64,000 nucleotides of DNA from NCBI GenBank assembly GCA_035457525.1, contig DATIBN010000033.1, forward strand, positions 1,061-65,060. The letters are read 5' to 3'. Positions within the stretch are counted from its first letter, which is position 1. Every line of letters begins with the position of its first letter. Below are positions 1-64,000 of the stretch, piece by piece. The translations under genes were made by a program, and so were the position numbers. The stretch is from Thermoanaerobaculia bacterium. Its GTDB lineage: Bacteria > Acidobacteriota > Thermoanaerobaculia > UBA5066 > Gp7-AA6. The notes below the pieces were generated by a model. It made no database searches. It was not told where the DNA came from and saw only the letters and a list, made by a program, of their open reading frames with translations.

Positions 1-1098
1 GGCGCGCAGTCGTAGGCGGAGTTCCACAGACCGAGGAAGCTGCAGACGAACGCATTGCTTGCGATCTCCTCGTACCCGTGATCGGCGAGCGCCTCGCTAT
101 TGGAGAGAAGGACGATCGAGACGTTCCTCTCCGGTACCTTGAGATACACCGCAGAGAACCCGGTGCCCCAATGGCCGTAGTGCCAGACCAGTTTGTTCCC
201 GTGGTAGTCCGTGACGAACCAGCCGAATCCGTAGGGGAGGCGTTGGCCGGCGTTCGACACGAAAGGCGTCCAGGCTTTTTCCTGTGTCTCCTTCTTCAGA
301 AACAGGTGCCGATCGAGGGCGACGTCATATCTGGCGAGGTCCCGGACCGTCGACAGAAACCCCGCAGCCGCACTGAAGGAGTCTCTGGGCGGATAGGAGT
401 CGTGAACGGTTTCGCCAGCGCCGTAATAGGTGTAAGGCTGAGCGAGTCTCTCCAGGCTCGCTTTGAAGCGATCGAGGCGTTCCTTCCCCAGCGAACCGAT
501 CCACCTTTCCGAATCGACCACGACGTTGTGGTACGGAACGCTGCTCGACATCCCCAGCGGGTCGAAGAAGGTCTCGACGGCGACATTGAGGAACGGCTTG
601 CCAAACTTCTTCTCGATCACTGCCGTCAGGTGGTCGAAGTTGTTGCCGTCGTACTGGAAGCGCTCTCCGGGCACTCCGGCCGAAGTATGGCTGAGAAGGT
701 GTTTGATCTTGACCGACTCATCCTTGAAGTCGCTCGAGTAGCGGGAGGCCGGCTCGTCGAGGTCGAGCTTCCCCTGCTCGACGAGCTGCATGATCAGCGT
801 CGCGCCGAACGTCTTGGTCAGCGACGCGATGGAGTACAAGGTGTCCGGCGTTGCGGGAATGCGATTCTCCACGTCGGCGAAACCGAATCCGCGGATCCAG
901 AGGATCTTCTGATTCTCGAGAATGACGACAGAGAGTGCGGGAATCTTGAGGCGCGACCGAAGAACGTCGACTCGTTTCTCGAAACTCCTCAGCCGTTTCT
1001 TTTCTGCCGGCGACTGAGAGAACGACACGTTTGCGTTGAACAGCAGAGCCAGGCCAATGACGCACCGGGTAAGCACACGGAGGTGCTTGAGGATCATC
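1..1098 (-). CDS. serine hydrolase / beta-lactamase (class C-like) family protein, 3' end beyond window
   Basis: Own translation of minus strand from ATG at 1098: MILKHLRVLTRCVIGLALLFNANVSFSQS (signal peptide) then ...LYSIASLTKTF... (SxxK motif) and ...HYGHWGTGFS... Partial ORF, so not in the track. Confidence 0.75.
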
Positions 1099-1315
1099 AC
1101 CGTTTCCTCCAGGCCGTTAGACGACCGCAAAAGCGGCGAGTTAGCAGCGGACGCCGAGGGCGCCCGGCCGGTCGAGGACGTGCGAGTAAGTTATTGTGTC
1201 TTCACGTCCTTATAACCCAGGAGGTCCCGGGTCGTCCAAACGTCACGTCGCGAGCGATCGAGAGCTCCGCCGAGGGCTTGAGTGCCGGGGAAGCGCGCCG
1301 CTCGGAGTCGGTCGG

Positions 1316-1861
1316 TTACGGGCTCGAGAGGGCGACCGACTTCTCCCACCAGGGCGACGGCGGGATCGCGTCCGCCCGGCGGCGGGGCGCGAAACCGAGG
1401 CTCGTCAGACGCTCCACGAGCGCCGCGGCCGCCCGCGGGACGGCCTCCTGCACGGCAGGGGAGAGGCCGACGCCCATTTCGACCGCTCCCGGCACGACCC
1501 CGACGAGCGCGACGTCTTCCGGGGCGGAGCCGGCGAGGGTCAGGGCGAAGAGGACCTCCTTCAGTCCGGGATCATGCGGCGAGAGTCGAGGCTCGGCCGG
1601 CCGCGCGAGAAGCTGTTCGCGCTCGTACACGCGGATCCGGCCGGGCGGGCCGTCGGACTTCACCGTGTCCACGATCAGGATGGCGTCGGCGCCGCCGACG
1701 TAGGGGACGAGGTCGAGGCCGGGTGTCCCGACGTCCACGACCTCGACGTTCTCCGGGAACTCCCAGTTCGCGAGGAGCTCCTCGATCACCCAGGGGCCGA
1801 CGGCGTCGTCCCCCATCAGGACGTTGCCCAGTCCGAGGACTCGGACCTTCGGAAGGGCCAC
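1316..1861 (-). CDS. hybD: hydrogenase maturation (C-terminal processing) protease
   Basis: GLGNVLMGDDAVGPWV N-terminus is typical of HyaD/HybD endopeptidases. Lies 8 nt downstream of the large subunit. Confidence 0.85.
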   Translation of the reverse strand: MALPKVRVLGLGNVLMGDDAVGPWVIEELLANWEFPENVEVVDVGTPGLDLVPYVGGADAILIVDTVKSDGPPGRIRVYEREQLLARPAEPRLSPHDPGLKEVLFALTLAGSAPEDVALVGVVPGAVEMGVGLSPAVQEAVPRAAAALVERLTSLGFAPRRRADAIPPSPWWEKSVALSSP

Positions 1862-1868
1862 GGCTCTC

Positions 1869-3569
1869 CTACAGCGCCTTGACGCGGGCGATCTCCCGGC
1901 CCTCGGGGTCGAGCGTGTGGATCGCGCACGCGAGGCAAGGGTCGAACGAGTGGATGGTGCGCAGGACCTCGAGAGGCCTCTCCGCGTCGGCGACGGGATT
2001 CCCGACGAGCGACGCCTCGTACGGCCCCGGCTGGTTCTTCTCGTCCCGGGGTCCGGCGTTCCAGGTGGAGGGCACGACCGCCTGGTAGTTCTTGATCTTG
2101 CCGTTCTCGATGACGACCCAGTGCGAGAGGGTGCCGCGCGGCGCCTCGTGGAAGCCGAACCCGCGCTGCTCGCCCTTCGGAAAGACCGGCTGGTTGAAGA
2201 TCGTCGTGTCCCCCTTGCCGATGTTGTCCGCGAGCAGCTTCCAGTGCTTGAGCGCGAGCTCCGAGATGACCGCGGTGCGGATCATGCGCGCCGCGTGGCG
2301 GCCGAGCGTCGAGTGGAGCACGGCGGGCGTCAGCGTCGTCTTCGCCACCGCGCCGGCGGTGGCCAGCGTCTTGCCGGCCCAGCGCTTCGTCGGCTCGTGG
2401 CCGAGCGCGTAGGCGACCAGCACCTCCGCGAGCGGTCCGACCTGCATGACCTTCCCCTGGAAGCGCGGAGCCTTCACCCACGAGTACTTCTTCGAGTCGT
2501 CGTACTTCGTGTACTTGGGGACGGTGTCCTCTTCGTAGGGGTGCTTCGTCCAGTCCCCGTCGTACCAGGCGTGGGCGATCGACTCGGTGACGTTCTCCTT
2601 GAAGTAGGCGTCGTCGAAGGACTTGATCTCCCGGACGTTCGCGAGATCCCCGTTGAAGATCGTGCCGCCCGGCATGTCGAACTTGGTGCCCTTGCCGTCG
2701 AGCGGGAAGTCCGGCACCGCCAGGTAGTTCGTGACGCCGGCGCCGTATCCGAGCCACTCCGGGTACATCCCGGCGACCGCGCAGACGTCCACGAAGTAGA
2801 CCTGCTCGATGAAGGCTCCCATCTCGTCCAGGATGTCTTTCACCATGTAGAGCTTGTTCATGTTGAGCGTGGCCTCGTTGTCGAGGTTGATGGCGTTGGC
2901 CACGCCGCCCACGGCGAGGTTCTGGATGTTGGGGGTCTTCGCGCCCAGGATCGCGACGACCTGGTTGACCTTTCTCTGGTACTCGAGCGCCTGAAGGTAG
3001 TGCGAGACCGCCAGCAGGTTGACCTCCGGCGGGAGCTTCATCGCCGAGTGACCCCAGTATCCGTTGGCGAAGATCCCGAGCTGGCCGGCGTCGACGAAGC
3101 TCTTCAGCTTCTCCTTCACGCCCGCGAGCGCAAGCCGGTTGTTGTGCGGCCAGGGGGAGAGGCTCTCGGCGAGGTCGGCAGTCTTCGCCGGATCCGCCTT
3201 CAACGCGGAGACCACGTCCACCCAGTCGAGCGCGGAGAGCTGGTAGAAGTGGACGATGTGGTCGTGCATCGCGTGCGCGGCCACGATCAGGTTGCGGATG
3301 TACTGAGCGTTCAGCGGGACCTCGAGGTCGAGCGCGTTTTCCACCGCGCGGACCGACGCGATCGCGTGCACCGTGGTGCACACTCCGCAGAACCTCTGGG
3401 TGAAGAGCCAGGCGTCCCGGGGATCGCGGCCGAGAAGGATCGTCTCGATTCCGCGGAACATCTGTCCGGAAGACCAGGCCTTCTGGACCTTGCCTCCGTC
3501 CACCTCGACGTCGATTCGGAGGTGACCCTCGATGCGGGTGACTGGGTCGACGGTTATGCGTCTGGCCAT
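1869..3569 (-). CDS. hybC: [NiFe] hydrogenase large subunit (group 1, membrane-bound uptake)
   Basis: N-terminal RIEGH...RFCGVC and C-terminal DPCLACAIH Ni-binding motifs, with a short C-terminal extension for proteolytic maturation. 566 aa. Confidence 0.95.
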   Translation of the reverse strand: MARRITVDPVTRIEGHLRIDVEVDGGKVQKAWSSGQMFRGIETILLGRDPRDAWLFTQRFCGVCTTVHAIASVRAVENALDLEVPLNAQYIRNLIVAAHAMHDHIVHFYQLSALDWVDVVSALKADPAKTADLAESLSPWPHNNRLALAGVKEKLKSFVDAGQLGIFANGYWGHSAMKLPPEVNLLAVSHYLQALEYQRKVNQVVAILGAKTPNIQNLAVGGVANAINLDNEATLNMNKLYMVKDILDEMGAFIEQVYFVDVCAVAGMYPEWLGYGAGVTNYLAVPDFPLDGKGTKFDMPGGTIFNGDLANVREIKSFDDAYFKENVTESIAHAWYDGDWTKHPYEEDTVPKYTKYDDSKKYSWVKAPRFQGKVMQVGPLAEVLVAYALGHEPTKRWAGKTLATAGAVAKTTLTPAVLHSTLGRHAARMIRTAVISELALKHWKLLADNIGKGDTTIFNQPVFPKGEQRGFGFHEAPRGTLSHWVVIENGKIKNYQAVVPSTWNAGPRDEKNQPGPYEASLVGNPVADAERPLEVLRTIHSFDPCLACAIHTLDPEGREIARVKAL

Positions 3570-3572
3570 GGT

Positions 3573-4775
3573 CTATCTCTCCCTCCGGGAGCGCACGCGG
3601 ACCTCCGCGGGCGCGCTCCCGCTCAGAATGGGGAACGTCTTCACGATGACGATGTACGCGATGATCTCCAGGGCGATGAGGCCCACGGTGATCAGGAACT
3701 CGGGCACGCTGGGGAAGTAGTGAACGTCGTCGGCCGGGCGGTACGCGACCAGGTACGTGTTGAAGCGGTACAGGCCTCCGGCGAGCATCATGAGCATCGC
3801 CGCGCGGAAGAGGTTGCCCGGGGCGCGCCGGGCCTGCCGCGACGCGAGGAGGAAGAGGGGCGCGATCATCAACGCGATCTCCACCCAGAAGGACACGGCG
3901 AACCGGTTGGCGACGAACGCCTGGCGGATCTGTCCTCGGACGACGAGGTCGCCGATCCGCAGCAGGAGAAACGCCGCGAGGACCGGCAGCATCGCGCCGG
4001 AGAGGCCGGCGAGCATTTCCGTTTCGGGACGGCGTCGGAAGAACATGGTCGAGAGGCTCGACTCGAACACGACCGCCGCGTAACCCATCGCGATGCTCGA
4101 GACGAGGAAGAGGAGCGGCAGGAGCGGGGTCTGCCAGAGCGGGTGGAGCTTCGGCCCCGTCAGCAGGATCAGGCTGCCGAGCGAGGACTGGTGCATCGTC
4201 GGCAGCAGCATCCCGAGCGCGATGATCCAGATGAGGTAGCGCTCGATGATCGGGTGCGCTTTCGCCGAGAACCGCTGGAGCTTTCCTTCCGGCCCGGCTT
4301 TCCAGCGCTCCAGGAAAGCGGGCGAGAGCTCGATCCAGAGCACGAAGACGTACGCCATGATGCAGAGCGCGACCTCGAGGAGCGCGGAGTTCAGGTTCCA
4401 GGACCAGAAGAAGAGAGGAACCTTCCAGACCTGCCACGGCCGCCCGATGTCGAGCACCACCGAGATGCCCGCCATCGTGTAGCCGAGCGCGCTCGTCAGG
4501 ATCGCGGACCGCACGAGCGGGTGGTACTTCCCCTTGTTGAAGATGTACACCAGGATCGCCATCGCGTATCCGCCGCAGGCGAAGGCGGTGCCGGTGACGA
4601 CGTCGAAAGCGATCCAGAGACCCCAGGGATAGCCGTCGGACAGGGCCGTCGTCGCCCCGAGGCCGGCGACGAGCCGCCACAGGATGAGCGCGGCCCCGAG
4701 AGCGAAAATGACGAAGAGGATTCGGAAGGGGCGCGTCACGATGGGACCGCCCAGAGGTTCGGCTCGGGCGCTCAC
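3573..4775 (-). CDS. hybB: hydrogenase membrane anchor subunit (NrfD/PsrC-like, HybB-type)
   Basis: About 400-aa polytopic membrane protein. GTG start overlaps the HybA stop (GTGA). The track ORF 3573..5756 is the same frame run on through a high-GC artifact. Confidence 0.8.
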   Translation of the reverse strand: MSARAEPLGGPIVTRPFRILFVIFALGAALILWRLVAGLGATTALSDGYPWGLWIAFDVVTGTAFACGGYAMAILVYIFNKGKYHPLVRSAILTSALGYTMAGISVVLDIGRPWQVWKVPLFFWSWNLNSALLEVALCIMAYVFVLWIELSPAFLERWKAGPEGKLQRFSAKAHPIIERYLIWIIALGMLLPTMHQSSLGSLILLTGPKLHPLWQTPLLPLLFLVSSIAMGYAAVVFESSLSTMFFRRRPETEMLAGLSGAMLPVLAAFLLLRIGDLVVRGQIRQAFVANRFAVSFWVEIALMIAPLFLLASRQARRAPGNLFRAAMLMMLAGGLYRFNTYLVAYRPADDVHYFPSVPEFLITVGLIALEIIAYIVIVKTFPILSGSAPAEVRVRSRRER

Positions 4776-5713
4776 GATTCGCCTCCCTTCTCGGAACCCT
4801 GTCCCTCGACCGCGGACTTGCGCCGATTCCGCCAGAGGACGGCGCCGAGGACTCCGTAGAGCGCGATCGGAGCGATGAAGCCCTGGTAGATGCCGTGCTG
4901 GATCGTCCGCTGCTGATCGGGGATGGCGCGGTCGGAAAGCGTCGGAAGACCGATCTTGTCGAACGGCACGTGCGAGAGGTACAGGACCTGGGTGCCGCCG
5001 CCGTCCGTCTCGCCGTAGATCTTCGGCACGTAGCGGTCCGGGTTTTCCTTCATTCGGCGGCGCGCCTCGTGGAGCAGCTCGTCGCGCGTCCCGTAGATCA
5101 CGGCCTCGCGCGGGCAGACCTCGCAGCAGGCCGGTCCTTTTCCTTTCGCATACCGGGTGAAGCCGCCGCTCGTCGCGAGCGTCGCCCCGACCGCACGGTG
5201 CCGGCAGAGCTCGCACTTGACGATCTTGGGCGCGGCCGACTTCCACTCGAACTTCGGGACGTTGAACGGACACGCCATCTGGCAATAGCGGCAGCCGACG
5301 CAGTGGCTCGCGTCGTATTCGACGATCCCGTGCGCCTTCTTCTTCAGCGCGCCGATCATGCACGCGTTGGTGCACGCGGGGTCGACGCAGTGCATGCACT
5401 GCGCCTTGACGTACGAGCGGTGCGGGCCGTCGCGGTAGAGCTTGATGACGTTCTTGGTCTGTCCGTTCAGGTCCGTCGGAGCCTGATACAACCCGCCTTC
5501 GAAGTAGTCCGTGTCGGGGGTGAGGTTGTTCGCTTCCCGGCACGCGACGACGCAGGCCTTGCACCCGATGCAGCGGGTCGTGTCGTAGAGCATTCCGAGG
5601 GCGTCGGGCGGAGCGGTGCGCGGCGCGCGGGCCAGCGCCGGCGCGGTTCCCGCCGCGACGGCGGCGCCGGTCGCCGCGACGGTCTTGAAGAGGGCGCGTC
5701 GATCGACAGCCAT
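4772..5713 (-). CDS. hybA: hydrogenase 4Fe-4S ferredoxin-type electron-transfer subunit (HybA-like)
   Basis: Tat-like N-terminus (RRALFKTVAATGAAVAAG). Multiple CxxCxxCxxxCP ferredoxin motifs. C-terminal TM helix. Confidence 0.85.
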   Translation of the reverse strand: MAVDRRALFKTVAATGAAVAAGTAPALARAPRTAPPDALGMLYDTTRCIGCKACVVACREANNLTPDTDYFEGGLYQAPTDLNGQTKNVIKLYRDGPHRSYVKAQCMHCVDPACTNACMIGALKKKAHGIVEYDASHCVGCRYCQMACPFNVPKFEWKSAAPKIVKCELCRHRAVGATLATSGGFTRYAKGKGPACCEVCPREAVIYGTRDELLHEARRRMKENPDRYVPKIYGETDGGGTQVLYLSHVPFDKIGLPTLSDRAIPDQQRTIQHGIYQGFIAPIALYGVLGAVLWRNRRKSAVEGQGSEKGGES

Positions 5714-5715
5714 GG

Positions 5716-6861
5716 TCAGCTCTCCTTTCCGGTCCCGGTGACGTCGGGCGGCTCACTCCGATCGAGTTTGCGCGACGCCATCACGCCCGCAGTGACGAGA
5801 GCGCCACCGACCAGACCGGCGATCCCGGTCGCGACCGGGCTCACGCGCCCCTGGCGCGCCTGGATCGGCGGATACGTGTCGGGCCCCGTCGGCCGCTCGA
5901 TGTCCACGGTGTCGTGGAGAGCGACTCGGAACGCGAGCTTCTGCTCGGTGCAGCCGAAGCAGGGGTGCCCGAGGCCGATCGGCCAGGCGTCGACCACTTC
6001 GCCGAAGTGGAGCGTCGAGCAGTTCGCGTAGGTGGACGGTCCCTTGCAGCCGAGCTTGTAGAGGCAGTAGCCGAGCCGGTGCCCTTCGTCGCCGAACTTT
6101 TCGGCGAAGCGGCCCGCGTCGAAGTGCGCGCGGCGCGGGCAGTGCTCGTGAATCGTCCGCCCGTAGGCGAACTTCGGCCTTCCCTTGTCGTCGAGCTCCG
6201 GAAGCGTCCCGAACGTTGCGTACTGGAGAACGGTGCCGAGGAGGTTGTACGGGTTGGCGGGGCAGCCCGGGATCGTCACGACGGTCTTGCCCTTGAGAAC
6301 CATGGGTGCCCCCGTCGCGCCGGTCGGGTTCGGGTCCGCGGACGGGATCCCTCCCCAGGAGGCGCAGGATCCGATTGCGACGATCGCGCCGGCGTCCTTC
6401 GCCACGTCGTTGACGATTTCGAGCGCCGTGCGGCCGCCGATCATGCAGTAGATCCCGTCGTCCTTCGTGGGGATCGCGCCCTCGATCACGCAGACGTACT
6501 TCCCCTTGTTCTCCGTCATCGCGGTCTTGAGCACGGCCTCGGCCTGGTGTCCCGCGGCGGCGAGCAGCGTCTCGCAGTAGTCGAGCGACACGAGATCGAG
6601 GATCAGCTCGGAGACGGCGGGATGTGACGTCCGGAGGAGCGACTCCGTGCAGCCGGTGCACTCCTGGAAGTGGAGCCAGATGACCGAAGGTTTCAGTTTC
6701 TTCTTGACGACGGCCTGGGCGATCTCGGCTGCGGCCGAGAACGGGATTCCGACGGCGGCGAGAGCCAGGGTGCAGACCCGGATGAAATCGCGGCGATCCA
6801 CGGAGGACTTTCCGGCCGGTCGGATGCGATTGCCGACGGCGCTCGACGACTGCATAAACAA
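5716..6861 (-). CDS. hybO: [NiFe] hydrogenase small subunit
   Basis: Twin-arginine signal (VDRRDFIRVCTL). Conserved Cys clusters (CTGCTES, GCPANP, CxxC). 381 aa. Confidence 0.9.
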   Translation of the reverse strand: MFMQSSSAVGNRIRPAGKSSVDRRDFIRVCTLALAAVGIPFSAAAEIAQAVVKKKLKPSVIWLHFQECTGCTESLLRTSHPAVSELILDLVSLDYCETLLAAAGHQAEAVLKTAMTENKGKYVCVIEGAIPTKDDGIYCMIGGRTALEIVNDVAKDAGAIVAIGSCASWGGIPSADPNPTGATGAPMVLKGKTVVTIPGCPANPYNLLGTVLQYATFGTLPELDDKGRPKFAYGRTIHEHCPRRAHFDAGRFAEKFGDEGHRLGYCLYKLGCKGPSTYANCSTLHFGEVVDAWPIGLGHPCFGCTEQKLAFRVALHDTVDIERPTGPDTYPPIQARQGRVSPVATGIAGLVGGALVTAGVMASRKLDRSEPPDVTGTGKES

Positions 6862-6994
6862 CCTCCTGTCAGGGACCGTTCAGGCGAAGGATCAATGTGC
6901 GAATGGCGGCCCCTATGCTTCAAATGCATCATTTGAGTGATCTGGAGCATTTGCATCAGGCCGCCGTTTCCGACCCGATCCGATACTCGCTCTC

Positions 6995-7351
6995 GTGCAC
7001 GAGCTCGGACTGGCCGCCGAGATCTTCCGGATCGCGCGCGAGACCGTGGACGCGCGCGGAGGCGGGCGACTCGAGTCCGTCACGGTCGTCGTCGGCGACC
7101 TCGCCGCCGTCGAACCGGATCTCCTCGAGTTCGCGTGGAAGGCCACCGTCTCCGGCGGTCTCGACGACGGCGCGAAGTTGAACGTCGACTGGCGGCCGGC
7201 GCGGCAGCTCTGTTCTTCCTGCGGCGACGTGCCCGAGCGCGCCGAGGGTTCGTGGCTGCGGCTCTGCCCGCGGTGCAAGCAGCCGCTCCGAGTCGAGGGG
7301 GGAGACGAGCTCGAGGTGCGAACGATGACTTTTTCGGAAGGAGCGGCATGA
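6995..7351 (+). CDS. hypA: hydrogenase nickel incorporation protein HypA
   Basis: MHELGLA N-terminus and CxxC...CxxC zinc motif. Divergent from hybO, with a 134-bp intergenic region. Confidence 0.85.
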   Translation: MHELGLAAEIFRIARETVDARGGGRLESVTVVVGDLAAVEPDLLEFAWKATVSGGLDDGAKLNVDWRPARQLCSSCGDVPERAEGSWLRLCPRCKQPLRVEGGDELEVRTMTFSEGAA

Positions 7352-8040
7352 CCGAGATCGACGTCAAGAGAAAGGTCCTCGAGGCGAACGCGAGCGCCGC
7401 CCGGTCGCTCAAGGAGACGTTCCGCGCGTCGGGCACTCTCGTCGTCAACCTCATCTCGTCTCCCGGATCGGGCAAGACGACTCTCCTGGAGGCGACCGCC
7501 CGGACGTTGAAAAACCGCTTCCGTCTCGGGGGACTCGACGGAGACATCGCGACGGAGCGCGACGCCGAGCGGCTGCAGCGCGCGGGCATTCCGGCGCGGC
7601 AGATCCTGACGGGCGGCGCGTGCCACCTGGACGCCCGGCAGGTCGAGAAGGCGCTCGCCGAAGAGGGGTCGCGGCTCGCCGGCCTCGACGCGCTCTTCAT
7701 CGAGAACGTCGGGAACCTGATCTGCCCGACCTCCTACGACCTGGGGGAGGACTTCAAGGTGGTGCTGCTGTCCGTGGTGGAGGGGGACGACAAGCCCTTC
7801 AAGTATCCGGCGATCTTTTCGCGCGCGGCGTTCACGGTCGTCACCAAGTGCGACCTGCTGCCGCACGTGGACTTCGACCTTTCCGCCGTCCGGGAGCAGG
7901 TTGCCGCGCTGAATCCCTCGGCGGGTTTCCTGGTGGTTTCCGCGCGAAGCGGCCAAGGAATGGATGCCTGGTATTCGCTGCTCGAAGAGAAGATCGCGTG
8001 GAAGCGCGAAGCGCCCGCAGCGGCTCTCGTGGCTCCATGA
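7348..8040 (+). CDS. hypB: hydrogenase nickel incorporation GTPase HypB
   Basis: GSGKTTLLE P-loop, CH metal site and ENVGNLICP motif. ATGA start/stop overlap with hypA. Confidence 0.9.
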   Translation: MTEIDVKRKVLEANASAARSLKETFRASGTLVVNLISSPGSGKTTLLEATARTLKNRFRLGGLDGDIATERDAERLQRAGIPARQILTGGACHLDARQVEKALAEEGSRLAGLDALFIENVGNLICPTSYDLGEDFKVVLLSVVEGDDKPFKYPAIFSRAAFTVVTKCDLLPHVDFDLSAVREQVAALNPSAGFLVVSARSGQGMDAWYSLLEEKIAWKREAPAAALVAP

Positions 8041-8450
8041 GCGAGGCCGAGCCGAACGAGGCGCTGGCCCGCCGCCGTCTTCTGCTGGCGCTCGGCGGAT
8101 GGTTGGGGCTCGCCGCGCTGCCTTCGGCGTGCAGCTCCGAGGCGCCGCCGAAGCCGGGGCAGGTCTCCGTCCCTCTCACCGAGCTCGAAGGAGACCGGCG
8201 CGTCGTGGTCGTCGTCCTCGGGAACCCCGTCGAGGTATCCCGTTCGGGAGACGAGGTCGTGGCCCGTTCGCTCCTCTGTACGCATACCGGCTGCGTCGTG
8301 AAGTGGAAAGAGGACCGGCGCGAGTACCTCTGTCCGTGCCACGAGGGACGTTACGACGCCGACGGACAGGTCATCCAGGGTGCGCCTCCGAAACCGCTCT
8401 CGAGGGTGGCCGTGCGGGTGTCGCAGGGCCGGGCAATCGTGGGAGGCTGA
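8037..8450 (+). CDS. small Rieske [2Fe-2S] domain protein with Tat-like signal
   Basis: CTHTGC ... CPCHEG Rieske boxes. RRRLLLALGGWLGLAAL N-terminus. ATGA overlap with the hypB stop. The track ORF 7620..8450 is the same frame begun from an upstream start. Confidence 0.75.
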   Translation: MSEAEPNEALARRRLLLALGGWLGLAALPSACSSEAPPKPGQVSVPLTELEGDRRVVVVVLGNPVEVSRSGDEVVARSLLCTHTGCVVKWKEDRREYLCPCHEGRYDADGQVIQGAPPKPLSRVAVRVSQGRAIVGG

Positions 8451-8451
8451 C

Positions 8452-9099
8452 ATGGAAGGGCTCTTTCTCGGCCTGGCCGGCGCGGCGATTTCGATCGGAT
8501 CGCTCCACACCGCCGCTCCCGACCACTGGGTACCGTTCGCGGCGCTCTCGCGAGCCCGCGGCTGGACGGCTCGAAAAACGGCGGCGGTCACCCTGCTGTG
8601 CGGGTTCGGCCACGTCACCGTCTCCGCGCTGCTCGGTCTTCTCGGCCTCTTCTTCGGCGTGACGCTGCTCGAGTCGGTCGGCGAGCGGTTGAGCGCCTTC
8701 GCGCCGCTCTTCCTGATCGCGTTCGGCGTCGTCTACGCGCTCTGGGGTTTGAAGCGGGCCGTTGCGCCGCGTCTCCACGGCCATGCGCATGCCCACTACG
8801 ACCACGTCCACGACGAGCCGCGCACGAGCGTCTGGACTCTCTTCCTGCTCTTCTCGGCCGACCCCTGCGTCGCGGTCGTACCGCTGATGTTCGCCGCCGC
8901 CCCGCTCGGCGTGGGCAAGACGGCCGCGGTCGTACTCCTCTACGAGGTCGCGACGCTCGGCACGATGCTCCTCCTGGTGCTGCCGGCGCGGGCGGGGGCC
9001 CGGCTGCTCCGGGCGCCGTGGATGGAACGTTACGGTGACGCGTTCGCCGGCTGCGTGATCGCGGCCATCGGCCTCACGGTCACTCTCTTCGGGATCTGA
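8452..9099 (+). CDS. putative nickel/cobalt transporter (NicO/UreH/HupE-type HX4DH membrane protein)
   Basis: HTAAPDH (HX4DH) signature in TM1. His-rich loop HGHAHAHYDHVH. Multi-TM protein. Context with hypAB. Start at MEGLF, inside track ORF 8380..9099. Confidence 0.65.
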   Translation: MEGLFLGLAGAAISIGSLHTAAPDHWVPFAALSRARGWTARKTAAVTLLCGFGHVTVSALLGLLGLFFGVTLLESVGERLSAFAPLFLIAFGVVYALWGLKRAVAPRLHGHAHAHYDHVHDEPRTSVWTLFLLFSADPCVAVVPLMFAAAPLGVGKTAAVVLLYEVATLGTMLLLVLPARAGARLLRAPWMERYGDAFAGCVIAAIGLTVTLFGI

Positions 9100-9145
9100 G
9101 GACCGTCGCGGCGGTCGGGAACGGCTGCTCGCCGGTGCGGGCGGT

Positions 9146-9586
9146 TCAGAGAGTCAGCGACGGAGCGACCGGCGGTGGGGGCGGTGCAACCACGAACGGA
9201 CGGGCGATGACCTCGACCCGCGGGGGATCGAGCAGGTGCTTCTTGACGCTGCACTGATCCGTCGCGCGGACGATCGCCTCGCGGTACCGCGATGGGAAGT
9301 CGGGCGGCAGCTCGATCTCGATCAGGACGTCCGTGACGCGCCGGACGGCCGGGTCTTTCTCCGCGGTCACCTTCAGCGTCACGTTTTCGGTCGGAATCCC
9401 GCGCGCCTGGCAGAACCGGAGAGCGTAGTAGCCGGCGCAGGTGCCGACCGAGGCCAGGAAGAGGTCGAAGGGGGACGGGGCCGAGCCCTCGCCTCCCACG
9501 GATGGCGGCTGGTCGGTCCGAACGGTGAGGCCGTTGAAGTCCGCCTCCACTGCGAGCCCACCGGGCAAACGGATGTTCATTTCCAT
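9146..9586 (-). CDS. OsmC/Ohr family peroxiredoxin-like protein
   Basis: GTCAGYYALRFCQARG region typical of OsmC. Start taken at MEMNIRL. An alternative ATG at 9634 lies inside the 18-bp palindrome. Confidence 0.7.
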   Translation of the reverse strand: MEMNIRLPGGLAVEADFNGLTVRTDQPPSVGGEGSAPSPFDLFLASVGTCAGYYALRFCQARGIPTENVTLKVTAEKDPAVRRVTDVLIEIELPPDFPSRYREAIVRATDQCSVKKHLLDPPRVEVIARPFVVAPPPPPVAPSLTL

Positions 9587-9619
9587 GCCCCAAGGAGACC
9601 CCCGTCCCGCCTCTCCGGC

Positions 9620-9637
9620 CTGATGCAAGCGCATCAG
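9620..9637. promoter_or_regulatory. 18-bp palindrome CTGATG-N6-CATCAG (copy 1 of 5), putative operator
   Basis: ctgatgcaagcgcatcag. Lies in the divergent region between the OsmC-like and radical-SAM-like genes. Confidence 0.4.
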
Positions 9638-9718
9638 TGCTTTTCCAGGGCATCCGGATGATCTTCGTCATGTGCCCGGGAGGGGCGCGTCGCCACAATC
9701 CGACAGGGAGGCATCGCC

Positions 9719-10957
9719 ATGTTCTCACCGGTCGAGCTCGAGATCGAGCTGTTCTGCCGCGGGCTCAAGGTCGATCGCACGTGCGAGCTGGGCGCCGACG
9801 GCCGCCGCATAGCTCGAACGCGGGCGGGGCTCGGCTCCGGGCTGGAGCTCGTCATCCGCGGGCGCCGGCGGGATCACTGGGTCAACGTCCCGGTCGCCGA
9901 GGGTTTCGCGGAGAAGTCGCCTTTCCGCCTGTTCAAGCAGCCCGACGGGTACTGGCTCCTGGACGAGCGGAGCGGCGAAGGGTACCGGGCCGCCCTGCCG
10001 GAGGAGCCCGACTGGTATTCGCGGCGGACCTCCTCGGGCGTCGAGATGAGCCGGGTGGGAGTTCTCCAGGGAAACTACCTCGGCATCTACGTCTCGACGG
10101 CCTGCCTCTTCTGGGCGTCGCGCCCCCTGCGCGCGTGCAAGTTCTGCACGACCGGAAAGAATGTGGGGTCCGTCGAGCAGGCGCGGAAGAAGATCGAGGA
10201 CGTCGTCGAGGTCGCCACCGCGGCCCGCGACGAGTCCGGCTCGGTCTTCACGCACCTGAACACCGGTTATCACTATGAAGAGGTCGACCGGCTCGAGGCT
10301 GTCCACGGCCTGCGGCAGTGCGAGCCCTTCGTGCGCGCGTTGCGCCGCAAGGTCGGAGGCTTCATCGGCATCCAGTGCATGCCGGTCCCGCGTCGCATGT
10401 TCCACGAGTACGACGCGTTGATGGATGCCGGCGCCGACCACTTCTCGTTCTGCTACGAGTTCGAGGACCCGGAAGTGTTCGCCCGGGTGTGTCCGGGCAA
10501 AGCGGAGACCGTGGGTCAGGCCGCTTTCTTCGAGGCCATGGAGTACACCGCGGCGCGACTGGGCCGGGGCCGCGTCTCCGGCGAGATCATCGCGGGCATC
10601 GAGCCGATCGAGTCCACGAAGAGGGGCATCGACCGGATCGTCAGCGCCGGCGCGTTCCCGACGGTCTGCATCTTCCGTCCCACGATCGGAAGCGAGATGG
10701 AGAACGTCCCAGCCCCCGACCCCGAGGCGATGAAGGAAGTTTTCGCGCACCTCTATCAGGCGTGCCGTGCGGCGCAGCTGCCGGTCGGCATCCTCCCGAT
10801 CGACGTGTCTCTCGTCGTCCAGCCCGAGGAGTGCCGGGATCTGGTCGAGCCGACCTTCGACTCGCGGCTCTACGACTGGGAGCTCGCCGCGCTCCGCTTC
10901 CTCGCGCGACCCTACGTCGCCTGGAAGACGCGGCCGCGCCGCTTCGCGGCCGCGTAG
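9719..10957 (+). CDS. putative Fe-S / radical-SAM-like protein
   Basis: 412 aa. Cys cluster ACLFWASRPLRACKFC (CX10CX2C) followed by a TIM-barrel-like region. Family not firmly recognised. Confidence 0.4.
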   Translation: MFSPVELEIELFCRGLKVDRTCELGADGRRIARTRAGLGSGLELVIRGRRRDHWVNVPVAEGFAEKSPFRLFKQPDGYWLLDERSGEGYRAALPEEPDWYSRRTSSGVEMSRVGVLQGNYLGIYVSTACLFWASRPLRACKFCTTGKNVGSVEQARKKIEDVVEVATAARDESGSVFTHLNTGYHYEEVDRLEAVHGLRQCEPFVRALRRKVGGFIGIQCMPVPRRMFHEYDALMDAGADHFSFCYEFEDPEVFARVCPGKAETVGQAAFFEAMEYTAARLGRGRVSGEIIAGIEPIESTKRGIDRIVSAGAFPTVCIFRPTIGSEMENVPAPDPEAMKEVFAHLYQACRAAQLPVGILPIDVSLVVQPEECRDLVEPTFDSRLYDWELAALRFLARPYVAWKTRPRRFAAA

Positions 10958-10964
10958 CGGGCGC

Positions 10965-11651
10965 TCAGTCCTCCTCCAGGTTGGGCGCGAGGAGGGAGAG
11001 ATCGGGGATCCGGAAGCCCTTCTTGTCCGTTTCGACGATCCCTTCCTTCTGCCACCGGCTCAGGATGCGGATCGAGGTCTCGACGGTCGTGCCGACCAGG
11101 TCGGCGATCTCCTGTCGGGAAAGCGCGATCGGGATGAAAATCCCGTCCTTCGTTTTCTGTCCGACCCGCTCGGCCAGCGTCGAGAAAAGACGGCCGATGC
11201 GGATCTCGACGGAGCCCGTCATGTCGGCCATCCGGCGGTTCAGGGCCATCAGGCGCATCGTCAGGCCGGCGAGCAGCCGGCGCGTGATCTCGGGACGCTT
11301 CTCCAGAAGCGAGAAGAACTCGCGGCTCGGGATCGAGATGACGCCCGACGGCTCGAGCGCGATCGCGGTCGCCGGGAAGGGCCGGCGCTCGTAGACGGCC
11401 ACCGCCCCCACCGGTTCGCCCGGGCCGAGGATCTCGAGGATCAGGTCCCGGTCCCCGGCCGACTTGACGATCTTGACGCGCCCGAGGAACAGGAAGTGGA
11501 TGTGGTTGGCGGGATCTCCCTCCTCGAAGATCGTCGCTCCCTTCTCGTAGGCGGCGAGCTCGCAGAGCGGCTCGAGCGCCCGGCGGTCGTCTTCCGTGAG
11601 CGAGAGCAGGACCGGGATCGCGTTGAACGGAATCGGCGGGCGCGGCGACAC
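10965..11651 (-). CDS. Crp/Fnr family transcriptional regulator
   Basis: N-terminal cNMP-binding beta-roll and C-terminal HTH (RQEIADLVGTTVETSIRILSRW). No Fnr-type N-terminal Cys cluster. Confidence 0.85.
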   Translation of the reverse strand: MSPRPPIPFNAIPVLLSLTEDDRRALEPLCELAAYEKGATIFEEGDPANHIHFLFLGRVKIVKSAGDRDLILEILGPGEPVGAVAVYERRPFPATAIALEPSGVISIPSREFFSLLEKRPEITRRLLAGLTMRLMALNRRMADMTGSVEIRIGRLFSTLAERVGQKTKDGIFIPIALSRQEIADLVGTTVETSIRILSRWQKEGIVETDKKGFRIPDLSLLAPNLEED

Positions 11652-11674
11652 GCGGGGATTATGGCGCGGTCAGC

Positions 11675-11810
11675 CCCCTCACCCCGGCCCTCTCCCCGCC
11701 AGATCGGGGTCAGGTCTCCACTTGCCACTTCGCGCCGCGAAGTGGCAAGTCCGTTGCCGTCAAGTCGGAACTGACGCGACTCGTGAATACCTGACCCCGC
11801 GGGGAGAGGG
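11675..11810. repeat. GC-rich hairpin repeat with a nested MITE-like palindromic insertion
   Basis: Arms ccctctccccgc (11688-99) and gcggggagaggg (11799-810) flank a ~93-bp insert. The insert has 10-bp TIRs (ggggtcaggt / acctgacccc) and an inner perfect 15-bp-arm palindrome (11720-11750). The leader cccctcaccccggccc matches the repeat at 50263. Confidence 0.5.
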
Positions 11811-12182
11811 AGTACCTGCGGCGCCGCGTTCGCTTCGCGCGCGGCGCGGCTGGAGCAAAGGAAACGGGCCGGTCGGACGCCCGAGACGCGCCTGGGAGGG
11901 CGGCGTCTAGACCGGCCCGTGGAACGGGGAGAAACCGATCTGCTCCGGGGCCGAGCGTCGCGGTGGAGCGGGGCATGTCACCGCGGGACCGCTGGCGGAA
12001 GTCCGGGTCAGGGAAAAACCCGGAGAAAGGGGGGAGGCAGATCGGGAGTGATGCCGGTGTTCGCGATTCGAGTCAATGGCGCAAGAGCGTCCGGCCCGAT
12101 GAGTCGAGCCCTGCTTCGGATTTCGCGTTCCGTTCATCCTCTCCCCTGGTCCGGGATACTCGTCCACCCCGTTGACGCCGGT

Positions 12183-12200
12183 CTGATGAGAATTCATCAG
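12183..12200. promoter_or_regulatory. 18-bp palindrome CTGATG-N6-CATCAG (copy 2 of 5)
   Basis: ctgatgagaattcatcag, overlapping the 3' end of the NnrS-family gene. Confidence 0.35.
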
Positions 12201-14011
12201 ACGCCGTGCACCGGCAGGGTCGACTGGAAGGAAGGCTTTTTGCGGACCGGCGGGCGCGGCTTCTCGCGGCCGCGCATCGTCCGGAACAGGTTGAACATGA
12301 AGAGCACGAGCGCGAGCACGACGGGGATGCCCATCCAGGAGCCGATCTCGTAGAAGACGGGCCGGAAAGCCGCCGGGTACTGCAGGAGCCTCATCGCCGC
12401 GCCGCCGAGCAGGAGGCCGTAGGTCACGCGCGCGAGCGCCGGCGACCAGAGACGCTTTCCCGAGAACACCGGCAGGATTCGGAAGCTCATCCCGACGATC
12501 AGGAGCGTGAGGAATCCGATCGTGAAAACGTGCCGGCCGGCGTCCGCCCACCAGAGGTTCTGCGCCGGGATCCGCGTGGTGCGGGAGAGAGCCACGGCCG
12601 CGAGCTCCAGGACCGCCCAGAGGCCGAGGCACGCGAACGCCGAGCGGATCGCGAACGTCGGCGATCCCGGAGCCTTCATGGCCGGGAGCTTCGGCTTCCT
12701 CCAGAGGAAGCCGTTTCCGCCGAGATAGACGACCGCCGACAGGGCCGCGAGCACCAGGCCTGCGTCGCGCAGAGCGAGGCCGGCGGCCGGCGCGAGGAAG
12801 GGGAGCCACCCCGCGCAGTAGAGCGGCCCGGCCGCGATCTGCAGGACCATGGCGGTCTCCGGCGTGCCGCGCCGCGCGGGGCCGAGCCCGAGGAACAGAG
12901 ACACCACCCGGTTCCCGAAGCCGTAGATCCAGGCGAGCAGGAATCCGTAGAGCGCCAGGAAATAGAAGGTCTCGTTCAGGGCGGTGGGCAGGGAAGTCTC
13001 GTGATGTCCCGCGAGCCAGATGCCCTGGGCTCCCAGGACGACGAGAGCGGCGGCGAAGAAGGCGGTCCCGATGGCGACGAACCGCAGGATCGGGTCCTTC
13101 CGGTCGTACTTGCCGGCCGGCATCTCCGAGAAGAGCGAGAAGACGAACGTGACGAAGAGAACGCCCGCCGCGAGCTCAATCGCCGCGGAGAGAAAGGAGA
13201 TCACGCGGCCGATCGGATAGAAGCCGAGCGGCTGGCCGACGTTCCTCAGGATCACTCCCCCGAACATGAGCCAGAACGCGACGCGCGACGACTTCGGGGT
13301 CCGGCTTCCGATCCCGAGGATTCGCGGCAGGGCGTGGTACGCGATCCCCATCAGGAAGAGCGCGGCGAAGCCGAGGACCTGCGTGTGACCATGGATCTGG
13401 CGGTGGGACAGCGGGACTTCGGCTCCCGCCGCGATCCGCAGGAGGTTGATCATCCCGGTCGTCGCGCCGAGCGTGAGCGTCAGGAAGAGGCTCCCGAGGA
13501 TGAAGTGCGGCGAGAACGGGCGGGCCGAGGTCGCGGGAACGGGAGGCGCCGCCGCGGTGTCGCGCACGGCGGCTTCGCGAAGGTCGCGGAGGAACTCCTC
13601 GAGCGGAAGCCGGTGCACCGTGGCGAACCAGGCGACCGGCTCGTCGGGCCCCTCGGGTCCGCCGCAGTCTCCGAGCCCGTAGCGCTCGAAGACCGGCGCC
13701 GTCCCCGGGAAGCGTCGGCGGATCTCGCGGATCGACATCGTCGGGGGAACGATGGCGTGGGCCTCCGCCGCACGATGCGCGGACTGGAGATCGGCCACGA
13801 CGTCCTCGAGAGGCTCCCCGCGCGCCGCGCACGCCTGCGCCAGCGGGTGCTCGCCGCCGCAGCAGGTGTCGAGGCCTCGCGCCGCGAGAGCGGACGAGAG
13901 GTGGGGCATCCGGGCGAGGATCTCCCGGACCGGCATCCGCGGATCGATGGCTCCCGGTTCCATGGTCCGACGATCTCTCCGGAGGGGGCCCCGCGCCATG
14001 ACGCCGGTCAT
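12197..14011 (-). CDS. DUF1858 (x2)-NnrS family membrane protein
   Basis: Two N-terminal DUF1858-like modules (MPVREILARMPHL...GLDTCCGGEHPL; MSIREIRRRFPGTAPVFERYGLGDCGGP) followed by a ~12-TM NnrS-like domain. Exact start uncertain. Confidence 0.65.
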   Translation of the reverse strand: MTGVMARGPLRRDRRTMEPGAIDPRMPVREILARMPHLSSALAARGLDTCCGGEHPLAQACAARGEPLEDVVADLQSAHRAAEAHAIVPPTMSIREIRRRFPGTAPVFERYGLGDCGGPEGPDEPVAWFATVHRLPLEEFLRDLREAAVRDTAAAPPVPATSARPFSPHFILGSLFLTLTLGATTGMINLLRIAAGAEVPLSHRQIHGHTQVLGFAALFLMGIAYHALPRILGIGSRTPKSSRVAFWLMFGGVILRNVGQPLGFYPIGRVISFLSAAIELAAGVLFVTFVFSLFSEMPAGKYDRKDPILRFVAIGTAFFAAALVVLGAQGIWLAGHHETSLPTALNETFYFLALYGFLLAWIYGFGNRVVSLFLGLGPARRGTPETAMVLQIAAGPLYCAGWLPFLAPAAGLALRDAGLVLAALSAVVYLGGNGFLWRKPKLPAMKAPGSPTFAIRSAFACLGLWAVLELAAVALSRTTRIPAQNLWWADAGRHVFTIGFLTLLIVGMSFRILPVFSGKRLWSPALARVTYGLLLGGAAMRLLQYPAAFRPVFYEIGSWMGIPVVLALVLFMFNLFRTMRGREKPRPPVRKKPSFQSTLPVHGV

Positions 14012-14038
14012 ATCGAGGGGCGGCTGGCCCGCCCGGGC

Positions 14039-16552
14039 TCAGCCGGGTGTCGGGAGGGACCTCCGGGCGCGGAAGATCTTGAACGCCTCGAACCAGGCGA
14101 TGCCGGAGAGCCCGGCCCCGAGGCAGAGGAGGAGATCGTTGGCGTGCAGCTTCGAGAAGCCGAAGAGCTCGCGGGGTCCCGGCGCCGCCAGCAGGAGCAC
14201 GAGAAGACAGAGGGCCCCGCCGACGACCCACGGGAGAGCGCTGTTCTTCGAACGGAACGACTGGACGATGGTGCGGGTCCAGCTCCGGTTGGCGAGGATG
14301 AGGGCGAGGTTGGAGACGATGAGGGTCGTGAACGCGAGCGCACGCGCGTCCTCGGCACCCTGACCACGCGAGAGCGCGACGGCGAACACCGTCAGGACGA
14401 TCGCGAGCACCCCCGCGCCCTGGAGGACCGCGAGGCCGACCGTCTTCCGCGAGAAGAGCGGCTCCTCGGGTCGTCGCGGTGGACGTGTCATGACGTCCGC
14501 TTCCTCCGGCTCGGCCTCGAACACGAGCGAGCAGGCGGGGTCGATGATCAGCTCGAGGAAGACGATGTGCACGGGCATCAGCACGAGCGGCCAGCCGAAG
14601 ACGATCGGCAGCAGCGACATTCCCGCGATGGGAACGTGAATGGCGAAGATGTACGCGCCGGCGTTGCGGAGGTTGTCGAAGATGCGCCGGCCCATCCGGA
14701 CGGCGGCCACGATCGACGCGAAGTCGTCGTCGAGTAGGACGAGATCCGCGGCTTCGCGGGCCACGTCGGTGCCGCGCTGGCCCATCGCGATGCCCATGCC
14801 GGCCGCCTTCAGCGCCGGCGCGTCGTTCACCCCGTCCCCGGTCATTGCGACGATTTCTCCGTTCGCCTTCAGCGCGCGCACGATGGCCAGCTTCTGCTCG
14901 GGTCGGACGCGGGCGAACACCTCGACCGACTCGATCCGGCCGCGGAGTGTGTCGTCGTCCATCCGATCGAGGTCCGCTCCCGTGAGGACGACGACCGCGT
15001 GGTCCCGCGCCAGTCCGATCTCGCGCGCGATCTGGATCGCCGTGACCGGGTAGTCTCCCGTGATCATCACGACGCGGATACCGGCCTGCCGGCATTCGCG
15101 GATCGCACCCGGAACCTCCGGGCGGATCGGATCGGCGAGGCCGAGGAGCCCGACGAGTTCGAAGGCGAAACCGGTCTGATCGTCCGGCAGCTCCGGCGGA
15201 TCGAATGTTCCTCGCGCCACCCCGAGCACGCGCAGCCCCCGGGCCGCGAGAGTACCCACGGCCTGCTGGACCGACTCACTCTCGGACGGCGAAAGCGCGC
15301 AGAGGTCCGCGATCGCTTCGGGAGCCCCTTTCGCCGCGATGACCCGCCGGCCGTCCGCGGGGGACACCCAGACCTGGGACATCACGAGCCGCTCGGGCGA
15401 CAGGGGATACTCGCGGGTCAGCGTCCACTCCGCACGGCGGGCCGGAAGAGGCGGCCCCGCTCGCGGCTCGAGGGAGCGGATCGCCTGCTCCATCGGGTCG
15501 AACGGGTCCGGTTTGCTGGCGAGGATTGCGACCTCGACGACCTCACGCACTGGCTCGGGAAGCGGGTCGTTCCCCGGCGAGACGTCGTAGACACTCCCTG
15601 CCGTCGCGATGGTCCGCACCGCCATCCGGTTCTGTGTCAGCGTTCCCGTCTTGTCCACGCAGAGCACCGTGGTCGCTCCGAGGCTCTCGATCGCCGGGAG
15701 CCGCCGCGTGAGCACCCGCCGGCGGGAGATGCGCCAGGCGCCGAGCGCAAAGAAGATCGTCAGGATGACCGGGAACTCCTCCGGCAGGACGGACATGGCG
15801 AGAGCGAGTCCCGCGAGGAATCCCTGCAGCCAGTTTCCCCTCGTCATGCCGTAGAGGACGACGACGGCCGCGCAGAGCGAGAGGCCAACGATGGCAAGGC
15901 GCCGCACGATGCGGCCGGTCTCCTCCTGAAGGCGGGTCTTGCCGGGCGCGATCGTCTCGAGCGATCGGCCGATCTTTCCGATCGCGGTGCGGGAGCCGGT
16001 CGTATCGACCCGCGCCAGCGCGTTCCCGGAAACGACGAGGGTTCCGGAGTGAACGGCATCGCCCGCCGCCTTCCGAACCGGAAGGGACTCGCCCGTCAGG
16101 AGCGACTCGTCCACGGCGAGGTTCGACTGCTCCAGGAGCGTCGCGTCGGCGGGGACCCGGTCCCCCTCCGAGAGGACGACGAGGTCGCCCGGCACGACCT
16201 CCCGGCCCGGGATTCTCCGCCGCGTTCCATCGCGGATCACGAGCGCGCGCGGGCTCGAAAGGTCCCGCAGCGCCTGGAGGGCACGCTCGGTCCGCTGGTT
16301 CTGAAACAGGGAGATCGCGACGACGACGAGTACCGAAAACAGGAGCACGATCGCTTCGCGGAGATCGCCCAGCAGGAGGTAGATCCCGCCCGCCGCGAGC
16401 AGCATCAGGATCATCGGCTCCCGCACGACGTCGAGCGCCGCCCGGAGGAGGCCCGTGCGCCGGGCCGCCGGCAGTTCGTTGAAGCCGGACTGGATGAGGA
16501 GCGCCGCGGCTTCCCGTTCCGAGAGCCCGAGGCCGCTCGAGATCGAAGTCAC
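14039..16552 (-). CDS. cation-transporting P-type ATPase (Ca2+/Mg2+-type, P2)
   Basis: DKTGTLT phosphorylation motif, TGES, MITGD and GDGVNDAPAL. 837 aa with 10 predicted TM. Confidence 0.9.
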   Translation of the reverse strand: MTSISSGLGLSEREAAALLIQSGFNELPAARRTGLLRAALDVVREPMILMLLAAGGIYLLLGDLREAIVLLFSVLVVVAISLFQNQRTERALQALRDLSSPRALVIRDGTRRRIPGREVVPGDLVVLSEGDRVPADATLLEQSNLAVDESLLTGESLPVRKAAGDAVHSGTLVVSGNALARVDTTGSRTAIGKIGRSLETIAPGKTRLQEETGRIVRRLAIVGLSLCAAVVVLYGMTRGNWLQGFLAGLALAMSVLPEEFPVILTIFFALGAWRISRRRVLTRRLPAIESLGATTVLCVDKTGTLTQNRMAVRTIATAGSVYDVSPGNDPLPEPVREVVEVAILASKPDPFDPMEQAIRSLEPRAGPPLPARRAEWTLTREYPLSPERLVMSQVWVSPADGRRVIAAKGAPEAIADLCALSPSESESVQQAVGTLAARGLRVLGVARGTFDPPELPDDQTGFAFELVGLLGLADPIRPEVPGAIRECRQAGIRVVMITGDYPVTAIQIAREIGLARDHAVVVLTGADLDRMDDDTLRGRIESVEVFARVRPEQKLAIVRALKANGEIVAMTGDGVNDAPALKAAGMGIAMGQRGTDVAREAADLVLLDDDFASIVAAVRMGRRIFDNLRNAGAYIFAIHVPIAGMSLLPIVFGWPLVLMPVHIVFLELIIDPACSLVFEAEPEEADVMTRPPRRPEEPLFSRKTVGLAVLQGAGVLAIVLTVFAVALSRGQGAEDARALAFTTLIVSNLALILANRSWTRTIVQSFRSKNSALPWVVGGALCLLVLLLAAPGPRELFGFSKLHANDLLLCLGAGLSGIAWFEAFKIFRARRSLPTPG

Positions 16553-16574
16553 GGGCGCCCTGGCGAAGCGGCGC

Positions 16575-17021
16575 TCAGAGCGAGCGGCCGGCCGGCACCA
16601 CCAGCAAAGGGATCGGCGAGCGGACGAGCAGCTCCTGCACGGTCGAGCCGAGGAGGAAACTCGCGGTCCGGCCGTGTCCCCGCGTTCCCATCACGAGCAT
16701 GTCGTGTCCGCGTCGCGCCTCGCGTCCGAGCTCCCGTGCGGCGTCGCCGCGAAGGAGGCGGATCGCCGCGTCGCCGCGCGCGAGCTTCCCGAGGCGTTTC
16801 TCGTAGTGCTCCGCGATCGCCTTCTCGAGCGCGCCCGTTCCGAGGTGCAGAAGATCTCCCCGCTCTTCGAGAACCGCGGCGCGCACGTCGGAGAGCGGCC
16901 GCACGTGGGCGATCGTGATCTCCCCGCCAACGCGCTTCGCGAGGCGCGTCGCCGCCCGGAGCGCCGCGAGCGACTCCGGCGAAAAATCGACCGCGACGAG
17001 GACGCGCAGGGGTGAGGCCAC
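16575..17021 (-). CDS. universal stress protein (UspA family)
   Basis: LRVLVAVDFSPES ... MLVMGTRGHGRTASFLLGSTVQELLVRSPIPLLVV. GTG start immediately after the upstream stop. Exact start uncertain. Confidence 0.7.
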   Translation of the reverse strand: MASPLRVLVAVDFSPESLAALRAATRLAKRVGGEITIAHVRPLSDVRAAVLEERGDLLHLGTGALEKAIAEHYEKRLGKLARGDAAIRLLRGDAARELGREARRGHDMLVMGTRGHGRTASFLLGSTVQELLVRSPIPLLVVPAGRSL

Positions 17022-17032
17022 CTCCGGGGATT

Positions 17033-17434
17033 CTATCCGCGCGGGGAGTCGGACGAGGGTTCGCCCCGTCTCGCGCTGCCGAACACGAAGGCGTCGGGCT
17101 CCGGCGGCCGGAACTCGACCAAGGTCGTCGTTCCGTCGGCGGAGTTGATCCCGAGCGCGGCGTCGCCGCCGTCGTCGCTCCTCTCGAGCCAGACCGCGAT
17201 CGGACGCGAGACCGCGTGCTCCACGTTTCGGCCGGGCGCGTCGCCGAGGTGAATCGAGATCTTCGTCGCCAGCCGATCGGACACGATTCCCTCGAGCGGC
17301 AGGTCGCGCGCTTCGACCTGCGCGCCGATGCGCGGACCGACGAGCCACACGGTGGTCGGCCACCCGGGATGGCGCCGCGTGAACCCTTCGAAGAACGAAA
17401 ACCATTCGGCGCGGGGGACGAGTCGGTTTCTCAT
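17033..17434 (-). CDS. hypothetical protein (DUF5335-like general stress protein)
   Basis: Balanced-composition ORF MRNRLVPRAEWFSFFEGFTRRHPGW... in the frame opposite an R-rich artifact. Start may be at 17464 or 17488. Confidence 0.4.
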   Translation of the reverse strand: MRNRLVPRAEWFSFFEGFTRRHPGWPTTVWLVGPRIGAQVEARDLPLEGIVSDRLATKISIHLGDAPGRNVEHAVSRPIAVWLERSDDGGDAALGINSADGTTTLVEFRPPEPDAFVFGSARRGEPSSDSPRG

Positions 17435-17546
17435 GGCCCCCTCCTCGACAGAATCCTGCCTCATCCGCGAATGAAATCGCTGATGCAAACGCTTCTATCT
17501 CCGGAGACGGGGCCCGTTCCACGATGATCCCCGTCGAAAAGGAGCT

Positions 17547-20285
17547 TTGATGGAACCCGATCTCTCCAAATCCCCGTCCGCCGGGCCGTTGCCTTCCCCG
17601 GCGCCGGAGCCCGGTACCCTCGCGTCGGAGCGCTACGAGACCGACGTCGTCCTCAAGAACGGATCGACCCTGCACCTGCGCCCCGTCCGCCCGGAGGACG
17701 CCCCGCGGCTGCTCGATTTCATCCGGGGGCTGTCGCCCGAGAGCCTCTATCTGCGGTTTCTCTCCGTGCCGAACGTGGACCTCGCGCGCGCGGAGTACCT
17801 GGCGCAGGTCGACTATGCCAACCAGTTCGCGCTCGTCGGCGAGACACGCCACGGGATCGTCGCGCTCGGTCATTTCTTCCGTGACCCGGAGAGACCGGAC
17901 CGCGCCGAAGCCGCCTTCGCGGTGGCGGACGCCCTCCACGGGCAGGGGATCGGCACCAGCCTCCTCGACCGGCTGGCGCGCGTCGCCCTGGAGATGGGCA
18001 TCCGCACGTTCGAGGCGGAGGTGCTGCCGTACAACCGCAAGATGATCGACGTGTTCGTCTCCTCCGGTTTCGACGTCCGCCAGAGGGCGGAGGATGGCGT
18101 CGTCTGGTTCGAGATCTCGCTCGAGCCGACGACGACCTCCGTCGAGAAAGCCGCGGAGCGGGCGCGCCACGCGGCGACCGCGTCGATGCAGGCGTTCTTC
18201 GAGCCGCGCACCGTCGCGGTCATCGGAGCGGACCGGACCCGCGGCCGCATCGGCTCGGAGATCCTGAACAACCTCCGGGAGACCGGTTTCCGCGGACAGA
18301 TCGTGGCCGTGAACCCGAACGCGACCTCCATCCAGGGAGTGCCCTGCTACCCGCGCGTGACCGACGTCCCGGGCGACGTGGATCTCGCCGTCATCGTGGT
18401 CCCCGCGGTCCGGGTCGACGCCGTCGTCGACGACTGCCTCGCCAAGGGCGTCAAGGCGCTGGTGGTCATCAGCGCCGGCTTCAGCGAGACCGGGGAGGCG
18501 GGGCGCGCGCGGGAGGCCGCGCTCGTCGAGAAGATCCGCGCGTCGGGCGTGCGCATGATCGGACCCAACTGCATGGGGATCCTGAACACCGATCCGGACG
18601 TCCGGCTGAACGCGACGTTCTCGCCGGTCTATCCGCCGGAGGGCCGCGTCGCGATGCTCTCGCAGAGCGGAGCGCTGGGGCTCGCGATCCTGAACTACGC
18701 GAGGCGCCTCAACCTCGGGATCTCGACCTTCGTTTCCGTGGGCAACAAGCCGGACGTCTCCGGCAACGACCTCCTCCAGTACTGGGAGGAGGACCCCCGC
18801 ACCGACGTGATCCTTCTCTACCTCGAGAGCTTCGGGAACCCGCGGAACTTCGGGCCGATCGCGCGGCGCGTTTCACGATCGAAGCCGATCGTCGTCGTGA
18901 AGGCCGGGCGGTCGCGCGCCGGCGCGCGGGCCGCGTCCTCGCACACGGGGGCCCTGGCGGAAAGCGACGCCGTGGTCGGAGCGCTCCTGCGCCAGTCCGG
19001 CGTCATCCGCACCCGGACACTGGAGGGGCTCTTCGACGTCGCGTCGCTCCTGTCGCACCAGCCGCTGCCCAAGGGCAACCGCGTGGCGATCGTCACGAAC
19101 GCGGGGGGGCCCGGAATACTCGCGGCGGATGCCTGCGAGGCCCACGGCCTGCCGCTCGCCTCGCTTTCCGCCGAGACGACCTCCGCGCTGCGCTCGTTCC
19201 TGCCGGCGGAGGCGAGTGTCGGCAACCCCGTCGACCTCCTCGCGTCCGCTTCGGCCGAGGACTATCGGCGCGCGGTCCGACTCGTGCTCGCCGACTCCGC
19301 AGTGGACAGCCTTCTCGTCATCTTCATCCCGCCGCTCGTGACCGACGCCGACACCGTCGCGGCCGCCGTCGTGGAGGAAGCGGGACAGTCGTCGAAAACC
19401 GTTCTCGCCACCTTCATGGGGGCGAAGGGCGCCCCGCCCGGCCTCGCGCCGATCCCCTGTTATCCGTTCCCGGAGTCGGCGGTGACCGCCCTGTCGCGCG
19501 CCACCGAGTACGGCGAGTGGCGGCGCCGACCGGCGCCCTCGACGGAAGGGCCGACCGGCGTCCGGGTCGAGGACGCGCGCGAGTTCATCCAGATGGCCCT
19601 CGAGCGCGGGGAAGGCTGGCTCGCGCCCGCGGAGGCGCGCTCCATCCTGACGGCATTCGGAATCCCGGTCGCCCGTTCGCGCGTGGCTCCGGGGTGGAAC
19701 GAGGTGCGCCGCGCGGCCCGCGAGATCGGTTATCCCGTCGCCTTGAAGGCGCTCGGCCCGACGCTCCTCCACAAGACGGACGTCGGCGGGGTGAAGCTCG
19801 ACATCGGGACCCCGGCCCAGCTGCGCCGAGCTTTTGCCGAGCTCGAGCAGAGACTCGGTGACCGCGTCACGGACTACCTCGTGCAGGAAATGGTGCCGGG
19901 AGGCGTGGAGGTCATCGTCGGCGGGCTCGTCGACCGGACCTTCGGTCCGCTCGTCCTTTACGGAAGCGGCGGTACGCTCGTCGAGTTGCTCGGCGACACG
20001 GCCTTCCGCATCGCGCCGCTCTCCGACGCCGACGTGTCGGACATGCTGAACGAGGTGAAGGGAACGGCGTTGCTCCGCGGATTCCGCGGCGCGCCGCCGG
20101 CCGACGAAAAGGCGCTCGCGGACGTTCTCTTCCGCGTGTCGGCGCTCCTCGAGGCGTGCCCGGAAATCCAGGAGATGGACCTGAACCCCGTGAAAGTATT
20201 CGAGAGCGGGGCTCGCGTCGTCGACTTCCGTATCCGGGTCGGCCGCCGTCCGGCTCCCGTACGCTCGCGCCGGATCACCTATTGA
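17547..20285 (+). CDS. GNAT acetyltransferase fused to acetyl-CoA synthetase (ADP-forming, alpha+beta domains)
   Basis: N-terminal GNAT (QGIGTSLLDRL). Then CoA-binding, succinyl-CoA-synthetase-like and ATP-grasp domains (VAVIGAS-like, GPNCMGI, SQSGALG). 912 aa. Confidence 0.85.
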   Translation: MMEPDLSKSPSAGPLPSPAPEPGTLASERYETDVVLKNGSTLHLRPVRPEDAPRLLDFIRGLSPESLYLRFLSVPNVDLARAEYLAQVDYANQFALVGETRHGIVALGHFFRDPERPDRAEAAFAVADALHGQGIGTSLLDRLARVALEMGIRTFEAEVLPYNRKMIDVFVSSGFDVRQRAEDGVVWFEISLEPTTTSVEKAAERARHAATASMQAFFEPRTVAVIGADRTRGRIGSEILNNLRETGFRGQIVAVNPNATSIQGVPCYPRVTDVPGDVDLAVIVVPAVRVDAVVDDCLAKGVKALVVISAGFSETGEAGRAREAALVEKIRASGVRMIGPNCMGILNTDPDVRLNATFSPVYPPEGRVAMLSQSGALGLAILNYARRLNLGISTFVSVGNKPDVSGNDLLQYWEEDPRTDVILLYLESFGNPRNFGPIARRVSRSKPIVVVKAGRSRAGARAASSHTGALAESDAVVGALLRQSGVIRTRTLEGLFDVASLLSHQPLPKGNRVAIVTNAGGPGILAADACEAHGLPLASLSAETTSALRSFLPAEASVGNPVDLLASASAEDYRRAVRLVLADSAVDSLLVIFIPPLVTDADTVAAAVVEEAGQSSKTVLATFMGAKGAPPGLAPIPCYPFPESAVTALSRATEYGEWRRRPAPSTEGPTGVRVEDAREFIQMALERGEGWLAPAEARSILTAFGIPVARSRVAPGWNEVRRAAREIGYPVALKALGPTLLHKTDVGGVKLDIGTPAQLRRAFAELEQRLGDRVTDYLVQEMVPGGVEVIVGGLVDRTFGPLVLYGSGGTLVELLGDTAFRIAPLSDADVSDMLNEVKGTALLRGFRGAPPADEKALADVLFRVSALLEACPEIQEMDLNPVKVFESGARVVDFRIRVGRRPAPVRSRRITY

Positions 20286-20364
20286 AGGCGCGGAAGGAGG
20301 AGACATGTCCGGCACGGTCGAGATTCCCGAGGCAGCCGCCGAGACGGCGCGGGAGAGGGGCACC

Positions 20365-21414
20365 ATGAAAGCGTTCGTGATGCGCGAGATCGGAAAAGTC
20401 GGCGTCGTCGACAAGCGGATCCCCGACGTCGGACCGAACGACGCGCTCGTGCGCACGACCGCCGCCCTCATCTGCACGTCCGACGTTCACACGGTCCAGG
20501 GCGCGATCGGCCCCCGGGAGAACCGGACGCTCGGCCACGAAGCGGTCGGGTTGATCGAGAAGCTCGGCGGCGCGGTGTCCGGACTCGAGGTCGGCCAGCG
20601 GGTGACCGTCTCCGCGATCACTCCCTGCTGGAAGTGCGAGAACTGCCTGCGCGGCTTTTCCTCGCAGTGCGGGGAGGCGCTCGGCGGGTGGAAGTTCGCG
20701 AACACGAAGGACGGAAATCTCGCCGAGTACTTCCACGTCAACGACGCGCAGGCGAACGTCACCCCGATCCCGGACGACGTCCCGGACGAGCTCGCGGTCT
20801 ACGTGTGCGACATGCTCTCGACCGGCTTCATGGGCGCCGAGCACGCCGCGATCCCGATCGGCGGCACGGTGGCCGTGTTTGGCGCCGGTCCGGTCGGACT
20901 CATGGCGATCGCGGGATCGAAGCTCCTCGGCGCCGGACTCGTCATCGCGGTCGAGAGCGAGGGAAAGCGCCAGGACTTCGCGCGTTACTACGGTGCGGAC
21001 GCCATCGTGGACTTCACGCGCCTCGACCCCGCCATCGAAATCCGGAAACTGACCGGCGGACGCGGCGTCGATTCGGCGATCGAAGCGGTCGGCAACGCGG
21101 ACAGCTTCGCCGGATGCGTGAAGGCCACGCGCCCGGGTGGAACGATCTCGAACGTCGGATACCACGGAAAGGGCGACGTCGTCCCGATCCCGCGCCTGGA
21201 GTGGGGGGTCGGCATGGCGGACAAGACCATCCGGACGGGGCTCTGTCCGGGAGGGCGGGAGCGGATGGAAAGACTGCTGCGCCTCCTTCAGAGGAAGCGC
21301 GTGGACCCGACCCCGCTGACGACCCATCGCTTCCCGTTCTCGGAAGTCGAACGCGCCTTCGAGATGATGCGCACGAAGGAGAACGGGATCATCAAGCCGC
21401 TGATCCTCTTCTGA
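20365..21414 (+). CDS. zinc-dependent alcohol dehydrogenase (NAD(P)-dependent, secondary-ADH-like)
   Basis: GHEAVG Zn site, CxxCxxC structural Zn site, and GAGPVGL Rossmann motif. Start taken at MKAFVM, inside track ORF 20305..21414. Confidence 0.85.
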   Translation: MKAFVMREIGKVGVVDKRIPDVGPNDALVRTTAALICTSDVHTVQGAIGPRENRTLGHEAVGLIEKLGGAVSGLEVGQRVTVSAITPCWKCENCLRGFSSQCGEALGGWKFANTKDGNLAEYFHVNDAQANVTPIPDDVPDELAVYVCDMLSTGFMGAEHAAIPIGGTVAVFGAGPVGLMAIAGSKLLGAGLVIAVESEGKRQDFARYYGADAIVDFTRLDPAIEIRKLTGGRGVDSAIEAVGNADSFAGCVKATRPGGTISNVGYHGKGDVVPIPRLEWGVGMADKTIRTGLCPGGRERMERLLRLLQRKRVDPTPLTTHRFPFSEVERAFEMMRTKENGIIKPLILF

Positions 21415-21418
21415 GCGC

Positions 21419-21700
21419 TCAGCGGCCGGGCGGAGGGCCGTCCCGGCGTTCGATTTCGATCCGGTGGTAGTCCTCGAGCGCCTTCCGGACGATCTTCTGG
21501 AGGTTTTTCATGCGCCGGGCCGACCTTCGGCGCTCCCGCTCGTCGAGGAAGGCCCGGCGCCGGCGGACCGTCTCCCGCCAGAGCAGGTCGACCGCCCGCT
21601 TCAGCCGGGCATAGAGGAGCTCGGCCGTCAGGTCCAGCGTCTCGGCCACGGGACGATTCTCCCTCTGTTCTGGCCAAAAAGGGTGCTGATTCGTTTGCAT
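21419..21700 (-). CDS. hypothetical protein (93 aa)
   Basis: MQTNQHPFWPEQ... ORF. Its ATG lies inside palindrome copy 3. Confidence 0.35.
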   Translation of the reverse strand: MQTNQHPFWPEQRENRPVAETLDLTAELLYARLKRAVDLLWRETVRRRRAFLDERERRRSARRMKNLQKIVRKALEDYHRIEIERRDGPPPGR

Positions 21701-21703
21701 CAG
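21686..21703. promoter_or_regulatory. 18-bp palindrome CTGATT-N6-CATCAG (copy 3 of 5)
   Basis: ctgattcgtttgcatcag, in a divergent region 72 bp upstream of the Cys-rich secreted protein gene. Confidence 0.35.
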
Positions 21704-21774
21704 GACTCCGGGGCGGGGGGGTTCTAGCCTGCAATCCAGCGGGAAAACGGAACGTCCCCCGCAGGAGGAAACCA

Positions 21775-22272
21775 GTGCTCTTCCGCCGCCCCGGTCTCGT
21801 CCAGGTCGCGTCGTTCGTGCTCCTGTTCGGTGTGCCGCTCGCCGCGTCACTCGCCCTCGATCGCGCCGCTTCCTCGCGGACGTCCCGTCACGTCCGGTTC
21901 TTCGACGCCCCGTCTCAGACCGCCGAGTTCATCGGTTACTCGAGGTCCATCACGCTCACGCCCGCGGAGCAGAAAGTCCGCGACAAGGCGCTCCAGGCCA
22001 TGGAAGCGCCCTGTTGCGAGAAATTCTCCCTCGCGACGTGCTGCTGCCCCTGCAACCTGGCGAAGAGCGCATGGGGCCTCTCGAACTACCTGATCGCCCG
22101 GAAAGGCGCCAGCGCCGCGGAGGTCCGCGATGCGGTCGGCGGCTGGCTCGCGTTCGTCAACCCGAACGGCTTCAGCGGCGACGCCTGCGACACCGCGGGA
22201 GGGTGCGCCCGTCGCTTCGCCCATAACGGTTGTGGAGGAATGGATGAAAGAAATCTCCTCACGGCCCGCTGA
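21775..22272 (+). CDS. secreted cysteine-rich hypothetical protein
   Basis: Signal-peptide-like N-terminus. Cys clusters PCCEKFSLATCCCPCNL and ACDTAGGCARRFAHNGCGG. Confidence 0.45.
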   Translation: MLFRRPGLVQVASFVLLFGVPLAASLALDRAASSRTSRHVRFFDAPSQTAEFIGYSRSITLTPAEQKVRDKALQAMEAPCCEKFSLATCCCPCNLAKSAWGLSNYLIARKGASAAEVRDAVGGWLAFVNPNGFSGDACDTAGGCARRFAHNGCGGMDERNLLTAR

Positions 22273-22597
22273 CGGATCGTCCCCGACCCGGCCGCGACCA
22301 CCCGGTCCGCGGAGCACCTCCGGCGCCCGCCGGCAGCTCACCCGGCGCGAGAAGGAGATCCTGCGTTTCCTCGCGCTCGGAATGGGCACGTCGGCGATCG
22401 CCCGGGAGCTGGCGATCTCTCCGGCGACGGTGCGCAACCATGCGCAGCGGATCCTGGCGAAGCTCCAGGTCCACAGCCGGCTCGCCGCGGTGGCGCGCGG
22501 CTACGCGGTCGGTTTGCTGACCTCGCCGCAGTGGATGAACTCGCCGGCGCCGGACTTGACGGGCCGGCTGGCGCGTAACGTTCCAGCCCCCGGCTGA
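22244..22597 (+). CDS. LuxR-family HTH transcriptional regulator (small)
   Basis: REKEILRFLALGMGTSAIARELAISPATVRNHAQRILAKL LuxR-type HTH. GGAGG 6 nt upstream of the ATG. Confidence 0.7.
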   Translation: MKEISSRPADGSSPTRPRPPGPRSTSGARRQLTRREKEILRFLALGMGTSAIARELAISPATVRNHAQRILAKLQVHSRLAAVARGYAVGLLTSPQWMNSPAPDLTGRLARNVPAPG

Positions 22598-22658
22598 TTC
22601 GTCCGAGCATGGATCCGGGGGCCGCCCGTGCCTGGATTGGAAACAGGGGAGGTGAATC

Positions 22659-23243
22659 ATGACCACGATCGTCCTCATTCTCGCGGTGGCTTTCGTTCTG
22701 TCGTGGATTCCCGCGATCGTCGTCCACTTCGTCGCGCGGCGACGAAGCGCGGGTGACCGGGTCATCACCTGCCCGGAGACGCACACGACCGAAGTCGTTC
22801 GCGTCGACGCGGGACACGCGGCCTGGACGGAGATACGCGGAGACAAGGAGCTGCGCCTGCAAGCGTGCTCGCGCTGGCCGGAGAAAGCGGATTGCGCCCA
22901 GGATTGCATCCGGGAGATCGAGGCCGCACCCGACGGGTGTCTCGTCCGCGAACGGCTCGAAACCTGGTATCGCGGCGCGGAGTGCGCTCTCTGCGGAATG
23001 ACCATCGGGGCGCTCCACTGGTTCGAGCACCGTCCCGGTCTGCTGACGCCGGAGAACAAGGCGGTCTCGTGGGAAGAGATCCCCGCGAAGGAGCTTCCGA
23101 CGGCGCTGGCCGAGGATCGGCCGATCTGTTCCGACTGCTTTCTCGCCGAGTCGTTCCGCGAGAAGTTCCCGGAGCGGGTGATCGACGATCCCTGGCACAA
23201 GGTGAACCGCCGCGAAACGCGCTCACCCGGGCCGATGGCGTGA
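22659..23243 (+). CDS. membrane-anchored cysteine-rich hypothetical protein
   Basis: N-terminal TM helix, then multiple Cys pairs (CALCG, CSDCF). Confidence 0.45.
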   Translation: MTTIVLILAVAFVLSWIPAIVVHFVARRRSAGDRVITCPETHTTEVVRVDAGHAAWTEIRGDKELRLQACSRWPEKADCAQDCIREIEAAPDGCLVRERLETWYRGAECALCGMTIGALHWFEHRPGLLTPENKAVSWEEIPAKELPTALAEDRPICSDCFLAESFREKFPERVIDDPWHKVNRRETRSPGPMA

Positions 23244-23315
23244 CGACGGGCAGTTCCGCCCGCGTCCTCCACCGGGACGAAGCGATCTCTCACCTGCGAT
23301 CGTCGCTCGTCCGCA

Positions 23316-23638
23316 TGACGGACGAGGAGCATTCGCTCTGTCAGGTCGCCGCGGACCTCGGGATTTTCTGCCGCGGCTTCCGCCGATGGAACGAGGCGGA
23401 GTTCGACCGCCACTGGCGCAAGTCGATCGGTCGCAGCACGCACCTCTCGCGCCGCCAGATGGAGGAGTACGCGAACCTGTGGCAGCTCGCCGAGCAGGTC
23501 CGGCGCCGCGTCTCGCTTGCCTGCGACGCGCAGACGATTTCCGGCGGGCCGTGTCGCGGATGGAGCGAGTTTTCCAACGCGGAGCTCGCGCGGTTCTGCA
23601 ACGACGTCCTCGGCGAGAACGTGGACGTCATCGAGTAG
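23316..23638 (+). CDS. hypothetical protein
   Basis: Balanced-composition ORF MTDEEHSLCQVAADLGIFCRGF... May start at the GTG at 23240. Confidence 0.3.
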
Positions 23639-23695
23639 TCAACAGCGGCGCGGACTCGCTGCCGGCGAACCCGATGACCGGAATCGCCGGCGGAT

Positions 23696-24211
23696 TCACA
23701 GCAGGCCGCGATCGTGGAGGAGACGCCAGAGCGATCCGATCGCCTCTTCCGGAGCGCCGGCGCCGGAGACGACGAGGTCCGGGCGGAGCGGATCCTCGTA
23801 CGGCTCGCCCATCCCGGGGAGGTGAGGTGCGTCGCCGCTCCGGGCCGCGCGGTAGAGACCCTTCGGGTCACGCCGCTCGCAGACGTCGGGCGGCGTGTCC
23901 ACGAAGACCTCGAGGAAGACGGGAATCCGGCGGCGGGCGCTCCCGCGGTGCGCGCGGCGCGGGCTCGTCGCGTCCACGATCACCGGGATCCCCTGCCCGG
24001 CGAGGAGCGCCGCGAGCGCGGCGACCATCTCGTAGAAACGGTCGCGCTCTTCGGCCGCATAGGTCGGCTGCGGGGTCAGGATCCGGCGCAGCGAGTCCGA
24101 TTCGAGATGCACGAGCGCCACTCCGCGGTCGGCGGCGAGCTCTTTGAGCGCCCGCGCGAGCGTCGTCTTGCCGGCGGCGGGCCGTCCGGTGAACCAAATT
24201 ACCCAGCTCAC
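23696..24211 (-). CDS. cysC: adenylyl-sulfate (APS) kinase
   Basis: WFTGRPAAGKTTLA P-loop and APS-kinase-like C-terminus. GTG start overlaps the upstream stop (GTGA). Confidence 0.85.
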   Translation of the reverse strand: MSWVIWFTGRPAAGKTTLARALKELAADRGVALVHLESDSLRRILTPQPTYAAEERDRFYEMVAALAALLAGQGIPVIVDATSPRRAHRGSARRRIPVFLEVFVDTPPDVCERRDPKGLYRAARSGDAPHLPGMGEPYEDPLRPDLVVSGAGAPEEAIGSLWRLLHDRGLL

Positions 24212-25314
24212 GTTTCCCCGCGTGTCAACAACTCGTCGATCTCGGCCGGATCGAATCGGTCTCGGCCGAGAACCCCGACCACGAAGCGGAGGAGCGCACG
24301 CCGCGTGGCGTCGGCTTCCGCCGGGTACCAGAGCGGGTTCGCGAGCACCAGCGCCCGGAACGCGAAGTGCGGCGCGATCACGCCCGCGAGCTCTTCGTCT
24401 CCGGAGGCGTCCCGGTATCGGTTCCAGAAGAGATGGAACAGGTCGGCGAACGGACCGAGAAACCCTCCCCTCCCGCGCAGGGCGAAGAAGAGCCAGTTGA
24501 TCGCGAGCGCCGCGACGTCGTCCGCGGGCTCTCCGTAGCGGCCGCGGCTCCGATCGAGCGCGGTGAAGTTCGTTCCCTCTCGAAAGAGGATGTTCCAGGG
24601 GTGAAAATCGCCGTGGATCCGGCGGAGCCGTTCCGCACGATCCCGCAGCCGGTAACGCCAGCGAAGGACGAGGGCCTCTACCCGTTCGAGGTAAGCCGCG
24701 TCGGGGAACCCGGAGCCCGGGTAGGAGTCCGCGATCCCGGCGATGCACTCCCCGGAGCCCGCGAGCTCGCGCAGCCGCCGGCGGTACCACGTCTCGTGAA
24801 CGATGGGCTCGCGGTGTATGGCGGCGAGGTAATCGGCGAGCGCGAGGGCGCGATCGGAATCGAGCGGCTCGAGCCGGTCGCGCCCGGCGATGCGCTCCAG
24901 GTCGCGCGCATACGGCTCTCCTTCGACGAACTCGGTCAGCAGGAAAAACTCTCCGGCGCCGGCGAGCGCGACGAGCCCGTTCGATTTCGAGAATGCGCCC
25001 GCGTCGACGGCGCGCACGTGCTTCGGCAGCTCGCCGTAGTCGTCGAAAGCACGAAGGACGAGGGCGGCGCGGTCGGCGCGATCTTCGTGGCCGAAGCCGC
25101 CGGGCCGGACGGTCTCGAGCACGTAGCGGCGTTCGATATCGCCCGATCGCCAGCGGACGAGCTGCGGAACGCCGTAGCCGCCCCCCTTGACTCCCGGTGC
25201 GGTCGCGAGAGGCTCGATCCGCGCGAAGCCGGCGTCGGGCCCGAACTTCGCGGCGAGGTAATCGCGGAGACCCGCAAAGCGAAGCTCCCGGGTCTCGACG
25301 TCGGCGCTGGCCAC
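24208..25314 (-). CDS. aminoglycoside-phosphotransferase-like (APH/protein-kinase-like fold) kinase
   Basis: IHGDFHPWNILF catalytic motif. The N-terminal 350 aa of track ORF 24208..26394 is the antisense of the UbiA gene. Start taken at the GTG at 25314; an ATG at 25419 is the alternative. Confidence 0.65.
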   Translation of the reverse strand: MASADVETRELRFAGLRDYLAAKFGPDAGFARIEPLATAPGVKGGGYGVPQLVRWRSGDIERRYVLETVRPGGFGHEDRADRAALVLRAFDDYGELPKHVRAVDAGAFSKSNGLVALAGAGEFFLLTEFVEGEPYARDLERIAGRDRLEPLDSDRALALADYLAAIHREPIVHETWYRRRLRELAGSGECIAGIADSYPGSGFPDAAYLERVEALVLRWRYRLRDRAERLRRIHGDFHPWNILFREGTNFTALDRSRGRYGEPADDVAALAINWLFFALRGRGGFLGPFADLFHLFWNRYRDASGDEELAGVIAPHFAFRALVLANPLWYPAEADATRRALLRFVVGVLGRDRFDPAEIDELLTRGET

Positions 25315-25358
25315 GTTGGTCCCTCGCCCGAAGACTAGGCCCCCGTGACCGCTTGACT

Positions 25359-25376
25359 TTGATGAGGACGCATCAA
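25359..25376. promoter_or_regulatory. 18-bp palindrome TTGATG-N6-CATCAA (copy 4 of 5)
   Basis: ttgatgaggacgcatcaa, between the divergent kinase and UbiA-family genes. Confidence 0.4.
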
Positions 25377-25401
25377 GGAACGCGTTCGACGCCCGCCTAC
25401 A

Positions 25402-26319
25402 GTGGGTTTCGTGGTGCATTCCTTCGCCGCGGGCCTCGGGAGACTCGCCGATCCGAAGATCTCGCTCGCGTCGTTCTCGTCCCTGTTTCTCGGGACCGTT
25501 CTCGCAGCGCACGACGGCGCGCTCTCGATCGCATGGCTCGCCGTGACGGTCGGCGGCATCTTCGCTCTCGAGATCGCGAAGAACGCTTCGGGGGAGATCC
25601 ACGACTTCGCCGCCGATTCGTCGGTGAGAGCAGAGGAGCGGACTCCGTTCTCCGGCGGCAAGCGAGTTCTGGTGGACGGAGTGCTCACGCCGCGCGAGAC
25701 TGCCGTGCTCGCGGCGACCGGTTACTTCGTCACGGCTGCGTGTGGAGTGGCGATCGTTCTCTTTCGGGAGCCGGCCGTGCTCGGACTCGGCGTGCTCGGA
25801 CTCGCGTGCGCGTACTTCTACAACGCTCCGCCGGTGCGCCTCTCGTATCGCGGCCTCGGCGAGATCGCGGTCGGGATCTGTTACGGGCCGCTCATCGCGT
25901 GCGGAACGTACCTGGTTCAGCGCGGGACGATCGCGCGCTCCGTCCTGATTCTGTCGATCCCGCTCGGTCTCCTGATCGCGGCGTTTCTCTTCGTCAACGA
26001 GATCCCCGACCGCCGCGCCGACGAAAGTACGGGCAAGCGCACTCTCGTCGTGCGCCTGGGGGCCCGTCGTGCGGCCGTCGTTTTCGGTGGGATTCTCGCC
26101 GCCGCGTTCGCTCTCCTCTTCGCGCTCCCGCTCGCAGGTCTCCCTCTCGGCCTCGCCCTCGGCGTCGTCGCGGCCGTCCCCGCTTTCTTCGCCGCCCGGG
26201 ACCTCAAGAGAGATGTCTCGACTCCCGGCGCGTCCCTGCCTGCGCAACGCCTCGCTCTCGTGACATTTCTCCTGTTCGCTGCGGGCTCGGGGGTGGGTGC
26301 GGCGCTCCTCAAATCGTGA
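25402..26319 (+). CDS. UbiA-family aromatic prenyltransferase (MenA/UbiA-like)
   Basis: Polytopic membrane protein with NEIPDRRAD (NxxxDxxxD) motif. Confidence 0.8.
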   Translation: MGFVVHSFAAGLGRLADPKISLASFSSLFLGTVLAAHDGALSIAWLAVTVGGIFALEIAKNASGEIHDFAADSSVRAEERTPFSGGKRVLVDGVLTPRETAVLAATGYFVTAACGVAIVLFREPAVLGLGVLGLACAYFYNAPPVRLSYRGLGEIAVGICYGPLIACGTYLVQRGTIARSVLILSIPLGLLIAAFLFVNEIPDRRADESTGKRTLVVRLGARRAAVVFGGILAAAFALLFALPLAGLPLGLALGVVAAVPAFFAARDLKRDVSTPGASLPAQRLALVTFLLFAAGSGVGAALLKS

Positions 26320-26349
26320 AGAACCCCCGTCTTTTCCGTACCTTGGGAC

Positions 26350-26367
26350 CTGATGCACCTGCATCAA
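26350..26367. promoter_or_regulatory. 18-bp palindrome CTGATG-N6-CATCAA (copy 5 of 5), upstream of the MtrC-like gene
   Basis: ctgatgcacctgcatcaa, 133 bp upstream of the SD-linked ATG at 26500. It is followed by an AT-rich tract with direct repeats GCAACAAACTCAAA / GCAACAGGCTCAAA (26411-26442). Confidence 0.4.
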
Positions 26368-26499
26368 GACGGGGAACGGACCGCGATATCTCATGGGATC
26401 GCAACAAACTCAAAAAATGCAACAGGCTCAAATCGCTCATATGAAGCAAACTCCGAACGCGGGGTACGACCTCGACCGGACGAATTGGAGGAGTCGAAG

Positions 26500-28581
26500 A
26501 TGACGCTGTTCCGACGCACTCTCGCGATGGCGGTGACGGCGGGCGTGGTCTCGTTGACCGGCGCCGGCAAGCCGCCGAAGATAGTCGACCCCCGGTCCGT
26601 GATGGCTCCGGACCAGCTCTACCCGACGACCGCGGTCGAGCACTACTTGACCCAGGAGGTCTTCGACTACGTCCGACCCGGGTTCAACATCCGTGTCAAC
26701 AGCGTCACGATTCCGGAGGACCGGCGTCCGGTCGTGGATCTCAACTTTTATGACGACCTGAACCAGCCGCTCGATCGGCTCGGTCAGGTCACCCCCGGTG
26801 CGCTTTCGATCAGCCACATCCTCGCGTGGTGGGATCCCGTGAAGCGCCAGTACACCGCCTATACGACGCGGACCCAGACGAGCCCGATCACCGGAGTCTC
26901 CGCCGTCCAGGCGTCGTCCGACTCCGGCGGCGCGTTCACGGACATCGAGATCGGCCACGCGAGGTACCGGTTCCGCACGGCGCTGCCGGCGGACTTCGAC
27001 CGGACCAAGACCCACACGCTCGCCATCTACGCGACGCGCAACCTGAACGCGATCCTCGGCAAGAACTACTACGAGAACGTCGAGCACGACTTCCGCCCGG
27101 ACGCGGCCCCCGTCACCGAGACCTGGGCCGCCGTCACGAACGTCGAGCAAAGCTGCAACAAGTGCCACAACCCGCTTTCCGCGCACGGAGGCTCCCGGCA
27201 GGACGTGAAGCTCTGCGTGACCTGCCACCAGCCCCAGACGACGGATCCCGATACGGGGCAGACCGTGGATTTCAAGGTGATGATCCACAAGATCCACCGG
27301 GGCGAGGACCTGCCGAGCGTCCAGGCGGGCACGCCCTACGTCATCATCGGAAACCAGCAGTCCGTTCACGACTACTCCGAGGTCGTGTTCCCGCAGGACA
27401 TCCGCAACTGCACGACGTGCCACCAGGCGACCGCGCCCGAGGGACATATCTGGTACACGCGCCCGAGCCGCGCCGCCTGTTCCTCCTGCCACGACAACGT
27501 CGACTTCGCAACCGGTCAGAATCACCCCGCCGGCGCACAGGCCGACGACTCGGCCTGCGCGAGCTGCCACATCCCACAGGGCGACCGCGAGTTCGACGCG
27601 TCGATCAAGGGCGCGCACACGGTGCCGCTGAAGTCGGCGCAGTTGAAGGGGCTGACCGCGACCATCGTGTCGGTCGAGGATGCCGGACCCGGGTTGAAAC
27701 CGCGCGTGACCTTCCAGCTCAAGGAAGACGACGGAACCATCCTGAATCCGCAGCCTTTCGGCAGCAACCTGAACCTCCTCATGGGCGGCCCCACGAAGGA
27801 CTACGCGATCAATCCAATCCGGGAGCGCGCGGACAGCGCGTCCTTCAACGGTACGGTCGCGACCTACACGTTCAATCGGATGATCCCGGCCGACGCGACG
27901 GGCACGTGGGCGTTCTCGATCGAGGCGCGGCGCACGGTCGCTCTGAACCCGGGCACCACGGACCAGATGAACGTCACCGAGGGCGCGCTCAACCCGGTCG
28001 CCTATGCGGCCGTCACGGACTCGCAGCCGGTGCCACGGCGGATGACGGTCTCGATGGCCAAGTGCAACGAGTGCCACGACAGTCTCCGGCTTCACGGCGG
28101 CCAGCGGATCGAGATCCAGGAATGCGTGATGTGCCACAACCCGAACGCGAGCGACACCTCGCGGCGGCCGGCGGCGAACAATCCACCCGAGTCGATCGAC
28201 TTCAAGCGGATGATCCACCGGATCCACACGGGCGAGGAGCTCACGCAGGACTACACGGTGTACGGCTTCTTCACGCCGCCGAATCCGCCGAACCCGATCA
28301 ACTTCAACCACGTCCTGTTCCCGGGAGACCGGCGCGACTGCCAGTCGTGTCACGTCGCCGGCGAGTATCAGCTGCCGCTCGGCGAGGACAATCTGCCCAC
28401 ACAGACGTTGCGAGACTTCTACACGCCCCAGCAACCCACCGCGACCTCGTGCCTCGGGTGCCACGACACGCGGTCCGCGGCGGCGCACGCCTTCGTCAAC
28501 ACGGCGCCCTTCGGAGAGGCCTGCGCGTCCTGTCACGGTCCGAACGCCGAGTTCGCCGTCGACAAGGTCCATGCCCGCTAG
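26500..28581 (+). CDS. mtrC: decaheme outer-surface c-type cytochrome (MtrC/OmcA family-like)
   Basis: Signal peptide MTLFRRTLAMAVTAGVVSLTGA. Ten CxxCH motifs. GGAGG 6 nt upstream. Operon with MtrA- and MtrB-like genes. Confidence 0.75.
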   Translation: MTLFRRTLAMAVTAGVVSLTGAGKPPKIVDPRSVMAPDQLYPTTAVEHYLTQEVFDYVRPGFNIRVNSVTIPEDRRPVVDLNFYDDLNQPLDRLGQVTPGALSISHILAWWDPVKRQYTAYTTRTQTSPITGVSAVQASSDSGGAFTDIEIGHARYRFRTALPADFDRTKTHTLAIYATRNLNAILGKNYYENVEHDFRPDAAPVTETWAAVTNVEQSCNKCHNPLSAHGGSRQDVKLCVTCHQPQTTDPDTGQTVDFKVMIHKIHRGEDLPSVQAGTPYVIIGNQQSVHDYSEVVFPQDIRNCTTCHQATAPEGHIWYTRPSRAACSSCHDNVDFATGQNHPAGAQADDSACASCHIPQGDREFDASIKGAHTVPLKSAQLKGLTATIVSVEDAGPGLKPRVTFQLKEDDGTILNPQPFGSNLNLLMGGPTKDYAINPIRERADSASFNGTVATYTFNRMIPADATGTWAFSIEARRTVALNPGTTDQMNVTEGALNPVAYAAVTDSQPVPRRMTVSMAKCNECHDSLRLHGGQRIEIQECVMCHNPNASDTSRRPAANNPPESIDFKRMIHRIHTGEELTQDYTVYGFFTPPNPPNPINFNHVLFPGDRRDCQSCHVAGEYQLPLGEDNLPTQTLRDFYTPQQPTATSCLGCHDTRSAAAHAFVNTAPFGEACASCHGPNAEFAVDKVHAR

Positions 28582-29566
28582 CGGGGGGAAGGACACCGAT
28601 CTCCGCGCCCGCCCGTTTCGCCGGGCGCGGAGCCTGTCCGTCTCCCTCCTGGCGTTCGCGATCGCCGCGCTGACGCTCGCCGTCGCGACGGCTCAGAACG
28701 CTCCGCCCGCACCCACGCCGACACCCGCCTCCGCCGAGGCGGCGCCGGCGGAAGCCGCCGCGCTCTGCGGCGACTGCCACGACGACCAGGCCAAGGCCTT
28801 CGCGGCCAATCCGCACGCGCGAATGCCCGAGAAGCTCCGTCCCTTCGCGGGTTCTCCGAACTCCCTCTGCGAGAGCTGCCACGGCGACGGAAAAGCCCAC
28901 ATCGAGGCGGGAGGCGACAAGGCGCTGATCCGCGGCTTCCATGGCCGCGCCGACGCGGACACCTGTCTGACCTGCCACCTGCCGCGAGGAGACCATTCCG
29001 GACTGCGCGGCGGAATCCACACGAACTCGGAGGCCGTGCGCTGCACGACCTGCCACTCGGTTCACAGCCCGACGCCGAAGAGCCCGCACCTGCTGGCGAA
29101 GGCGCCGGTTCCGCTGTGCGCGTCGTGTCACGTCGTCCAGTCCGCGTCCCTCGCGACGAAGCCCTTCGCGCACCGGCTGGGTCGCGGCGGCCTCGACTGC
29201 ACCTCCTGTCACGACCCGCACGGCCGTCCCGGCAAGGAGAGCCTGAAGCAGACCCGCGACGGCGAGATGCCGTGCCTGAACTGCCACGCCGAGAAGCGCG
29301 GACCGTTCGTCTTCGAGCATCCACCCTCGGGTCTCGTCGGGGACTGCACGACGTGCCACCAGCCGCACGGCTCATCCAACCCGAAGCAACTCACGCGGGC
29401 GAACGTCTTCCAGCTCTGCCTGGAGTGCCACTCGACGCTCTCGGCCTCGACGCTCGGGTCGCAACCCCCCTCCTTCCACAACATCTCTCTGCCCCGGTAC
29501 CGCAACTGCACGACCTGTCACGTGGCCATCCACGGCTCGAATCTTTCGCCCGTCTTCTTCAAGTGA
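28571..29566 (+). CDS. mtrA: periplasmic decaheme c-type cytochrome (MtrA/DmsE/PioA family)
   Basis: 331 aa with ten CxxCH motifs (CGDCH, CESCH, CLTCH, CTTCH, CASCH, CTSCH, CLNCH, CTTCH, CLECH, CTTCH). Size and heme count match MtrA. Confidence 0.85.
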   Translation: MPASGGKDTDLRARPFRRARSLSVSLLAFAIAALTLAVATAQNAPPAPTPTPASAEAAPAEAAALCGDCHDDQAKAFAANPHARMPEKLRPFAGSPNSLCESCHGDGKAHIEAGGDKALIRGFHGRADADTCLTCHLPRGDHSGLRGGIHTNSEAVRCTTCHSVHSPTPKSPHLLAKAPVPLCASCHVVQSASLATKPFAHRLGRGGLDCTSCHDPHGRPGKESLKQTRDGEMPCLNCHAEKRGPFVFEHPPSGLVGDCTTCHQPHGSSNPKQLTRANVFQLCLECHSTLSASTLGSQPPSFHNISLPRYRNCTTCHVAIHGSNLSPVFFK

Positions 29567-29573
29567 GGGCGCG

Positions 29574-31520
29574 ATGAGACCCGAACGGATCGCGGTTTTC
29601 CTCCTCGGCGCCGTTCTGCTCCTGGTTCCGACCGGTGCGTCGGGCCAGGCGATCCCCCTCGACCTGGAAATCGGATACCGGTTCGTGGACGTCGACGGGA
29701 ACGACGACATGTACCGCAGCCAGATCAACGACCGCGAGGGGATCCTCCTGCGGTCGTTGACGTTCGCAACGGGAACGGTCGGCGGCTCGTTCGTCGACTC
29801 ACTGCGCGTGGATGCCTTCGACCTGGGCGCCGGGCCCGCCGGCCGGTTCCGCCTCGAGGCCGGGAAGACCGGCCTCTACCGTCTGCGCGTGGACTACCGT
29901 CGGATGGAGTTCTTCAGCGCGCTGCCGGCGTTCGCCAATCCGCTTCTCGACCGGGGCATCATCCCCGGCCAGCACACGTACGACCGGACGCGCCACCTGC
30001 TCGACGCGGAAATCGAGCTCCTGCCCTACGCGACCTTCTCGCCGATCGTCGGCTACTCGCTCAATCGGTACGAAGGTCCGGCCCGAACCACCTACGACGT
30101 CGGGGGCGACGAGTTCCGGCTCGCCTCGGATCTCGAGGACACGGAGCAGGAAGCGCGCATCGGCGTCGCGTTTCACACGGAGAACATCTCCGGCCGGATC
30201 GTGCAGGGGTGGCGGCAGTTCAAGGAAACCGAGAGGCTGACCCTCGCTCCGGGCGAGGGCGCCGGCAACAACGCCGGACCCGTGCTCGGCACGCCCGTGT
30301 CCATCACCGACTTCGAGCGGGATTCGCGCGTGAGGACGAACGTCCCGGTGACGACGGCGTTCCTGACCGGCCGGTTCGCCGGCCGCCTCCGGATCGCGGC
30401 GGGATACCTCCGCGCGAACAGCGAGACCCAGGCGTCGGAGACCGAGGACCTGACGGGCAACCTCGTCTCCTTCCAGATCAGCCGCTTCTTCCGCGGCCTC
30501 TCCGAGCCCATCTCTTCGCGCGCGCGTAACGAGCAGTGGCGCGGGCACGGCCGCGTCGAGTTCGAGATCGTCGACGGGATGGACATCTCCGCCGGCTACA
30601 CGCAGCGACACCGCGAGCTCGACGGCTTCGCGCTCATCTCCAGCCTCTTCCTCGACACCCTGACGTTCTCGGGACAGGACCCGCGCGACCTCCAGAGGTT
30701 GATCGAGGCGAACACCGCGCTCGAGAAGACCGAGAAGATCTTCGACGCGGCCTTCGACGCCCGGAGCCTCGGTCCGGTCGCCGTGCGCGTCGGATACGAG
30801 CAGACCGACCAGGACGTGCGGGTCACGCCCGATCCCGAAGAGATCGTCGTGCCCGGCGGCCAGGGCGGCGATTTCGACCGCCGGATCAAGTCCTGGACGG
30901 CCTCGGCGAATTTCCGCAGCGGCGGGATCACGCTCGGCGCCGACTACCGCAACGACCGCGCGGACGACGCCATCGTTCGGATCGACTACATCGAGCGCGA
31001 CCGCTATCGCGTGCGCGCCGGCTTTTCTCTGGGAGATCGCCTCCGGCTCTCCGCCAACGGCGAGCAGGTCGACGTTTCGAACGACGATCCCGGGATCGGG
31101 TTCGACGGTCGGATCCGGCAGTACGGCGGAGATCTCGAGGGCGTTCCCTGGAAGCCGCTCACGCTCCGCTTCTCCGCCAGCCGCTTCGAGGCGCGGAGCA
31201 CGATTCCGATCCGCCAGCCCCAGAATTTCTCGGTGATCGAGTCCCGGCATCGCGAGGACGGAACCTGGTTCGAGGGGGGCGCGGCGCTGGCATTCACCCG
31301 CTTCCGGCTCGAGGGGGCTCTGGGCCGGTTGGAGAACGAGGGGACCTTCCCCTTCACGATCGATCGGGCCCGGGCGCGCGCCGAGTTCGACTTCACCGCG
31401 CACCTGTCCGGCATCCTCGACTGGTATAACGACGAATACAGCGAATCGCCGCAGGACAACGGGAACCTGGGCGGCTTCGAGGCGAGCCGCTACGGGGTTT
31501 TTCTGCGGTTCCGCCTTTGA
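29574..31520 (+). CDS. mtrB: outer-membrane beta-barrel porin of the porin-cytochrome complex (MtrB/PioB-like)
   Basis: Signal peptide. 648 aa with alternating-hydrophobic beta-strand character, ending in an aromatic/hydrophobic C-terminus. Lies immediately after the mtrA-like gene. Confidence 0.7.
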   Translation: MRPERIAVFLLGAVLLLVPTGASGQAIPLDLEIGYRFVDVDGNDDMYRSQINDREGILLRSLTFATGTVGGSFVDSLRVDAFDLGAGPAGRFRLEAGKTGLYRLRVDYRRMEFFSALPAFANPLLDRGIIPGQHTYDRTRHLLDAEIELLPYATFSPIVGYSLNRYEGPARTTYDVGGDEFRLASDLEDTEQEARIGVAFHTENISGRIVQGWRQFKETERLTLAPGEGAGNNAGPVLGTPVSITDFERDSRVRTNVPVTTAFLTGRFAGRLRIAAGYLRANSETQASETEDLTGNLVSFQISRFFRGLSEPISSRARNEQWRGHGRVEFEIVDGMDISAGYTQRHRELDGFALISSLFLDTLTFSGQDPRDLQRLIEANTALEKTEKIFDAAFDARSLGPVAVRVGYEQTDQDVRVTPDPEEIVVPGGQGGDFDRRIKSWTASANFRSGGITLGADYRNDRADDAIVRIDYIERDRYRVRAGFSLGDRLRLSANGEQVDVSNDDPGIGFDGRIRQYGGDLEGVPWKPLTLRFSASRFEARSTIPIRQPQNFSVIESRHREDGTWFEGGAALAFTRFRLEGALGRLENEGTFPFTIDRARARAEFDFTAHLSGILDWYNDEYSESPQDNGNLGGFEASRYGVFLRFRL

Positions 31521-31558
31521 AAGGGTCACGAAAGGGGAGCGGTAACAGGGAGATGAAG

Positions 31559-31840
31559 ATGAAAAAGAGCGGGTCGAAGATCGGATTCATTGCACTGGCA
31601 TTTTTCTGGGCCGGCTGGATGGCTTTGACGTCCGTGTCGACCGCGACACTTCCGATCCAGAAGAAGGCGAAGGAAGCCGGGTATCCGGCGACCAACTGCC
31701 AGTACTGCCACGTCGAGAAGCTCCCGAAGAAGGGGGCCGTGTCGCACAACGAGCGTGGCAAATGGCTGATCGCCGAAAAGGCAAAGCGGAAAGCGGCCGA
31801 GGTGGATGCCGCCTGGCTGAAGGATTACCCGGGCAAGTAA
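31559..31840 (+). CDS. small secreted single-CxxCH protein, paralog 1 (putative monoheme cytochrome c)
   Basis: MKKSGSKIGFIALAFFWAGWMALTSVSTATLPIQKKAKE...NCQYCH...WLKDYPGK. Highly similar to the ORFs at 35408 and 38600. Confidence 0.6.
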   Translation: MKKSGSKIGFIALAFFWAGWMALTSVSTATLPIQKKAKEAGYPATNCQYCHVEKLPKKGAVSHNERGKWLIAEKAKRKAAEVDAAWLKDYPGK

Positions 31841-31851
31841 GAACCGGGGAT

Positions 31852-31885
31852 CGGCCGGCCGGCTGCGGCCGGCCGGTGTTCGTTT
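31852..31885 (+). terminator. hairpin (self-complementary CCGGCCGG pair) followed by a T-rich tract
   Basis: cggccggccggctgcggccggccggtgttcgtttt, directly after small paralog 1. Confidence 0.4.
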
Positions 31886-31913
31886 TCACGCCCGACGCGA
31901 GGGGGGCGCCCGC

Positions 31914-33866
31914 ATGAGGCTGGCTTCGGCGTCGATGGTCCTCTGTCTCTCGGCGCTGGCCGCGGTCGCGCAGGCCCAGAAGGCGCCGACGAACGAGGAC
32001 TGCCTGACGTGCCACGAGGACCCGGAGTCGAAGCGCGCCAACGGCACGCCGGTCTTCGTCGCGAAGGACCGATTCGCGTCCTCTCTGCACGGCGAGGCGG
32101 GCCTCGCCTGCATCGACTGTCACGCCGACCTGGCGAAGACCGCGGACTTTCCGCACCCCGAGAAGCTCGCGCCGGCGCAGTGCTCGAGCTGCCACGACGA
32201 GGCGGTGAGGGCCTACTCCGAGGGGGTCCACGCGCTCGCGCGCCAGAAGGCTCCGGGCAGCCGGGCAGCGACCTGTGTGAGCTGTCATGGTGATGCCCAC
32301 ACGATGGTCGGCAGCTCGAGCCCCGGGTCGCCGATCTCCCGCACCGCCCTGCCCAAGACCTGCGGCAAGTGCCACGGCGTGAAGTTCGTCATGGAGCCCT
32401 CCGGTTACGACGTCAGCCCGTTCTTCAACTACCAGGAGAGCGTGCACGGGCGCGCCGTCGCCAACGGCTCCCAGACGGCCGCGGTGTGCACCGACTGCCA
32501 CAACGCGCACGACGTGCGCAGCGGCAAGGACCCCAAGTCGACGATCTTCAAGTTCAACGTGCCGGCCACCTGCAACAAGTGCCATGCCGAGCAGTCCGCT
32601 CAATTCATCGAAAGCGTGCACGGCAAGGCTCTCGAACGCGGAAACTGGCAGGCGCCCGTCTGCACCGACTGCCATGGCATCCACCTGATCAAGGATCACG
32701 TCGACCCGGCATCCTCGGTCTCCTCGCAGGCGGTCGCCCAGACGACCTGCGCCCAGTGTCACGAGGGCGTTCGGCTGACCCAGGAGTTCGGTGTCGCGCC
32801 GCAGCGCGTCGCGTCCTACCGGGGGAGCTATCACGGCCTGGCGTCGAGGATCGGAGCGGACGTGGCGGCCAACTGCGCGAGCTGCCACGGCGTGCACAAC
32901 ATCCTCCCGTCCTCGGATCCGCGCTCGACGGTCTACAAGGCCAACCTGGAGAAGACCTGCGGAACGTGCCACCCGGGGGCCGGAGCGAACTTCGCCGCCG
33001 GCACGATCCACCTCGGAGTTCCCGAGTCTCAGGACATCGGGTCGAAGGCCACGCGCTGGGTGCGCGTCATCTACATCGTTCTGATCGCCGGCACCATCGG
33101 ATTCATGCTGCTCCACAACGGGCTCGCGTGGTGGCGGCACGCCGCCGCCAAGCGCCGGCGCAAGGACCGCGTGATCCTGCGCATGAACAGGGTCCAGCGG
33201 ATCCAGCACTTCATCCTGTTCGCGAGCTTCGTGCTCCTGGTCCTGTCGGGCTTCGCGCTCGCCTGGCCGGATTCCTGGCTGGCCTGGCTGCTTGGCTCGA
33301 ACGAAAGCCTCCGGCGCACGATCCACCGCGTGGCGGGCGCCGTGATGCTCCTCCTCGCTCTCTTCCACGTGGGCTACATGGTCGGGACGCGGGAGGGCCG
33401 CCAGGGAATCAAGGACTTCTGGTTCCGGCCGCGCGACCTGCGCGACCTCTTCGGGAACTTCCGTTATTTCCTGGGACTCACGGACCGCCGTCCCGGATTC
33501 GGCCACTTCACTTACGCCGAGAAAGTCGAGTACTGGGCGCTGATCTGGGGCACGGGCGTCATGGGCGTCACGGGACTGATGCTCTGGTTCAAGGTGCAGT
33601 TCGGCACTTGGATTCCCCGCTGGTGGCTCGACATCGCGACGGCGATCCACTTCTGGGAGGCGGTGCTCGCCACGCTCGCGATCGTGGTCTGGCACTTCTA
33701 TCAGGTCATCTTCGAGCCCGAGGTCTACCCGATGAACTGGGCGTGGTGGGACGGGCGGATGACGGAGGAGGAGTACGCCCACGAGCACGGAGAAGAGCAC
33801 GCGAAGCGGCTCCGCGAGCAGGAAGAGAAGAAGGGTGCTCCGCCTCCGAAGCCCTCGGAGTCGTAA
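31914..33866 (+). CDS. multiheme cytochrome c fused to dihaem cytochrome b (CbcL-like inner-membrane quinol oxidoreductase)
   Basis: Signal peptide. Eleven CxxCH motifs in the N-terminal periplasmic domain. C-terminal FdnI/HydC-like 4-5 TM dihaem cytochrome b domain. Confidence 0.8.
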   Translation: MRLASASMVLCLSALAAVAQAQKAPTNEDCLTCHEDPESKRANGTPVFVAKDRFASSLHGEAGLACIDCHADLAKTADFPHPEKLAPAQCSSCHDEAVRAYSEGVHALARQKAPGSRAATCVSCHGDAHTMVGSSSPGSPISRTALPKTCGKCHGVKFVMEPSGYDVSPFFNYQESVHGRAVANGSQTAAVCTDCHNAHDVRSGKDPKSTIFKFNVPATCNKCHAEQSAQFIESVHGKALERGNWQAPVCTDCHGIHLIKDHVDPASSVSSQAVAQTTCAQCHEGVRLTQEFGVAPQRVASYRGSYHGLASRIGADVAANCASCHGVHNILPSSDPRSTVYKANLEKTCGTCHPGAGANFAAGTIHLGVPESQDIGSKATRWVRVIYIVLIAGTIGFMLLHNGLAWWRHAAAKRRRKDRVILRMNRVQRIQHFILFASFVLLVLSGFALAWPDSWLAWLLGSNESLRRTIHRVAGAVMLLLALFHVGYMVGTREGRQGIKDFWFRPRDLRDLFGNFRYFLGLTDRRPGFGHFTYAEKVEYWALIWGTGVMGVTGLMLWFKVQFGTWIPRWWLDIATAIHFWEAVLATLAIVVWHFYQVIFEPEVYPMNWAWWDGRMTEEEYAHEHGEEHAKRLREQEEKKGAPPPKPSES

Positions 33867-33923
33867 ACTGGTCTCCCGATTCGCCGGAAAACGGTACGCC
33901 GCCCTGATTCAGGAGGGATAAGC

Positions 33924-35378
33924 ATGCCGAAGAAGGGGACCAGAACGTTCGGACAGTGGCTGCGGCCCGCTTTCTATCTCGGGCAGAATCCGATCAGCCT
34001 GACCGGCGCGATCCTGACGACGAGCGCCGGCCTGACTCTCGTGACGTTCTGGGCCTACGAGATCCTCAAGGGTGGGCCCGTTCATCCGTACACGGGCATC
34101 GTCTTCTTCCTCGTACTTCCCGGGATTTTCCTTCTCGGCCTCGTCCTGATGCCGCTCGGGGCGTTCCTCCAGCGCCGCAAACTGCGGAAGGAAGGCAAGC
34201 TCGCGCAGCCGTATCCGGCGATCGACCTTCGCCGGCCGATCCTCCGGCGCGCTCTCGTCCTCGTGATCTTCGCCAGCGCGTTGAACGCGACTCTCATGGG
34301 CATCGCGAGCTACAAGGGCGTCGAGCACATGGACTCCGTCGAGTTCTGCGGGCAGACCTGTCACGTCGTGATGGCGCCGGAGTTCACGGCGTACAAGGGG
34401 TCCCCGCACTCGCGGGTTCCCTGCGTGGACTGCCACATCGGGTCGGGCGCGCCGTGGTTCGTGAAGGCGAAAATCTCGGGAGTTCGCCAGGTGTTCGCCG
34501 TCGCCTTCGACACCTATTCGCGCCCGATCCCCTCGCCCGTCGAGGAGCTGCGCCCCGCGCGCGACACCTGCGAGCAGTGCCACTGGCCGCAGAAGTTCAC
34601 GGGCGACAAGCTCCTGGTGCGCAAGAAATTCACGGACGACGAGAAGAACACCCCCCTGACGACGGTGCTGCTGCTCAAGATCGGCGGCCGGCGCGGCGAC
34701 GGCGGCATCGGCATCCACGGCCGCCACCTCGACGAGGTCGAGCGGATTCAGTACGTCACGACGGACCGGCGTCGGCAGGTGATCCCGCAGGTGACCTACA
34801 CCGGAACCGACGGGCGGCAGATCGTGTACGCCTCCTCAGAGATCAAGGCGACGGCGGAACAGCTCAAGACCGGCGAGCGCCGCACGATGGACTGCATGGA
34901 TTGCCACAACCGTCCGTCGCACGCGTTCCAGATGCCGGAGCGGGCGGTCGACGAGGCGATGGCGACCAACCGCATCAGCCCGGAGCTGCCGTTCGCCAAG
35001 AAGAAGTCGGTGGAGCTGCTTCGCGCGGCGTATCCCGATCGTGGAACGGCCGCGCGAAAGATCCCGGCTTCCTTCGCCGAGTACTACCGGACGACGTATC
35101 CGCAGGAGTATCAGACCCACCGTGCGCTCGTGGAGTCGTCGGGCCAGCAGGTCGCGGAGATCTACCTGCGGAACGTCTTCCCGAACATGAAGATCACGTG
35201 GGGCACCTATCCGAACAACATCGGGCACGAGGACTTTCTCGGCTGCTTCCGCTGCCACGACGGCAACCACAAGAGCGCCGACGGAAAGCTGATCTCCGAC
35301 GACTGCGAAGCGTGCCACACGGTTCTCGCGCAGGAGGAATCGGATCCCAAGGTCCTCGCGGACCTGGGTCTCAAATAG
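33924..35378 (+). CDS. inner-membrane multiheme c-type cytochrome (ImcH/NapC-NirT-like, 7 heme motifs)
   Basis: Three N-terminal TM helices. One CX3CH (CGQTCH) and six CxxCH motifs. Confidence 0.7.
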   Translation: MPKKGTRTFGQWLRPAFYLGQNPISLTGAILTTSAGLTLVTFWAYEILKGGPVHPYTGIVFFLVLPGIFLLGLVLMPLGAFLQRRKLRKEGKLAQPYPAIDLRRPILRRALVLVIFASALNATLMGIASYKGVEHMDSVEFCGQTCHVVMAPEFTAYKGSPHSRVPCVDCHIGSGAPWFVKAKISGVRQVFAVAFDTYSRPIPSPVEELRPARDTCEQCHWPQKFTGDKLLVRKKFTDDEKNTPLTTVLLLKIGGRRGDGGIGIHGRHLDEVERIQYVTTDRRRQVIPQVTYTGTDGRQIVYASSEIKATAEQLKTGERRTMDCMDCHNRPSHAFQMPERAVDEAMATNRISPELPFAKKKSVELLRAAYPDRGTAARKIPASFAEYYRTTYPQEYQTHRALVESSGQQVAEIYLRNVFPNMKITWGTYPNNIGHEDFLGCFRCHDGNHKSADGKLISDDCEACHTVLAQEESDPKVLADLGLK

Positions 35379-35407
35379 ATGAGGCTGCTAGACTTCAAAC
35401 CGGACTG

Positions 35408-35707
35408 GAGGAACCAATGAACAGCGGAAAATCGCGCGTCGCCCTCGTTGCGCTCGTCCTCTTCTGGGTCGGCTGGATGGCGTTCACCTCGACATCGTCG
35501 GCGACCCTCCCCATGCAGAAGAAGGCGAAAGAGCTGGGCATCACCGGAGTGACGGACTGCCTGTCCTGCCATGGCGAGAAGATGCCCAAGAAGGGCGCCT
35601 CGACTCTGAACGACCGCGGCAAGTGGCTCGTGGCCGAGAAGGAGAAGAGGGGAGTGAAGGAAATCGACGTCGCCTGGCTGAAGGATTACCCGGGCGACAA
35701 GAAGTAG
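35408..35707 (+). CDS. small secreted single-CxxCH protein, paralog 2
   Basis: MNSGKSRVALVALVLFWVGWMAFTSTSSATLPMQKKAKE...DCLSCH...WLKDYPGDKK. Confidence 0.6.
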   Translation, partial: EEPMNSGKSRVALVALVLFWVGWMAFTSTSSATLPMQKKAKELGITGVTDCLSCHGEKMPKKGASTLNDRGKWLVAEKEKRGVKEIDVAWLKDYPGDKK

Positions 35708-35729
35708 CGCGCGCGGAAGGGTCGGCGAC

Positions 35730-36191
35730 GTGGAGGCGACGGCGAGGGAACCGGGCTCCGGCGGCGTGACGCGCCGGAGCTGGGCCTCCTGGCTCCTCGG
35801 GACGAGTCTCGGCGCGACGCTGTTTGCGTTCCTGTATCCGGTCTTGAACTACCTCGTCCCTCCGGCGTCGTCGGAGCCCTCGCTCTCCGAGTTCGAGCTC
35901 GACCTGAAGGCGGCGGACGTCCCGCCGTCCTCCGGCCGGATCGTTCCGGTCGGCGGGAAACCGGTGCTGCTCCTGAAAAACGCGGCCGGGGAGCTCTCGG
36001 CGCTGACCGCGACGTGCACGCACCTCGACTGCACGGTCCAATACCGCGCCGACCGCACCGACGTCTGGTGCGCGTGCCACAACGGAACCTACGACCTGAA
36101 GGGGCGGAACATCTCCGGACCCCCTCCCCGTCCGCTGACGCCGCTGGAGGTGTATGTCCGAGGCGAAAAGATCGTCGTCAAGCTCGCCTGA
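35730..36191 (+). CDS. Rieske iron-sulfur protein (cytochrome bc-type complex)
   Basis: Tat-like [17 protein letters not shown] ... CACHNG Rieske boxes. GTG start. Confidence 0.8.
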
Positions 36192-37278
36192 TCCGGCGCC
36201 GCGGGCGCCGGGGGAAAGCCGGCTGCACGCCTGGGCGCGCGACCGGCTGGGCTGGGACGACCTCGCGCACCTCGCGGCGAAGAAACGCGTCCCGGTTCAC
36301 CGCTACACCATCTTCTATTACCTCGGCGGGATGGCGTTGTTCCTCTTTCTCGTCCAGGTCGCCACCGGCATCCTCCTTCTCCTCTACTACCGGCCGAGCG
36401 CGGCCGAGGCGTTCGAGAGCGTCCAGTACATGATGGCCGACGTTCCGTTCGGCTGGCTGATTCGCTCGATCCACTCGTGGGGGGCGAACCTCTTCGTCGG
36501 GGTCGTCTTCGCGCACCTGATCTCGGTTTTCTTCCTGAAGGCCTACCGGGCGCCGCGCGAGATGACCTGGGTCACGGGCGTTCTGCTTCTCTTCCTCGCG
36601 CTCGGGTTCGGGTTCTCGGGCTACCTCCTGCCGTGGAACACGCTGGCGTTCTTCGCCACGAAGGTCGGAACCGACGTCCCCGCGCAGATCCCGGTCGTCG
36701 GCCACCTGCTCTCGCGCATCATGCGCGGGGGTTCGGACGTGAGCGGCGCGACGCTCTCCCGGTTCTACGGCATTCACGTCGCGATCCTGCCGGCCATCTC
36801 GACGCTGATTCTCGGGGCGCACCTCCTGCTCGTTCAGAGGCACGGGATGAGCGTTCCCCGCTCGGTGGAGGGGAAGACGCGCCGCAGCATCCCGTTCGTT
36901 CCGGACTTCCTCATGCGCGACATGGTGGGTTGGCTCGCGGCGGTCGGGCTTCTCGCGGCGCTCGCCGCGTTCTTCCCGTGGGAGCTGGGCGTCAAGGCGG
37001 ACCCGTTCGCGCCCGCGCCCGCCGGAATCCGTCCGGAGTGGTACTTCCTCTGGATGTTCCAGGGGCTGAAGTACCTTCCGGCGAAAATTTTCGGAATCCC
37101 CGGGGAGACCCTGGGCGTGCTCTTCTTCGGGGCGCTCGGCGCCGCTCTCGTCGCGGTTCCCTGGCTCGACCCGCGCGGCCGGCGCGGGATCGCGATCGCC
37201 GCCGTGGTCGTGCTCGCGGCCGCCGCGATACTGACCGTGCTCGCGCTCCTGCCGGTTCCAGGAGAAGCGAAGCCGTGA
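36154..37278 (+). CDS. cytochrome b (bc1/b6-type)
   Basis: Conserved N-terminal region [10 protein letters not shown]...[13 protein letters not shown]. Haem-ligating His in TM helices. 374 aa. Confidence 0.85.
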
Positions 37279-38549
37279 GGGGGTTCGTCGTCCTCCTCTT
37301 GATGTTCCTCGCGGCGCCGTCAGTCCGTGCCCAGGCGCCCCCGAAGCCGCCGGCCGCGATCAACGGGTGCGTCGACTGCCACACCGCCCTGGACGACCCG
37401 AGGATCACGCCGCCCGTGAAGCTCTTCGCCGACGACGTCCACGCGAAGGCCGGCTTCACGTGCGTCTTCTGCCACGGAGGGGACGCGCGGCAGGAGGACC
37501 AGGAGAAGGCGCACGATCCGGCGAAGGGCTTCATCGGCAAGCCGAAGCCGCGCGAGATCCCGGAGCTGTGCGGAAAGTGTCACTCGGACGCGGCGCTCAT
37601 GAAGCAGTACGACCCCTCCCAGAGGATCGATCAGCTCGCCGAATACCGGACGAGCGGGCACGGCAAGGCGCTCGCCCGGGGCGACACGACGGTCGCGGAG
37701 TGCGCGAGCTGCCACGGCGCGCACGGAATCCAGCCGGTGAAGGACACGCGGTCTCCCGTGTCGCCGACCCGGGTCGCGGAGACCTGCAACCACTGCCACG
37801 GAAACGCCGCGCTCATGGCGGCGCACCAGCTCCCCTCGGATCCGTACGAGAAGTGGTCTCGGAGCGTGCACTACCGTGCGCGGGTGGAGAAGGCGGACCT
37901 GTCCGCCCCGACGTGCAACTCGTGTCACGGCAACCACGGTGCGGTGCCGCCCGAGGTCGGCTCGGTGGCGAACGTCTGCGGCACGTGCCACGTGACCTTC
38001 GCCGATCAGTTCAAGCTCTCGCCTCACTGGGAACCGTTCAAGGAGATGGGCCTCCCCGGCTGCGTGGCCTGTCACGAAAACCACGAGATCGTGAAGCCGA
38101 CCGAGGCGTTCCTGGCGGAGGGGAGTGAGAGCAAGTGCTCGAGCTGCCACGAGGCGGACTCGAAGGGCGCGCGGGCGGCGGCCGAGATGCACTCGGATCT
38201 CGTCGGGCTCGACCGCGAGATCCGGCGCGCCACGCAATTGGTCGACCGTGCGGCGGAGGCGGGGATGGAGGTGTCGAAGGTCCGCTTCGACCTCGTCGCT
38301 GCGACGAACGCCCTGACGAAGGCGCGCGCCGACGTCCACCTGTTCCGCCCGTCGGCGGTTCAAGCGGCGGTGGCGGAGGGTCTGAAGGTCGCCCGCGGGG
38401 CCGCCACCGGCGGGGAGGCGCGCCTGAAGGAGCGCGACTTCCGACGCCGGGGACTATTCATCTCTCTCGGGCTGATCCTGCTGTCGATCGCGGCGCTGGT
38501 GGTCCGGATCCGCGAACGGGAGCGTTCGACGCGGGAACCCGGGGAGTAG
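37275..38549 (+). CDS. nonaheme c-type cytochrome with C-terminal membrane anchor (bc-complex c-subunit, Cbc-like)
   Basis: Signal peptide and nine CxxCH motifs. GTG start overlaps the cytochrome b stop (GTGA). C-terminal TM helix. Confidence 0.8.
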
Positions 38550-38599
38550 GCTCTATTCACGCGCAGGGACGCGACCCTGCCGAACACGGAGGATCGGAG

Positions 38600-38890
38600 A
38601 TGAAGAAACCCGACTCGCGCCTCGCCGCGACCGCGCTCGTACTGTTCTCGGCCGGATGGATCGCGCTGACAGCGTCCTCGACGGCAACGATGCCCCTGCA
38701 GAAAAAAGCGAAGGAGCTGGGCTTCTCCGCCGACAACTGCCTCTACTGCCACAACGAGAAGCTGCCGAAGAAGGGCGCCGTGACGCAGAACGGCCGGGGA
38801 GAGTGGCTCATCGCCGAGAAGGAGAAGAGACACGCCAAGGAAGTCGACGTGACCTGGCTGAAGTACTACCCGGAGGAAAAGAAGAAGTAG
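38600..38890 (+). CDS. small secreted single-CxxCH protein, paralog 3
   Basis: MKKPDSRLAATALVLFSAGWIALTASSTATMPLQKKAKE...NCLYCH...WLKYYPEEKKK. Confidence 0.6.
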   Translation: MKKPDSRLAATALVLFSAGWIALTASSTATMPLQKKAKELGFSADNCLYCHNEKLPKKGAVTQNGRGEWLIAEKEKRHAKEVDVTWLKYYPEEKKK

Positions 38891-38918
38891 GGCGCCGCTC
38901 GCCGGCGCGGGCTCACCG

Positions 38919-39677
38919 TCAACCGCGTCCGCCGACGGCCTCGCGCCACCTCTTTGCCGATTCGAGCACGAGCGAGCGGTCGCTCGTCGTGAAGAAGCGG
39001 TAGCCCAGATCGCGAAGCGCCGGGATCTGGTCGCGATTGGCGACCATGATCCCCGCGGTCTTGCCGGCGCGCGACGCCTCGGTGGCGATCTGTTCGAGAG
39101 CCGAGCGGTAGCGCTCCGACGACGTATCGCCCGGAGAGCCCAGGGCCTGCGAGAGGTCGTTGGGGCCGACGAAGAGCACGTCGACCGCGGGCAGTTGGGC
39201 GAGCGCCGGGAGCTCGGCGAGCGCGCCTTCCCGCTCGATCTGGACTGCAACCAGCGTTTCGTCGTTCGCGCGCCGGACGAAGTCCGCGAGCGGCATCGTG
39301 GCGTAGCGGTTCGCTCGCACGCCGCCCAGGCCGCGCTTTCCCTCCGGGGCGAATTTCAGGGCGTCGAGGGCGGCCTTGGCCATCGCGGCGCTCTCGACGC
39401 GGGGGAGAAGCGCCCCCGCCGCGCCGGCGTCGAGGTACCGGCCGAGCTGTTCCGATACGGCGGTCGGAGGCCGCACGACCGCCGCGATCCCCGCGGCGTC
39501 GGCCGCGAGAACCATTGCCGCAACCGACTCGATCGAGAAGAACCCGTGCTCGACGTCGATGAGGACGAAGTCGAACCCGGCGAGCCCCGCGAGCTCGACG
39601 ACTCCGCTCGACGGCCACGTCAGGAAACAGCCGAGGACGGGTTCGCCGTCGAGGACGCGCCTGCGGAAGACCGGCAT
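38919..39677 (-). CDS. HpcH/HpaI family aldolase (citrate-lyase-beta-like)
   Basis: FVLIDVEHG...VRPP and LFVGPNDLS motifs. Confidence 0.75.
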   Translation of the reverse strand: MPVFRRRVLDGEPVLGCFLTWPSSGVVELAGLAGFDFVLIDVEHGFFSIESVAAMVLAADAAGIAAVVRPPTAVSEQLGRYLDAGAAGALLPRVESAAMAKAALDALKFAPEGKRGLGGVRANRYATMPLADFVRRANDETLVAVQIEREGALAELPALAQLPAVDVLFVGPNDLSQALGSPGDTSSERYRSALEQIATEASRAGKTAGIMVANRDQIPALRDLGYRFFTTSDRSLVLESAKRWREAVGGRG

Positions 39678-39742
39678 CCGGCGGAAACTATCAGGTCCCG
39701 GGCGCGATCGCTCGCCGCCGTCGGACCCGCTATGCTTTCCCC

Positions 39743-41926
39743 ATCCGCCGCGACCTTCTCGTCATCCTGATCCTCGCCGCGCCCCTTCGCCCGGATGGGA
39801 CCGACGGGGAGACCCCGCCGTATCCGGCGACACGCCGTGACCCCGTCGTCGAGGAGCACTTCGGCACGAAGGTCGCGGATCCGTACCGCTGGCTGGAGCA
39901 GCTCGACGGTCGCGACACCGCCGGATGGGTGAAGGAGCAGACGGCGTACACGCGGACGTATCTCGACCGAATTCCGCAGCGAGACGCGATCCGGCGCCGG
40001 CTGACAACCCTGTGGAACGCGACCGCCACCGGCGTGCCCTGGCGCGAGGCCCGTCGCCTCTTCTTCACGGAGAACGCGGGCCTGCAGCAGCAGCCGGCCC
40101 TGTACGAGCAGGACGGGCCCGAAGGCGCGCCGCGCCTCGTCTTCGATCCCCAGCGAATTTCGCCGGACGGGTCGGTCGCGGTCGGGGACTACGTCGTGTC
40201 GCCGGACGGGCGCCGGCTCGCCTATTCGGTCTCGAAGGGCGGCGCGGACGCCGGAGAGACGCGCGTTCGAGACCTCGCAACGGATCGCGATCTCCCCGAT
40301 ACCGTCGTCGGCGGTGGCATCTGCTGGACGAAGGACGCCCGCGGCTTCTTCTACAAGCGTTCGCAGTCGGCGGATCCGGCAGACACGCCCGACGCCGCGC
40401 GGATCGTGAAGCAGCTCTACTACCACTTGCTCGGCCGGCCGCCGGAGGAGGACCGGTTGCTCCACGAGTGGAGGGAGAACTACCGCTGGCTTTACGCGAT
40501 GCTCTCCGACGACGGCCGATGGGCGATCGTCGTCGCGGAGCGGGGAGCGAACGCGTGGATGTATGCTGTCCCCCTCGGAGATACCGGGGCCCTCGGCCCC
40601 TCGACCCGGCTCGTGGCGCTGACCGGCGGCGAGGCGGCCTACACCCCGATCGACACGGTGGGGGACACCCTCTACGCCGTGACCGATCGGGAAGCTCCGC
40701 GGCGCCGCGTGATCGCTCTCGACCTTCGGCGAGGGACCGCGGCCTGGGCGCGTACTGTCGTCCCCGAGTCGGCCGACGTGATCGACAACGCCGCGCTCGC
40801 CGGCGACCGGCTCGTCGTGCATTACCTCGGGGACGTCCAGAGCCGGCTGCGCCTCTTCACGCTGGACGGAAAACCCGCGGGAGAGATCGCGCTTCCGGGG
40901 ATCGGGGCGGTCGGGTGGCCGATGAACGCGCGACCCTCGGCGCGGGAGCTCTATTACTCCTTCACGTCGTACCTTCTGCCGGAGACGGTCTACCGCTACG
41001 ACCTGACGAACGGGGTGAGCCGCCCGTTCCGTCCGCCCCGGACGACCTTCGACGCCCGGGCCTACGAGACCCGGCAGGTCTTCTATCGGTCGAAGGACGG
41101 CACGCGGGTGCCGATGTTCGTCACGGCGAAGAAGTCCCTGCGCTTGACCGGGCGGAATCCAACGATGCTGACCGGGTACGGCGGTTACGGCTCAGTCTTG
41201 ACCCCGCAGTACCGCCCGGACGTCGCGCTCTGGCTGGAGTCGGGCGGGATCTACGCCGTGGCCAACATCCGCGGGGGCGGCGAGTACGGCGAGGAATGGC
41301 ACCGCGCCGGCAGCCTCGAACGGAAGCAGAACAGCTTCGACGACTTCATCGCCGCCGCGGAGTATCTGATCGCCCGGCGCTACACCTCCGCCGGAAGGCT
41401 CGCGATCTACGGACATTCGAACGGCGGGTTGCTGGTCGGGGCGGTCGCGACCCAGCGCCCGGACCTCTTCGCGGTGGCGATCGCGAACGCCGGGCACCAC
41501 GACATGCTGCGATACCACCGGTTCACGGCCGGCGCGGGCTGGATCCCGGAGTACGGCTCTCCCGACGATCCGGCCGCGTTCCGCTACCTGCGCGCCTACT
41601 CGCCGCTGCACAACGTCCGGAAGGGCGCGTGCTATCCCGCGACGCTGCTGCTCGTTGCGGATCACGACGACCGCGTCGTGCCGAGCCACTCGTACAAGTT
41701 CGCCGCCACGCTCCAGGCGGCGCAGGAGTGCAATCGACCGATCCTCCTCCGCGTGGCGCGCGACGCCAGCCACAGCTACGCGTCCGCGACCGCGGCGATC
41801 GACGAGCTGTCGGACCTGTGGGCGTTCGTCGCGGCTCGGCTCGGAGTGCCGACGACGGCCGCCGGCCGTCAGGGCGAGTTCGGCGTCCGGCTCCGGACCA
41901 GGTTGAACTTCAGCATCTCGCCGTAG
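39743..41926 (+). CDS. prolyl oligopeptidase (S9A family); canonical start codon not found
   Basis: Own translation: ...IRRDLLVILILAAPL...PPYPATRRDPVVEEHFGTKVADPYRWLEQLD... then Ser/Asp/His region GHSNGGLL ... DHDDRVVP ... SHSY. The track ORF starts at an internal GTG at 39929. Start given here is approximate. Confidence 0.75.
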   Translation: MRRDLLVILILAAPLRPDGTDGETPPYPATRRDPVVEEHFGTKVADPYRWLEQLDGRDTAGWVKEQTAYTRTYLDRIPQRDAIRRRLTTLWNATATGVPWREARRLFFTENAGLQQQPALYEQDGPEGAPRLVFDPQRISPDGSVAVGDYVVSPDGRRLAYSVSKGGADAGETRVRDLATDRDLPDTVVGGGICWTKDARGFFYKRSQSADPADTPDAARIVKQLYYHLLGRPPEEDRLLHEWRENYRWLYAMLSDDGRWAIVVAERGANAWMYAVPLGDTGALGPSTRLVALTGGEAAYTPIDTVGDTLYAVTDREAPRRRVIALDLRRGTAAWARTVVPESADVIDNAALAGDRLVVHYLGDVQSRLRLFTLDGKPAGEIALPGIGAVGWPMNARPSARELYYSFTSYLLPETVYRYDLTNGVSRPFRPPRTTFDARAYETRQVFYRSKDGTRVPMFVTAKKSLRLTGRNPTMLTGYGGYGSVLTPQYRPDVALWLESGGIYAVANIRGGGEYGEEWHRAGSLERKQNSFDDFIAAAEYLIARRYTSAGRLAIYGHSNGGLLVGAVATQRPDLFAVAIANAGHHDMLRYHRFTAGAGWIPEYGSPDDPAAFRYLRAYSPLHNVRKGACYPATLLLVADHDDRVVPSHSYKFAATLQAAQECNRPILLRVARDASHSYASATAAIDELSDLWAFVAARLGVPTTAAGRQGEFGVRLRTRLNFSISP

Positions 41927-43425
41927 GACACCCGGGAGTCCAGGTCCTCCCGCGCAATCTTCAGGTGCTGCGTCAGGCCCTCGAGGACGAGCTCCATGCC
42001 GACCGCGAGCTCCTCGGCCGACGCCGGGGCGAAGTGCTCCTCGACCGCCTTCTTCAGTCCGGGGACGGACTCGAGCGTCGCGAGGTGCTCGGAAAAGGGG
42101 GAGTCGTCCGAGAGCGTGATCTTGTTTCCCGCCGCGAACCACTCGAGGATCGGCTCGTAGAGCGGATGGATCTTCTCCGGCGGCGCCATCGCGCGCGCCC
42201 GCCGCGGCATCGACAGCTCGTCCGTGTCGTCCTCGTCGGCGGGGCGGCGGCGCTGCGAGGGGCGCCCCGAGTCGGGCGCCGGGAACCGCGCGTCGAAGAG
42301 CTTCTTGACCGCTGTCGCGATCAGCTTCTTGGCGATGACCTCCGCCCCCTGCTGCTCCCCTTCGTAGACCATCTCGACTTTCCCCGTGATCGCGGGGAGG
42401 CACGCCGGCAGGTCGCAGAGCCGGGGGAAGACGTGCCGCTCCCCGTGGACGAGCCCACGGCGCTCCAGGTTCGACGCGAGGATCTCCACTGCGGAGATCG
42501 GCATCCGCGCCGACACTCCGGACGACTGGTCGACGAACTCGCTCGCTCGTGCGGCGAACGCGATCTCCTCGACGAGCTCGCGGAAGAACTCCGGGACCTC
42601 GACCGCGGGATGGGCGTCGCGCTCGAGCCACGCCTCCTGAGCCGTGATCCTCGCCGCGGTCTTCACGTCGTCCGGGTAGTGCGTGAGGATCTGGGACGAG
42701 ATCCGGTCCTTCAGCGGCGTGATGATGTTGCCGCGGTTCGTGTAGTCCTCCGGGTTCGCCGAGAACACGAGGAGGATGTCGAGCGGTATCCGGACCGGGA
42801 AGCCCCGGATCTGGAGGTCGCGCTCCTCGAGGATGTTCAGCAGTCCCACCTGGATCCGCGGCTGCAGGTCCGGGAGTTCGTTGATCGCGAAGATGCCCCG
42901 GTTGGTGCGCGGGATGATTCCGAAGTGGATGACCTCTTCGTCCGAGTAGGACCGGCGCTCCGTCGCCGCCTTGATGGGGTCCACGTCGCCGATCAGGTCC
43001 GCGATCGTCACGTCGGGCGTGGCGAGCTTTTCCCGGTACCGTTCCTCGCGCGGCATCCACGCGATCGGCGTCTCGGGGCCGTGCTCGGCGACCATCCGCC
43101 GGCCGTACTTCGTGATCGGGTGAAACGGGTCTTCGTTCAGATCGCTCCCCGCGATCGTGGGGATCTCCGGGTCGAGCAGGCCGACGAGGAGCCGCAGCAG
43201 GCGCGTCTTCGCCTGGCCCCGGAGCCCCAGGAGGAGGAAGTCGTGGCGGGAGAGAACGGCGTTGTGAAGCGCCGGAAGGACCGTGCGCTCGTATCCGTGG
43301 ATTCCGTCGAACGGGTTCCTTCCCTCCGCGAGCGCACGGCGGAGGTTGCCGCGCAGCTCTTCCTTGACGCTGCGCGGGCGGTACCCGGCCGCCTGGAGCT
43401 CACCGAGCGTCCGGGGCTTCGTCAT
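41869..43425 (-). CDS. AAA+ ATPase, Mg-chelatase ChlI-like family
   Basis: Walker A GLRGQAKT, FAINELPDL (Walker B-like), and arginine-finger region similar to ChlI/BchI. Confidence 0.65.
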   Translation of the reverse strand: MTKPRTLGELQAAGYRPRSVKEELRGNLRRALAEGRNPFDGIHGYERTVLPALHNAVLSRHDFLLLGLRGQAKTRLLRLLVGLLDPEIPTIAGSDLNEDPFHPITKYGRRMVAEHGPETPIAWMPREERYREKLATPDVTIADLIGDVDPIKAATERRSYSDEEVIHFGIIPRTNRGIFAINELPDLQPRIQVGLLNILEERDLQIRGFPVRIPLDILLVFSANPEDYTNRGNIITPLKDRISSQILTHYPDDVKTAARITAQEAWLERDAHPAVEVPEFFRELVEEIAFAARASEFVDQSSGVSARMPISAVEILASNLERRGLVHGERHVFPRLCDLPACLPAITGKVEMVYEGEQQGAEVIAKKLIATAVKKLFDARFPAPDSGRPSQRRRPADEDDTDELSMPRRARAMAPPEKIHPLYEPILEWFAAGNKITLSDDSPFSEHLATLESVPGLKKAVEEHFAPASAEELAVGMELVLEGLTQHLKIAREDLDSRVSYGEMLKFNLVRSRTPNSP

Positions 43426-43465
43426 CCGGCTCGCCGGCCGGCTGCCCGCCGGCGTTTCGGGACTC

Positions 43466-43945
43466 TCATCCGGGGACGATCAGGGGGACGTTCTCGCCGA
43501 TCCGGAAAATCCGCACCGACGGGCGTCCGGCGCGGTGGCCGGCGTGCTTCGCCAGCGCCTCGAGCCTCGGGCGCTGAAATCCGACCACCGTCTCGCGGAT
43601 CCGGGCGCCCGCTCCGACGAGAAAGAACGTAGGGACGTTCGTCAGCCCGAGCGCAGCCGATGCCTTCCACGGCGGCGCATCGTAGAGCGTCTCGAGGCGG
43701 ACGCCCAGGCGCTCGTTGAACGCCGCCGTCTCCGGCCGGCCGTCCTGCGACACCGCGAAAACGGGGACGGCTCCGGAGGCGGCTCGGCGGATCCGGTCGA
43801 AGTACGGCCACGCGAGCTCGGACGTCGGGCAGGTCGTCTTGAAAAAGCCGTAGAGAGCTTCGCCGTCGGGAGGAACGAACCGGGCGCCGGTCTCCGTTTC
43901 GAGCTCGATTTTCGGAAACACCGTGCCGGGTTCGAGGGCCGCCAA
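43466..43945 (-). CDS. redoxin/thioredoxin-fold protein (AhpC/TSA-like)
   Basis: LEPGTVFPKIELETETGARFVPPDG...FFKTTCPTS thioredoxin-fold motif. Start (TTG/GTG) uncertain. The rest of track ORF 43466..45655 is artifact. Confidence 0.45.
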   Translation of the reverse strand: MAALEPGTVFPKIELETETGARFVPPDGEALYGFFKTTCPTSELAWPYFDRIRRAASGAVPVFAVSQDGRPETAAFNERLGVRLETLYDAPPWKASAALGLTNVPTFFLVGAGARIRETVVGFQRPRLEALAKHAGHRAGRPSVRIFRIGENVPLIVPG

Positions 43946-44050
43946 AAAACCTCCCGCTCCGGATCCTCCGGAGCCGTTCTTCGACGTCGCGATTATAGAC
44001 TTCCGCCGCTTCGCGCTCGACGATTCCGAGGCGGCCGAACTCGAGGAGAA

Positions 44051-45394
44051 ATGCCGGCGCAGAAACCGCGGAAGATCTCGCGTCGCGAGCTCGTCCGGAG
44101 CGCGGGCGCGGCCCTCACTCTGGGAGCGCTTCCCGCTCTCGCGTGCGGGCGACGCGGCCGGCAGCCCGCCCCCGGAAAGAAAACGCTGAAGATCCTCCAG
44201 TGGAGTCACTTCATCCCGGCGTACGACCGCTGGTTCGACGGCATCTACACGAAGCAGTGGGGCGAGAAGAACGGCGTCCAGGTCACCGTGGACCACATGG
44301 CCTCCACCGAGGTCGCCGCGCGCGGAGCGGCCGAGGTCGCGGCGCGCCAGGGGCACGATCTCTTCCTGTTCCTGTCTCCTCCCGCCGCCTACGAAGCGCA
44401 GGTCCTGGACCACCGCGACGTCGTCGAAGCGGTCGAGAAGAAGCACGGGAAAATGATCCGCCTCGCCGAGCGGTCCACGTACAACCCGAAGACCGGCAAG
44501 TACTACGCGTTTTCCGACTCCTATGTGCCGGACCCCGGCAACTACCGGACCGACCTCTGGCGCGAGGTCGGTTTCCCCAACGGCCCCGACACGTGGGAGG
44601 ACCTGCGGATCGGGGGCGGCCGGATCAAGCAGAGATTCGGCAATCCGGTGGGCGTGGGGCTCTCCCAGGAGATCGACTCGAACATGGCGCTGCGCGGGGT
44701 CCTCTGGTCGTTCGGCGGCGCCGAGCAGGACGAAGAGGGTCGCGTCGCGATCAACTCGCAGGAGACGATCGAGGCCCTGAAGTTCATGCGGGCGCTCTAC
44801 AAGGAGACCATGACCCCGGAGGTCTTCACGTGGGACCCGTCGTCGAACAATCGCATGATCCTCGCCGGGCGCGCGTCCTTCGTGTGCAACGCGATCTCCG
44901 TCACGCGAACCGCAGAGAGGGAGAACCGGGAGATGGCGAGGAAGATCGGTCTGACGCCGGCGCTGGCCGGGCCGGTGCGCCGAATCGCTTCCGAGCACGT
45001 CATGAATTGCTACGTCGTCTGGAAGTTCGCGGAAAACCCGGACGCCGCGAAGCAGTTCCTCGTGGACCTGATCGACCACTTCTCCGACGTGTTCCGCGAG
45101 GGGGAGTCGTACAACTTTCCGTGCTTTCCGGCGTCGCTTCCCGACCTCGCGGAGAGAATCGCGAACGATCCGAAAGCGGAGCCGCCCGACAAGTACCGCG
45201 TTCTCGAATCGGTCCTCGACTGGGCGACGAACGTCGGGTTTCCGGGCTATGCGACGGCCGAAATCGACGAGGTCTTCAACACGTTCGTGATCCCGACGAT
45301 GTTCGCCCGCGTGGCGCGGGAGGAGGTCACGCCGGAGGAAGCCGTGAAAGTCGCGGAGCAGGAGATCCGCCGGATCTTCGCGAAGTGGCAGTAG
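44051..45394 (+). CDS. ABC transporter substrate-binding protein (family-1, sugar-type) with Tat signal
   Basis: SRRELVRSAGAALTLGALPALA twin-arginine signal. Solute-binding-protein fold. Followed by ATPase and two permeases. Confidence 0.85.
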   Translation: MPAQKPRKISRRELVRSAGAALTLGALPALACGRRGRQPAPGKKTLKILQWSHFIPAYDRWFDGIYTKQWGEKNGVQVTVDHMASTEVAARGAAEVAARQGHDLFLFLSPPAAYEAQVLDHRDVVEAVEKKHGKMIRLAERSTYNPKTGKYYAFSDSYVPDPGNYRTDLWREVGFPNGPDTWEDLRIGGGRIKQRFGNPVGVGLSQEIDSNMALRGVLWSFGGAEQDEEGRVAINSQETIEALKFMRALYKETMTPEVFTWDPSSNNRMILAGRASFVCNAISVTRTAERENREMARKIGLTPALAGPVRRIASEHVMNCYVVWKFAENPDAAKQFLVDLIDHFSDVFREGESYNFPCFPASLPDLAERIANDPKAEPPDKYRVLESVLDWATNVGFPGYATAEIDEVFNTFVIPTMFARVAREEVTPEEAVKVAEQEIRRIFAKWQ

Positions 45395-45419
45395 GTCCGG
45401 GGACGGCCCGAAGGGTCGC

Positions 45420-46436
45420 ATGGCCGTAGTCGAGACCCGCAGCCTCACGAAAGTCTTCCCGGGCGCCGAGTCGCCCGCCGTCGACTCCGTCGACCTCGTC
45501 AGCGCCGAAGGGGAGTTCCTGGTTCTCCTGGGCCCGTCGGGATCGGGCAAGACGACGGTCCTGCGCATGATCGCCGGCCTCGAGGACCCGACGTCCGGCG
45601 AGATCTTCATCGGCGGCCGGCTCGTGAACGCTCTCTCCCCCCGCGAGCGGCGCATCGCGATGGTCTTCCAGAGCTACGCGCTGTATCCGCACCTGACGGT
45701 CTTCCAGAACATCGCGTTTCCGCTGAAGGCCCAGGGAGTTCCGAAGTCGGAGCATCGGAGAAAGGTCGAGTGGGCGGCTTCGATCTTCGGGATCGAGAGG
45801 CTCCTCGGCCGGCGCCCGCGCGAGCTCTCCGGCGGCGAGAGGCAGCGCGTCGCGCTCGCCCGCGCGCTGGTGCGCGAGCCGGCGCTCTTCCTCCTGGACG
45901 AGCCGCTTTCGAACCTCGACGCGAAGCTGCGGGCCACGGCGCGGGAGGAGCTCCAGAAATTCCAGCGGCAGATCGCGACGACCACGGTCTACGTGACCCA
46001 CGACCAGGTCGAGGCGATGGCGCTCGGAGACCGGGTGGTCGTCATGGACCGCGGACGGGTCCGGCAGATCGGGACTCCGGCCGAGGTCTACGACGACCCG
46101 GCGGACACCTTCGTCGCGACGTTTCTCGGATCTCCCCCCATGAACCTGATGGAGGACGGCGCGGTCACCGTCGGCTTCCGGCCGGAGCACTTCCGTCCGG
46201 CGGACGGAGGGGAGCGCGAGGAGCTGCGGGCTCCGTTCACGATCGAGCACATCGAATATCTCGGGGCCGATCGGCTCCTCTACGGATCGCTCGGCGGACG
46301 ATTCGCCGGTCGGACGGCGTTCTCCCGGCTCCCGTCCTACCGGTCCGCGCCCGCCGTCGGGACGACGCTCGACTTCGTCGTCGAGGCGGGGGGGCTGAAG
46401 CTCTTCGAGACGGCGTCCGGAAAGCGCCGGAAGTGA
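45420..46436 (+). CDS. ABC transporter ATP-binding protein (MalK/UgpC-like)
   Basis: GPSGSGKTT Walker A, LSGGERQRVALARAL signature, and C-terminal TOBE-like domain. Confidence 0.9.
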   Translation: MAVVETRSLTKVFPGAESPAVDSVDLVSAEGEFLVLLGPSGSGKTTVLRMIAGLEDPTSGEIFIGGRLVNALSPRERRIAMVFQSYALYPHLTVFQNIAFPLKAQGVPKSEHRRKVEWAASIFGIERLLGRRPRELSGGERQRVALARALVREPALFLLDEPLSNLDAKLRATAREELQKFQRQIATTTVYVTHDQVEAMALGDRVVVMDRGRVRQIGTPAEVYDDPADTFVATFLGSPPMNLMEDGAVTVGFRPEHFRPADGGEREELRAPFTIEHIEYLGADRLLYGSLGGRFAGRTAFSRLPSYRSAPAVGTTLDFVVEAGGLKLFETASGKRRK

Positions 46437-47311
46437 CCGCACGAACGGGCTCGCGCCTCGGTGCGGCCCTTCTCCTCCCCGCCGTCGTCTACATCGCCGC
46501 CCTCGTGGGGCTCCCGTTCTTCCTCGCGCTCTTCTACAGCGTGAGCGACGTCAAGGTCGCGAGCGACGAGATTCACTTCGTCGGCCTGCGGAACTTCGCC
46601 GACGTGCTCGCCACCCCCGCGTTCCGCCGCGCCCTGCGGAACTCCTTCGTCTTCACCGTCCTCTCGCAGGTTTTCGTGCTCGCGGGCGCGACCACGCTGG
46701 CGCTGGCGCTCAAGGAGGCGTTCCGGACGCGCCGCGTCGTGCGATTCCTCATCCTGCTGCCGTGGGTGGCGCCGATCTCACTCGGCTCGATCGGGTGGAA
46801 GTGGCTCCTCGACTCGATCTACAGCGTGTTCAACTGGTTCCTGACGCGGCTCCATCTGGTGGAGACTCCGCCCATGTGGCTCGGCGAGCCGGGTCTCGCC
46901 ATGGCGTCCGTCGTCCTCGTGCACACGTGGCGGATGCTGCCTTTTGCGACCGTCGTCCTTCTCGCCGGGCTCACGTCCATCCCCCGGGACATCCCGGAGG
47001 CGGCCGCGATGGACGGCGCGGGGTTCTGGCGGACGCACTTCCAGATCACCCTGCCCATGATCCGGCCGATCATCCTCGTCGCGCTCCTCTTCGGGGTGAT
47101 CTTCACGTTCACGGACATGACCGTCGTGTACATCCTGACGCGCGGCGGGCCCTACGACACGACGCAGGTGCTGCCGTCGCTCGCCTTCTTCACGGGCATC
47201 CTCGGCGGCGACCTCTCGGGGGGCGCGGCGATCTCACTGTTTCTCTTCCCCCTGCTCGTGCTGGCGGCTTTTCTGATGCTGCGAACCTCGCGACGGGGCG
47301 AGGTCACGTGA
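46433..47311 (+). CDS. ABC transporter permease (MalF/UgpA-like)
   Basis: EAA-type loop (AAMDGAGFWRTHFQITLPMIRP). GTG start overlaps the ATPase stop. Confidence 0.85.
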   Translation: MTARTGSRLGAALLLPAVVYIAALVGLPFFLALFYSVSDVKVASDEIHFVGLRNFADVLATPAFRRALRNSFVFTVLSQVFVLAGATTLALALKEAFRTRRVVRFLILLPWVAPISLGSIGWKWLLDSIYSVFNWFLTRLHLVETPPMWLGEPGLAMASVVLVHTWRMLPFATVVLLAGLTSIPRDIPEAAAMDGAGFWRTHFQITLPMIRPIILVALLFGVIFTFTDMTVVYILTRGGPYDTTQVLPSLAFFTGILGGDLSGGAAISLFLFPLLVLAAFLMLRTSRRGEVT

Positions 47312-48153
47312 GGCGCGTGGGCCGGGCGCGGGGCCCGCGCGCCGCGCACCTCTTCGTCGTCGCGCTCTTCGCGGTCTTCCTGTCGTTCCCGTTCTACTGG
47401 ATGCTCGTCACCTCGTTCAAACGAACGGGCGACCTGTACGACCTCGGGAACAACCCGCTCCTCTTCAATGAGCCGCCGACGCTCGAACACTGGAAGCTCC
47501 TCTTCACGGAGACGCTCTACGGCCGCTGGCTGGGAAACACCGCCCTGATCGGCGTTCTGGTCGTGGCGATCACGCTCCTCCTCGCCGTTCCCGCCGCGTA
47601 CAGCCTGGCGCGCCTGACCGGGAAGTGGGGAGAGCGCGCCGGGATCGGGATGTTCCTCATGTACCTGGTTCCCCCGACTCTTCTCTTCATCCCGCTGTCG
47701 CGGGTCGTCGTGACGCTCGGGGTGCAGGACTCGATCTGGGCTCTCGTGATCGTCTATCCGACTTTCACCGTCCCGTTCTCGACGTGGCTGCTGATGGGGT
47801 TCTTCAAGTCCATACCCCGGGACCTGGAGGACGCGGCTCGGGTCGACGGTCTCTCGCGATTCCAGACCTTTGCGAAGCTCGTGGTGCCCATCTCCTATTC
47901 GGGGATCCTGACGATCGCGATCTTCTCGTTTACCCTCGTGCTCCAGGAGTTCGTGTACGCGCTGACCTTCGTTTCTTCGGCCTCCCAGCAGACGGTGAGC
48001 GTGGGTGTCCCGATCTACCTCGTGCGAGGAGACGTCTACTACTGGGGCTCGCTCATGGCGGCGTGCCTGCTCGCGAGCGTGCCCGTGGCCATCGTCTACA
48101 ACCTCTTCCTGGACCGGTTCATCGCCGGGTTCACGGCGGGCGCGATCAAATGA
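47308..48153 (+). CDS. ABC transporter permease (MalG/UgpE-like)
   Basis: EAA loop (EDAARVDGLSRFQTFAKLVVPIS). GTG start overlaps the upstream stop. Confidence 0.85.
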   Translation: MRRVGRARGPRAAHLFVVALFAVFLSFPFYWMLVTSFKRTGDLYDLGNNPLLFNEPPTLEHWKLLFTETLYGRWLGNTALIGVLVVAITLLLAVPAAYSLARLTGKWGERAGIGMFLMYLVPPTLLFIPLSRVVVTLGVQDSIWALVIVYPTFTVPFSTWLLMGFFKSIPRDLEDAARVDGLSRFQTFAKLVVPISYSGILTIAIFSFTLVLQEFVYALTFVSSASQQTVSVGVPIYLVRGDVYYWGSLMAACLLASVPVAIVYNLFLDRFIAGFTAGAIK

Positions 48154-48278
48154 GCCGCGCGGCGCGGAGCGAGCGCGCGGCTCATCCCGAGGGCCGAAGG
48201 CCCGAGGGATCTCTCGATCTCTTCGCCCGGGCGCCGGACGCGGCCGCTCGATAGAATTCGCCCCGATCGGGGGGAAAC

Positions 48279-50240
48279 ATGACGAGTCCGCCGGACAAAG
48301 CAATCGAAGCCCTGCTCGACGAGGATCGCGAGTTCCCGCCGCCCGAGGACTTCGCCCGGCAGGCGAACGTTCAGGACCCCTCCATTTATCGGACGGCGGA
48401 TCGCGACTTCGAGAAGTTCTGGGAGGACTTCGCGCACGAGCTCTCCTGGTACAAGCCGTGGAAACGCGTCCTCGACTGGAAGCCTCCCCGGGCGGAGTGG
48501 TTCGTGGGGGGGAAGATCAACGCGTCGGTCAACTGCCTCGACCGCCACGTCGCCGGTCCGCGCAAGAACAAGGCCGCCTTGATCTGGGAGGGGGAACCCG
48601 GGGATCAGAGGACGCTCACCTACCGCGAGCTCCTGCGGGAGGTCTCGAAGTTCGCCAACGTCCTGAAATCGCTGGGCGTCGACAAGGGCGACCGCGTCAC
48701 CCTCTACCTGCCGATGATCCCGGAGCTTCCGATCGCGATGCTCGCTTGCGCGCGGATCGGAGCGATCCACTCGGTCGTCTTCGGCGGCTTTTCGGCCGAG
48801 TCGTTGAGGGATCGCATCAACGACCAGGAGGCGAAGGTCCTCGTCACCGCCGACGGCGGCTGGAGGCGCGGCAACGTCGTCCAGCTCAAGCGGATCGCGG
48901 ACGAGGCGCTCGAGTCCACGCCGTCGATCGAATCGGTCGTCGTCGTGAAGCGGACGGGGCTCGGCGTCGCCATCGACGAGAAGCGCGACCACTGGTGGCA
49001 CGACCTGATGGCGAAGGCCTCCGCCCACTGCCCGCCCGAGAAGATGGACTCGGAAGATCCCCTCTACATCCTCTATACGTCGGGCACGACCGGGAAGCCG
49101 AAGGGAATCCTCCACACCACCGGCGGCTACCTCGTGGGCACGTACGCCACCTCGAAGTGGGTCTTCGACCTGAAGGACGAGGACGTCTACTGGTGCACGG
49201 CGGATATCGGCTGGGTCACCGGCCACTCGTACGTCGTTTACGGCCCGCTCGCGAACGGCGCGACGTGCCTGATCTACGAGGGCGCCCCCGACACCCCGGC
49301 CCGAGACCGCTTCTGGGACCTGATCGAGCGGCACGGCGTCACCATCCTCTACACGGCTCCCACCGCGATCCGGGCGTTCATGAAGTGGGGGACCGAGTGG
49401 CCCGAAAAGCATGACCTGTCGTCACTTCGGCTGCTCGGGACGGTAGGGGAGCCCATCAACCCGGAGGCCTGGATCTGGTACCAGGAGAACATCGGCAAGG
49501 GCCGCTGCCCCGTCGTGGACACGTGGTGGCAGACCGAGACGGGAATGATCCTGATCACGCCGCTGCCCGGCCTGACGAAGACGCGCCCGGGCTCGGCGAC
49601 TTTTCCTTTCCCGGGGGTGCGGGCATCCGTTCTCGATCCCTCTGGCACCGAAGTCCCCGTCGGCGGCGGTTACCTCGCGATCACGCGCCCGTGGCCGGCG
49701 ATGCTGCGGACGATCTGGAGGGACGACGAGAGATACGTGCAGACGTACTGGTCGCGATGGGGGCCCGAAATCTACTTCCCCGGCGACGGAGCGAAGCGGG
49801 ACGAGGAGGGGTACTTCTGGCTCCTCGGCCGCGTGGACGACGTCATGAACGTCGCGGGCCACCGCATCGGAACGATGGAGGTCGAGTCCGCGCTCGTGGA
49901 CCACGATTCCGTGGCGGAGTCGGCGGTCGTCGGGATCTCGGACGATTTGAAGGGCACGGCGATCGCCGCGTTCGTGATCCTGAAGGAGAAGAAGGCGGGC
50001 GAAGCGGACGCAGACTTCGAGATCGAGCTGCGGGCGCACGTGGCGAAAAAGATCGGGGCGATCGCCCGGCCCGACAAGCTCTTCTTCGTGGCGGACCTCC
50101 CCAAGACGCGTTCCGGGAAGATCATGAGAAGGCTGCTGCGTGACATCGCAGAAGGACGTGTGCTCGGCGACACGACGACGCTCGCCGACTCGTCGGTGGT
50201 CGAGACCTTGAAGTCGCAGTACGAGGAGGGGGAGGGGTAG
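48279..50240 (+). CDS. acs: acetyl-CoA synthetase (AMP-forming)
   Basis: [14 protein letters not shown]-binding motif and WWQTETG. 653 aa. Confidence 0.9.
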
Positions 50241-50262
50241 AAACTTCTCGTCGCGACGGGAA

Positions 50263-50301
50263 CCCCTCACCCCCGGCCCCCTCTCCCCGGCGGGGAGAGG
50301 G
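50263..50301. terminator. GC-rich hairpin repeat (second copy) acting as a likely bidirectional terminator between convergent acs and bfr
   Basis: cccctcacccccggcc + ccctctccccg / cggggagaggg hairpin. The same leader and arms occur at 11675-11810. Confidence 0.5.
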
Positions 50302-50317
50302 TGCAACCTTCGGCGAT

Positions 50318-50806
50318 TTAGGTGAGCTCTCTCTTTGCGGCGCCGGAGCCGGAAGCGTAAGTCTCGACTTCTCCGGGCCGACGCAGCATCTTGTCCACTT
50401 CGGCGAGGTGCATCGACTCTTCGGTGATCAGCCGCCGCGCGTACTCTTCGAGCATGATGTCGCGGCCCGCGACGAGTTCGAGCAGCCTCTGGTAGAGCGC
50501 CAGTCCGACGCGCTCGTTGTCGAGCGCCTCCCGCAGGATGTCTCCGACGTCGTGACGATGGGTCTCGAGCAGCTTGCCGATCGAGAGCGACGGGTGCTCG
50601 CCCAGGAGGGTGATCATCTCGCCGGCCTGCTGAGCGTGGCCGATCGACTCCGTGGCCTGCTCCCGGAGCCACGAGACGATCGGGATCCGGTTGTACCCGT
50701 AGACCATGAACGAGTAGTGGGTGTATCGCACGACGCCGGCGAGCTCGGCTTCGAGGATCCGGTTCAGAACGTCGATCACCCCTTTTTTGTCGATCTTCTC
50801 TTCCAT
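50318..50806 (-). CDS. bacterioferritin / ferritin-like diiron protein
   Basis: Ferritin-like four-helix-bundle motifs (ELAGVVRYTHYSFMVYG ... ESMHLAEVDKMLR). Confidence 0.7.
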   Translation of the reverse strand: MEEKIDKKGVIDVLNRILEAELAGVVRYTHYSFMVYGYNRIPIVSWLREQATESIGHAQQAGEMITLLGEHPSLSIGKLLETHRHDVGDILREALDNERVGLALYQRLLELVAGRDIMLEEYARRLITEESMHLAEVDKMLRRPGEVETYASGSGAAKRELT

Positions 50807-50922
50807 GCGGACCCTCCGTGTCAGTGTGTCCTCGGGTCGGGGCAGCGATCTTATCCGTGGCGCGCGTCACAATCGAAAAAATTGGATACCTTCCCGCTGA
50901 CGACCGGCTAGAATCTGAGCAG

Positions 50923-52077
50923 TTGAAACAAACCGAGGGCGTTCTGGACGGCCGCACACTCGGTCGGCTGGATCGCTGGCGGTACGCGCGAGCCCTCTTC
51001 GTGAGACCCGACGGGGTCGAGGCGGAACGCGCGGTTGCCCTGGCGTTCGGTCGGCGGTGGTCGCGTGCCCAGGTGTACGGGCGGGCGCGCCGCCTCCTCA
51101 TGGAGGCGGACCCGGAATCGTTCCTCAATCGCATGCAGGACACGCTCGGGCCGCTCGCGCACAACGTCCGCGTCGCTCCGGAGGACCCGCGCCAGACGAA
51201 GTGGGACGCGATGTCGAACCTCGCGCCGCTTTCCCGGGCGAAGAGCGAGGTCCGCGCCCTCTGGTTCGCCGATCTCCTTCGCGGCGGCGACTTCTTCGCG
51301 AAGTTTCAGCCGATCGCGGAGCTCGCGGATGGAGACGTGATCGGGTACGAGGGACTCCTGCGCGGCCACACCCAGTCGGCGAGCCGGCCGTCGGCGGAGA
51401 TGTTCCCCGCCGCGCGCGCTCTCCGGGTCGAGCGTCCCTTCGAGACGCTGTCGTGGCTCTCGGTGCTCGAGTCGGCCGCGGCGCTGCCCCGGGAGTCCCG
51501 GCTGTTCCTGAACGTGAACCCGCAGCTCTTCGGCGAGGAAGGGGAAGGGTTGCTCGGTCTGTGGCGCGCTCTCGACGAGTACAGCTTCCCGGCGTCGCGG
51601 CTGGTCCTCGATCTCGTCGAGGTGGAAAACGTCTCCTCGCTCGAGAGTCTCGCGCGCGCCGTCGCGCAGGCGCGGGAGCAGGGCGCGAGCGTCGCGCTCG
51701 ACGACGTGACTTCTCCCTACCGCACGATCCAGCTCTGCGAGTCCTTCCGGCCGCAGTGGGCGAAGGTGGATTGCGACATCACGCGGGGCGTGGCGCGGGA
51801 CGTGCGGCGCCGGACGATCCTGAAGTTCTTCGGCCGTCTGGCGCGCCACTTCTCGTTCGGCCTGATCGCGGAAGGCGTGGAAAACGCGGCCGATCTGGAC
51901 GTCTGCCTTTCCGCCGGGGTGGTCGCGGCCCAGGGGTATTTCGTGGGCCATCCCAAGCCGGAGCCGGAGGCTCCCGAGGCCGCTTTCCTCGACTGGATCG
52001 CCTCCCGCGCGGAGGCGGCGGCCGTCGATTCCGACGAGAAGATGGACGCGCCCGAGACGGAAGAACGCGCCTCCTGA
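50923..52077 (+). CDS. EAL-domain protein (c-di-GMP phosphodiesterase-like, EGL variant)
   Basis: FQPIAELADGDVIGYEGLLRG, with DDVTS and EGVEN EAL-domain motifs. Start uncertain. The track start at 50818 would crowd the divergent bfr start and an AT-rich promoter-like tract. Confidence 0.65.
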   Translation: MKQTEGVLDGRTLGRLDRWRYARALFVRPDGVEAERAVALAFGRRWSRAQVYGRARRLLMEADPESFLNRMQDTLGPLAHNVRVAPEDPRQTKWDAMSNLAPLSRAKSEVRALWFADLLRGGDFFAKFQPIAELADGDVIGYEGLLRGHTQSASRPSAEMFPAARALRVERPFETLSWLSVLESAAALPRESRLFLNVNPQLFGEEGEGLLGLWRALDEYSFPASRLVLDLVEVENVSSLESLARAVAQAREQGASVALDDVTSPYRTIQLCESFRPQWAKVDCDITRGVARDVRRRTILKFFGRLARHFSFGLIAEGVENAADLDVCLSAGVVAAQGYFVGHPKPEPEAPEAAFLDWIASRAEAAAVDSDEKMDAPETEERAS

Positions 52078-52460
52078 CCGCTGCCGAATCGGTCCGCCTC
52101 GACGTCTGGCTGGACGTGGCCTGCATCTTCCCGACCCGGTCCCGGGCGAAAGCCGCGTGCGAAGGGGGGAAGGTGGACGTCAACGGCGCTCGCGCCAAGC
52201 CGCACCGGCTCGTTCGCGAAGGAGATCGCGTCCAGGTTACGACCGGTCCGGCGCGTCGGCGCTCGCTCGTGGTCCGAGGCGTCGCTGACCGCTCCATTCC
52301 GAAGGCGGCTGCCCGCGCGCTGTACGAGGACGTGACGCCTCCTCCGTCCCCCGAGGAGATCGAAATTCGGAAGATGGAACGCATCTTCGCGCCATCGGCC
52401 GGAGCCGGCCGCCCGGACCGGCGGGAGAGACAGGAGCGCCGCCGCCGAAAAGGGTGGTGA
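52074..52460 (+). CDS. S4-domain RNA-binding protein (Hsp15-like)
   Basis: VRLDVWLDVACIFPTRSRAKAACEGGKVDVNG S4 motif. No ATG/GTG before the domain, so a CTG or other unusual start is possible. Confidence 0.5.
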   Translation: MTAAESVRLDVWLDVACIFPTRSRAKAACEGGKVDVNGARAKPHRLVREGDRVQVTTGPARRRSLVVRGVADRSIPKAAARALYEDVTPPPSPEEIEIRKMERIFAPSAGAGRPDRRERQERRRRKGW

Positions 52461-52476
52461 GCGGTAAACTCCCTCC

Positions 52477-52764
52477 GTGGACTTCGAGCTCCTCTGTCCC
52501 TGCTGCGGCGCGCGACTCAAGGTCGACCCGGACCTGAAGGCCGTCATCGCCCACGAGGCGCCGAAGGTCGCGCGCAAGTTCGAGACGGTCGACGCCGCGA
52601 TCGAGGGACTGAAGACCCACGACGCCGAGCGCGAGAAGAAGTTCGCCGCCTCCGTCGAAGCGGAGAAGAGCAAGCGTGACGTCCTGAACCGCAAGTTCGA
52701 AGAGCTCTTCGAGAAGACGAAGGGCGACACCTCGAAACCCATCCGCGACATCGACCTCGATTGA
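52477..52764 (+). CDS. small zinc-ribbon hypothetical protein
   Basis: MDFELLCPCCGARLKV N-terminus, then a charged helical tail. Confidence 0.4.
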   Translation: MDFELLCPCCGARLKVDPDLKAVIAHEAPKVARKFETVDAAIEGLKTHDAEREKKFAASVEAEKSKRDVLNRKFEELFEKTKGDTSKPIRDIDLD

Positions 52765-53282
52765 CCGCTTCGATCGCGGTCTTCGGCTCGAGCCGAGCCG
52801 ACGAAGACAGTCCGGACTACCCGAACGCCATCGCCGTCGGGCGCGAGATCGCCGAACGCGGAGGCCGGGTCGTCTGCGGGGGCGGCGGCGGGATCATGGA
52901 GGCGGTCTGCCGCGGCGCGGCGGAAGCGGGGGGGAGGAGCCTCGGAGTCGTGATCGGCGACGCCGCACCGAACCGCTGGGTCACGGACGTTCTGCGGGAA
53001 CCGGACATCGCGGCGCGCCTCCGCCGGCTCCGGGACGAATCCTCGGCGGCGATCTTCCTGCCCCGGGGCCTGGGCACGATGCTCGAGCTCGCCGGGATGG
53101 CGGAGTCGGTCGTGAAGGGCGAAATCGCGCCGCGGCCGCTCGTGTTCCTCGGCCTCTTCTGGCGGCGCGCCGTCGCGCTCGCACTCTCCGAGGCAGCGGG
53201 GCCGGGCGCGGACGCGCTCGCGAAGAGCATCCGCTTCGTGAACTCCCCGGGCGAGGCGGTCGAGGAGGCCTACCGGGCCTGA
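52761..53282 (+). CDS. LOG-family (TIGR00730) cytokinin riboside 5'-monophosphate phosphoribohydrolase-like protein
   Basis: IAVFGSSR ... GGGGGIMEAV ... PGGLGTMLEL-like motifs. Confidence 0.8.
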   Translation: MTASIAVFGSSRADEDSPDYPNAIAVGREIAERGGRVVCGGGGGIMEAVCRGAAEAGGRSLGVVIGDAAPNRWVTDVLREPDIAARLRRLRDESSAAIFLPRGLGTMLELAGMAESVVKGEIAPRPLVFLGLFWRRAVALALSEAAGPGADALAKSIRFVNSPGEAVEEAYRA

Positions 53283-54235
53283 TAGGCCATTTCGCGAAGC
53301 AGCGCGATTCTCTTCGCGATGGGCGGATGCGTCGCGAGGAGCTCGGCCAGGCCGCCCTCGCGCTCGTTGACGCGTCGCCCGCGCGGGTCCGCGATGCAGA
53401 GGTGCGCGACGCCCTGCTTGATGGAGGGCGTCGGCTCCTTCGCCGCGTCGATCTTCTCGAGCGCCGAAGCGAGCGCCCCGGGGTTGCGCGTCAGCTCCGA
53501 CCCGGAGGCATCCGCCAGGTACTCCCGCTCGCGGGACACGGCCATCGCGACCAGGCGGGCGATCAGCGGCGCGAGGAGGATCGAGACGATCCAGAGCACG
53601 AGGAAGACGAGCATCACGGCCCCGCCCCCCCCGCCGCTGCGGCTCGATCGGCGACGTCCGCCGCCCCACCGGATCCCCCGCCTTCCAAAGTCCGAGATCA
53701 GCAGAACGGACCCGACGAGCGCGGCGACGACGGTCATGAGGCGCACGTCGTAGTTCTTCACGTGCGCCATCTCGTGAGAAACGACGGCCTGCAGCTCCTC
53801 CCGGTTGAGCGCCTCGATGAGCCCCGCCGTGACCGCGACCGACGACTTTTCCGGCCCGGACCCCGTGGCGAACGCGTTGGGGTCGTGATCCGGAATGACG
53901 TACACGGCCGGCTTCGGCAGCCCGCCGGCGATCGCCATTTCCTCGACGATGTTGTCGAGCTGCTGCTGGCCCGGGTCGCTTCGATCGACCGGACGGGCGT
54001 TCGCGGACTCGAGCACCGCGCGGTCTCCGGCCCGGAGCGCCCAGAGTGAGGACCCGGCGCCGAAGAGGAGGGCTCCGATGGTCGCGATCGGGAACCCCGG
54101 CCCGGCGCCGGAGCCGTAGAGGAAGAAGTCCGCGCCGATCCCCAGGAATGCGAGGAACGCGACGAAGCCGGCGAGGAAGCCGGTCGTGCGGCGGAGGTTT
54201 CTCTTCTGCTGCTCGAAGAGGTTGGTGCCGGTCAA
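53270..54235 (-). CDS. M48-family zinc metalloprotease (HtpX-like)
   Basis: HEMAHV zinc motif and TM helices. Gly/Arg-rich insert. Confidence 0.85.
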   Translation of the reverse strand: MTGTNLFEQQKRNLRRTTGFLAGFVAFLAFLGIGADFFLYGSGAGPGFPIATIGALLFGAGSSLWALRAGDRAVLESANARPVDRSDPGQQQLDNIVEEMAIAGGLPKPAVYVIPDHDPNAFATGSGPEKSSVAVTAGLIEALNREELQAVVSHEMAHVKNYDVRLMTVVAALVGSVLLISDFGRRGIRWGGGRRRSSRSGGGGGAVMLVFLVLWIVSILLAPLIARLVAMAVSREREYLADASGSELTRNPGALASALEKIDAAKEPTPSIKQGVAHLCIADPRGRRVNEREGGLAELLATHPPIAKRIALLREMAYQAR

Positions 54236-54263
54236 CGGCGGCGTGATTTCCGCGCCACGCTTC

Positions 54264-54845
54264 CTACTGCGGCCGGATGTTCAGATCGACCTTCGGCACC
54301 TCGCGCTCCGCCGGCTCCTGGATCTCGTAGAGCTCCACCGGCTGGAACTTGAAAGTCTGCGCGATCAGGCTGTCCGGAAAGACCTGCTGGGCCGTGTTGT
54401 AGCGCGTGGCGACGTCATTGTAGTACTGGCGTGCGAAGCCGACCTTGTTCTCCGTGGACGTCAGCTCCTCCATGAGGGTGCGCACGCTCTCGTTCGCCTT
54501 GAGGTTGGGGTAGTTCTCGGCGAGCGCGAAGAGGCGGGAGAGCGTCTGGGTGAGGGCGTTCTCCTTTTCGGCGGTGTCGGCGACGCCGCGCGCCGCGACC
54601 GCGCTGTTGCGCGCGGCGATGACCTTCTCGAGCGTGTCCTGCTCGAACTGCATCTCCCCCCGGACCGCCGCGATGAGGTTCGGGATCAGGTCGTGCCGCC
54701 GCTTCAACTGCACGTCGATCTGCTTCCAGGCGTTGGCGACCTGGTACTTGAGCGCGACGAGGTTGTTGTAGCGCCAGATCGCCCAGATCGCGGCGAATAC
54801 CGCGATGAGGACCAGGAAAAGAAAACAGCCTCCGATTGCTCCCAT
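54264..54845 (-). CDS. LemA family protein
   Basis: N-terminal TM, then the conserved LemA core (RYNNLVALKYQVANAWKQIDVQLKRRHDLIPNL ... ENYPNLKANE). Confidence 0.85.
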   Translation of the reverse strand: MGAIGGCFLFLVLIAVFAAIWAIWRYNNLVALKYQVANAWKQIDVQLKRRHDLIPNLIAAVRGEMQFEQDTLEKVIAARNSAVAARGVADTAEKENALTQTLSRLFALAENYPNLKANESVRTLMEELTSTENKVGFARQYYNDVATRYNTAQQVFPDSLIAQTFKFQPVELYEIQEPAEREVPKVDLNIRPQ

Positions 54846-54857
54846 TAGTGCCCCTCG

Positions 54858-55994
54858 CTAGGCATTCAGGCCCTGTTTCAACTCCCGGGCGAGGATCTCG
54901 ACGGCCGAGCGTTTTCCGGCCGTCATCTTCTCGCGCCACACCGTTTCCGTTTCGAAGCGTCGGTCGCCGATCGACTCCGACCACGGCCGCAGCGCCGCGT
55001 CGAGCTCGCCCGCGGACCAGACGTCGCCGCCGCGCTTGCGGATCATCGAGATGACGTAGGGGACCGTCCGGATGAAGGCGCGTAGCGCGGTCGAGCTCTT
55101 GATCGAGTACTTGCGCCCGTGGAACGCGGTCGGGAAGGCGCGGGCGGCCGCCTTGAAGTAGTTGAGAAAAAACCGCCTCGAGTTCTCGCGGAACTCGCGG
55201 GCCGTTCGACCTCCGGCCGAATCCATCGCGGCGAAGACGTCCCGCAGCTCGTCGGCGAGCGACGCCTGGGTCACGCTCCCACGCCCGATGCCGAGCACCT
55301 TGATCTGGCCGCGCAGGGGGGAGCCGTCGTCCTCGTTCAGCGTGCGGATGACGTCGTGCGCGGCGGCGAGGTTCTCGTCCCGGTAGAGCCGGCGGCCGGA
55401 GAGCGAGATCAGGTGCGACGGGTTCAACTTGGTGTGCTTGCTGTTGATCGTGACGAAGAGCTCGACGACCTGGTCGGCCGTCAGGTTGTCGAAGACGACC
55501 GCGGGGACCTGGAAGTCCTTCAGGTTGTGTTTCTCGGCGAGCTGATGCAGCGCCAGGAGCCGGTGCTGTCCGTCGAGCGCGCGCAGGATGCCGGACTCCT
55601 CCGGCAGCTTGAGTGTCCCCGAATCGCCGCGGCCTCCGGAAGGCGAAAACTCGAGCCGCCGATCCGAGACGAGGAGGACGCTGCCGGGAATCGCCGGCAG
55701 GGTGCCGGAGTCGGCGCACTGGAGGTAATACGTGACGAGCTCGTCGATCTTCTTGCGGATGATCGGCCGCTGGTAGGCGTGCTCGGACGCGGAGATGCGC
55801 TTTTCCAGTAGCTCCCAGTTGACCCGCGCCGCCTTGGCCTGTTTTGCGTGGCCGCGGGTGGTCTGGCCCGCCAGCCCGAACGAGAGCACCTCGAACCCGA
55901 CGAGCGACTGGAGGTCCGCTCCCGAGAGGAGGGCCTCGTAAAAACTCACCCCGAACTGGTTCAGCCGGAGAGAAGGAACCGAGAGCATCCCCAA
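54858..55994 (-). CDS. DGQHR-domain protein (DndB-like)
   Basis: LDGQHRL motif and FVTINSKHTKL. 378 aa. No dndCDE nearby. Confidence 0.75.
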   Translation of the reverse strand: MGMLSVPSLRLNQFGVSFYEALLSGADLQSLVGFEVLSFGLAGQTTRGHAKQAKAARVNWELLEKRISASEHAYQRPIIRKKIDELVTYYLQCADSGTLPAIPGSVLLVSDRRLEFSPSGGRGDSGTLKLPEESGILRALDGQHRLLALHQLAEKHNLKDFQVPAVVFDNLTADQVVELFVTINSKHTKLNPSHLISLSGRRLYRDENLAAAHDVIRTLNEDDGSPLRGQIKVLGIGRGSVTQASLADELRDVFAAMDSAGGRTAREFRENSRRFFLNYFKAAARAFPTAFHGRKYSIKSSTALRAFIRTVPYVISMIRKRGGDVWSAGELDAALRPWSESIGDRRFETETVWREKMTAGKRSAVEILARELKQGLNA

Positions 55995-56128
55995 CCTCCT
56001 GTACCGCCGCCCGGCTAAGTCTCGCCGGCGGAACGGCTTGGAACGGCCGCTCCCGTCATGGACTCCACGCGTCCGTGGCGCGGATTATATGCAAACGGGT
56101 TTTCGGGCCTCCGGCCCCGAAATTCGGC

Positions 56129-56473
56129 CTAGGGCGACGGCTCGTGGCGCCAGTCCGTGCTCTTCAGGATGTCGCGGTAAACGCGCTCGGCGCCCGCGAG
56201 GATCCCGCGCAGTTCGTCAGTCAGGAGCTTCTCGATCTCGGGCAGCGACTCGGATCCGCCGAGGGGAACCGAGCACTCGACGACCGAGCGTCCGAGCGAG
56301 GCGAAGAACGGGGAGGGGCGCCTCGTCCAGTCGGATTCGTTGCGCCGGTGCTTGACCATGAGAAAGGCCGCCAGCCGGCGCTCGTCCCAGGGTTGCCGAA
56401 TCCGCCAGCTGAAGTTGGCCCGGGACGCCTTGTGCTGGATGTCGGGTTTCTCGTCGGCGAGAGCGATCGACAT
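56129..56473 (-). CDS. hypothetical protein (115 aa)
   Basis: C-terminal balanced-composition part of track ORF 56129..57364 (MSIALADEKPDIQHK...). Upstream of the DGQHR gene. Confidence 0.3.
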   Translation of the reverse strand: MSIALADEKPDIQHKASRANFSWRIRQPWDERRLAAFLMVKHRRNESDWTRRPSPFFASLGRSVVECSVPLGGSESLPEIEKLLTDELRGILAGAERVYRDILKSTDWRHEPSP

Positions 56474-56518
56474 TGAAGCGCCTTTGAGGATAGCATTTGC
56501 GACGATTCGACCGCCAGA

Positions 56519-57280
56519 ATGAGCCGAACCACCTCCACCGTCCTCCTCGGCGGCCTGTTCGTAGCTGCCCTCGCGGCGGCAGCCGGGCCGGCGGAACCCG
56601 AGGTCTATTCCTCCCACCTGATGGTGGATCAGGAAGTTACGGTCAGCGCCCGCATCACGGGGGTGATCGAGAAGATCAACGTCGACCGGGGGACCGTCGT
56701 GAAGCGGGGTCAGTCGCTCGCCCAGCTCGAGCTGCAGGAGTTCGAGCAGGGCGTCCGCGAGGCCAAGGAGGAAATGGAGCTGCGGAAAGTCGAGCTCGAG
56801 CGCGCGAAAGCGCTCTCCGCCGGCAACATCATGAGCAAGGCGGAGCTCGACGAGAAACGCGCCCGCTACGCCGTCGCTCAAGCCGCGTGGGAGAGGATGC
56901 GCGCGATCCGGGACTACGCCTTCATCCGGGCCCCTTTCGCCGGGGTCGTGACCGAGAAGTACGCGCGGGTGGGTCAAAAAGTCATCGACAACCAGAACGT
57001 GCCCTTGTTCAAGATCACCGCATTCGAGCCTCTGCTCGCGCGGGTCTACCTGCCGGAGCAGCGCCTGATGAGCGTCCGCCGGGGAGACCGGGTCGACGTC
57101 GTTCCGGACAAGTTCCCGAAGGCCCGGACCACGGGGGTCGTTCAGTACATCAGCCCGACGGTCGACGCGGCGAGCGGGACGTTCCAGGTGATCGTCCACG
57201 TCCGGCGCGACCCGACTCAGGCGGCCCTCCGGCCGGGCGTGGCGGTCAAGGTCCACTTCAACAACGCGGGCAGATCGTGA
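56519..57280 (+). CDS. HlyD-like membrane-fusion (periplasmic adaptor) protein, short form
   Basis: Signal/TM N-terminus. Coiled-coil and biotin-lipoyl-like beta-barrel motifs (AFIRAPFAGVV). Confidence 0.55.
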   Translation: MSRTTSTVLLGGLFVAALAAAAGPAEPEVYSSHLMVDQEVTVSARITGVIEKINVDRGTVVKRGQSLAQLELQEFEQGVREAKEEMELRKVELERAKALSAGNIMSKAELDEKRARYAVAQAAWERMRAIRDYAFIRAPFAGVVTEKYARVGQKVIDNQNVPLFKITAFEPLLARVYLPEQRLMSVRRGDRVDVVPDKFPKARTTGVVQYISPTVDAASGTFQVIVHVRRDPTQAALRPGVAVKVHFNNAGRS

Positions 57281-57284
57281 GGGT

Positions 57285-58058
57285 ATGAACGAGAAGGCGC
57301 CCCGCCGTTCCCGACGGCTCCGCTCGACCCTCGACCGCGTCCTCGTCCACGACATCAAGAACATGGGGTTCCGGCTGCAGCTGCTGCTGTCGAACCTGGA
57401 AGAAAACTACGGCGACCCGGAATTCAAGCGCTCCGTCGAGGAGCTCCTCCGGTCGACCGTGGATCGGATCGACGGGATCGTCGACCGTTTCTCGTCGCAC
57501 GACGAACCCGTCCTGATCAAGGTCCTCGTGGACCTGAACGGGATCGTCCGCGAGGTCGCGGAGGGGGAGACGCGCCGCGGCCTGCCGGTCCCCCCCGCGG
57601 TGCCGGGGAACCGGACTCTGTCGCTGGCCCTCGGCCCCATCCCGGAGATCTGGGGAGATCCGTACTACCTGACGGACGCCGTCAAGAGTCTGGTCGAGAA
57701 CGCCCTGGAGGCCGTCCCCCCGGAAGGCCGCGTTCTCGTACGCACCTACCGCGACGACGGGGCGAAGCGGCCCCGCGTGGTCGTCGAGATCATCGACAAC
57801 GGTCAGGGCATGACGCCCGAGTACGTCCGCGACCGGCTTTTCAAGCCGTTCCAGACGACGAAGCCGGACGGGGTGGGGCTCGGTCTCACGACCGCGAGCC
57901 AGATCGTCCACTTTCACGACGGCAAGTTCGCCGTCCTTTCCCGCCCGGGGGGCGGCACCGTCATCCGGATCGCGTTCCCGGCAGTCGCCCACCTGGAACG
58001 CGGCACGCCCACGCCGCCTCCGGTGTCTCCGGGCCCGGCGCCGACGGGGACCGGATGA
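57285..58058 (+). CDS. sensor histidine kinase (cytoplasmic, no obvious sensor domain)
   Basis: H-box LVHDIKN. N, G1 and G2 boxes (ENALEA, IIDNGQGM, GVGLGLT). Confidence 0.7.
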   Translation: MNEKAPRRSRRLRSTLDRVLVHDIKNMGFRLQLLLSNLEENYGDPEFKRSVEELLRSTVDRIDGIVDRFSSHDEPVLIKVLVDLNGIVREVAEGETRRGLPVPPAVPGNRTLSLALGPIPEIWGDPYYLTDAVKSLVENALEAVPPEGRVLVRTYRDDGAKRPRVVVEIIDNGQGMTPEYVRDRLFKPFQTTKPDGVGLGLTTASQIVHFHDGKFAVLSRPGGGTVIRIAFPAVAHLERGTPTPPPVSPGPAPTGTG

Positions 58059-59416
58059 CCTCGGCGGGCGCGCCCGGCTCGATCGTCATCGTCGAGGACG
58101 ATCCCGTCCTGCTCGATCAGCTGACCTGGGCTCTCAAGGGGAAGTTCGACGTGACGAGCGCGCGCGACGCGGGGGAGGCGCGCACCCTCTGCGAATCGGA
58201 CCCCGATCTCTATCTCTTCGACCTGAGGCTCCCTCCATCCGGCGAGATCGAGGAGGGCTTGAACCTGCTGGAAGCGGTCCGCCGCCGAAACCCGGACGCG
58301 ACCGTGATCATGATGTCGGGGGAGCAGGACCGGCACGGCGTCCTGCGCTCGATCGAGCTCGGGGCGTTCGACTTCTTCCGTAAGCCGGTCGACCCCGCAG
58401 AGCTCCTCGTCATCCTGCAGCGCGCCCTGGAGCGGCGGCGCCTGGTCGCGGAGAACCGGGAGCTCAAGGAGCAGGCACACCAGAAGCCCGAGACATTCGA
58501 TCAGCTCGTCGGGTCCAGCTCCGGAATGCGGCGCCTCTTCCGTCAGATCGAGAAGGTCGCGCCAAGCGACGCCACCGTGCTCCTCCAGGGGGAGAGCGGG
58601 ACCGGAAAGGAGCTCGTCGCCCACTCGATCCACGCCCGGAGCGCGCGCCGCGATCGGCCGTTCGTCGCGGTCAACGCTTCGGCGCTGCCCGAGTCGCTGG
58701 CGGAGGCCGAGCTCTTCGGGCACGAGAGGGGGGCGTTCACCGGGGCGGTCGCCTCCCGGCCGGGCCGGTTCGAGCTCGCCCACGGAGGCACGCTCTTCCT
58801 CGACGAAATCGCGACCCTCTCGTCGGCCGTCCAGGCCAAGCTCCTCCGCGCGATCGAGACGCGGCAGATCGAGCGCGTCGGAGGCCGCCGCAGCCAGCCC
58901 GTCGACTTCCGGCTGATCACGGCGACCAACGAGGACCTGGAGAAGCGGGTGGCGGACGGGACGTTCCGGGAGGACCTTTATTACCGGATCAACACGGTTC
59001 TCATCCGCATCCCTCCGCTGCGGGAGCGGGGGGACGACGTCGCGCTCCTGGCCGAACACTTCCTGGCGAAGTTCTGCAGGCGACACGGGAAGGGGGAACG
59101 GAAGCTCTCGGCGGCGGTCGTCGAGAGGCTCCGCGACCATCCCTGGAAGGGCAACGTCCGCGAGCTCGAGCACGTCGTCGAGAACCTCGTCCTCTTCGCC
59201 GAGCAGGATGAGATCGGCGAAGAGGACCTGCCCCGTGTCCTGCGCCAATCGAACGGCGCCGCCCGGGCGCCCTTCGCCAGGGCCGTCCAGGAGTTCGAGC
59301 GAAAGCTGCTGGCTGAAGCGATCCGGGAGGCGGGCGGCGTGAAGGCCGAGGCGGCCCGCCGGCTCGGCCTCGACGGGAACCAGATCAAGTACCTCTGCCG
59401 GAAATACCGGCTCTAG
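58055..59416 (+). CDS. sigma54-dependent response regulator (NtrC family enhancer-binding protein)
   Basis: REC domain (D at DLRLP). AAA+ domain with GESGTGKE Walker A and GAFTGA sigma54-contact motif. C-terminal HTH. Confidence 0.9.
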   Translation: MTSAGAPGSIVIVEDDPVLLDQLTWALKGKFDVTSARDAGEARTLCESDPDLYLFDLRLPPSGEIEEGLNLLEAVRRRNPDATVIMMSGEQDRHGVLRSIELGAFDFFRKPVDPAELLVILQRALERRRLVAENRELKEQAHQKPETFDQLVGSSSGMRRLFRQIEKVAPSDATVLLQGESGTGKELVAHSIHARSARRDRPFVAVNASALPESLAEAELFGHERGAFTGAVASRPGRFELAHGGTLFLDEIATLSSAVQAKLLRAIETRQIERVGGRRSQPVDFRLITATNEDLEKRVADGTFREDLYYRINTVLIRIPPLRERGDDVALLAEHFLAKFCRRHGKGERKLSAAVVERLRDHPWKGNVRELEHVVENLVLFAEQDEIGEEDLPRVLRQSNGAARAPFARAVQEFERKLLAEAIREAGGVKAEAARRLGLDGNQIKYLCRKYRL

Positions 59417-59550
59417 CGGATCGCCGGAGGATGGAAATTTCACCTCCGGTTCAAACTTTCATCCCGCCTCCGCGCCGCCGGCCGACCTTCTCAGAAACGT
59501 AAGTCACTTGATCCAGGCCTCTTGGCTCTCCGGCACGGATCCGGGGCACC

Positions 59551-59566
59551 TGGTCCCGCGTTTGCG
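59551..59566 (+). promoter_or_regulatory. putative sigma54 (-24/-12) promoter of repeat-protein gene 1
   Basis: TGGTCCcgcgtTTGCG, with GG-N10-GC spacing as in TGGCACG-N4-TTGCW. About 30 nt upstream of the AAGGAGAG SD and the ATG at 59598. Confidence 0.5.
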
Positions 59567-59597
59567 ATAGGTCGAGGACAAAGGAGAGCAAAGGCGC

Positions 59598-60002
59598 ATG
59601 GCAAAAGAAGTGAGAATCCAACTGACCCCCGAGCAGAAGGCCAAGATCAAGGCGGCCACCGGAAAGACCATGGGCGAGATCCGGGTGACCAGTCTGGGCA
59701 AGAACCTGGCCGTTTCACCCAGCCAGCAGACGACCAAGCTCGGCGCCCAGGACATGAGCATCGGCGCGCAGGACATGAGCATCGGCGCGCAGGACCTGAG
59801 CATCGGCGCCCAGGACATGAGCATCGGCGCGCAGGACCTCACCGCGCAGGACCTCACCGCGAAGGATCTCAGCGCGAAGGATCTCACGGCGAAAGACCTC
59901 ACCGCGAAGGACCTCACCGCGAAGGATCTCAGCGCGAAGGATCTCAGCGCGAAGGACCTCACGGCGAAGGATCTCACCGCGAAGGATCTCCGCCAGGCTT
60001 GA
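59598..60002 (+). CDS. small tandem-repeat protein (GAQDMSI x4, then AKDL[TS] x ~10)
   Basis: MAKEVRIQLTPEQKAKIKAATGKTMGEIRV N-terminal module, then low-complexity heptad and pentad repeats. Strong SD. Confidence 0.55.
   Translation: MAKEVRIQLTPEQKAKIKAATGKTMGEIRVTSLGKNLAVSPSQQTTKLGAQDMSIGAQDMSIGAQDLSIGAQDMSIGAQDLTAQDLTAKDLSAKDLTAKDLTAKDLTAKDLSAKDLSAKDLTAKDLTAKDLRQA
59741..59993 (+). repeat. coding tandem DNA repeats (21-bp x4, then 15-bp x ~10)
   Basis: Units gcgcgcaggacatgagcatcg and gcgaaggatctcacc with variants, read directly in the sequence. Confidence 0.7.
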
Positions 60003-60026
60003 CGTTCCGATTCTCTCGAAGCGAAA

Positions 60027-60049
60027 GCCCCGCACCCGCGGGGCTTTTT
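60027..60049 (+). terminator. intrinsic terminator
   Basis: gccccgc-accc-gcggggc followed by ttttt. Confidence 0.6.
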
Positions 60050-60071
60050 GTTTGGTCGATGCTGGCCTTCG

Positions 60072-60093
60072 ATCGTTGACTAATCGTTGACTA
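60072..60093. promoter_or_regulatory. perfect 11-bp tandem direct repeat ATCGTTGACTA x2 (possible enhancer/UAS)
   Basis: Located 115-135 bp upstream of the second sigma54-like -24 element, in an AT-richer tract. Confidence 0.3.
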
Positions 60094-60206
60094 AATCATC
60101 CAGGGCTCAGAAATTCAGCCATCCCGGGTGCCGTGGCTGGGCCGCAGCGGGGAGCTATCTCTCTGCAGGAGCGCGAGGTCGGGGGCGGGCCGGTCGGTTT
60201 GCGAAT

Positions 60207-60222
60207 TGGTCCCCGAATTGCG
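60207..60222 (+). promoter_or_regulatory. putative sigma54 (-24/-12) promoter of repeat-protein gene 2
   Basis: TGGTCCccgaaTTGCG. Both hexamer and pentamer are identical to the promoter at 59551, with identical spacing. Confidence 0.5.
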
Positions 60223-60254
60223 AGGAGTCTTCCGGAGGAAAGGAGGTGACACCG

Positions 60255-60539
60255 ATGGCCGAGAAAGAGGTGAAGGTCGAGCTGACGGAGGCCCAGAGGG
60301 AGAAGATTCGCGAGGCTCTCCCCGATGCCAGAGAGCTGTCCGCCCGGGACACCCGGATTGCGGCGCAGGATCTGAGGGCGCAGGACCTGAGCGCGAAGGA
60401 CACGAGCATCCAGGCCGAGGACCTGAGCGCGAAGGACACGAGCATCCAGGCGGAAGATCTCTCGGCGAAGGACTTGAGCGCGAAGGACACGAGCATCCAG
60501 TCGGAAGACCTGAGCTACGGCGACGACGAGTCCTTCTAA
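60255..60539 (+). CDS. small tandem-repeat protein, paralog 2 (AKDTSIQAEDLS repeats)
   Basis: MAEKEVKVELTEAQREKIREALPDARE N-terminus is paralogous to the 59598 gene. 30-nt repeat units x3. AAGGAGGTGA SD. Confidence 0.55.
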   Translation: MAEKEVKVELTEAQREKIREALPDARELSARDTRIAAQDLRAQDLSAKDTSIQAEDLSAKDTSIQAEDLSAKDLSAKDTSIQSEDLSYGDDESF

Positions 60540-60573
60540 CTCAGACGTCGATTCGCGTCCGAACCGACAGTTG

Positions 60574-60595
60574 GCCCCGCTTTGCGGGGCTTTTT
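60574..60595 (+). terminator. intrinsic terminator
   Basis: gccccgc-ttt-gcggggc followed by ttttt. Same stem sequence as the terminator at 60027. Confidence 0.6.
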
Positions 60596-60596
60596 C

Positions 60597-62651
60597 TCAC
60601 CAGAAGATCGTTCGCAGTCTCCGCCAGACGACGCTCCACGCCCGGGAGCCGTAGGACTCTCGACTCGACTTGATCTTGACGCGCGCCTGAGCCCCCGGCA
60701 GGAGGGTTCCGTCGGCGTTGTCGAAGAGCGCGAGAGCGACGAACTGGTCGGGGTGCCTCGGCGGGCCCGGCCGCTCGACGTTGGCGGTCGCCGTGACCGG
60801 TTGCTCGAGTGTCGCCGGCGAGATCGTCGAGACGCGGCCCGGCCAGGTCTTCATGGGGCTGGTCTGAATTTGAGCGCTGACCGGCGCACCGGGTTTCAGG
60901 TACTCCAGAAGTCTCTCGGAAACGGGAAGCTGCGCCACCATCTGACGGCAGTCCCCGACGCGAGCGAGAAGATATCCCTCCGTGACGAACCGTCCGGCCA
61001 GATCCCCCGTGCGGGGGGTCAAAACCCGTCCGTTGATCGGGCTTCGAACCAGGAGGTTCTCGTGGCGGATCTTCGAGCTCCGAAGGGCCGCTTCCGCCGA
61101 TGATCCGCGCTGGGTGGCCTGGAAGGCGCCGGCGGCATCGCCCGCCTGCCGGCTGCCGCTCGACTTCTTCGCAAATCTTTCCCGTTCCACCGTCCTTCGC
61201 TGGAGCTCCTCGTCAGCCGCGGAGCTCGAAACGCGAAAGAGAGGCTGTCCCTTGCGGACGTTCTCTCCCTCCCGAACGAACACTTCCTCAACCCGCCCAT
61301 CCTGCGGAGCGGCGAGCTGGACCTCGTTCACCGGCTTCATCAGGGCATCCGCCCGGATCGTCCGGCGAGACCAGGGCACGAGGAGAACGATAAGGAGAAG
61401 GGTCACGACCCCCGCGAGCGGGAGGCGGCTCCGAGGCGATTTCACCAGATCCTTCTTGTCCAGGTAGAAAAGCTTTCCGACGCGAATGGCGGTCCTCGCT
61501 TTCTTCCGGAAAATCTGGCTCAGAGTCACGATGAGAAGGACGACCCCGAAGTCGGGAAAGTATTTCGAATAGAAATTGTCGAAGAGCCGATAGATGACGA
61601 ACATTATCGTCGCGGTGTAGAGGATCGAGAGAATGCCGTAGATCCAGTACAGCCGGCGCTTCCGCCGCGTCGCCGCGGGGATCTCGACCGGCAGGCGCAG
61701 GATGTACTTCTGGATCCAGGCGCCGATCTGGGCCCACGCCGCTTCCCGTAGGTCGGGAAGCTTCAGGATGCTCGAGAGCGCATAGTAGCCGTCCACCTTG
61801 ATGAGGGGATTGATGTTGAAGAAGACCGCCGAGATTCCCGTGAAGAGCATCGTCTTGTAGGCGAGCTCGTTGACCAGCGTGTCCGGATAGGAAATCACCC
61901 ACAGCACCGTCGCCACGGCACAGATCGCCACCTCGCTGTATATCCCGGCGATCGTGACCCACAGCCTCTTGTTCTGGTTCGGAAACATGAAGGCGTCGGA
62001 GGTGTCGCAGTAGAACGCCGGGGTGAAATAGAAGAGCGCGAAGCCGATGTCGTGGCATTCACCTCCGTACTTCTTGAGCGCGTAGGCATGGGCGAACTCG
62101 TGGATCGCCCCGATGACGCTCAGGATGAAGAAGAAGTGCAAGATGTCCAGGAACGGCTTTCCGAGGAAGTGGTACAGGTCCATGGTTCCCGACCACAGGG
62201 GGCCCCAGTTCTGGGCGAAGATCCAGGCCGTCCAGAGCGACGCGATGAACGTTGCGATCGCAACGGGAGGAGACCAGATCCATCCGACGTACTTGATCGT
62301 GCGATTCAGGAACCGGTCCGGGTCCACGACGTGGAACATGATGAAGAACGGGTTGAATCCTTCGGCTTTCTCTTCTGCCTTCTTGTGCCGCAGGCTCTTG
62401 TATTTGTCGAGCAGGGTCAGGCTGCGCTCGGCGGCCGACTGCTCGATCAGATCCTTCTCGCGAAGGAACTCCTCGTATTCCAGAATCAGATCGAGCGTGA
62501 CCGGCGTGGTCAGTCTCCGATTGAGGGCTTCGAGAATCTCGGTTCGCGTCCGCGTGCCGTCGAAAAGTCGGATCACCTGCCAGTAAACGTCCTTGAACTG
62601 GTTGTACTTGAGCGTCGTCGGGTTCTTGACGATCCAGTTGACCTCGCCCAT
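60597..62651 (-). CDS. site-2-protease-like (peptidase M50) membrane domain fused to HlyD-like periplasmic adaptor domain
   Basis: IHEFAHAYAL (HExxH) and NINPLIKVDGYYAL (NxxPxxxxDG) S2P motifs in a polytopic core. C-terminal biotin-lipoyl/beta-barrel HlyD-like region (SPINGRVLTPRTGDLAGRFVTEG). The N-terminal part of track ORF 60597..63527 is artifact. Confidence 0.65.
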   Translation of the reverse strand: MGEVNWIVKNPTTLKYNQFKDVYWQVIRLFDGTRTRTEILEALNRRLTTPVTLDLILEYEEFLREKDLIEQSAAERSLTLLDKYKSLRHKKAEEKAEGFNPFFIMFHVVDPDRFLNRTIKYVGWIWSPPVAIATFIASLWTAWIFAQNWGPLWSGTMDLYHFLGKPFLDILHFFFILSVIGAIHEFAHAYALKKYGGECHDIGFALFYFTPAFYCDTSDAFMFPNQNKRLWVTIAGIYSEVAICAVATVLWVISYPDTLVNELAYKTMLFTGISAVFFNINPLIKVDGYYALSSILKLPDLREAAWAQIGAWIQKYILRLPVEIPAATRRKRRLYWIYGILSILYTATIMFVIYRLFDNFYSKYFPDFGVVLLIVTLSQIFRKKARTAIRVGKLFYLDKKDLVKSPRSRLPLAGVVTLLLIVLLVPWSRRTIRADALMKPVNEVQLAAPQDGRVEEVFVREGENVRKGQPLFRVSSSAADEELQRRTVERERFAKKSSGSRQAGDAAGAFQATQRGSSAEAALRSSKIRHENLLVRSPINGRVLTPRTGDLAGRFVTEGYLLARVGDCRQMVAQLPVSERLLEYLKPGAPVSAQIQTSPMKTWPGRVSTISPATLEQPVTATANVERPGPPRHPDQFVALALFDNADGTLLPGAQARVKIKSSRESYGSRAWSVVWRRLRTIFW

Positions 62652-62785
62652 CTGAACCTGGCGCAGGATGCCGAGGTCCTTTCGTAGCGCGGGTCGGACG
62701 TCCGGGGGGCCGTGGCGAGCCGCGAGAGCCCGGGCGGTTTCCTCCGGTCGGGCCGCCGAAAGGTACCGATGGGACCCGCGGATCG

Positions 62786-63985
62786 CTACGGAAGAATCGG
62801 CCAGATTCGTCTCCAGATCCACCGCACGGGCTTGCGGAAGATCGCCGTGATGAGAGGAACTTTGATCGTCGAGACCTTTGCCTTGCCGAGCATGCCGGTC
62901 TTGAGCCCGGTCGGGCTTTCGACCTGGACTTCGGCGATGACGAATCGCTCCTCGCCTTCCTGGCGCACGTGGGAGCCGGGACGCACGACCTTCCCGTGGA
63001 AGAGACGGGTCGGGTAGGGATTGAGTTTGAGGGCGACCCGCTCGCCGACTCGAACGAGGGCGGCATCCGCCTCGGGAACCGCGACCTCCGCCAGCACGCT
63101 CTCCACGTCTGCCACGACGCAAAGCTCCGTCCCCCGCGTCAGGAACTGGCCGACCCGCTCTTCGATGCGGGGCGTCACGATCACACCCGACGCCGGAGCC
63201 CGGATCTGTGTGTGGGCGAACCGGTCCTCTTCGAGATTGATTCGGGCTTCGAGCTCGTCCTTCCGGGACAACGCCTCGAACATCGCGGGCGCATCGCCGG
63301 CCTCTCGGTATCGCGACACTTCGCTGTCCGCGATCTGATAGTCCGCTCGCGCCTCCGCCAGCGCCGCCACGTAGTTGGACGCATCGAGGGTCGCGACGAG
63401 GTCTCCGGCCTTGACCTGGTCGCCCTCGCGCCGGACCACGGACCGGACGATGCCGTCCACCCCCGCCGTGACGGAGGCGCGTCGCCCCGGCGCGATCCGG
63501 GCCAGGCCCTCGACCCGAACCCTCCACGGGATCGCGATCAGGGCAAGGAGCAGGACGAGGGCGGCGAGGCCGAAGGTGAGACGGCGCCGCTTCGGAATCT
63601 CCAGGAATTTCCGACGCTGTTCCGCCAGGGGTTTCAGGAACCCGGGGAGGGGGACGTGACGGTAGAGCTGCGCATTGCGGACGGCGACGGTTGCCTGATT
63701 GACGAGGATAGCTGCCAGGTCCCGCAGTCCTTCATCGAATGCGAGCGGTTGCCGACTCTTGAAGGCGAGGACTCCCAGTTTTCCTTCATCATCGTTCAGC
63801 AGCAGTCCGTGGAAGGAACGGAATCCGGTCTGTTGAAAGAACGACCGGAATTTTTCCCGGGTCTCCGGACGGTCGGCCTGGATGTTCCCTTCGGCGTCCT
63901 GTATGACGACGACGTCCGCTCCCCCGAAATAGACCCACTCCAGGAGGTCCTCCGTCGCCTGCAGCTTTGGATCCTTCCGGTCCAT
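62786..63985 (-). CDS. HlyD-like membrane-fusion protein with N-terminal GAF-like region, probably 5'-truncated by the window edge
   Basis: GAF-like fragment (HGLLLNDDEGKLGVLAF), TM helix, then HlyD motifs (TQIRAPASGVIV). Upstream of and co-directional with the M50-HlyD gene. Confidence 0.6.
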   Translation of the reverse strand: MDRKDPKLQATEDLLEWVYFGGADVVVIQDAEGNIQADRPETREKFRSFFQQTGFRSFHGLLLNDDEGKLGVLAFKSRQPLAFDEGLRDLAAILVNQATVAVRNAQLYRHVPLPGFLKPLAEQRRKFLEIPKRRRLTFGLAALVLLLALIAIPWRVRVEGLARIAPGRRASVTAGVDGIVRSVVRREGDQVKAGDLVATLDASNYVAALAEARADYQIADSEVSRYREAGDAPAMFEALSRKDELEARINLEEDRFAHTQIRAPASGVIVTPRIEERVGQFLTRGTELCVVADVESVLAEVAVPEADAALVRVGERVALKLNPYPTRLFHGKVVRPGSHVRQEGEERFVIAEVQVESPTGLKTGMLGKAKVSTIKVPLITAIFRKPVRWIWRRIWPILP

Positions 63986-64000
63986 TTTCAGGGTTCCCGA

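Follow-up and report, generated by a model that had tools for sequence, protein, structure and literature searches.

The locus and its palindrome

The window, that is, the whole stretch of 64,000 nucleotides of DNA that was analysed from an uncultured soil acidobacterium of the Thermoanaerobaculia, carries an mtrCAB-like operon, a Crp/Fnr-family gene and a gene for a solo LuxR-type protein, together with a recurring palindrome (Table 1). An earlier note had described this palindrome as YTGATG-N6-CATCAR, and its recurrence is borne out: four exact copies start at 9620, 12183, 25359 and 26350 and a copy with one mismatch starts at 21686. The positions claimed for these sites all agree with the gene coordinates.

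Table 1. Palindrome copies, the second box and associated genes in the window
Feature	Position	Strand	Sequence	Context
Weak site (6916)	6916..6931	.	TGCTTCAAATGCATCA	Hydrogenase / hypA divergent region; 18.7 bits
Weak site (6943)	6943..6958	.	TGGAGCATTTGCATCA	27 bp from TGCTTCAAATGCATCA; 15.6 bits
Site 1	9621..9636	.	TGATGCAAGCGCATCA	OsmC / radical-SAM divergent region; exact, 24.4 bits
Crp/Fnr-family protein	10965..11651	-		Pfam cNMP_binding and HTH_Crp_2
Conserved transcription unit	11850..12155	-		Follows site 2; possible small RNA or 76-codon ORF
Site 2	12184..12199	.	TGATGAGAATTCATCA	Over NnrS-fusion stop codon; exact, 25.4 bits
FNR/HcpR-like box	13997..14012	.	CATGACGCCGGTCATA	5' end of NnrS-fusion gene; one mismatch to TATGAC-N4-GTCATA
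Weak site (17481)	17481..17496	.	TGATGCAAACGCTTCT	14.2 bits
Site 3	21687..21702	.	TGATTCGTTTGCATCA	g21419 / CysRich divergent region; one mismatch, 25.0 bits
Solo GerE/LuxR-type HTH protein	22244..22597	+		117 aa, no receiver domain; Pfam GerE 8e-18
g23243 family protein	23243..23638	+		132 aa; five invariant Cys and His; two C-x9-C-R-G-[FW] modules
Site 4	25360..25375	.	TGATGAGGACGCATCA	APH kinase / ubiA divergent region; exact
Site 5	26351..26366	.	TGATGCACCTGCATCA	Ends 133 nt before mtrC-like ATG at 26500; exact
mtrC-mtrA-mtrB-like genes, downstream multihaem/cytochrome b and NapC/NirT genes	26500..35378	+		Site 5 target operon; Pfam

Site 1 separates the OsmC gene (9146-9589, minus) from the radical-SAM gene (start 9719, plus), with a -10-like GATGAT at offset 20 from the palindrome edge in the direction of the latter, and has orthologous copies in four loci of related genomes (L003 6183, L149 2311, L157 3804, L153 3541). 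Site 2 lies, as had been stated, at the 3' end of the NnrS gene and the head of a 546-bp gap before crp; the gene that it overlaps is a ScdA_N/DUF1858/NnrS fusion (12197-14011, minus). The same variant occupies this position in L003 (3647), L157 (5474) and L153 (5283), and a similar one is found in L009 (892). Site 3 shows the widest conservation, with orthologous copies in L005, L008, L074, L148, L149, L151, L153, L155 and L157; it is placed between the 77-aa gene g21419 (21419-21652, minus) and the Cys-rich gene (CysRich; start 21775, plus), with a TAGCCT -10 at 21725-21730, offset 22, in the CysRich direction. Site 4, which separates the minus-strand APH kinase gene (start 25314) from ubiA on the plus strand (start 25414), has a phased -10 on both sides at offset 22 (TACAGT at 25398-25403, plus; TAGTCT at 25332-25337, minus). 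Site 5 has only a weak -10, TATCTC at offset 20. The remark that the ATG within the palindrome creates spurious starts was correct: the ORF from 26353 begins there, and gene callers were misled in L149 by the same artefact.

Three weaker copies (6916, 6943 and 17481; 14-19 bits, against a background of 0.27 per 64 kb) fall in two additional promoter regions. The copy at 6943 has a -10-like AAGCAT at offset 22 in the direction of the hydrogenase small-subunit gene, and relatives carry a strong site ahead of the hydrogenase genes (L149 and L151 at ~10340; L008 via CysRich). The copy at 17481 separates DUF5335-USP-ATPase-NnrS on the minus strand from the plus-strand gene for a GNAT/ADP-forming acyl-CoA synthetase, with -10-like hexamers on both sides at offsets 22 and 23; a stronger orthologous site is present in L149 and L150 (5211).

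Downstream of site 2 and of its -10-like GAGTAT (12156-12161, minus, offset 22), a minus-strand unit of ~330 nt is conserved in an alignment of four loci and ends in an invariant stem-loop with a T-tract (~11850-11905). Its substitutions lack codon periodicity, RNAalifold predicts 67 pairs, eight of them with compensatory changes, and a comparison with Rfam gave no match. Site 2 probably drives this unit, which would be non-coding.

Enrichment and conservation of the motif

The claim that the copy number exceeds chance was upheld by 100 dinucleotide-preserving shuffles of the sequence, which gave no match against four exact copies. When one core mismatch was allowed, which covers the copy at 21686, five copies were found against 0.40 expected. 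When every 5-mer palindrome with a spacer of 0-12 was counted without bias over the whole window, TGATG-N6-CATCA ranked first (4 against 0.03 expected, p 2e-8). The outer Y/R positions, previously counted as part of the motif, are not conserved and positions 6-7 (C, R) are; the motif is therefore the 16-mer TGATGC-RWWY-GCATCA (7-2-7), built on 38 sites from 20 Thermoanaerobaculia genomes.

In independently annotated loci, where 6.3% of the DNA is intergenic, 23 of the 25 strong sites fall between genes (p 6e-26). Conserved sites precede orthologous genes at g21419|CysRich, OsmC|radical-SAM, mtrC, ubiA, hydrogenase, USP/P-type ATPase and HSP20, and the spacers differ between sites at orthologous positions. 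Exact copies are confined to loci of the close clade, nine of them in the ~160 kb that flank Crp orthologues with 70% identity or more and none in 818-860 kb around Crp homologues of ~50% identity. Sites are strongly concentrated at the CysRich-LuxR-g23243 module, with 3-7 in 20 kb. As judged from these sequence comparisons, the palindrome is a cis-regulatory site conserved in related genomes.

A role as RNA (hairpin, terminator or processing site) or as a REP/MITE-like repeat is hardly credible, even if a 6-7-bp hairpin is possible at each copy and site 2 lies at an operon 3' end. The site flanks are unrelated, so the palindrome is not a dispersed repeat, the outcome that the earlier note had named as a refutation; no T-tract follows the sites. 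The stem sequence is kept without compensatory variation while the loop varies, most sites lie between divergent start codons 100-130 bp apart, and the distance to -10 hexamers, on either side, is fixed.

Promoter architecture

In 136 flanks, 22 of 28 TAnnnT hexamers occur at offsets 22-24 from the palindrome edge, and a phased -10-like element accompanies 41 of 68 sites; an obvious one is missing at ~40% of sites, the mtrC site of the window among them. For ATGAC boxes (see below), the positive control, offsets of 22-23, equivalent to -41.5, were obtained in 27 of 120 flanks. With all transcription start sites inferred, the 22-24 nt spacing would put the site centre at about -42.5, where class II activators bind. 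The promoter-proximal edge would then lie at about -35 of sigma-70-type promoters with a -10 but no -35 element, so the bound protein would most likely recruit RNA polymerase directly, and a single site may serve two divergent promoters, for example ubiA and APH. The OsmC and g21419 start codons are just 31-34 nt from the site, which is evidence against activation there; repression or leaderless transcripts fit this spacing better.

The best overall explanation, to which we assign a probability of about 0.6, is that the palindrome is a class II site for a dimeric helix-turn-helix activator of a redox regulon, an activator confined to a single clade of the Thermoanaerobaculia (Acidobacteriota), which would bind TGATGC-RWWY-GCATCA. 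That the site is real and conserved, keeps to intergenic DNA, is phased with -10 elements and precedes these genes is shown by the sequences; activation and the identity of the binder are what we infer.

Candidate binders

The earlier note had assigned the palindrome to the Crp/Fnr-family protein on the grounds of a CRP-type geometry, and neither the assignment nor the argument is supported. The core common to CRP and FNR sites is TGA-N6-TCA, whereas the palindrome is TGA-N10-TCA, its TGA and TCA 4 bp wider apart. The recognition helix of the protein is near-identical to that of ~50 homologues of ~50% identity (TT[IV]ET[SA]IR[IV]MSRW), and the 818 kb surrounding these homologues contain no TGATG palindrome but 53 copies of TATGA-N6-TCATA (equal to ATGAC-N4-GTCAT; 0.03 expected), adjoining the crp-like gene. 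This box has the canonical TGA-N6-TCA geometry of the Crp family and is centred at -41.5. Both boxes coexist in the same genomes, the ATGAC one at the NnrS-fusion gene beside crp: it stands at the 5' end of that gene in the window and at least seven related genomes, exact in L003, L005, L148, L151 and L155 and up to ~70 bp upstream in L004 and L008. The window copy, which falls outside the TGATGC family, is probably what the Crp-family protein recognises, and because that protein has its own box, it is probably not the palindrome binder. That it nevertheless binds the palindrome, running the regulon and itself through site 2, is very improbable. The crp gene lies inside the site cluster with site 2 531 bp upstream (window, L003), class II positioning is equally typical of CRP/FNR proteins, and Shewanella CRP activates mtrC directly (PMC4417206); in L153 and L157, however, crp is not preceded by the site-2 variant. 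The palindrome occurs only in genomes with a Crp orthologue at least 70% identical, but this clade restriction is confounded with phylogeny.

A GerE/LuxR-type HTH protein, second in the earlier note's list, is a better candidate, and the solo LuxR is, tentatively, the leading one. Its closest solved relatives are DesR, NarL, LiaR, VraR and GerE (NarL-type DNA-binding domains), and the recognition helix is conserved across solo LuxRs. The gene overlaps the CysRich 3' end within the site-3-driven operon, an overlap kept in L149-L157. In those loci, as in the window, the core regulated operon includes a GerE-domain gene, and GerE genes recur in L071, L072, L075, L076, L077 and L114. The promoter positions of the lux box and the Dev box (see below), and the ctpF, USP and hspX genes of the DevR/DosR regulon, also speak for a LuxR-type binder. 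The solo-LuxR gene is absent from the regulated island in L148, L074, L005 and L008, and no close homologue appeared on the 4.46-Mb L148 contig among the best 120 of 3060 matches listed. The PAS-LuxR proteins of L071, L072, L076 and L114 have two changed positions in the recognition helix, but the local motif is the same as elsewhere, which argues for a more universally conserved binder.

Ranked next, and possible though less probable, is an unlinked regulator with the LuxR and g23243 genes as targets only, such as a NarL-type response regulator paired with a PAS hybrid kinase, a further Crp/Fnr paralogue or a protein from some other family. The motif is identical where local regulator content differs, the conserved targets in L005 and L007 include a PAS hybrid histidine kinase, as expected of an autoregulated phosphorelay, and the DNA inspected amounted to ~20 kb per relative genome. 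The strong clustering of sites at the CysRich-LuxR-g23243 module speaks against it, as does the usual pairing of clade-specific motifs with clade-specific regulators, two such families being contained in the regulon; no motif-bearing mtrC locus has an additional Crp/Fnr gene. The g23243 protein is a core regulon member, and that its family represents a new type of DNA-binding protein, which would sense redox state or metals, bind the palindrome and control its own gene, is unlikely, ranking below the unlinked regulator and above the Crp-family protein.

Comparison with known systems

The inverted repeat of the lux box has its centre at -42.5, takes the place of the -35 element or overlaps it, and depends on both arms (PMC3376562). 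The lux/tra box of LuxR and TraR resembles the present site in dyad symmetry and centre and is bound by a GerE-type HTH dimer, the type of the candidate binder here; it differs in length (18-20 bp against 16 bp), in its unrelated sequence and in its quorum-sensing rather than respiratory and stress targets, and the 117-aa candidate is an HTH alone, without autoinducer-binding domain. One copy of the tra box can serve divergent promoters, and in this site 4 is alike.

The Dev box of DevR/DosR in Mycobacterium tuberculosis is an 18-bp palindrome with an A/T centre, and 33-34 nt separate its proximal edge from the start site (PMC3177182). Divergent promoter pairs occur in the hypoxia (dormancy) regulon, whose members include the P-type ATPase gene ctpF, several USPs, the HSP20 gene hspX and ferredoxin (PMC3177182). 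The likeness extends to the NarL/LuxR-family HTH and to the USP/P-type ATPase operon, HSP20 and hemerythrin targets found here. DevR promoters, however, always have at least two tandem boxes, with G3-G5 and C7 conserved in the half-site (PMC3177182), whereas most promoters here have one and the half-site is TGATGC; the solo LuxR has no linked receiver domain or DosS/T-type kinase, and Mtr conduits and hydrogenase are additional members of the regulon here.

FNR/CRP class II sites are likewise palindromic activator sites by -10-only promoters of anaerobic or redox regulons, but their TGA and TCA lie 6 bp apart with the centre at -41.5, against 10 bp and -42.5 here, and the Crp-family protein encoded in the window goes with the ATGAC box instead. 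The genuine member of the FNR/CRP/HcpR class in the window is the ATGAC-N4-GTCAT box; the HcpR1 motif of anaerobes is TTGAC-N4-GTCAA (PMC1274295). In Shewanella oneidensis, omcA/mtrCAB and other anaerobic respiration genes are similarly under a global activator (PMC4417206), although the CRP sites there are class I-like, near -61.5 and cAMP-dependent; motif and position differ, the protein family probably does, and the phylum is another. The NsrR (Rrf2) box, gATGyAT-N5-ATrCATc, with targets that include nnrS/dnrN-type genes (PMC1274295), shares GATGCA within the half-site. Its GATGC-GCATC spacing is 9 bp rather than 4 bp, NsrR represses from sites that overlap promoters, and no Rrf2 gene was seen here.

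The regulon

That the palindrome is the operator of a multi-operon regulon including the mtrCAB-like operon is supported by sites upstream of mtrC orthologues. At 60% identity or more, these have a site at -76 to -158 or before an upstream gene of the same operon (L070, L074, L077, L078, L119, L143, L148, L155), with operon synteny in L070, L148 and L155; around more distant mtrC homologues the palindrome is absent. The regulon further contains the [NiFe] hydrogenase and hyp genes, the USP/P-type ATPase/NnrS-fusion operon, the ADP-forming acyl-CoA synthetase, OsmC, the radical-SAM protein, ubiA, HSP20, hemerythrin-like, rhodanese and PAS hybrid kinase genes, and the CysRich-LuxR-g22659-g23243 module. 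Transcription from site 2 through the ~330-nt unit possibly extends to crp, and the Crp-type regulator would then act downstream in a cascade. The genes under this palindrome, with the mtrCAB-like outer-membrane conduit among them, are proposed to form an anaerobic, redox-stress and energy set.

Occurrence and conservation of the palindrome

Scanning of the window recovered exact matches to YTGATG-N6-CATCAR at 9620, 12183, 25359 and 26350 and a further copy at 21686 with one core mismatch, and no match was obtained in 100 dinucleotide-preserving shuffles. When every 5-mer palindrome with spacers of 0-12 was enumerated, TGATG-N6-CATCA turned out to be the most over-represented one in the window (4 copies versus 0.03 expected, p 2e-8). 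The second-ranked palindrome, AGGTC-N6-GACCT, had five of its five copies within coding sequence and was therefore set aside as a codon effect. The 45-nt flanks of the five window copies are unrelated to one another, and because no extended flank is shared, a dispersed repeat of the REP or MITE type, the alternative named in the earlier note, was ruled out. A logo of 38 non-redundant sites from 20 genomes refined the motif to TGATGC-RWWY-GCATCA (TGATGCR-WW-YGCATCA), a 16-bp 7-2-7 dyad; the recurrence of the original pattern is real, but its outer Y and R positions are not conserved. A weight matrix added three window sites (6916, 6943 and 17481) scoring 14-19 bits, against a background of 0.27 matches per 64 kb derived from 1.4 Mb of motif-free loci. 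The motif strings were not found in the literature searched.

Two other repeats were observed. ACAAT-N6-ATTGT, the third over-represented palindrome (6 copies versus 0.00 expected in the loci of Crp orthologues, none in the window), is presumably bound by a further regulator. Within a window ORF that gives a sub-threshold Pfam match to 'Decapeptide repeat', 15-bp units (GCGAAGGAYCTCAC...) are repeated in tandem.

The window derives from an uncultured member of Thermoanaerobaculia (Acidobacteriota). The comparison covered 65 genome loci around relatives of its Crp-family protein, 80 metagenome loci around MtrC relatives and ten loci around homologues of two small regulon proteins. The ~160 kb surrounding Crp orthologues that are at least 70% identical contained nine exact copies, and the 818-860 kb surrounding homologues of ~50% identity contained none; in the surroundings of mtrC, exact copies appeared only where the orthologue was at least about 60% identical. 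Orthologous sites keep their positions while their spacers differ. Independent gene calls were available for six loci; 23 of their 25 strong sites were intergenic, where intergenic DNA makes up only 6.3% (p 6e-26), and the two others fall in ORFs that the gene caller had started on the palindrome's own ATG. The intergenic enrichment expected of an operator was borne out in these six loci, and on this comparison the palindrome is a conserved, clade-specific cis element.

Window genes were mapped from third-position GC content together with Pfam and NCBIfam matches. The map agrees with the previous annotation of the OsmC, radical-SAM, Crp/Fnr, NnrS, kinase, UbiA and MtrC-, MtrA- and MtrB-like proteins, the radical-SAM protein being a variant, the NnrS protein an ScdA_N/DUF1858/NnrS fusion and the kinase of the APH type. 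The claim that the palindrome creates spurious starts proved correct: the ORF from 26353 does begin on its ATG, and the true mtrC-like start is the ATG at 26500, behind GGAGGAG. Gene callers and longest-ORF rules start genes on this ATG both in the window (26353) and in a related locus (L149, 592 and 2313), and the ATG inside a second box, ATGAC-N4-GTCAT (14009-14011), is likewise taken as a false start. Such starts add N-terminal extensions of 20-49 codons.

Coordinates of sites, associated features and predicted targets (L numbers are fetched loci of related genomes and metagenomes; numbers after them are positions there)
Feature	Window	Related loci	Setting or predicted target
OsmC/radical-SAM site	9620	L003, L149, L157	OsmC; radical-SAM gene (predicted)
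1-mismatch ATGAC-type box ATGATCTTCGTCAT	9658-9671	L157 3840, L153 3578	21 nt downstream of 9620
Site 2	12183		Conserved unit (predicted)
Conserved unit, about 330 nt	about 11850-12155, minus	L003 3665-4010; L157 about 5135-5455; L153 about 4905-5265	Behind site 2
Inverted-repeat element	about 11700-11790		Between conserved unit and crp
g21419/CysRich site	21686	L005, L008, L074, L148, L149, L151, L153, L155, L157	g21419; CysRich-LuxR-g22659-g23243 operon (predicted)
Site 4	25359		ubiA; APH/APS-kinase operon (predicted)
mtrC-proximal site	26350		mtrCAB-like genes and downstream cytochromes (predicted)
Site upstream of mtrC, -76 to -158		L070, L074, L077, L078, L119, L143, L148, L155
Site ahead of USP-g23243-mtrC operon		L071, L072, L076
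Weak sites (weight matrix)	6916, 6943		Between [NiFe]-hydrogenase operon and hypAB; both predicted targets
Weak site (weight matrix)	17481		Between DUF5335-USP-P-type-ATPase-NnrS operon and ADP-forming acyl-CoA synthetase gene; USP/P-type ATPase/NnrS-fusion operon and acyl-CoA synthetase with its alcohol dehydrogenase (predicted)
ATGAC box, NnrS-fusion 5' end	13997-14012	L003 1832, L004, L005 3667, L008, L148 8456, L151 1002, L155 1622
ACAAT-N6-ATTGT (ACAATATGCAGATTGT)		L005 14670, L007 13675, L009 9533
ACAAT-N6-ATTGT, further copies		L005 2399, L007 4583, L009 1519
[NiFe] hydrogenase operon	1869-8040		Divergent from hypA/hypB
CysRich gene	21775-22272	L149-L157, pair at about 9532-10340
Solo LuxR gene	22244-22597	L149-L157, pair at about 9532-10340
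Tandem 15-bp repeat	59874-59977		Within ORF 59598-60002

Promoter architecture

TAnnnT hexamers in the flanks of the sites occur almost solely at offsets 22-24, counted from the edge of the palindrome: 11 of 17 lay there in an initial set, and 22 of 28 once the set had been enlarged to 68 sites. With a relaxed -10 definition a phased -10-like element accompanies 41 of the 68. With the -10 element placed at -12 to -7, the 16-bp site would span about -50 to -35, centred at -42.5. On the transcription starts deduced in this way, the predicted arrangement is that of a class II activator standing in for the -35 element. Site 4 has such a hexamer on either side, TACAGT (25398-25403) and TAGTCT (25332-25337), each at offset 22, so that a single site can serve both ubiA and the APH/APS-kinase operon. 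Starts are predicted about 7 nt downstream of these two hexamers and of those at 21725-21730 and 12156-12161. In relatives, mtrC-proximal sites are accompanied at this offset by hexamers of the GAGAAT, GACAAT or CAGAAT type; at the mtrC site of the window only TATCTC is present, at offset 20. Most start codons lie 31-87 nt from the site; at OsmC and g21419 the distance is 31-34 nt, which may reflect repression or leaderless messages.

Enhancers of sigma-54 promoters are expected at least about 80 bp upstream of the -24/-12 element. A role of the palindrome as enhancer for the NtrC-type protein encoded at 58055-59416 was rejected on distances, the sites standing at a fixed 22-24 nt from a sigma-70-type -10.

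Predicted regulon and the unit behind site 2

Judged by site placement, the predicted regulon is an anaerobic, redox-stress and energy set. In relatives, it would extend to a PAS hybrid histidine kinase, an FAD/Fe-S oxidoreductase, rhodanese, hemerythrin-like proteins, USPs, HSP20, phosphoketolase/acetate kinase and a full hydrogenase-maturation operon directly behind CysRich-LuxR. In the window itself the [NiFe] hydrogenase operon is complete and of group-1 type (small subunit, HybA-like Fe-S protein, HybB-like membrane protein and large subunit), and relatives have another hydrogenase operon directly behind CysRich-LuxR.

The site-2 variant TGATGAGAAYTCATCA always occurs just past the 3' end of the ATPase/NnrS operon (window, L003, L153 and L157). 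It is followed by GAGTAT or GAGGAT at offset 22, then by GGGGAGAcGATGA, which is conserved, by a further conserved stretch of about 290 nt and by an invariant stem-loop with a T-tract, and this order is kept in the four loci whatever gene comes next. A frame of 75-78 codons (76 in the window) is open in all four; substitutions show no preference for a codon position, conservation of the peptide is poor, and the 76-codon ORF was rejected as a protein gene for lack of codon-type conservation. Compensatory changes affect 8 of 67 predicted pairs, and no Rfam family matched either the window or the 546-bp gap. The unit is probably non-coding, a candidate small RNA (or small protein) whose promoter would depend on the palindrome; the predicted transcript is about 300 nt long and ends near 11850. 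Read-through from the unit could reach crp in the window and L003 and would thereby generate a cascade.

The gap shows no similarity to the PAS kinase gene placed there in L005 and L007 and was discarded as its remnant. Between the unit and crp, an inverted-repeat element (GGGTCAGG ... CCTGACCC) encloses a perfect hairpin, CCACTTGCCACTTCGCG/CGCGAAGTGGCAAGTGG. It is missing from the closest relative, L003, and looks like a small mobile insertion.

Crp-family protein and the ATGAC box

Sites of the CRP/FNR family share a TGA-N6-TCA core (TGTGA-N6-TCACA or TTGAT-N4-ATCAA), and their class II sites are centred at -41.5. The earlier note had ascribed CRP-type geometry to the palindrome and proposed the Crp-family protein at 10965-11651 (minus strand) as its binder. 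Neither proposal was supported by the comparison. In TGATGC-N4-GCATCA the TGA and TCA are 10 bp apart rather than 6, and about 50 homologues of ~50% identity share the protein's recognition helix, TTVETSIRILSRW, almost unchanged; the TGATG palindrome was not found in their loci. These same loci carry 53 copies of TATGA-N6-TCATA (that is, ATGAC-N4-GTCAT) versus 0.03 expected. In 18 loci the centre of this box stands 14-56 bp ahead of the start codon of the crp-like gene, with about 27 bp as the typical distance; in about 16 loci the box lies about 40 bp beyond the stop codon. We consider it very improbable that the Crp-family protein binds the palindrome, and no further Crp/Fnr gene occurs in any motif-bearing mtrC locus. 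Canonical FNR/CRP boxes were also rejected in the window: TTGA-N6-TCAA is at chance (6 versus 6.4 expected), and GTGA-N6-TCAC is nominally enriched (30 versus 19) with inspected hits that are coding or in a coding tandem repeat.

The window's Crp-family protein probably has the ATGAC box as its cognate site. This box has the canonical family geometry and resembles the HcpR1 motif TTGAC-N4-GTCAA (PMC1274295). From -10 phasing (27 of 120 flanks at offsets 22-23), its predicted centre is exactly -41.5, versus -42.5, 1 bp away, deduced likewise for the palindrome. Both motifs are present in the same genomes, the ATGAC box standing at the NnrS-fusion 5' end beside crp. Because the box adjoins both the crp homologues and the start of the NnrS-fusion gene, the protein is best read as an FNR/HcpR-like regulator of that gene. 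(T)ATGAC-N4-GTCAT(A) is spread far more widely than the palindrome (about 50 loci among L013-L066) and adjoins crp-like genes of many Acidobacteriota. Downstream of site 1 (9620), a one-mismatch version overlies the predicted -10/start region of the radical-SAM promoter, on which the two regulators may act jointly.

Candidate regulators

A GerE/LuxR-type HTH protein is our leading candidate for the binder, at a probability of about 0.4. Boxes of NarL/LuxR (GerE-domain) activators are dyads of 16-20 bp that overlap -35, with the centre at about -42.5 and the edge at about -33 to -35. The palindrome agrees with this as a 16-bp 7-2-7 dyad whose centre, on deduced starts, is at about -42.5, and the window encodes a 117-aa solo LuxR devoid of a receiver domain, whose nearest solved relatives are DesR, NarL, LiaR, VraR and GerE. 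Its gene overlaps CysRich by about 29 nt in the window and in five further independent loci, where it follows immediately on the most conserved site, at the head of hydrogenase or Mtr operons. The recurrence of this overlap in every locus with both genes suggests a translationally coupled functional pair; the CysRich protein has a hydrophobic N-terminus and a CC...CCCPC motif. GerE genes belong to the regulated operon in the window, L068, L075, L077 and L149-L157, and PAS-GerE genes occur in L071, L072, L076 and L114, with a site 45 bp upstream in L072 and L114. Against a LuxR-type binder, however, LuxR genes are missing from the islands of L148, L074, L005 and L008, the best 120 of 3060 matches include no close solo LuxR on the 4.46-Mb L148 contig, and the PAS-LuxR helix differs at two positions while the motif is unchanged.

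An unlinked regulator, for instance a partner of the PAS hybrid kinase, is a less probable alternative that is kept because only about 20 kb per genome are visible. The 132-aa g23243 family is an unlikely candidate; in 13 loci, those lacking LuxR among them, its gene follows a site. The 266 uncharacterised members have no Pfam domain and share five invariant Cys and one His, a pair of C-x9-C-R-G-[FW] modules and an HTH-like segment that hardly varies, and all sources that name an organism are Thermoanaerobaculia or Acidobacteriota. The gene is often immediately upstream of mtrC, and its true start is a GTG near 23243 rather than the internal ATG at 23306. The 77-aa g21419 protein has no domain and no PDB or NCBIfam match and was dropped as a regulator.

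Comparison with known systems

Response regulators of DosR-type regulons contain a receiver domain, from which the solo LuxR differs; palindrome promoters are also mostly single-site, whereas DevR promoters have at least two tandem boxes each (PMC3177182). The Dev box recognised by DevR/DosR, an 18-bp palindrome centred on A/T, has its proximal edge 33-34 nt from the start site, and the regulon holds ctpF, USPs and hspX (PMC3177182). The predicted palindrome targets resemble this hypoxia regulon in their USPs, HSP20/alpha-crystallin and CtpF-type P-type ATPase. The inverted repeat of the lux box is centred at -42.5 (PMC3376562), as deduced for the palindrome. The NsrR box has a similar half-site and the wrong spacing, and was rejected. 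In Shewanella, activation of mtrC is CRP-dependent (PMC4417206). This is the closest known case; here the motif and its position are different, and probably also the protein family.

Biological significance

Thermoanaerobaculia are abundant, uncultured Acidobacteriota of soil and sediment, and their Mtr-type conduits and hydrogenases have been deduced from metagenomes. No report on the control of these conduits or hydrogenases, or on regulation of Mtr conduits in Acidobacteriota generally, was found in the literature searched. Class II activator palindromes, to which the element would belong, are well known as a kind; the proposed mechanism is ordinary and the regulator possibly unusual. The palindrome supplies a concrete, testable regulatory code, and joins extracellular electron transfer, H2 oxidation, an NO-related NnrS/ScdA protein, USPs and HSP20 in one predicted activator-dependent regulon. 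This regulon can be read from any MAG of the clade, with predictable promoters and start sites. Two co-resident circuits are told apart, TGATGC-N4-GCATCA and the FNR/HcpR-like ATGAC-N4-GTCAT, and gene starts misplaced on the palindrome's ATG are corrected. A bolder reading, to which we give a low probability, is that the palindrome is read by an undescribed kind of regulator, either a redox- or metal-sensing g23243 or a solo LuxR gated by the coupled, membrane-anchored CysRich protein, in both cases with a new small RNA from site 2. If true, this would be a new sensory switch through which soil Acidobacteriota co-ordinate stress proteins with extracellular electron transfer and hydrogen oxidation.

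What the first reader, a model, noticed from the sequence alone, without database searches (positions are those of the whole stretch)
11675..11810. GC-rich hairpin repeat family in two copies, one empty and one carrying a ~100-bp MITE-like palindromic insertion
At 50263-50301 the sequence cccctcacccccggcc-ccctctccccg-gc-ggggagaggg forms a simple hairpin between convergent acs and bfr. At 11675-11810 the same leader and the same arms (ccctctccccgc ... gcggggagaggg) are separated by ~93 bp. That insert is bounded by 10-bp terminal inverted repeats (ggggtcaggt / acctgacccc) and contains a perfect 15-bp-arm palindrome (acttgccacttcgcg c cgcgaagtggcaagt). The whole structure sits in a 546-bp non-coding gap. 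The pattern looks like a small non-autonomous element inserted into a REP-like hairpin, or a structured ncRNA locus.
Basis: seen in the sequence. Interest (0 to 1): 0.55.

Follow-up and report, generated by a model that had tools for sequence, protein, structure and literature searches.

The report
Repeat element nested in triplex-motif hairpin
A known kind of GC-rich hairpin repeat (the BoxC / triplex motif first seen in E. coli) has had a 93-base self-folding repeat element copied into its loop; that element belongs to a previously undescribed small repeat family of soil Acidobacteria, which is a modest addition to known kinds rather than a new kind of system.

Summary
I split the structure into two nested parts.

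**Outer hairpin and "leader".** Read on the minus strand, this is a BoxC/PIT/TMECO intrastrand-triplex (G4-hairpin) motif. Its G-rich half is the exact E. coli type-B 21-mer, GGGAGAGGGCCGGGGTGAGGG. The copy at 50263-50301 is an uninterrupted variant.

**Insert (11706-11798).**
- It belongs to a roughly 93-nt repeat family with no match in Rfam, plasmid, phage or literature searches.
- Its layout is 16-nt terminal inverted repeats (GGGGTCAGGTCTYCAC), a near-invariant 14-15-bp palindrome, a 33-nt variable segment and a conserved right end.
- I found about 30 copies in soil Thermoanaerobaculia contigs, in 11 unrelated gene contexts.
- Only the window copy sits inside a hairpin.
- No target-site duplication or nearby transposase was found, and copy density is low.
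- Truncated left-end units often occur in tandem beside it.

**tolQ-tolR junction.** Related genomes show empty, filled (both orientations) and remnant alleles. There the variable segment diverges like synonymous sites (0.59 vs 0.63 identity). The ends and palindrome stay about 94% identical.

**Best reading.** A dispersed, occasionally mobile palindromic element was copied into the loop of a triplex-motif hairpin. How it moves is unknown. A conserved functional RNA or DNA module is not excluded.

The parts
11674..11685 (-). Triplex-motif block 3. Minus strand reads GGGGTGAGGGGG.
   Evidence: Part of the exact 21-mer GGGAGAGGGCCGGGGTGAGGG at 11676-11696(-). This equals E. coli TMECO type B / HPG2.
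11688..11699 (-). Triplex-motif block 2, the G-rich hairpin arm. Minus strand reads GCGGGGAGAGGG.
   Evidence: (I1)
11700..11705 (.). 6-nt linker CAGATC (GATCTG on the minus strand). Probably residual loop 1 of the hairpin, or outer flank of the insert.
   Evidence: The same GATCTG follows CCTGACCCC in L099.
11706..11721 (+). Left terminal inverted repeat GGGGTCAGGTCTCCAC.
11720..11750 (.). Perfect palindrome (P2), ACTTGCCACTTCGCG-C-CGCGAAGTGGCAAGT. Near-invariant across the family.
   Evidence: (I3)
11750..11782 (+). 33-nt variable segment. It forms a hairpin in this copy and is closest to the tolQ-tolR copies (76% identity to L020).
11783..11798 (+). Right end GTGAATACCTGACCCC, the inverted copy of the left TIR.
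11799..11810 (-). Triplex-motif block 1, the C-rich hairpin arm. Minus strand reads CCCTCTCCCCGC.
50263..50301 (-). Uninterrupted triplex-motif copy. Minus strand reads CCCTCTCCCC-GCC-GGGGAGAGGGGG-CC-GGGGGTGAGGGG.
   Evidence: It matches the TMECO pattern only when loop 2 is relaxed to 3-6 nt.
11658..11663 (-). -10-like CATAAT, 6 nt upstream of the crp-like GTG at 11651-11649. Relatives have TATAAT here. The triplex motif abuts the region where a -35 element would lie.
   Evidence: This rests on sequence inspection only. The consensus promoter scan found nothing.
10965..11651 (-). Crp/Fnr-family regulator gene. Its start is 54 nt from the element's left end (11706).
12197..14011 (-). ScdA_N-DUF1858-NnrS fusion gene, upstream in the direction of transcription.
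   Evidence: It is 100% identical to HSE62355.1 from a Thermoanaerobaculia MAG.

Best explanation
**What it is.** Window 11674-11810 is a BoxC/PIT/TMECO-type intrastrand-triplex (G4-hairpin) motif. It has been interrupted by a 93-nt copy (11706-11798) of a dispersed palindromic repeat element, at the junction between the C-rich arm and loop 1. The element family is found in soil Thermoanaerobaculia (Acidobacteriota).

**Element anatomy (shown).** The element folds on itself.
- Its 16-nt terminal inverted repeats form a 10-12-bp closing stem.
- Inside is a near-invariant 14-15-bp palindrome and a 33-nt variable segment.
- Because it folds this way, the two arms of the host hairpin can still pair around it.

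**Origin (inferred).** The copy was made in a recent ancestor of this strain cluster from a tolQ-tolR-type family member.
- It could have been made by an unidentified transposase or recombinase that recognises the conserved ends and palindrome.
- It could instead have been made by replication template switching. The G4/C4 microhomology between the element termini (GGGG...CCCC) and the hairpin arms (CCCCGC/GCGGGG) might favour this.

**Effect here (inferred).** Its effect is probably neutral. At most it alters the hairpin-rich spacer between a conserved upstream block and the promoter of the crp-like gene.
For: **The hairpin is the known motif.**
- The exact E. coli type-B 21-mer lies at 11676-11696(-).
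- Copy B matches the published pattern with a longer loop 2.
- Published sequences and history are in PMC4666352 and PMC5100583.
- An E. coli example was retrieved directly.

**The insert is a discrete family.**
- There are 3 true hits in GTDB genomes and 24 in JGI soil metagenomes, all with the same anatomy.
- More copies were found independently of any DNA pattern, through neighbouring proteins.
- The copies lie in 11 unrelated housekeeping contexts with no transposase nearby.

**The two units are separable.**
- Only the window copy has complementary flanks: -29.3 kcal/mol against a control of -11.0 +/- 4.8.
- No triplex motif occurs in 277 kb of related contigs except at the orthologous site.

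**There is evidence of movement.**
- The window's variable segment groups with tolQ-tolR copies although it sits at a different locus.
- The 'ACCAG' subfamily occupies at least 5 contexts.
- The tolQ-tolR junction shows empty, filled(+), filled(-) and remnant states. Filled and empty alleles are interspersed within a population of at least 96% identity.

**This locus gained or lost the structure recently.** The whole structure is present in W, L064 and L001/L002 and absent in L039, which is 94.7% identical across crp.
Against: - No target-site duplication or conserved target was found.
- No autonomous element or transposase was found in about 0.28 Mb of flanking DNA.
- Copy density is low. There is 1 copy in the 64-kb window, 1 hit per GTDB MAG, and no second independent copy in any locus.
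- At the orthologous tolQ-tolR site the ends and palindrome stay about 94% identical. The variable segment (0.59) diverges like synonymous sites (0.63). This looks like purifying selection on a functional module rather than decay of a selfish insertion.
- No relative with an uninterrupted triplex motif at the crp locus was found. Insertion into a resident hairpin is therefore not directly shown.
Confidence: 0.6

Rival explanations
1. The 93-nt unit is a functional module kept by the host, either a structured RNA or a protein-binding DNA/RNA site. One possible role is as an intercistronic or 3'-UTR hairpin that tunes mRNA stability or translational coupling, for example the TolQ:TolR ratio. On this view the module is only occasionally duplicated to new sites, including this hairpin loop.
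For: - The ends and palindrome are about 94% identical across hosts whose exbD third codon positions are only 63% identical. The variable segment drifts at the neutral rate while keeping its length of 33 +/- 2 nt.
- Copy number per genome is low.
- Copies lie 0-12 nt from stop and start codons inside operons.
- One-sided changes in the palindrome lean towards G-U wobble on the transcribed strand, 5 against 2.
Against: - No pair in P1 or P2 covaries, because nothing varies on both sides.
- The variable segment is not consistently a hairpin (mean z = -0.64).
- Counted by independent context, orientation relative to transcription is 8 against 4, which is not significant.
- Both orientations occur at the same tolQ-tolR junction.
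- Empty and remnant alleles are tolerated in close relatives.
- Neighbouring genes are functionally unrelated.
- There is no Rfam match.
- The wobble count is too small to weigh.
Confidence: 0.25
2. The element is a site for an unidentified site-specific recombinase or invertase, or for a REP-type (RAYT-like) enzyme. The conserved ends, the palindrome and the tandem 25-nt end units would be its binding sites. The flipped orientation at tolQ-tolR would reflect in-place inversion.
For: - There are 16-nt inverted ends plus 1-3 tandem truncated left-end units (GGGGTCAGGTCTCCACTTGCCAC + AT). Their number varies between near-identical loci: L003 has 1 and L033 has 3.
- Both orientations occur at one junction.
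- Conservation is at the level of sequence rather than structure.
Against: - No recombinase or RAYT gene lies next to any copy.
- There is no REP-type GTAG motif.
- Density is far below that of REP/REPIN families.
- The flipped alleles also differ in their outer flanks and in stop and start codons, which simple inversion does not explain.
Confidence: 0.1
3. There was no insertion. The 135-nt structure is one native long hairpin, or a terminator-like element, that arose in place. Its similarity to the 50.3-kb hairpin would be coincidental GC-rich sequence.
For: - The whole region folds as one coaxial hairpin.
- The spacer upstream of crp carries a different GC-rich hairpin in each relative.
Against: - The inner 93 nt recur as a unit in 11 other contexts without these arms.
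- The arms plus third block are an exact match to a described repeat family.
- No U-tract terminator is detected.
Confidence: 0.03

Closest known systems
BoxC / PIT element / TMECO intrastrand triplex motif (Holder et al. 2015, NAR, PMC4666352), also described as the HPG2 'G-quadruplex-hairpin-duplex switch' (Kaplan et al. 2016, NAR, PMC5100583)
   Same: - The outer hairpin has the same three-block architecture: CCCTCNCCC - loop - GGGNGAGGG - loop - GGGNGAGGG.
- Copy A carries the exact type-B 21-mer GGGAGAGGGCCGGGGTGAGGG.
- It is intergenic.
- Loci carrying the motif are described as hot spots of intergenic change.
   Different: - The host is a Thermoanaerobaculia MAG. The TMECO survey reported proteobacterial genomes.
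- Copy A's loop 1 is 105 nt because of the insert, against 3-6 nt in the published pattern.
- Copy B has longer G/C runs and a 6-nt loop 2.
- Holder et al. found no association with mobile elements.
Bacterial MITEs and small palindromic intergenic repeats (Correia/NEMIS, ERIC/IRU, RUP, BOX, RPE)
   Same: - About 90-100 nt, with terminal inverted repeats, non-coding and self-complementary.
- Dispersed in intergenic and intercistronic sites.
- Occasionally fused in frame to a gene end, as at pepA in L009 and L017. This is like RPE and ERIC.
- Modular repetition of one sub-unit, like boxB in BOX elements. This comparison rests on my own knowledge of these families.
   Different: - No target-site duplication.
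- No known parent insertion sequence.
- Very low density.
- The ends and palindrome are conserved at orthologous sites across diverged hosts.
REP / BIME / REPIN elements mobilised by RAYT transposases
   Same: - Inverted doublet of a roughly 16-23-nt unit forming a hairpin of about 100 nt.
- Solitary units ('singlets') lie next to doublets.
- Extragenic and vertically persistent.
   Different: - No GTAG-type 5' motif.
- Copy number is orders of magnitude lower.
- No RAYT gene was seen, although whole genomes could not be searched.
MIRU-type intercistronic tandem repeats of mycobacteria
   Same: - Sits between adjacent cistrons a few bases from the stop and start codons.
- The number of short tandem units varies.
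   Different: - MIRUs are direct tandem repeats with one fixed orientation and small overlapping ORFs.
- This element is a palindrome found in both orientations.

Membership tests
BoxC/PIT/TMECO triplex motif | C-rich block CCCTCNCCC | tested here: met
   Minus strand CCCTCTCCC in both copies.
BoxC/PIT/TMECO triplex motif | Loop 1 of 3-6 nt | tested here: not met
   Copy B meets it (CGCCG). Copy A does not: its loop is 105 nt, consisting of the 93-nt element plus linker and the GC stem extensions. This is the anomaly under study.
BoxC/PIT/TMECO triplex motif | GGGNGAGGG - 3 nt - GGGNGAGGG | tested here: met
   Copy A has the exact E. coli type-B 21-mer at 11676-11696(-). Copy B has a 6-nt loop 2, so it fails the strict pattern and passes the relaxed one.
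BoxC/PIT/TMECO triplex motif | Many copies per genome | tested here: inconclusive
   There are 2 copies in 64 kb. There are none in 277 kb of related contigs apart from the orthologous site. The whole genome was not available.
BoxC/PIT/TMECO triplex motif | Forms a triplex or G-quadruplex | not testable with these tools
   Needs CD/NMR or footprinting.
MITE | Terminal inverted repeats | tested here: met
   The 16-nt GGGGTCAGGTCTYCAC occurs at both ends in all copies.
MITE | Target-site duplication | tested here: not met
   No direct repeat flanks any of about 20 distinct copies. L005 compared with the empty allele shows TAA|TTG becoming TAA-tgt-[element]-TTG.
MITE | Small and non-coding | tested here: met
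   Length is 90-96 nt. One-base length changes in the palindrome loop break any reading frame.
MITE | Multiple dispersed copies within a genome | tested here: inconclusive
   There are 11 non-homologous contexts across related genomes. However, only 1 hit per MAG was found and no second copy in any locus.
MITE | Autonomous element with the same ends | not testable with these tools
   None was found in 0.28 Mb of flanks. The TIR scan of viral contigs gave only chance hits.
REP/REPIN (RAYT-associated) | Conserved GTAG-type 5' motif on a short palindromic unit | tested here: not met
   Units start with GGGGTCAGG and contain no GTAG.
REP/REPIN (RAYT-associated) | Hundreds of copies, with a RAYT gene flanked by the repeats | tested here: not met
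   Density is at most 1 per 64 kb. The presence of a RAYT gene could not be tested.
Rfam structured RNA families | Covariance-model match | tested here: not met
   Nothing reached the gathering score in the window. Only chance-level hits appeared at E <= 10 over the element in the window and in 6 other copies.
Intrinsic terminator | GC hairpin followed by a U tract | tested here: not met
   No terminator-like sites in 11500-12300. T runs follow only some other copies.
Integron attC site | RYYYAAC...GTTRRRY core sites, arrayed cassettes | tested here: not met
   The ends are GGGGTCAGG/CCTGACCCC, and there are no arrays: one cluster per locus.

The most novel reading that the evidence does not exclude
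The 93-nt unit is not a selfish insertion. It would be a conserved functional nucleic-acid module of Thermoanaerobaculia, with sequence-specific ends and palindrome and a free 33-nt segment. Selection would have kept it at the tolQ-tolR junction since these species diverged, and it would be copied now and then to other sites. Its landing in the loop of a triplex/G4 motif would give a concrete example of how such motifs become hot spots of intergenic change.
Probability: 0.25. Interest if true: 0.6.

Novelty: new member of a known kind. Interest (0 to 1): 0.4.

Why it matters
1. The finding extends the BoxC/TMECO triplex motif to an acidobacterial lineage, down to an exact 21-mer. That raises the question of how the same sequence comes to be in distant phyla.
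2. It documents an undescribed small repeat family with an unusual evolutionary signature. The ends and palindrome are highly conserved, the middle drifts at a neutral rate, copy number is low, and filled and empty alleles coexist within one population.
3. It gives one explicit case of a repeat element lodged in the loop of a triplex motif. This bears on the reported, mechanistically unexplained instability of loci that carry such motifs.

None of this overturns current understanding.

Tried and rejected
- **Known RNA families.** Rfam found nothing at gathering threshold or at E <= 10, in the window and in six other copies. The weak SAM-IV hit (E = 2.7) was not reproduced in the other copies.
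- **Other collections.** BLAST of the element against plasmids and phages gave no match. The viral-contig scans gave 0 hits and then 28 chance hits inside genes.
- **Literature.** Searching for the element's sequences found nothing.
- **Diverged copies.** A covariance model built from 24 copies found no extra copy in the window or in the loci.
- **Third hairpin.** A conserved hairpin in the variable segment was not supported overall.
- **Orientation bias.** My first count of 17:2 came from counting orthologous loci repeatedly. By independent context it is 8:4.
- **L001 variant.** The 5 mismatches in 26 nt were not usable as a covariation test. L001 and L065 both end at the palindrome centre with odd mismatches, while L064 spans the element cleanly. 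The variant is probably an assembly or sequencing artefact.
- **Insertion preference for hairpins.** Rejected, because only the window copy has complementary flanks.
- **Target-site duplication or conserved outer flank.** None found.
- **Cross-phylum spread.** L008 is labelled Actinomycetota, but its exbD is 83% identical at the nucleotide level to that of a Thermoanaerobaculia MAG (L003; 79-89% to the other tolQ-tolR loci). The label is doubtful.
- **Empty triplex motif at the crp locus.** Not found. L039, L035 and L038 lack both parts.

Full report
**1. Observation**

- Copy A has arms CCCTCTCCCCGC (11688-11699) and GCGGGGAGAGGG (11799-11810), preceded by CCCCCTCACCCC (11674-11685).
- Between the arms lie CAGATC and a 93-nt unit (11706-11798).
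- The unit is bounded by GGGGTCAGGT and ACCTGACCCC and contains a perfect palindrome with 15-nt arms (11720-11734 and 11736-11750).
- Copy B (50263-50301) has the same blocks with a minimal loop. It lies between convergent acetyl-CoA synthetase and ferritin-like genes.
- The 545-nt gap 11652-12196 lies between a Crp/Fnr regulator gene and a ScdA_N-DUF1858-NnrS fusion gene, both on the minus strand.
- Folding either strand gives z-scores of -6 to -7.6, and none of 200 shuffles folds as well.
- An independent JGI contig (L064) spans the identical structure with a single base difference, so it is not an assembly artefact.

**2. The outer hairpin is a known motif**

On the minus strand copy A reads CCCTCTCCCCGC-[loop]-GCGGGGAGAGGG-CC-GGGGTGAGGGGG.
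- A literature search with this sequence led to two papers, Holder et al. 2015 (PMC4666352) and Kaplan et al. 2016 (PMC5100583).
- The motif was first described as BoxC, then as PIT, and then as the 'TMECO' intrastrand triplex motif. Its pattern is CCCTCNCCC-N3-6-GGGNGAGGG-N3-GGGNGAGGG.
- E. coli type B is CCCTCTCCC-TGT-GGGAGAGGG-CCG-GGGTGAGGG. Its G-rich 21-mer is also the 'HPG2' G-quadruplex-hairpin switch.
- That exact 21-mer occurs at 11676-11696(-), against 0 expected.
- Copy B fits the pattern once loop 2 is allowed 6 nt.
- I also retrieved an E. coli instance directly, between cpsG and wcaJ.
- Holder et al. report that such loci are unusually variable in their intergenic DNA. They saw no link to mobile elements, and the mechanism is unknown.

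**3. The insert is a member of a repeat family**

*How copies were found.*
- A 20-nt pattern from the left half of the insert found three true copies in GTDB genomes. Two MAGs are labelled Thermoanaerobaculia and one Actinomycetota.
- A 19-nt pattern found 24 true copies in JGI soil metagenomes.
- Further copies were reached without any DNA pattern, through neighbouring proteins.

*Shared anatomy*.
- GGGGTCAGGTCTCCAC, then TTGCCACTTCGCG-(1-3 nt)-CGCGAAGTGGCAAG.
- Then a variable stretch of 30-35 nt, mostly 33.
- Then (Y)CGTGAAKACCTGACCCC.
- The left arm of the palindrome is invariant by ascertainment in the pattern-derived set. The first 11 nt, the right arm and the right end were free to vary and are still near-invariant.

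*Truncated end units.*
- Many copies are preceded by 1-3 truncated left ends (GGGGTCAGGTCTCCACTTGCCAC + AT..), with a 25-27-nt period.
- Their number differs between near-identical loci: L003 has one and L033 has three.
- Some copies have an extra inverted end next to them.

*What was not found.*
- No Rfam family matches.
- Nothing similar is in the plasmid or phage collections.
- The literature search for the element's sequences found nothing.

**4. Host and contexts**

- The NnrS-fusion protein is 100% identical to HSE62355.1 from a Thermoanaerobaculia MAG, on an 85.6-kb contig.
- The closest named Crp homologues are also from Thermoanaerobaculia or Acidobacteriota.
- The MAG labelled Actinomycetota has a tolR (exbD) gene 83% identical at the nucleotide level to that of the Thermoanaerobaculia MAG L003. 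Spread across phyla is therefore not established.

The copies fall into 11 non-homologous contexts:
- tolQ-tolR
- deoxynucleoside kinase-panB
- downstream of a V-type ATPase subunit
- downstream of a WXXGXW protein
- the 3' end of pepA
- DUF3108-T2SSE
- upstream of an aminotransferase gene
- upstream of a DedA/VTT gene
- upstream of an EamA gene
- one unannotated pair
- the window's nnrS-crp spacer

No transposase lies nearby. In L009 and L017 the pepA reading frame runs through the element and stops at the TGA of the right end.

Density is low.
- No locus, and not the 64-kb window, holds a second independent copy.
- Each GTDB MAG gave a single hit.

**5. Tests of how it got here**

*Hairpin preference.* Only the window copy is flanked by complementary sequence (-29.3 kcal/mol against -11.0 +/- 4.8 for mismatched flank pairs). 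The family does not generally sit in hairpins, and this nesting is a one-off.

*Target site.* No target-site duplication or conserved outer flank exists.

*Source copy.* The window's variable segment is closest to the tolQ-tolR copies (76% to L020). This points to copying between non-homologous loci.

*This locus in relatives.*
- The structure is present in W, L064 and L001/L002.
- It is absent, together with the triplex motif, in L039 (crp 94.7% identical) and in L035 and L038. Each of these carries a different GC-rich hairpin in the same spacer.
- An orthologous 'triplex motif without insert' was not found.

*The tolQ-tolR junction in related genomes.*
- Empty alleles have stop and start adjacent: TAA|TTG or TAG|TTG.
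- Filled alleles occur in both orientations.
- One remnant allele keeps only the last 35 nt.
- Within one population of at least 96% identity, with identical ExbD protein, filled and empty alleles are interspersed. They carry allele-specific stop and start codons.

**6. Selfish repeat or functional module?**

*For a functional module.*
- Across six tolQ-tolR copies, exbD third codon positions are 63% identical and the element's variable segment 59%. The left end plus palindrome, and the right end, are each 94% identical.
- This includes L056, which was found independently of the DNA pattern.
- That is the signature of an old, vertically inherited copy whose ends and palindrome are under constraint or are homogenised.

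*Against an RNA function.*
- No base pair covaries.
- The variable segment is not consistently a hairpin.
- Orientation relative to transcription is 8:4 by independent context.
- Loss is tolerated.
- One-sided changes in the palindrome lean 5:2 towards G-U wobble on the transcribed strand, which is too few to weigh.

*Weighting.*
- 0.6: a dispersed, occasionally mobile palindromic element of unknown mechanism, here copied into the loop of a triplex motif.
- 0.25: a host-maintained RNA or DNA module.
- 0.1: a recombinase or RAYT-like site.
- Close to zero: a hairpin that arose in place.

**7. Verdict**

- The outer hairpin is already known.
- The insert is a new family of a known general kind.
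- The nesting, the conservation pattern and the exact match of the 21-mer across phyla are modestly interesting.
- The mechanism of spread and any function remain unproven.

Noticed in passing
window 11860-12150 (minus strand); L035 2740-3000; L038 2660-2940 and 278-573; L064 3320-3615: A conserved block of about 290 nt lies between the nnrS-fusion gene and the triplex motif. A paralogous second copy lies upstream of the nnrS-fusion gene in L038. The consensus fold has 87 pairs, 12 of them with compensatory changes. All four diverged copies also keep an SD-like GGGGAGAGG + ATG and an open frame of 76-77 aa ending in (I/V)GFSPFHGPV*. Indels are in multiples of three, yet substitutions are spread evenly over codon positions. 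It is either a small unannotated gene or a structured RNA.
   Followed up: partly
window 11649-11663 (minus strand); L038, L039: The crp-like gene looks leaderless. A -10 box lies 6 nt upstream of the annotated GTG: TATAAT in relatives and CATAAT in the window. The spacer just upstream is hypervariable, with a different GC-rich hairpin in every relative.
   Followed up: no
L098-L103, L094-L097 (tolQ-tolR junction): Within one population (96-99% nt identity, identical ExbD protein), filled and empty alleles are interspersed and differ in stop and start codons. The empty allele reads cacc TAG|TTG. The filled allele reads cact TGA-[element]-ATG. The indel therefore travels with its own stop and start, which suggests allele exchange by recombination rather than simple excision.
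   Followed up: partly
L009 4583-6247; L017 1676-3364: The leucyl aminopeptidase (M17) reading frame continues through the whole element, including a 27-nt end unit in L009. It terminates at the TGA inside the right terminal repeat, adding 31-40 residues.
   Followed up: partly
L001 1-30; L065 3725-3741: Short-read contigs from two samples stop exactly at the centre of the 31-nt palindrome and carry clustered mismatches at that end. L064 reads through cleanly. This is probably an assembly or sequencing artefact at a perfect hairpin.
   Followed up: yes
L008 (CAVRMH010000044.1): The MAG is labelled 'uncultured Actinomycetota'. Its tolQ-tolR-tonB-like operon has an exbD gene 83% identical at the nucleotide level to that of the Thermoanaerobaculia MAG L003 (79-89% to the other tolQ-tolR loci). 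The label or the binning is doubtful.
   Followed up: partly
window 12181-12202: A 9-bp hairpin, GTCTGATGA-ATTC-TCATCAGAC, overlaps the stop codon of the nnrS-fusion gene. It is conserved in L035, L038 and L064.
   Followed up: no
window 59719-60520: Tandem repeats of 21 nt and 15 nt, with at least 10 copies of CGCGAAGGAYCTCAS. This is probably a coding pentapeptide-type repeat.
   Followed up: no
window 31587-31846, 35445-35707, 38628-38887: Three paralogous segments spaced about 3.2-3.9 kb apart. Recurring TGCCAC (CxxCH-like) motifs nearby suggest tandem multihaem cytochrome paralogues.
   Followed up: no

Follow-up and report, generated by a model that had tools for sequence, protein, structure and literature searches.

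The 12.4-kb cluster at positions 26500–38890 (plus strand) of the 64,000-nucleotide stretch of Thermoanaerobaculia (Acidobacteriota) DNA analysed here (referred to as the window) looks like it encodes a complete haem-protein chain that would take respiratory electrons from the inner membrane out to extracellular minerals. Based on its gene content, its family and fold assignments and its conserved synteny, we consider it likely that the cluster constitutes a putative extracellular electron transfer (EET) system for respiration with insoluble or extracellular acceptors, examples being oxides of Fe(III)/Mn(IV), humics and electrodes. Its 11 closely packed genes, which overlap or are separated by at most 74 nt throughout, carry 49 haem-c motifs in approximately 4,000 residues, well above chance. 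They belong mostly to known families, with the outer-membrane barrel and three one-haem cytochromes being missed by current annotation. Third-position GC values of 0.79–0.91 marked six cluster ORFs, with the starts listed in Table 1, as real frames, and long antisense ORFs were rejected as the usual high-GC artefacts. The GC content of the cluster (0.655–0.692) equals that of the remainder of the window, so that it forms no compositional island. All genes of an initial annotation were present at the coordinates and on the strand it had given, its CxxCH counts for the MtrC-like, MtrA-like, CbcL-like and membrane-anchored c proteins (10, 10, 11 and 9) were reproduced upon recounting, and each of its family likenesses passed family and architecture testing (for the barrel as a likeness to MtrB in fold, not in sequence). 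Its four cytochrome modules were likewise recovered, although it had overlooked the three paralogous monohaem genes of ~95 aa.

Table 1. Features of the cluster and its surroundings (positions in the window).
Feature	Coordinates	Strand	Evidence
Hyb-type [NiFe] hydrogenase operon	1316..6861	-	five genes
UbiA-family prenyltransferase, immediately upstream of cluster	25402..26319	+	PF01040 102.6 bits
MtrC-like extracellular decahaem cytochrome, 693 aa, signal peptide, without lipobox	26500..28581	+	10 CxxCH, TIGR03507
MtrA/DmsE-like periplasmic/barrel-inserted decahaem cytochrome (putative location), 331 aa	28571..29566	+	10 CxxCH, TIGR03508
Predicted 26-strand outer-membrane beta-barrel, MtrB structural analogue, 648 aa	29574..31520	+	structure prediction
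Small monohaem cytochrome c paralogue 1, 93 aa	31559..31840	+	one CxxCH
GC-rich hairpin + T-rich tail, between conduit and inner-membrane genes	31850..31877	+	12-bp stem, consensus scan
CbcL/MtrH/MtoC-type quinol oxidase, 11-haem c domain + dihaem-b membrane domain fusion, 650 aa	31914..33866	+	11 CxxCH, PF01292
ImcH-type inner-membrane quinol oxidase, six-haem variant, 484 aa	33924..35378	+	3 TM, CX3CH, PF03264
Small monohaem cytochrome c paralogue 2, 96 aa	35417..35707	+	CxxCH, paralogy
Rieske [2Fe-2S] subunit, 153 aa	35730..36191	+	PF00355 43.7 bits; CTHLDC + CACH motifs
Unsplit cytochrome b, b6-like N-terminal and subunit-IV-like C-terminal part, 374 aa	36154..37278	+	PF00033, PF00032
Nonahaem cytochrome c, C-terminal membrane anchor, 424 aa	37275..38549	+	9 CxxCH; TM helix 391-414
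Small monohaem cytochrome c paralogue 3, 96 aa	38600..38890	+	CxxCH, paralogy

The outermost component, preceded by a GGAGGAG ribosome-binding site 5′ of its ATG, aligned with the whole OmcA/MtrC family model (TIGR03507; 495 bits versus a cutoff of 209), matched PF22113 twice and had MtrF as its top PDB match (3pmq, E 3e-27), in agreement with its earlier MtrC-like designation; the orthologue in another locus (L087) is likewise 693 aa long. No lipobox was found in this protein and no secretion system was seen within the window, which counts against the proposed outward EET. The MtrA-like claim was also sustained (TIGR03508; 205.9 bits versus a cutoff of 192.2). Structure prediction returned the proposed ~650-aa barrel as 26 strands, with strands 1 and 2 separated by a helix and with MtrB as its top structural match. 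However, this cysteine-free protein shares only 9% sequence identity with MtrB and remained below membership of PF11854 and the NCBIfam models. The MtrC/MtrA/MtrB architecture initially described thus stood in its C-A-B order, families and fold, while the barrel lies outside MtrB/PioB by sequence and is best described as a predicted structural analogue of MtrB. Because of this divergence, seating of the MtrA-like protein inside the barrel would be by analogy with MtrCAB only.

Downstream of the conduit, the CbcL-like protein indeed proved to combine a multihaem c domain with a HydC/FdnI-type b domain (Ni_hydr_CYTB type; PF01292, 58.3 bits versus a cutoff of 30.1, residues 423–603; FdnI match 1kqf_C, E 2.3e-4), with five TM hydropathy peaks C-terminal to the haem domain. 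CbcL family members with eleven haems have been published. The ImcH-like protein (PF03264, 41 bits versus a cutoff of 24.1; NrfH match 2j7a_C, E 4.6e-5) showed hydropathy peaks for the three TM segments that had been claimed (24–42, 58–76 and 110–128), but six haem motifs instead of seven, namely one CxxxCH (CGQTCH at 142) and five CxxCH. This haem number was the sole error found in the motif counts of the initial annotation. The haem spacing (24/49/108/117/20) is that of published ImcH homologues, and K183 and Y198, invariant across the ImcH-like family, occur at a +10 offset from K173 and Y188 of GSU3259, for which a role in quinol oxidation has been proposed.

The third inner-membrane unit was confirmed as a Rieske protein, a cytochrome b and a nine-haem membrane-anchored c by domain matches, motifs and a TM helix, with the start codon of the nonahaem c gene overlapping the stop codon of the cytochrome b gene. 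Cytochrome b matched PF00033 (173.8 bits) and PF00032 (38.4 bits), and its top PDB matches were cytochrome b6 (E 5e-58); it scored 211 bits on the ExtP model (cutoff 290), and the ExtM model yielded 21.9 bits (cutoff 800), both below membership. The earlier name "Cbc" fits the Rieske/b/multihaem c composition, but is a loose label, the nearest EET precedent being Geobacter ExtMNOPQ.

Paralogue 1 of the small cytochromes, which is 59–64% identical to paralogues 2 and 3, carries a signal peptide followed by a Lys-rich mature part of ~64 aa. Searches of Pfam, NCBIfam and PDB gave no match to this small cytochrome, and similarity to solved cytochromes was undetectable. A gene for it also lies within another cluster, of MtoAB-like type, where its neighbours are a true MtrB/PioB barrel gene on one side and a CymA-like gene on the other, which ties it to EET conduits in general. 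The hairpin following paralogue 1 (folding energy –35.9 kcal/mol, z-score –2.9) is kept in a related locus (L005), where the alignment showed one change per arm, read as compensatory, and might be a terminator or attenuator. Upstream of the cluster, the UbiA-family prenyltransferase possibly acts in quinone biosynthesis. The Hyb-type hydrogenase that had been noted 20 kb upstream was found 20–25 kb upstream as an operon for a small subunit, a 4Fe-4S protein, an NrfD-type membrane subunit, a large subunit and a HycI protease, and is a possible electron donor to the quinone pool.

The proposed pathway starts from menaquinol, with the Hyb-type hydrogenase and the oxidation of organic acids as examples of what might supply it. 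On the periplasmic side of the inner membrane, as many as three alternative quinol oxidases would oxidise this menaquinol: the CbcL/MtrH-type c/b fusion, the six-haem ImcH-type relative of NapC/NirT, and Rieske/cytochrome b with its membrane-anchored nonahaem c. These may divide their labour, by analogy with Geobacter, where the use of ImcH and CbcL depends on potential. Electrons would then probably cross the periplasm via the three small lysine-rich monohaem cytochromes, as shuttles forming the periplasmic link of the pathway, enter the decahaem MtrA-like wire with the 26-strand barrel as its sheath, and presumably travel outward to leave through the MtrC-like decahaem protein at the surface.

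At least 114 species genomes, almost all of Thermoanaerobaculia/Acidobacteriota, contain the MtrC-MtrA-barrel core. Across the 49 loci with full flanks, the barrel gene was always accompanied by an MtrA-like gene (49/49) and nearly always by an MtrC-like gene (47/49), whereas ImcH-like (25/49), CbcL-like (22/49) and small cytochrome (23/49) genes were found at about half of them and Rieske plus cytochrome b at 12/49. Inner-membrane modules were attached at 28/49 loci; at the other 21/49 none was found within 10 kb, indicating that the linkage is facultative and counting against the proposed outward EET. Such variation, together with the strong hairpin separating the conduit genes from the remaining genes, could mean that the four modules form no single pathway but came to lie together through chance or history, with Rieske/b in particular serving as the general complex III of the cell for some unrelated terminal reductase or oxidase. 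However, comparative genomics bore out synteny of the modules in relatives, with all four present at 8/49 loci, and the order CbcL, ImcH, Rieske/b/c9 repeats 3′ of barrels that are only 42–54% identical. Since each unit in the window is moreover followed by a small-cytochrome paralogue, and start and stop codons overlap inside units, we regard a fortuitous neighbourhood as very unlikely.

Alternatively, the same proteins might work inward, taking up electrons from Fe(II), a cathode or a partner cell with the small cytochromes relaying them from the MtrCAB-like conduit to the CbcL/MtoC-type protein and Rieske/b, and thence to the quinone pool or a terminal reductase. The same locus of a close relative holds an MtrA-like gene, an MtrB/PioB-family barrel gene, a small cytochrome gene and a CymA-like gene; this MtoAB-like cluster resembles the Sideroxydans gene order mtoA-mtoB-mtoD-cymA, and Rieske/b complexes of Fe oxidisers participate in reverse electron flow. 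That Mtr-type conduits and CbcL/MtoC homologues also operate oxidatively, with Fe(II) oxidisers carrying CbcL/MtoC homologues and MtrAB/MtoAB (PMC6295460), counts against the proposed outward EET. Inward transfer nevertheless seems unlikely, given that ImcH homologues are so far confined to Fe(III) reducers (PMC6295460), that reducers typically have an extracellular decahaem of the MtrC type, which Mto/Pio systems lack, that the class has a single cultured member, a reducer of Fe(III) and Mn(IV), and that the quinone-reducing uptake hydrogenase in the window suits a role on the acceptor side. Instead of mineral respiration, outward transfer could also end on the cell surface or close to it, with soluble or colloidal compounds as acceptors; candidates are DMSO-type substrates, selenite/tellurite, polysulfide or sulfur, and humic quinones only. 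TIGR03508 is the DmsE family, members of which are also used in extracellular DMSO reduction, and Geobacter extHIJKLMNOPQS, the closest EET precedent for a porin-adjacent Rieske/b unit, is implicated in selenite/tellurite reduction (PMC5877670), with the ExtP score of cytochrome b pointing in the same direction. Yet both Ext scores fall under their cutoffs, a catalytic subunit (molybdoenzyme, rhodanese or similar) is absent in and beside the cluster, and the conduit has a full-length OmcA/MtrC decahaem as its outer part, making this use of the cluster quite improbable.

The EET system proposed here shares with Shewanella MtrCAB (6R2Q) the C-A-B gene order, the OmcA/MtrC- and DmsE/MtrA-family decahaems and the 26-strand barrel with its interposed helix. 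It departs from it in the sequence of the barrel and in having ImcH-, CbcL- and Rieske/b-type inner-membrane partners instead of CymA. Shewanella MtrB has an N-terminal CXXC and Shewanella MtrC a lipobox, unlike their counterparts here. With Geobacter sulfurreducens ImcH (GSU3259), the ImcH-like protein has in common three N-terminal TM helices, a membrane-adjacent CX3CH, a NapC/NirT/NrfH-like core and the haem spacing, but carries six haems instead of seven, as published for Geothrix, Anaeromyxobacter and Acidobacteria variants. The domain fusion of CbcL (GSU0274) recurs in the CbcL-like protein, with 11 haems and five TM peaks compared to nine haems and six TM helices. In Geobacter, the ImcH and CbcL genes are not known to be linked to one another or to outer-membrane conduits. 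Physical linkage of a conduit to a CbcL/MtrH/MtoC-type quinol oxidase is shared with mtrABC-cymA-mtrH of Rhodoferax ferrireducens and with mtoAB-mtoC-mtoD of Dechloromonas and Gallionella, the latter also including a small monohaem cytochrome (PMC6295460), whereas the present cluster additionally has an ImcH-type gene and a Rieske/b unit; a 2018 survey found no imcH with adjacent mtrAB or mtoAB (PMC6295460). In the Geobacter ext cluster, a Rieske protein (ExtO), cytochrome b (ExtP) and multihaem c partners (ExtM/N) similarly adjoin a porin-cytochrome system (ExtI porin; PMC5877670), but the outer-membrane conduit is of another type and the 23-kDa ExtP is paired with ExtQ, in contrast to the unsplit cytochrome b here.

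The combination of Shewanella-type and Geobacter-type parts claimed initially holds for the families, but its chimerism was overstated, as members of the ImcH and CbcL/MtrH families are found widely among Acidobacteria and a CbcL-type gene beside mtrABC is known in Rhodoferax. According to the available text of Flieder et al. (2021), syntenic cytochrome/beta-barrel clusters occur both in marine MAGs of Thermoanaerobaculia and in Thermoanaerobaculum aquaticum, a reducer of Fe/Mn oxides in which they were proposed as metal-oxide reduction machinery; that text does not describe the barrel fold, Mtr family identity, ImcH/CbcL/Rieske linkage or small cytochromes (PMC8528874). Judging by taxon names, those clusters presumably correspond to the barrel family studied here, which includes Ca. 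Sulfomarinibacter and Sulfomarinibacteraceae loci with the C-A-B arrangement. One MtrC and two MtrA were reported for a T. aquaticum MAG (PMC9671151). Cytochrome/barrel clusters in the class, MtrC/MtrA in T. aquaticum and CbcL-type genes beside mtrAB were already known, whereas the linkage of imcH to an Mtr-type conduit, the sequence-divergent barrel, the non-lipoprotein MtrC and the unannotated small cytochrome family appear to be new.

Eleven genes on the + strand, at 26500-38890, formed a compact cluster for a putative extracellular electron transfer (EET) chain, in which neighbouring genes were separated by gaps of at most 74 nt or overlapped at their start and stop codons. The GC content of the window was ~68%, and third-position GC values of 0.79-0.91 indicated that the six cluster ORFs listed from these starts are the coding ones; long ORFs of the opposite strand are artefacts of the high GC. 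Haem c motifs numbered, in gene order, 10, 10, 0, 1, 11, 6, 1, 0, 0, 9 and 1, or 49 in ~4,000 residues. The gene coordinates in the initial annotation were correct, as were its haem counts except for the product of 33924-35378, which carried six motifs (one CxxxCH and five CxxCH) instead of seven, and the three small monohaem genes had been absent from it. The GC of the cluster (0.655-0.692) lay inside the range of the window, and a compositional island of the kind left by horizontal transfer was rejected. A sigma-70 promoter scan yielded no match, the sigma-70 consensus being uninformative for this phylum.

Coordinates of the EET cluster and of neighbouring features in the window
Feature	Coordinates	Strand	Remarks
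Hyb-type [NiFe] hydrogenase operon	1316-6861	-	small subunit, 4Fe-4S protein, NrfD-type membrane subunit, large subunit, protease
Crp/Fnr-type regulator	10965-11651		
ScdA_N/DUF1858/NnrS fusion	12197-14011	-	~604 aa; 12 kb upstream in the window
UbiA-family prenyltransferase	25402-26319	+	directly upstream of the MtrC-like gene
MtrC-like cytochrome	26500-28581	+	
MtrA-like cytochrome	28571-29566	+	
Barrel	29574-31520	+	
Small cytochrome 1	31559-31840	+	
Hairpin	31850-31877		between small cytochrome 1 and the CbcL-like gene; 12-bp GC-rich stem, T-rich tail; consensus match only
CbcL-like cytochrome	31914-33866	+	
ImcH-like cytochrome	33924-35378	+	
Small cytochrome 2	35417-35707	+	
Rieske protein	35730-36191	+	
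Cytochrome b	36154-37278	+	
Nonahaem cytochrome c	37275-38549	+	
Small cytochrome 3	38600-38890	+	

The putative outer-membrane conduit was encoded by three contiguous genes of mtrC-mtrA-mtrB type (C and A overlapping by 11 nt, A and B 7 nt apart), whose C-A-B order was conserved in relatives. The 693-aa MtrC-like protein, with 10 CxxCH motifs, scored 495 bits (cutoff 209) on TIGR03507, the model of the OmcA/MtrC family, with an alignment spanning 4-672 of its 672 positions, and its best solved relative was MtrF. The 331-aa MtrA-like protein (10 CxxCH) scored 205.9 bits on the DmsE/MtrA model TIGR03508 (cutoff 192.2). The third product, of 648 aa, was predicted to fold into a beta-barrel of 26 strands, sufficiently large to enclose MtrA, in agreement with its earlier description as a beta-barrel. 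The MtrC/MtrA/MtrB architecture proposed in the initial annotation was thus borne out by both cytochrome models, by gene contiguity and by the predicted barrel fold, but the barrel itself fell outside the MtrB/PioB sequence family. Specifically, it reached 11.9 bits (E 0.079; cutoff 23) on the MtrB_PioB model PF11854, sub-threshold matches to this model occurred in five of 33 barrel-family members (best E 0.0012), and the Pfam search further returned a weak Porin_4 match. An NCBIfam search with the barrel gave no match, and neither the single sequence (phmmer) nor a 33-member profile retrieved a match from the PDB, MtrB included. With these PDB searches empty and the Pfam traces sub-threshold, membership of the MtrB/PioB sequence family was rejected, and a relationship to MtrB was kept at the level of the predicted fold. 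In Shewanella, MtrC is a lipoprotein whose N-terminus carries a lipobox cysteine. In contrast to Shewanella MtrCAB, the barrel of the window contained no cysteine at all and the MtrC-like protein had no lipobox: its first cysteine was residue 219, and no lipobox cysteine was found in it or in the 25 N-termini examined from relatives.

A true PF11854 barrel (134 bits) was present in a close relative (contig L086), indicating that the model works in this lineage. Flanked by proteins 73-93% identical to those of the window (an ATPase, an alcohol dehydrogenase, an HpcH aldolase, an AAA protein and a solute-binding protein), positions 5700-10200 of L086 represented the same chromosomal slot as 21414-38919 of the window. 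This slot held genes for an MtrA-like protein, the bona fide MtrB/PioB barrel, a small cytochrome ~70% identical to those of the window and a CymA-like NapC/NirT protein, and both MtrC and the divergent barrel were absent from it on a contig that appears frameshifted. The lineage therefore contains both barrel families, and two conduit types share the small cytochrome. The different content of this slot suggests that conduits at one locus are replaced in a cassette-like manner. Such locus-level replacement is possible despite the lack of a compositional island.

Homologues of the divergent barrel came from Thermoanaerobaculia and were found in at least 114 species when each species was represented by a single genome. 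Among the 80 loci listed, almost all were labelled Thermoanaerobaculia, Acidobacteriota or Ca. Sulfomarinibacter(aceae), and Thermoanaerobaculum aquaticum was not among the 80. Two contigs with a C-A-B or A-B core (L028 and L061) were labelled Longimicrobiales (Gemmatimonadota) and Acidithiobacillales, and could be mis-binned short contigs or reflect transfer outside Acidobacteriota. Synteny was examined by searching every ORF of the loci with the eleven window proteins in a local BLAST, counting matches within 10 kb in the 49 loci with full flanks. An MtrA-like gene was present in all 49 and an MtrC-like gene in 47, followed by ImcH-like (25), small cytochrome (23) and CbcL-like genes (22); CbcL-like and ImcH-like genes occurred together in 22 loci, all four modules (conduit, CbcL-like, ImcH-like and Rieske/b) in eight, and 21 loci had no inner-membrane module within this distance. 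The contig with an 81% identical barrel (L005) showed exactly the gene order of the window, and loci with ~53% identical barrels carried C-A-B, three small genes, CbcL, ImcH and, in some cases, Rieske/b. This comparison, suggested in the initial annotation as a check, thus recovered both the order of the window and the complete four-module arrangement in relatives, and it points to an invariant C-A-B core to which inner-membrane modules are attached repeatedly but not obligatorily.

The first of these modules encoded a 650-aa protein with a signal peptide, 11 CxxCH motifs (residues 30-353) and a b domain of HydC/FdnI type (PF01292, Ni_hydr_CYTB; 58.3 bits, cutoff 30.1) that matched FdnI (1kqf_C, E 2.3e-4). 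Hydropathy analysis revealed five peaks after the haem domain, the protein ending before the expected position of a sixth transmembrane helix; five-helix members of the CbcL/MtrH/MtoC group are documented, and its published table lists members with 3-23 haems (CX2CH), including one with 11 (PMC6295460). The protein has the CbcL/MtrH/MtoC architecture, and the earlier CbcL-like label was appropriate. Across loci L006-L085, conduit-adjacent CbcL-like proteins carried 9 to 27 haem motifs (longest ORF 1,567 aa), and several loci contained two copies.

The 484-aa ImcH-like protein was the best conserved multihaem protein (median identity 65% versus 43% for the barrel across loci L006-L085). Its three hydropathy peaks (24-42, 58-76 and 110-128) were directly followed by a CX3CH motif (CGQTCH, 142-147) and further on by CxxCH motifs at 167, 216, 324, 441 and 461, giving a spacing of 24/49/108/117/20. 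In the published ImcH table, on whose motif and transmembrane coordinates the comparison with Geobacter ImcH (GSU3259) was based, the latter has helices at 13-35, 45-67 and 100-122 and a spacing of 24/49/106/117/20/38, and a six-haem Geothrix protein one of 24/49/109/117/20. The listed homologue GBC82363.1 (483 aa) carries its motifs at 143, 167, 216, 323, 439 and 459, almost the same positions as in the window. A NapC/NirT/NrfH-like core was recognised by PF03264 (41 bits, cutoff 24.1), and residues 111-243 matched NrfH (2j7a_C, E 4.6e-5). While Geobacter ImcH has seven haems and the window's protein six, the published family admits six-haem members, and relatives had six haems in 21 loci and seven in 11. 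Residues K183 and Y198, invariant across 36 relatives, both lay at a +10 offset from K173 and Y188 of GSU3259, which have been proposed to function in menaquinol oxidation (bioRxiv 10.1101/2023.05.03.539133). A representative search with this protein returned 3,620 matches, and every name obtained in two cluster look-ups was 'NapC/NirT family cytochrome c'; the accessions of the published ImcH Table S3 appeared in neither the search nor the look-ups. Taken together, the peaks, the CX3CH motif, the spacing and the NapC/NirT core sustain the earlier ImcH-like label, with six haems in place of seven.

In the third module, the Rieske protein displayed CTHLDC and CACH motifs, and PF00355, PF00033 and PF00032 (Rieske, and the N- and C-terminal domains of cytochrome b) were all above their cutoffs. 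The cytochrome b was unsplit and b6-like (PDB match cytochrome b6, E 5e-58), and the nonahaem cytochrome c had a C-terminal anchor. The closest EET-linked precedent of this unit is Geobacter ExtO/ExtP/ExtM-N beside the ExtI porin, ExtMNOPQ being the bc-type unit of the Geobacter selenite/tellurite operon (PMC5877670). However, scores on the equivalog models for ExtP (211 bits, cutoff 290) and ExtM (21.9 bits, cutoff 800) both fell below threshold. The motifs and domains of the earlier 'Cbc' module were recovered, but its name is therefore a loose label.

One small cytochrome gene followed each functional unit in the window, and more distant relatives carried them as a tandem array after the barrel. 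The three ~95-aa paralogues were mutually 59-64% identical, with one CxxCH each and an N-terminal hydrophobic segment; the conserved S-x-A-T at the end of this segment, read by eye, would be a signal-peptidase site. The mature protein would then comprise ~64-67 lysine-rich residues, with several lysines, N65, R67, G68, W70, W87 and Y91 among the invariant positions; no conventional distal haem ligand (Met or a second His) was conserved in the alignment. The family extended over 2,859 database clusters, and in the best 120 of these the source name was 'hypothetical protein' or none, with no Pfam domain. No Pfam or NCBIfam family matched the small cytochromes, the family profile found nothing below E 0.9 in the PDB, and Foldseek against the PDB with an AF2 model of moderate confidence (pLDDT 70) found nothing below E 2.6. 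No similarity to an MtoD-type or other characterised small cytochrome c was thus seen in these sequence searches or in the model fold.

The hairpin had a folding energy of -35.9 kcal/mol (z-score -2.9) and was kept in L005 with one, apparently compensatory, change per arm as read from the alignment; it is a candidate terminator or attenuator of transcription, or else an element that stabilises the conduit mRNA. Further upstream, the Hyb-type hydrogenase noted in the initial annotation proved real, with five genes, and would fit H2 feeding electrons into the quinone pool, although no linkage to the cluster was seen in the relatives examined. The UbiA-family prenyltransferase could act in menaquinone biosynthesis. 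The ScdA_N/DUF1858/NnrS architecture also occurred at 2013-3830 of a relative's contig (L002), ~3 kb upstream of its MtrC-like gene.

The best-supported reading of the cluster is an outward EET chain. Menaquinol would be oxidised by one of three alternative oxidases, and the electrons would traverse the periplasm, with the small cytochromes as probable carriers, before entering an MtrA-like wire inside the barrel and reaching the surface MtrC-like decahaem. The putative conduit would thereby take electrons through the outer membrane, with Fe(III)/Mn(IV) or electrodes as acceptors. By analogy with Geobacter ImcH and CbcL, the idea arises that the three oxidases might serve different acceptor potentials.

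Inward electron uptake is a rival to this outward direction. A reductive direction is supported by ImcH homologues being restricted to Fe(III) reducers (PMC6295460), by the MtrC-type outer cytochrome and by metal reduction in T. aquaticum. According to PMC8528874, this cultured class member reduces Fe(III)/Mn(IV), and a syntenic cytochrome/barrel cluster was proposed as the machinery; MtrC and MtrA have also been noted in it (PMC9671151), its link to the present cluster resting on this literature. Another rival is the delivery of electrons to a soluble or colloidal acceptor. A third is a fortuitous linkage of the Rieske/b unit; Rieske and cytochrome b genes lay within 10 kb in 12 of the 49 loci with full flanks.

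Combining these observations, we tentatively propose a joint reading, which we judge to fall a little short of an even chance. An Mtr-type wire of Thermoanaerobaculia would be sheathed by a barrel family invisible to MtrB/PioB models and fed by previously undescribed ~65-residue, lysine-rich monohaem cytochromes without a conserved Met/His distal ligand. These cytochromes would be devoted to shuttling electrons through the periplasm, from three alternative quinol oxidases to outer-membrane conduits that are interchangeable. If true, potential metal respirers in more than 100 species would escape HMM surveys requiring mtrB (e.g. Baker et al. 2022); more generally, Mtr-type conduits can be under-counted when surveys rely on MtrB/PioB marker models. 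Soils and sediments harbour abundant Acidobacteriota, whose metal respiration is uncharacterised at the molecular level. For one class, the cluster offers a wiring diagram that is concrete and testable, from quinol oxidases via candidate periplasmic carriers to an outer-membrane conduit, with the cultured relative T. aquaticum available for genetics or proteomics, and it draws attention to a large family of small cytochromes that lacks annotation and accompanies two types of conduit.

Several of these elements have precedents. MtrCAB is known outside Proteobacteria, including in Acidobacteriia (PMC8805035), cytochrome/barrel clusters have been reported in Thermoanaerobaculia (PMC8528874), CbcL-type genes are known beside mtrAB or mtoAB (PMC6295460), and the published ImcH table includes homologues from Acidobacteria. 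In contrast, a 2018 survey recorded no imcH linked to an Mtr-type conduit (PMC6295460), and such a physical linkage appears to be undescribed in the open-access literature searched. The same appears to hold there for the small-cytochrome family, for a predicted structural analogue of MtrB that escapes the MtrB/PioB models, and for a putative non-lipoprotein MtrC.
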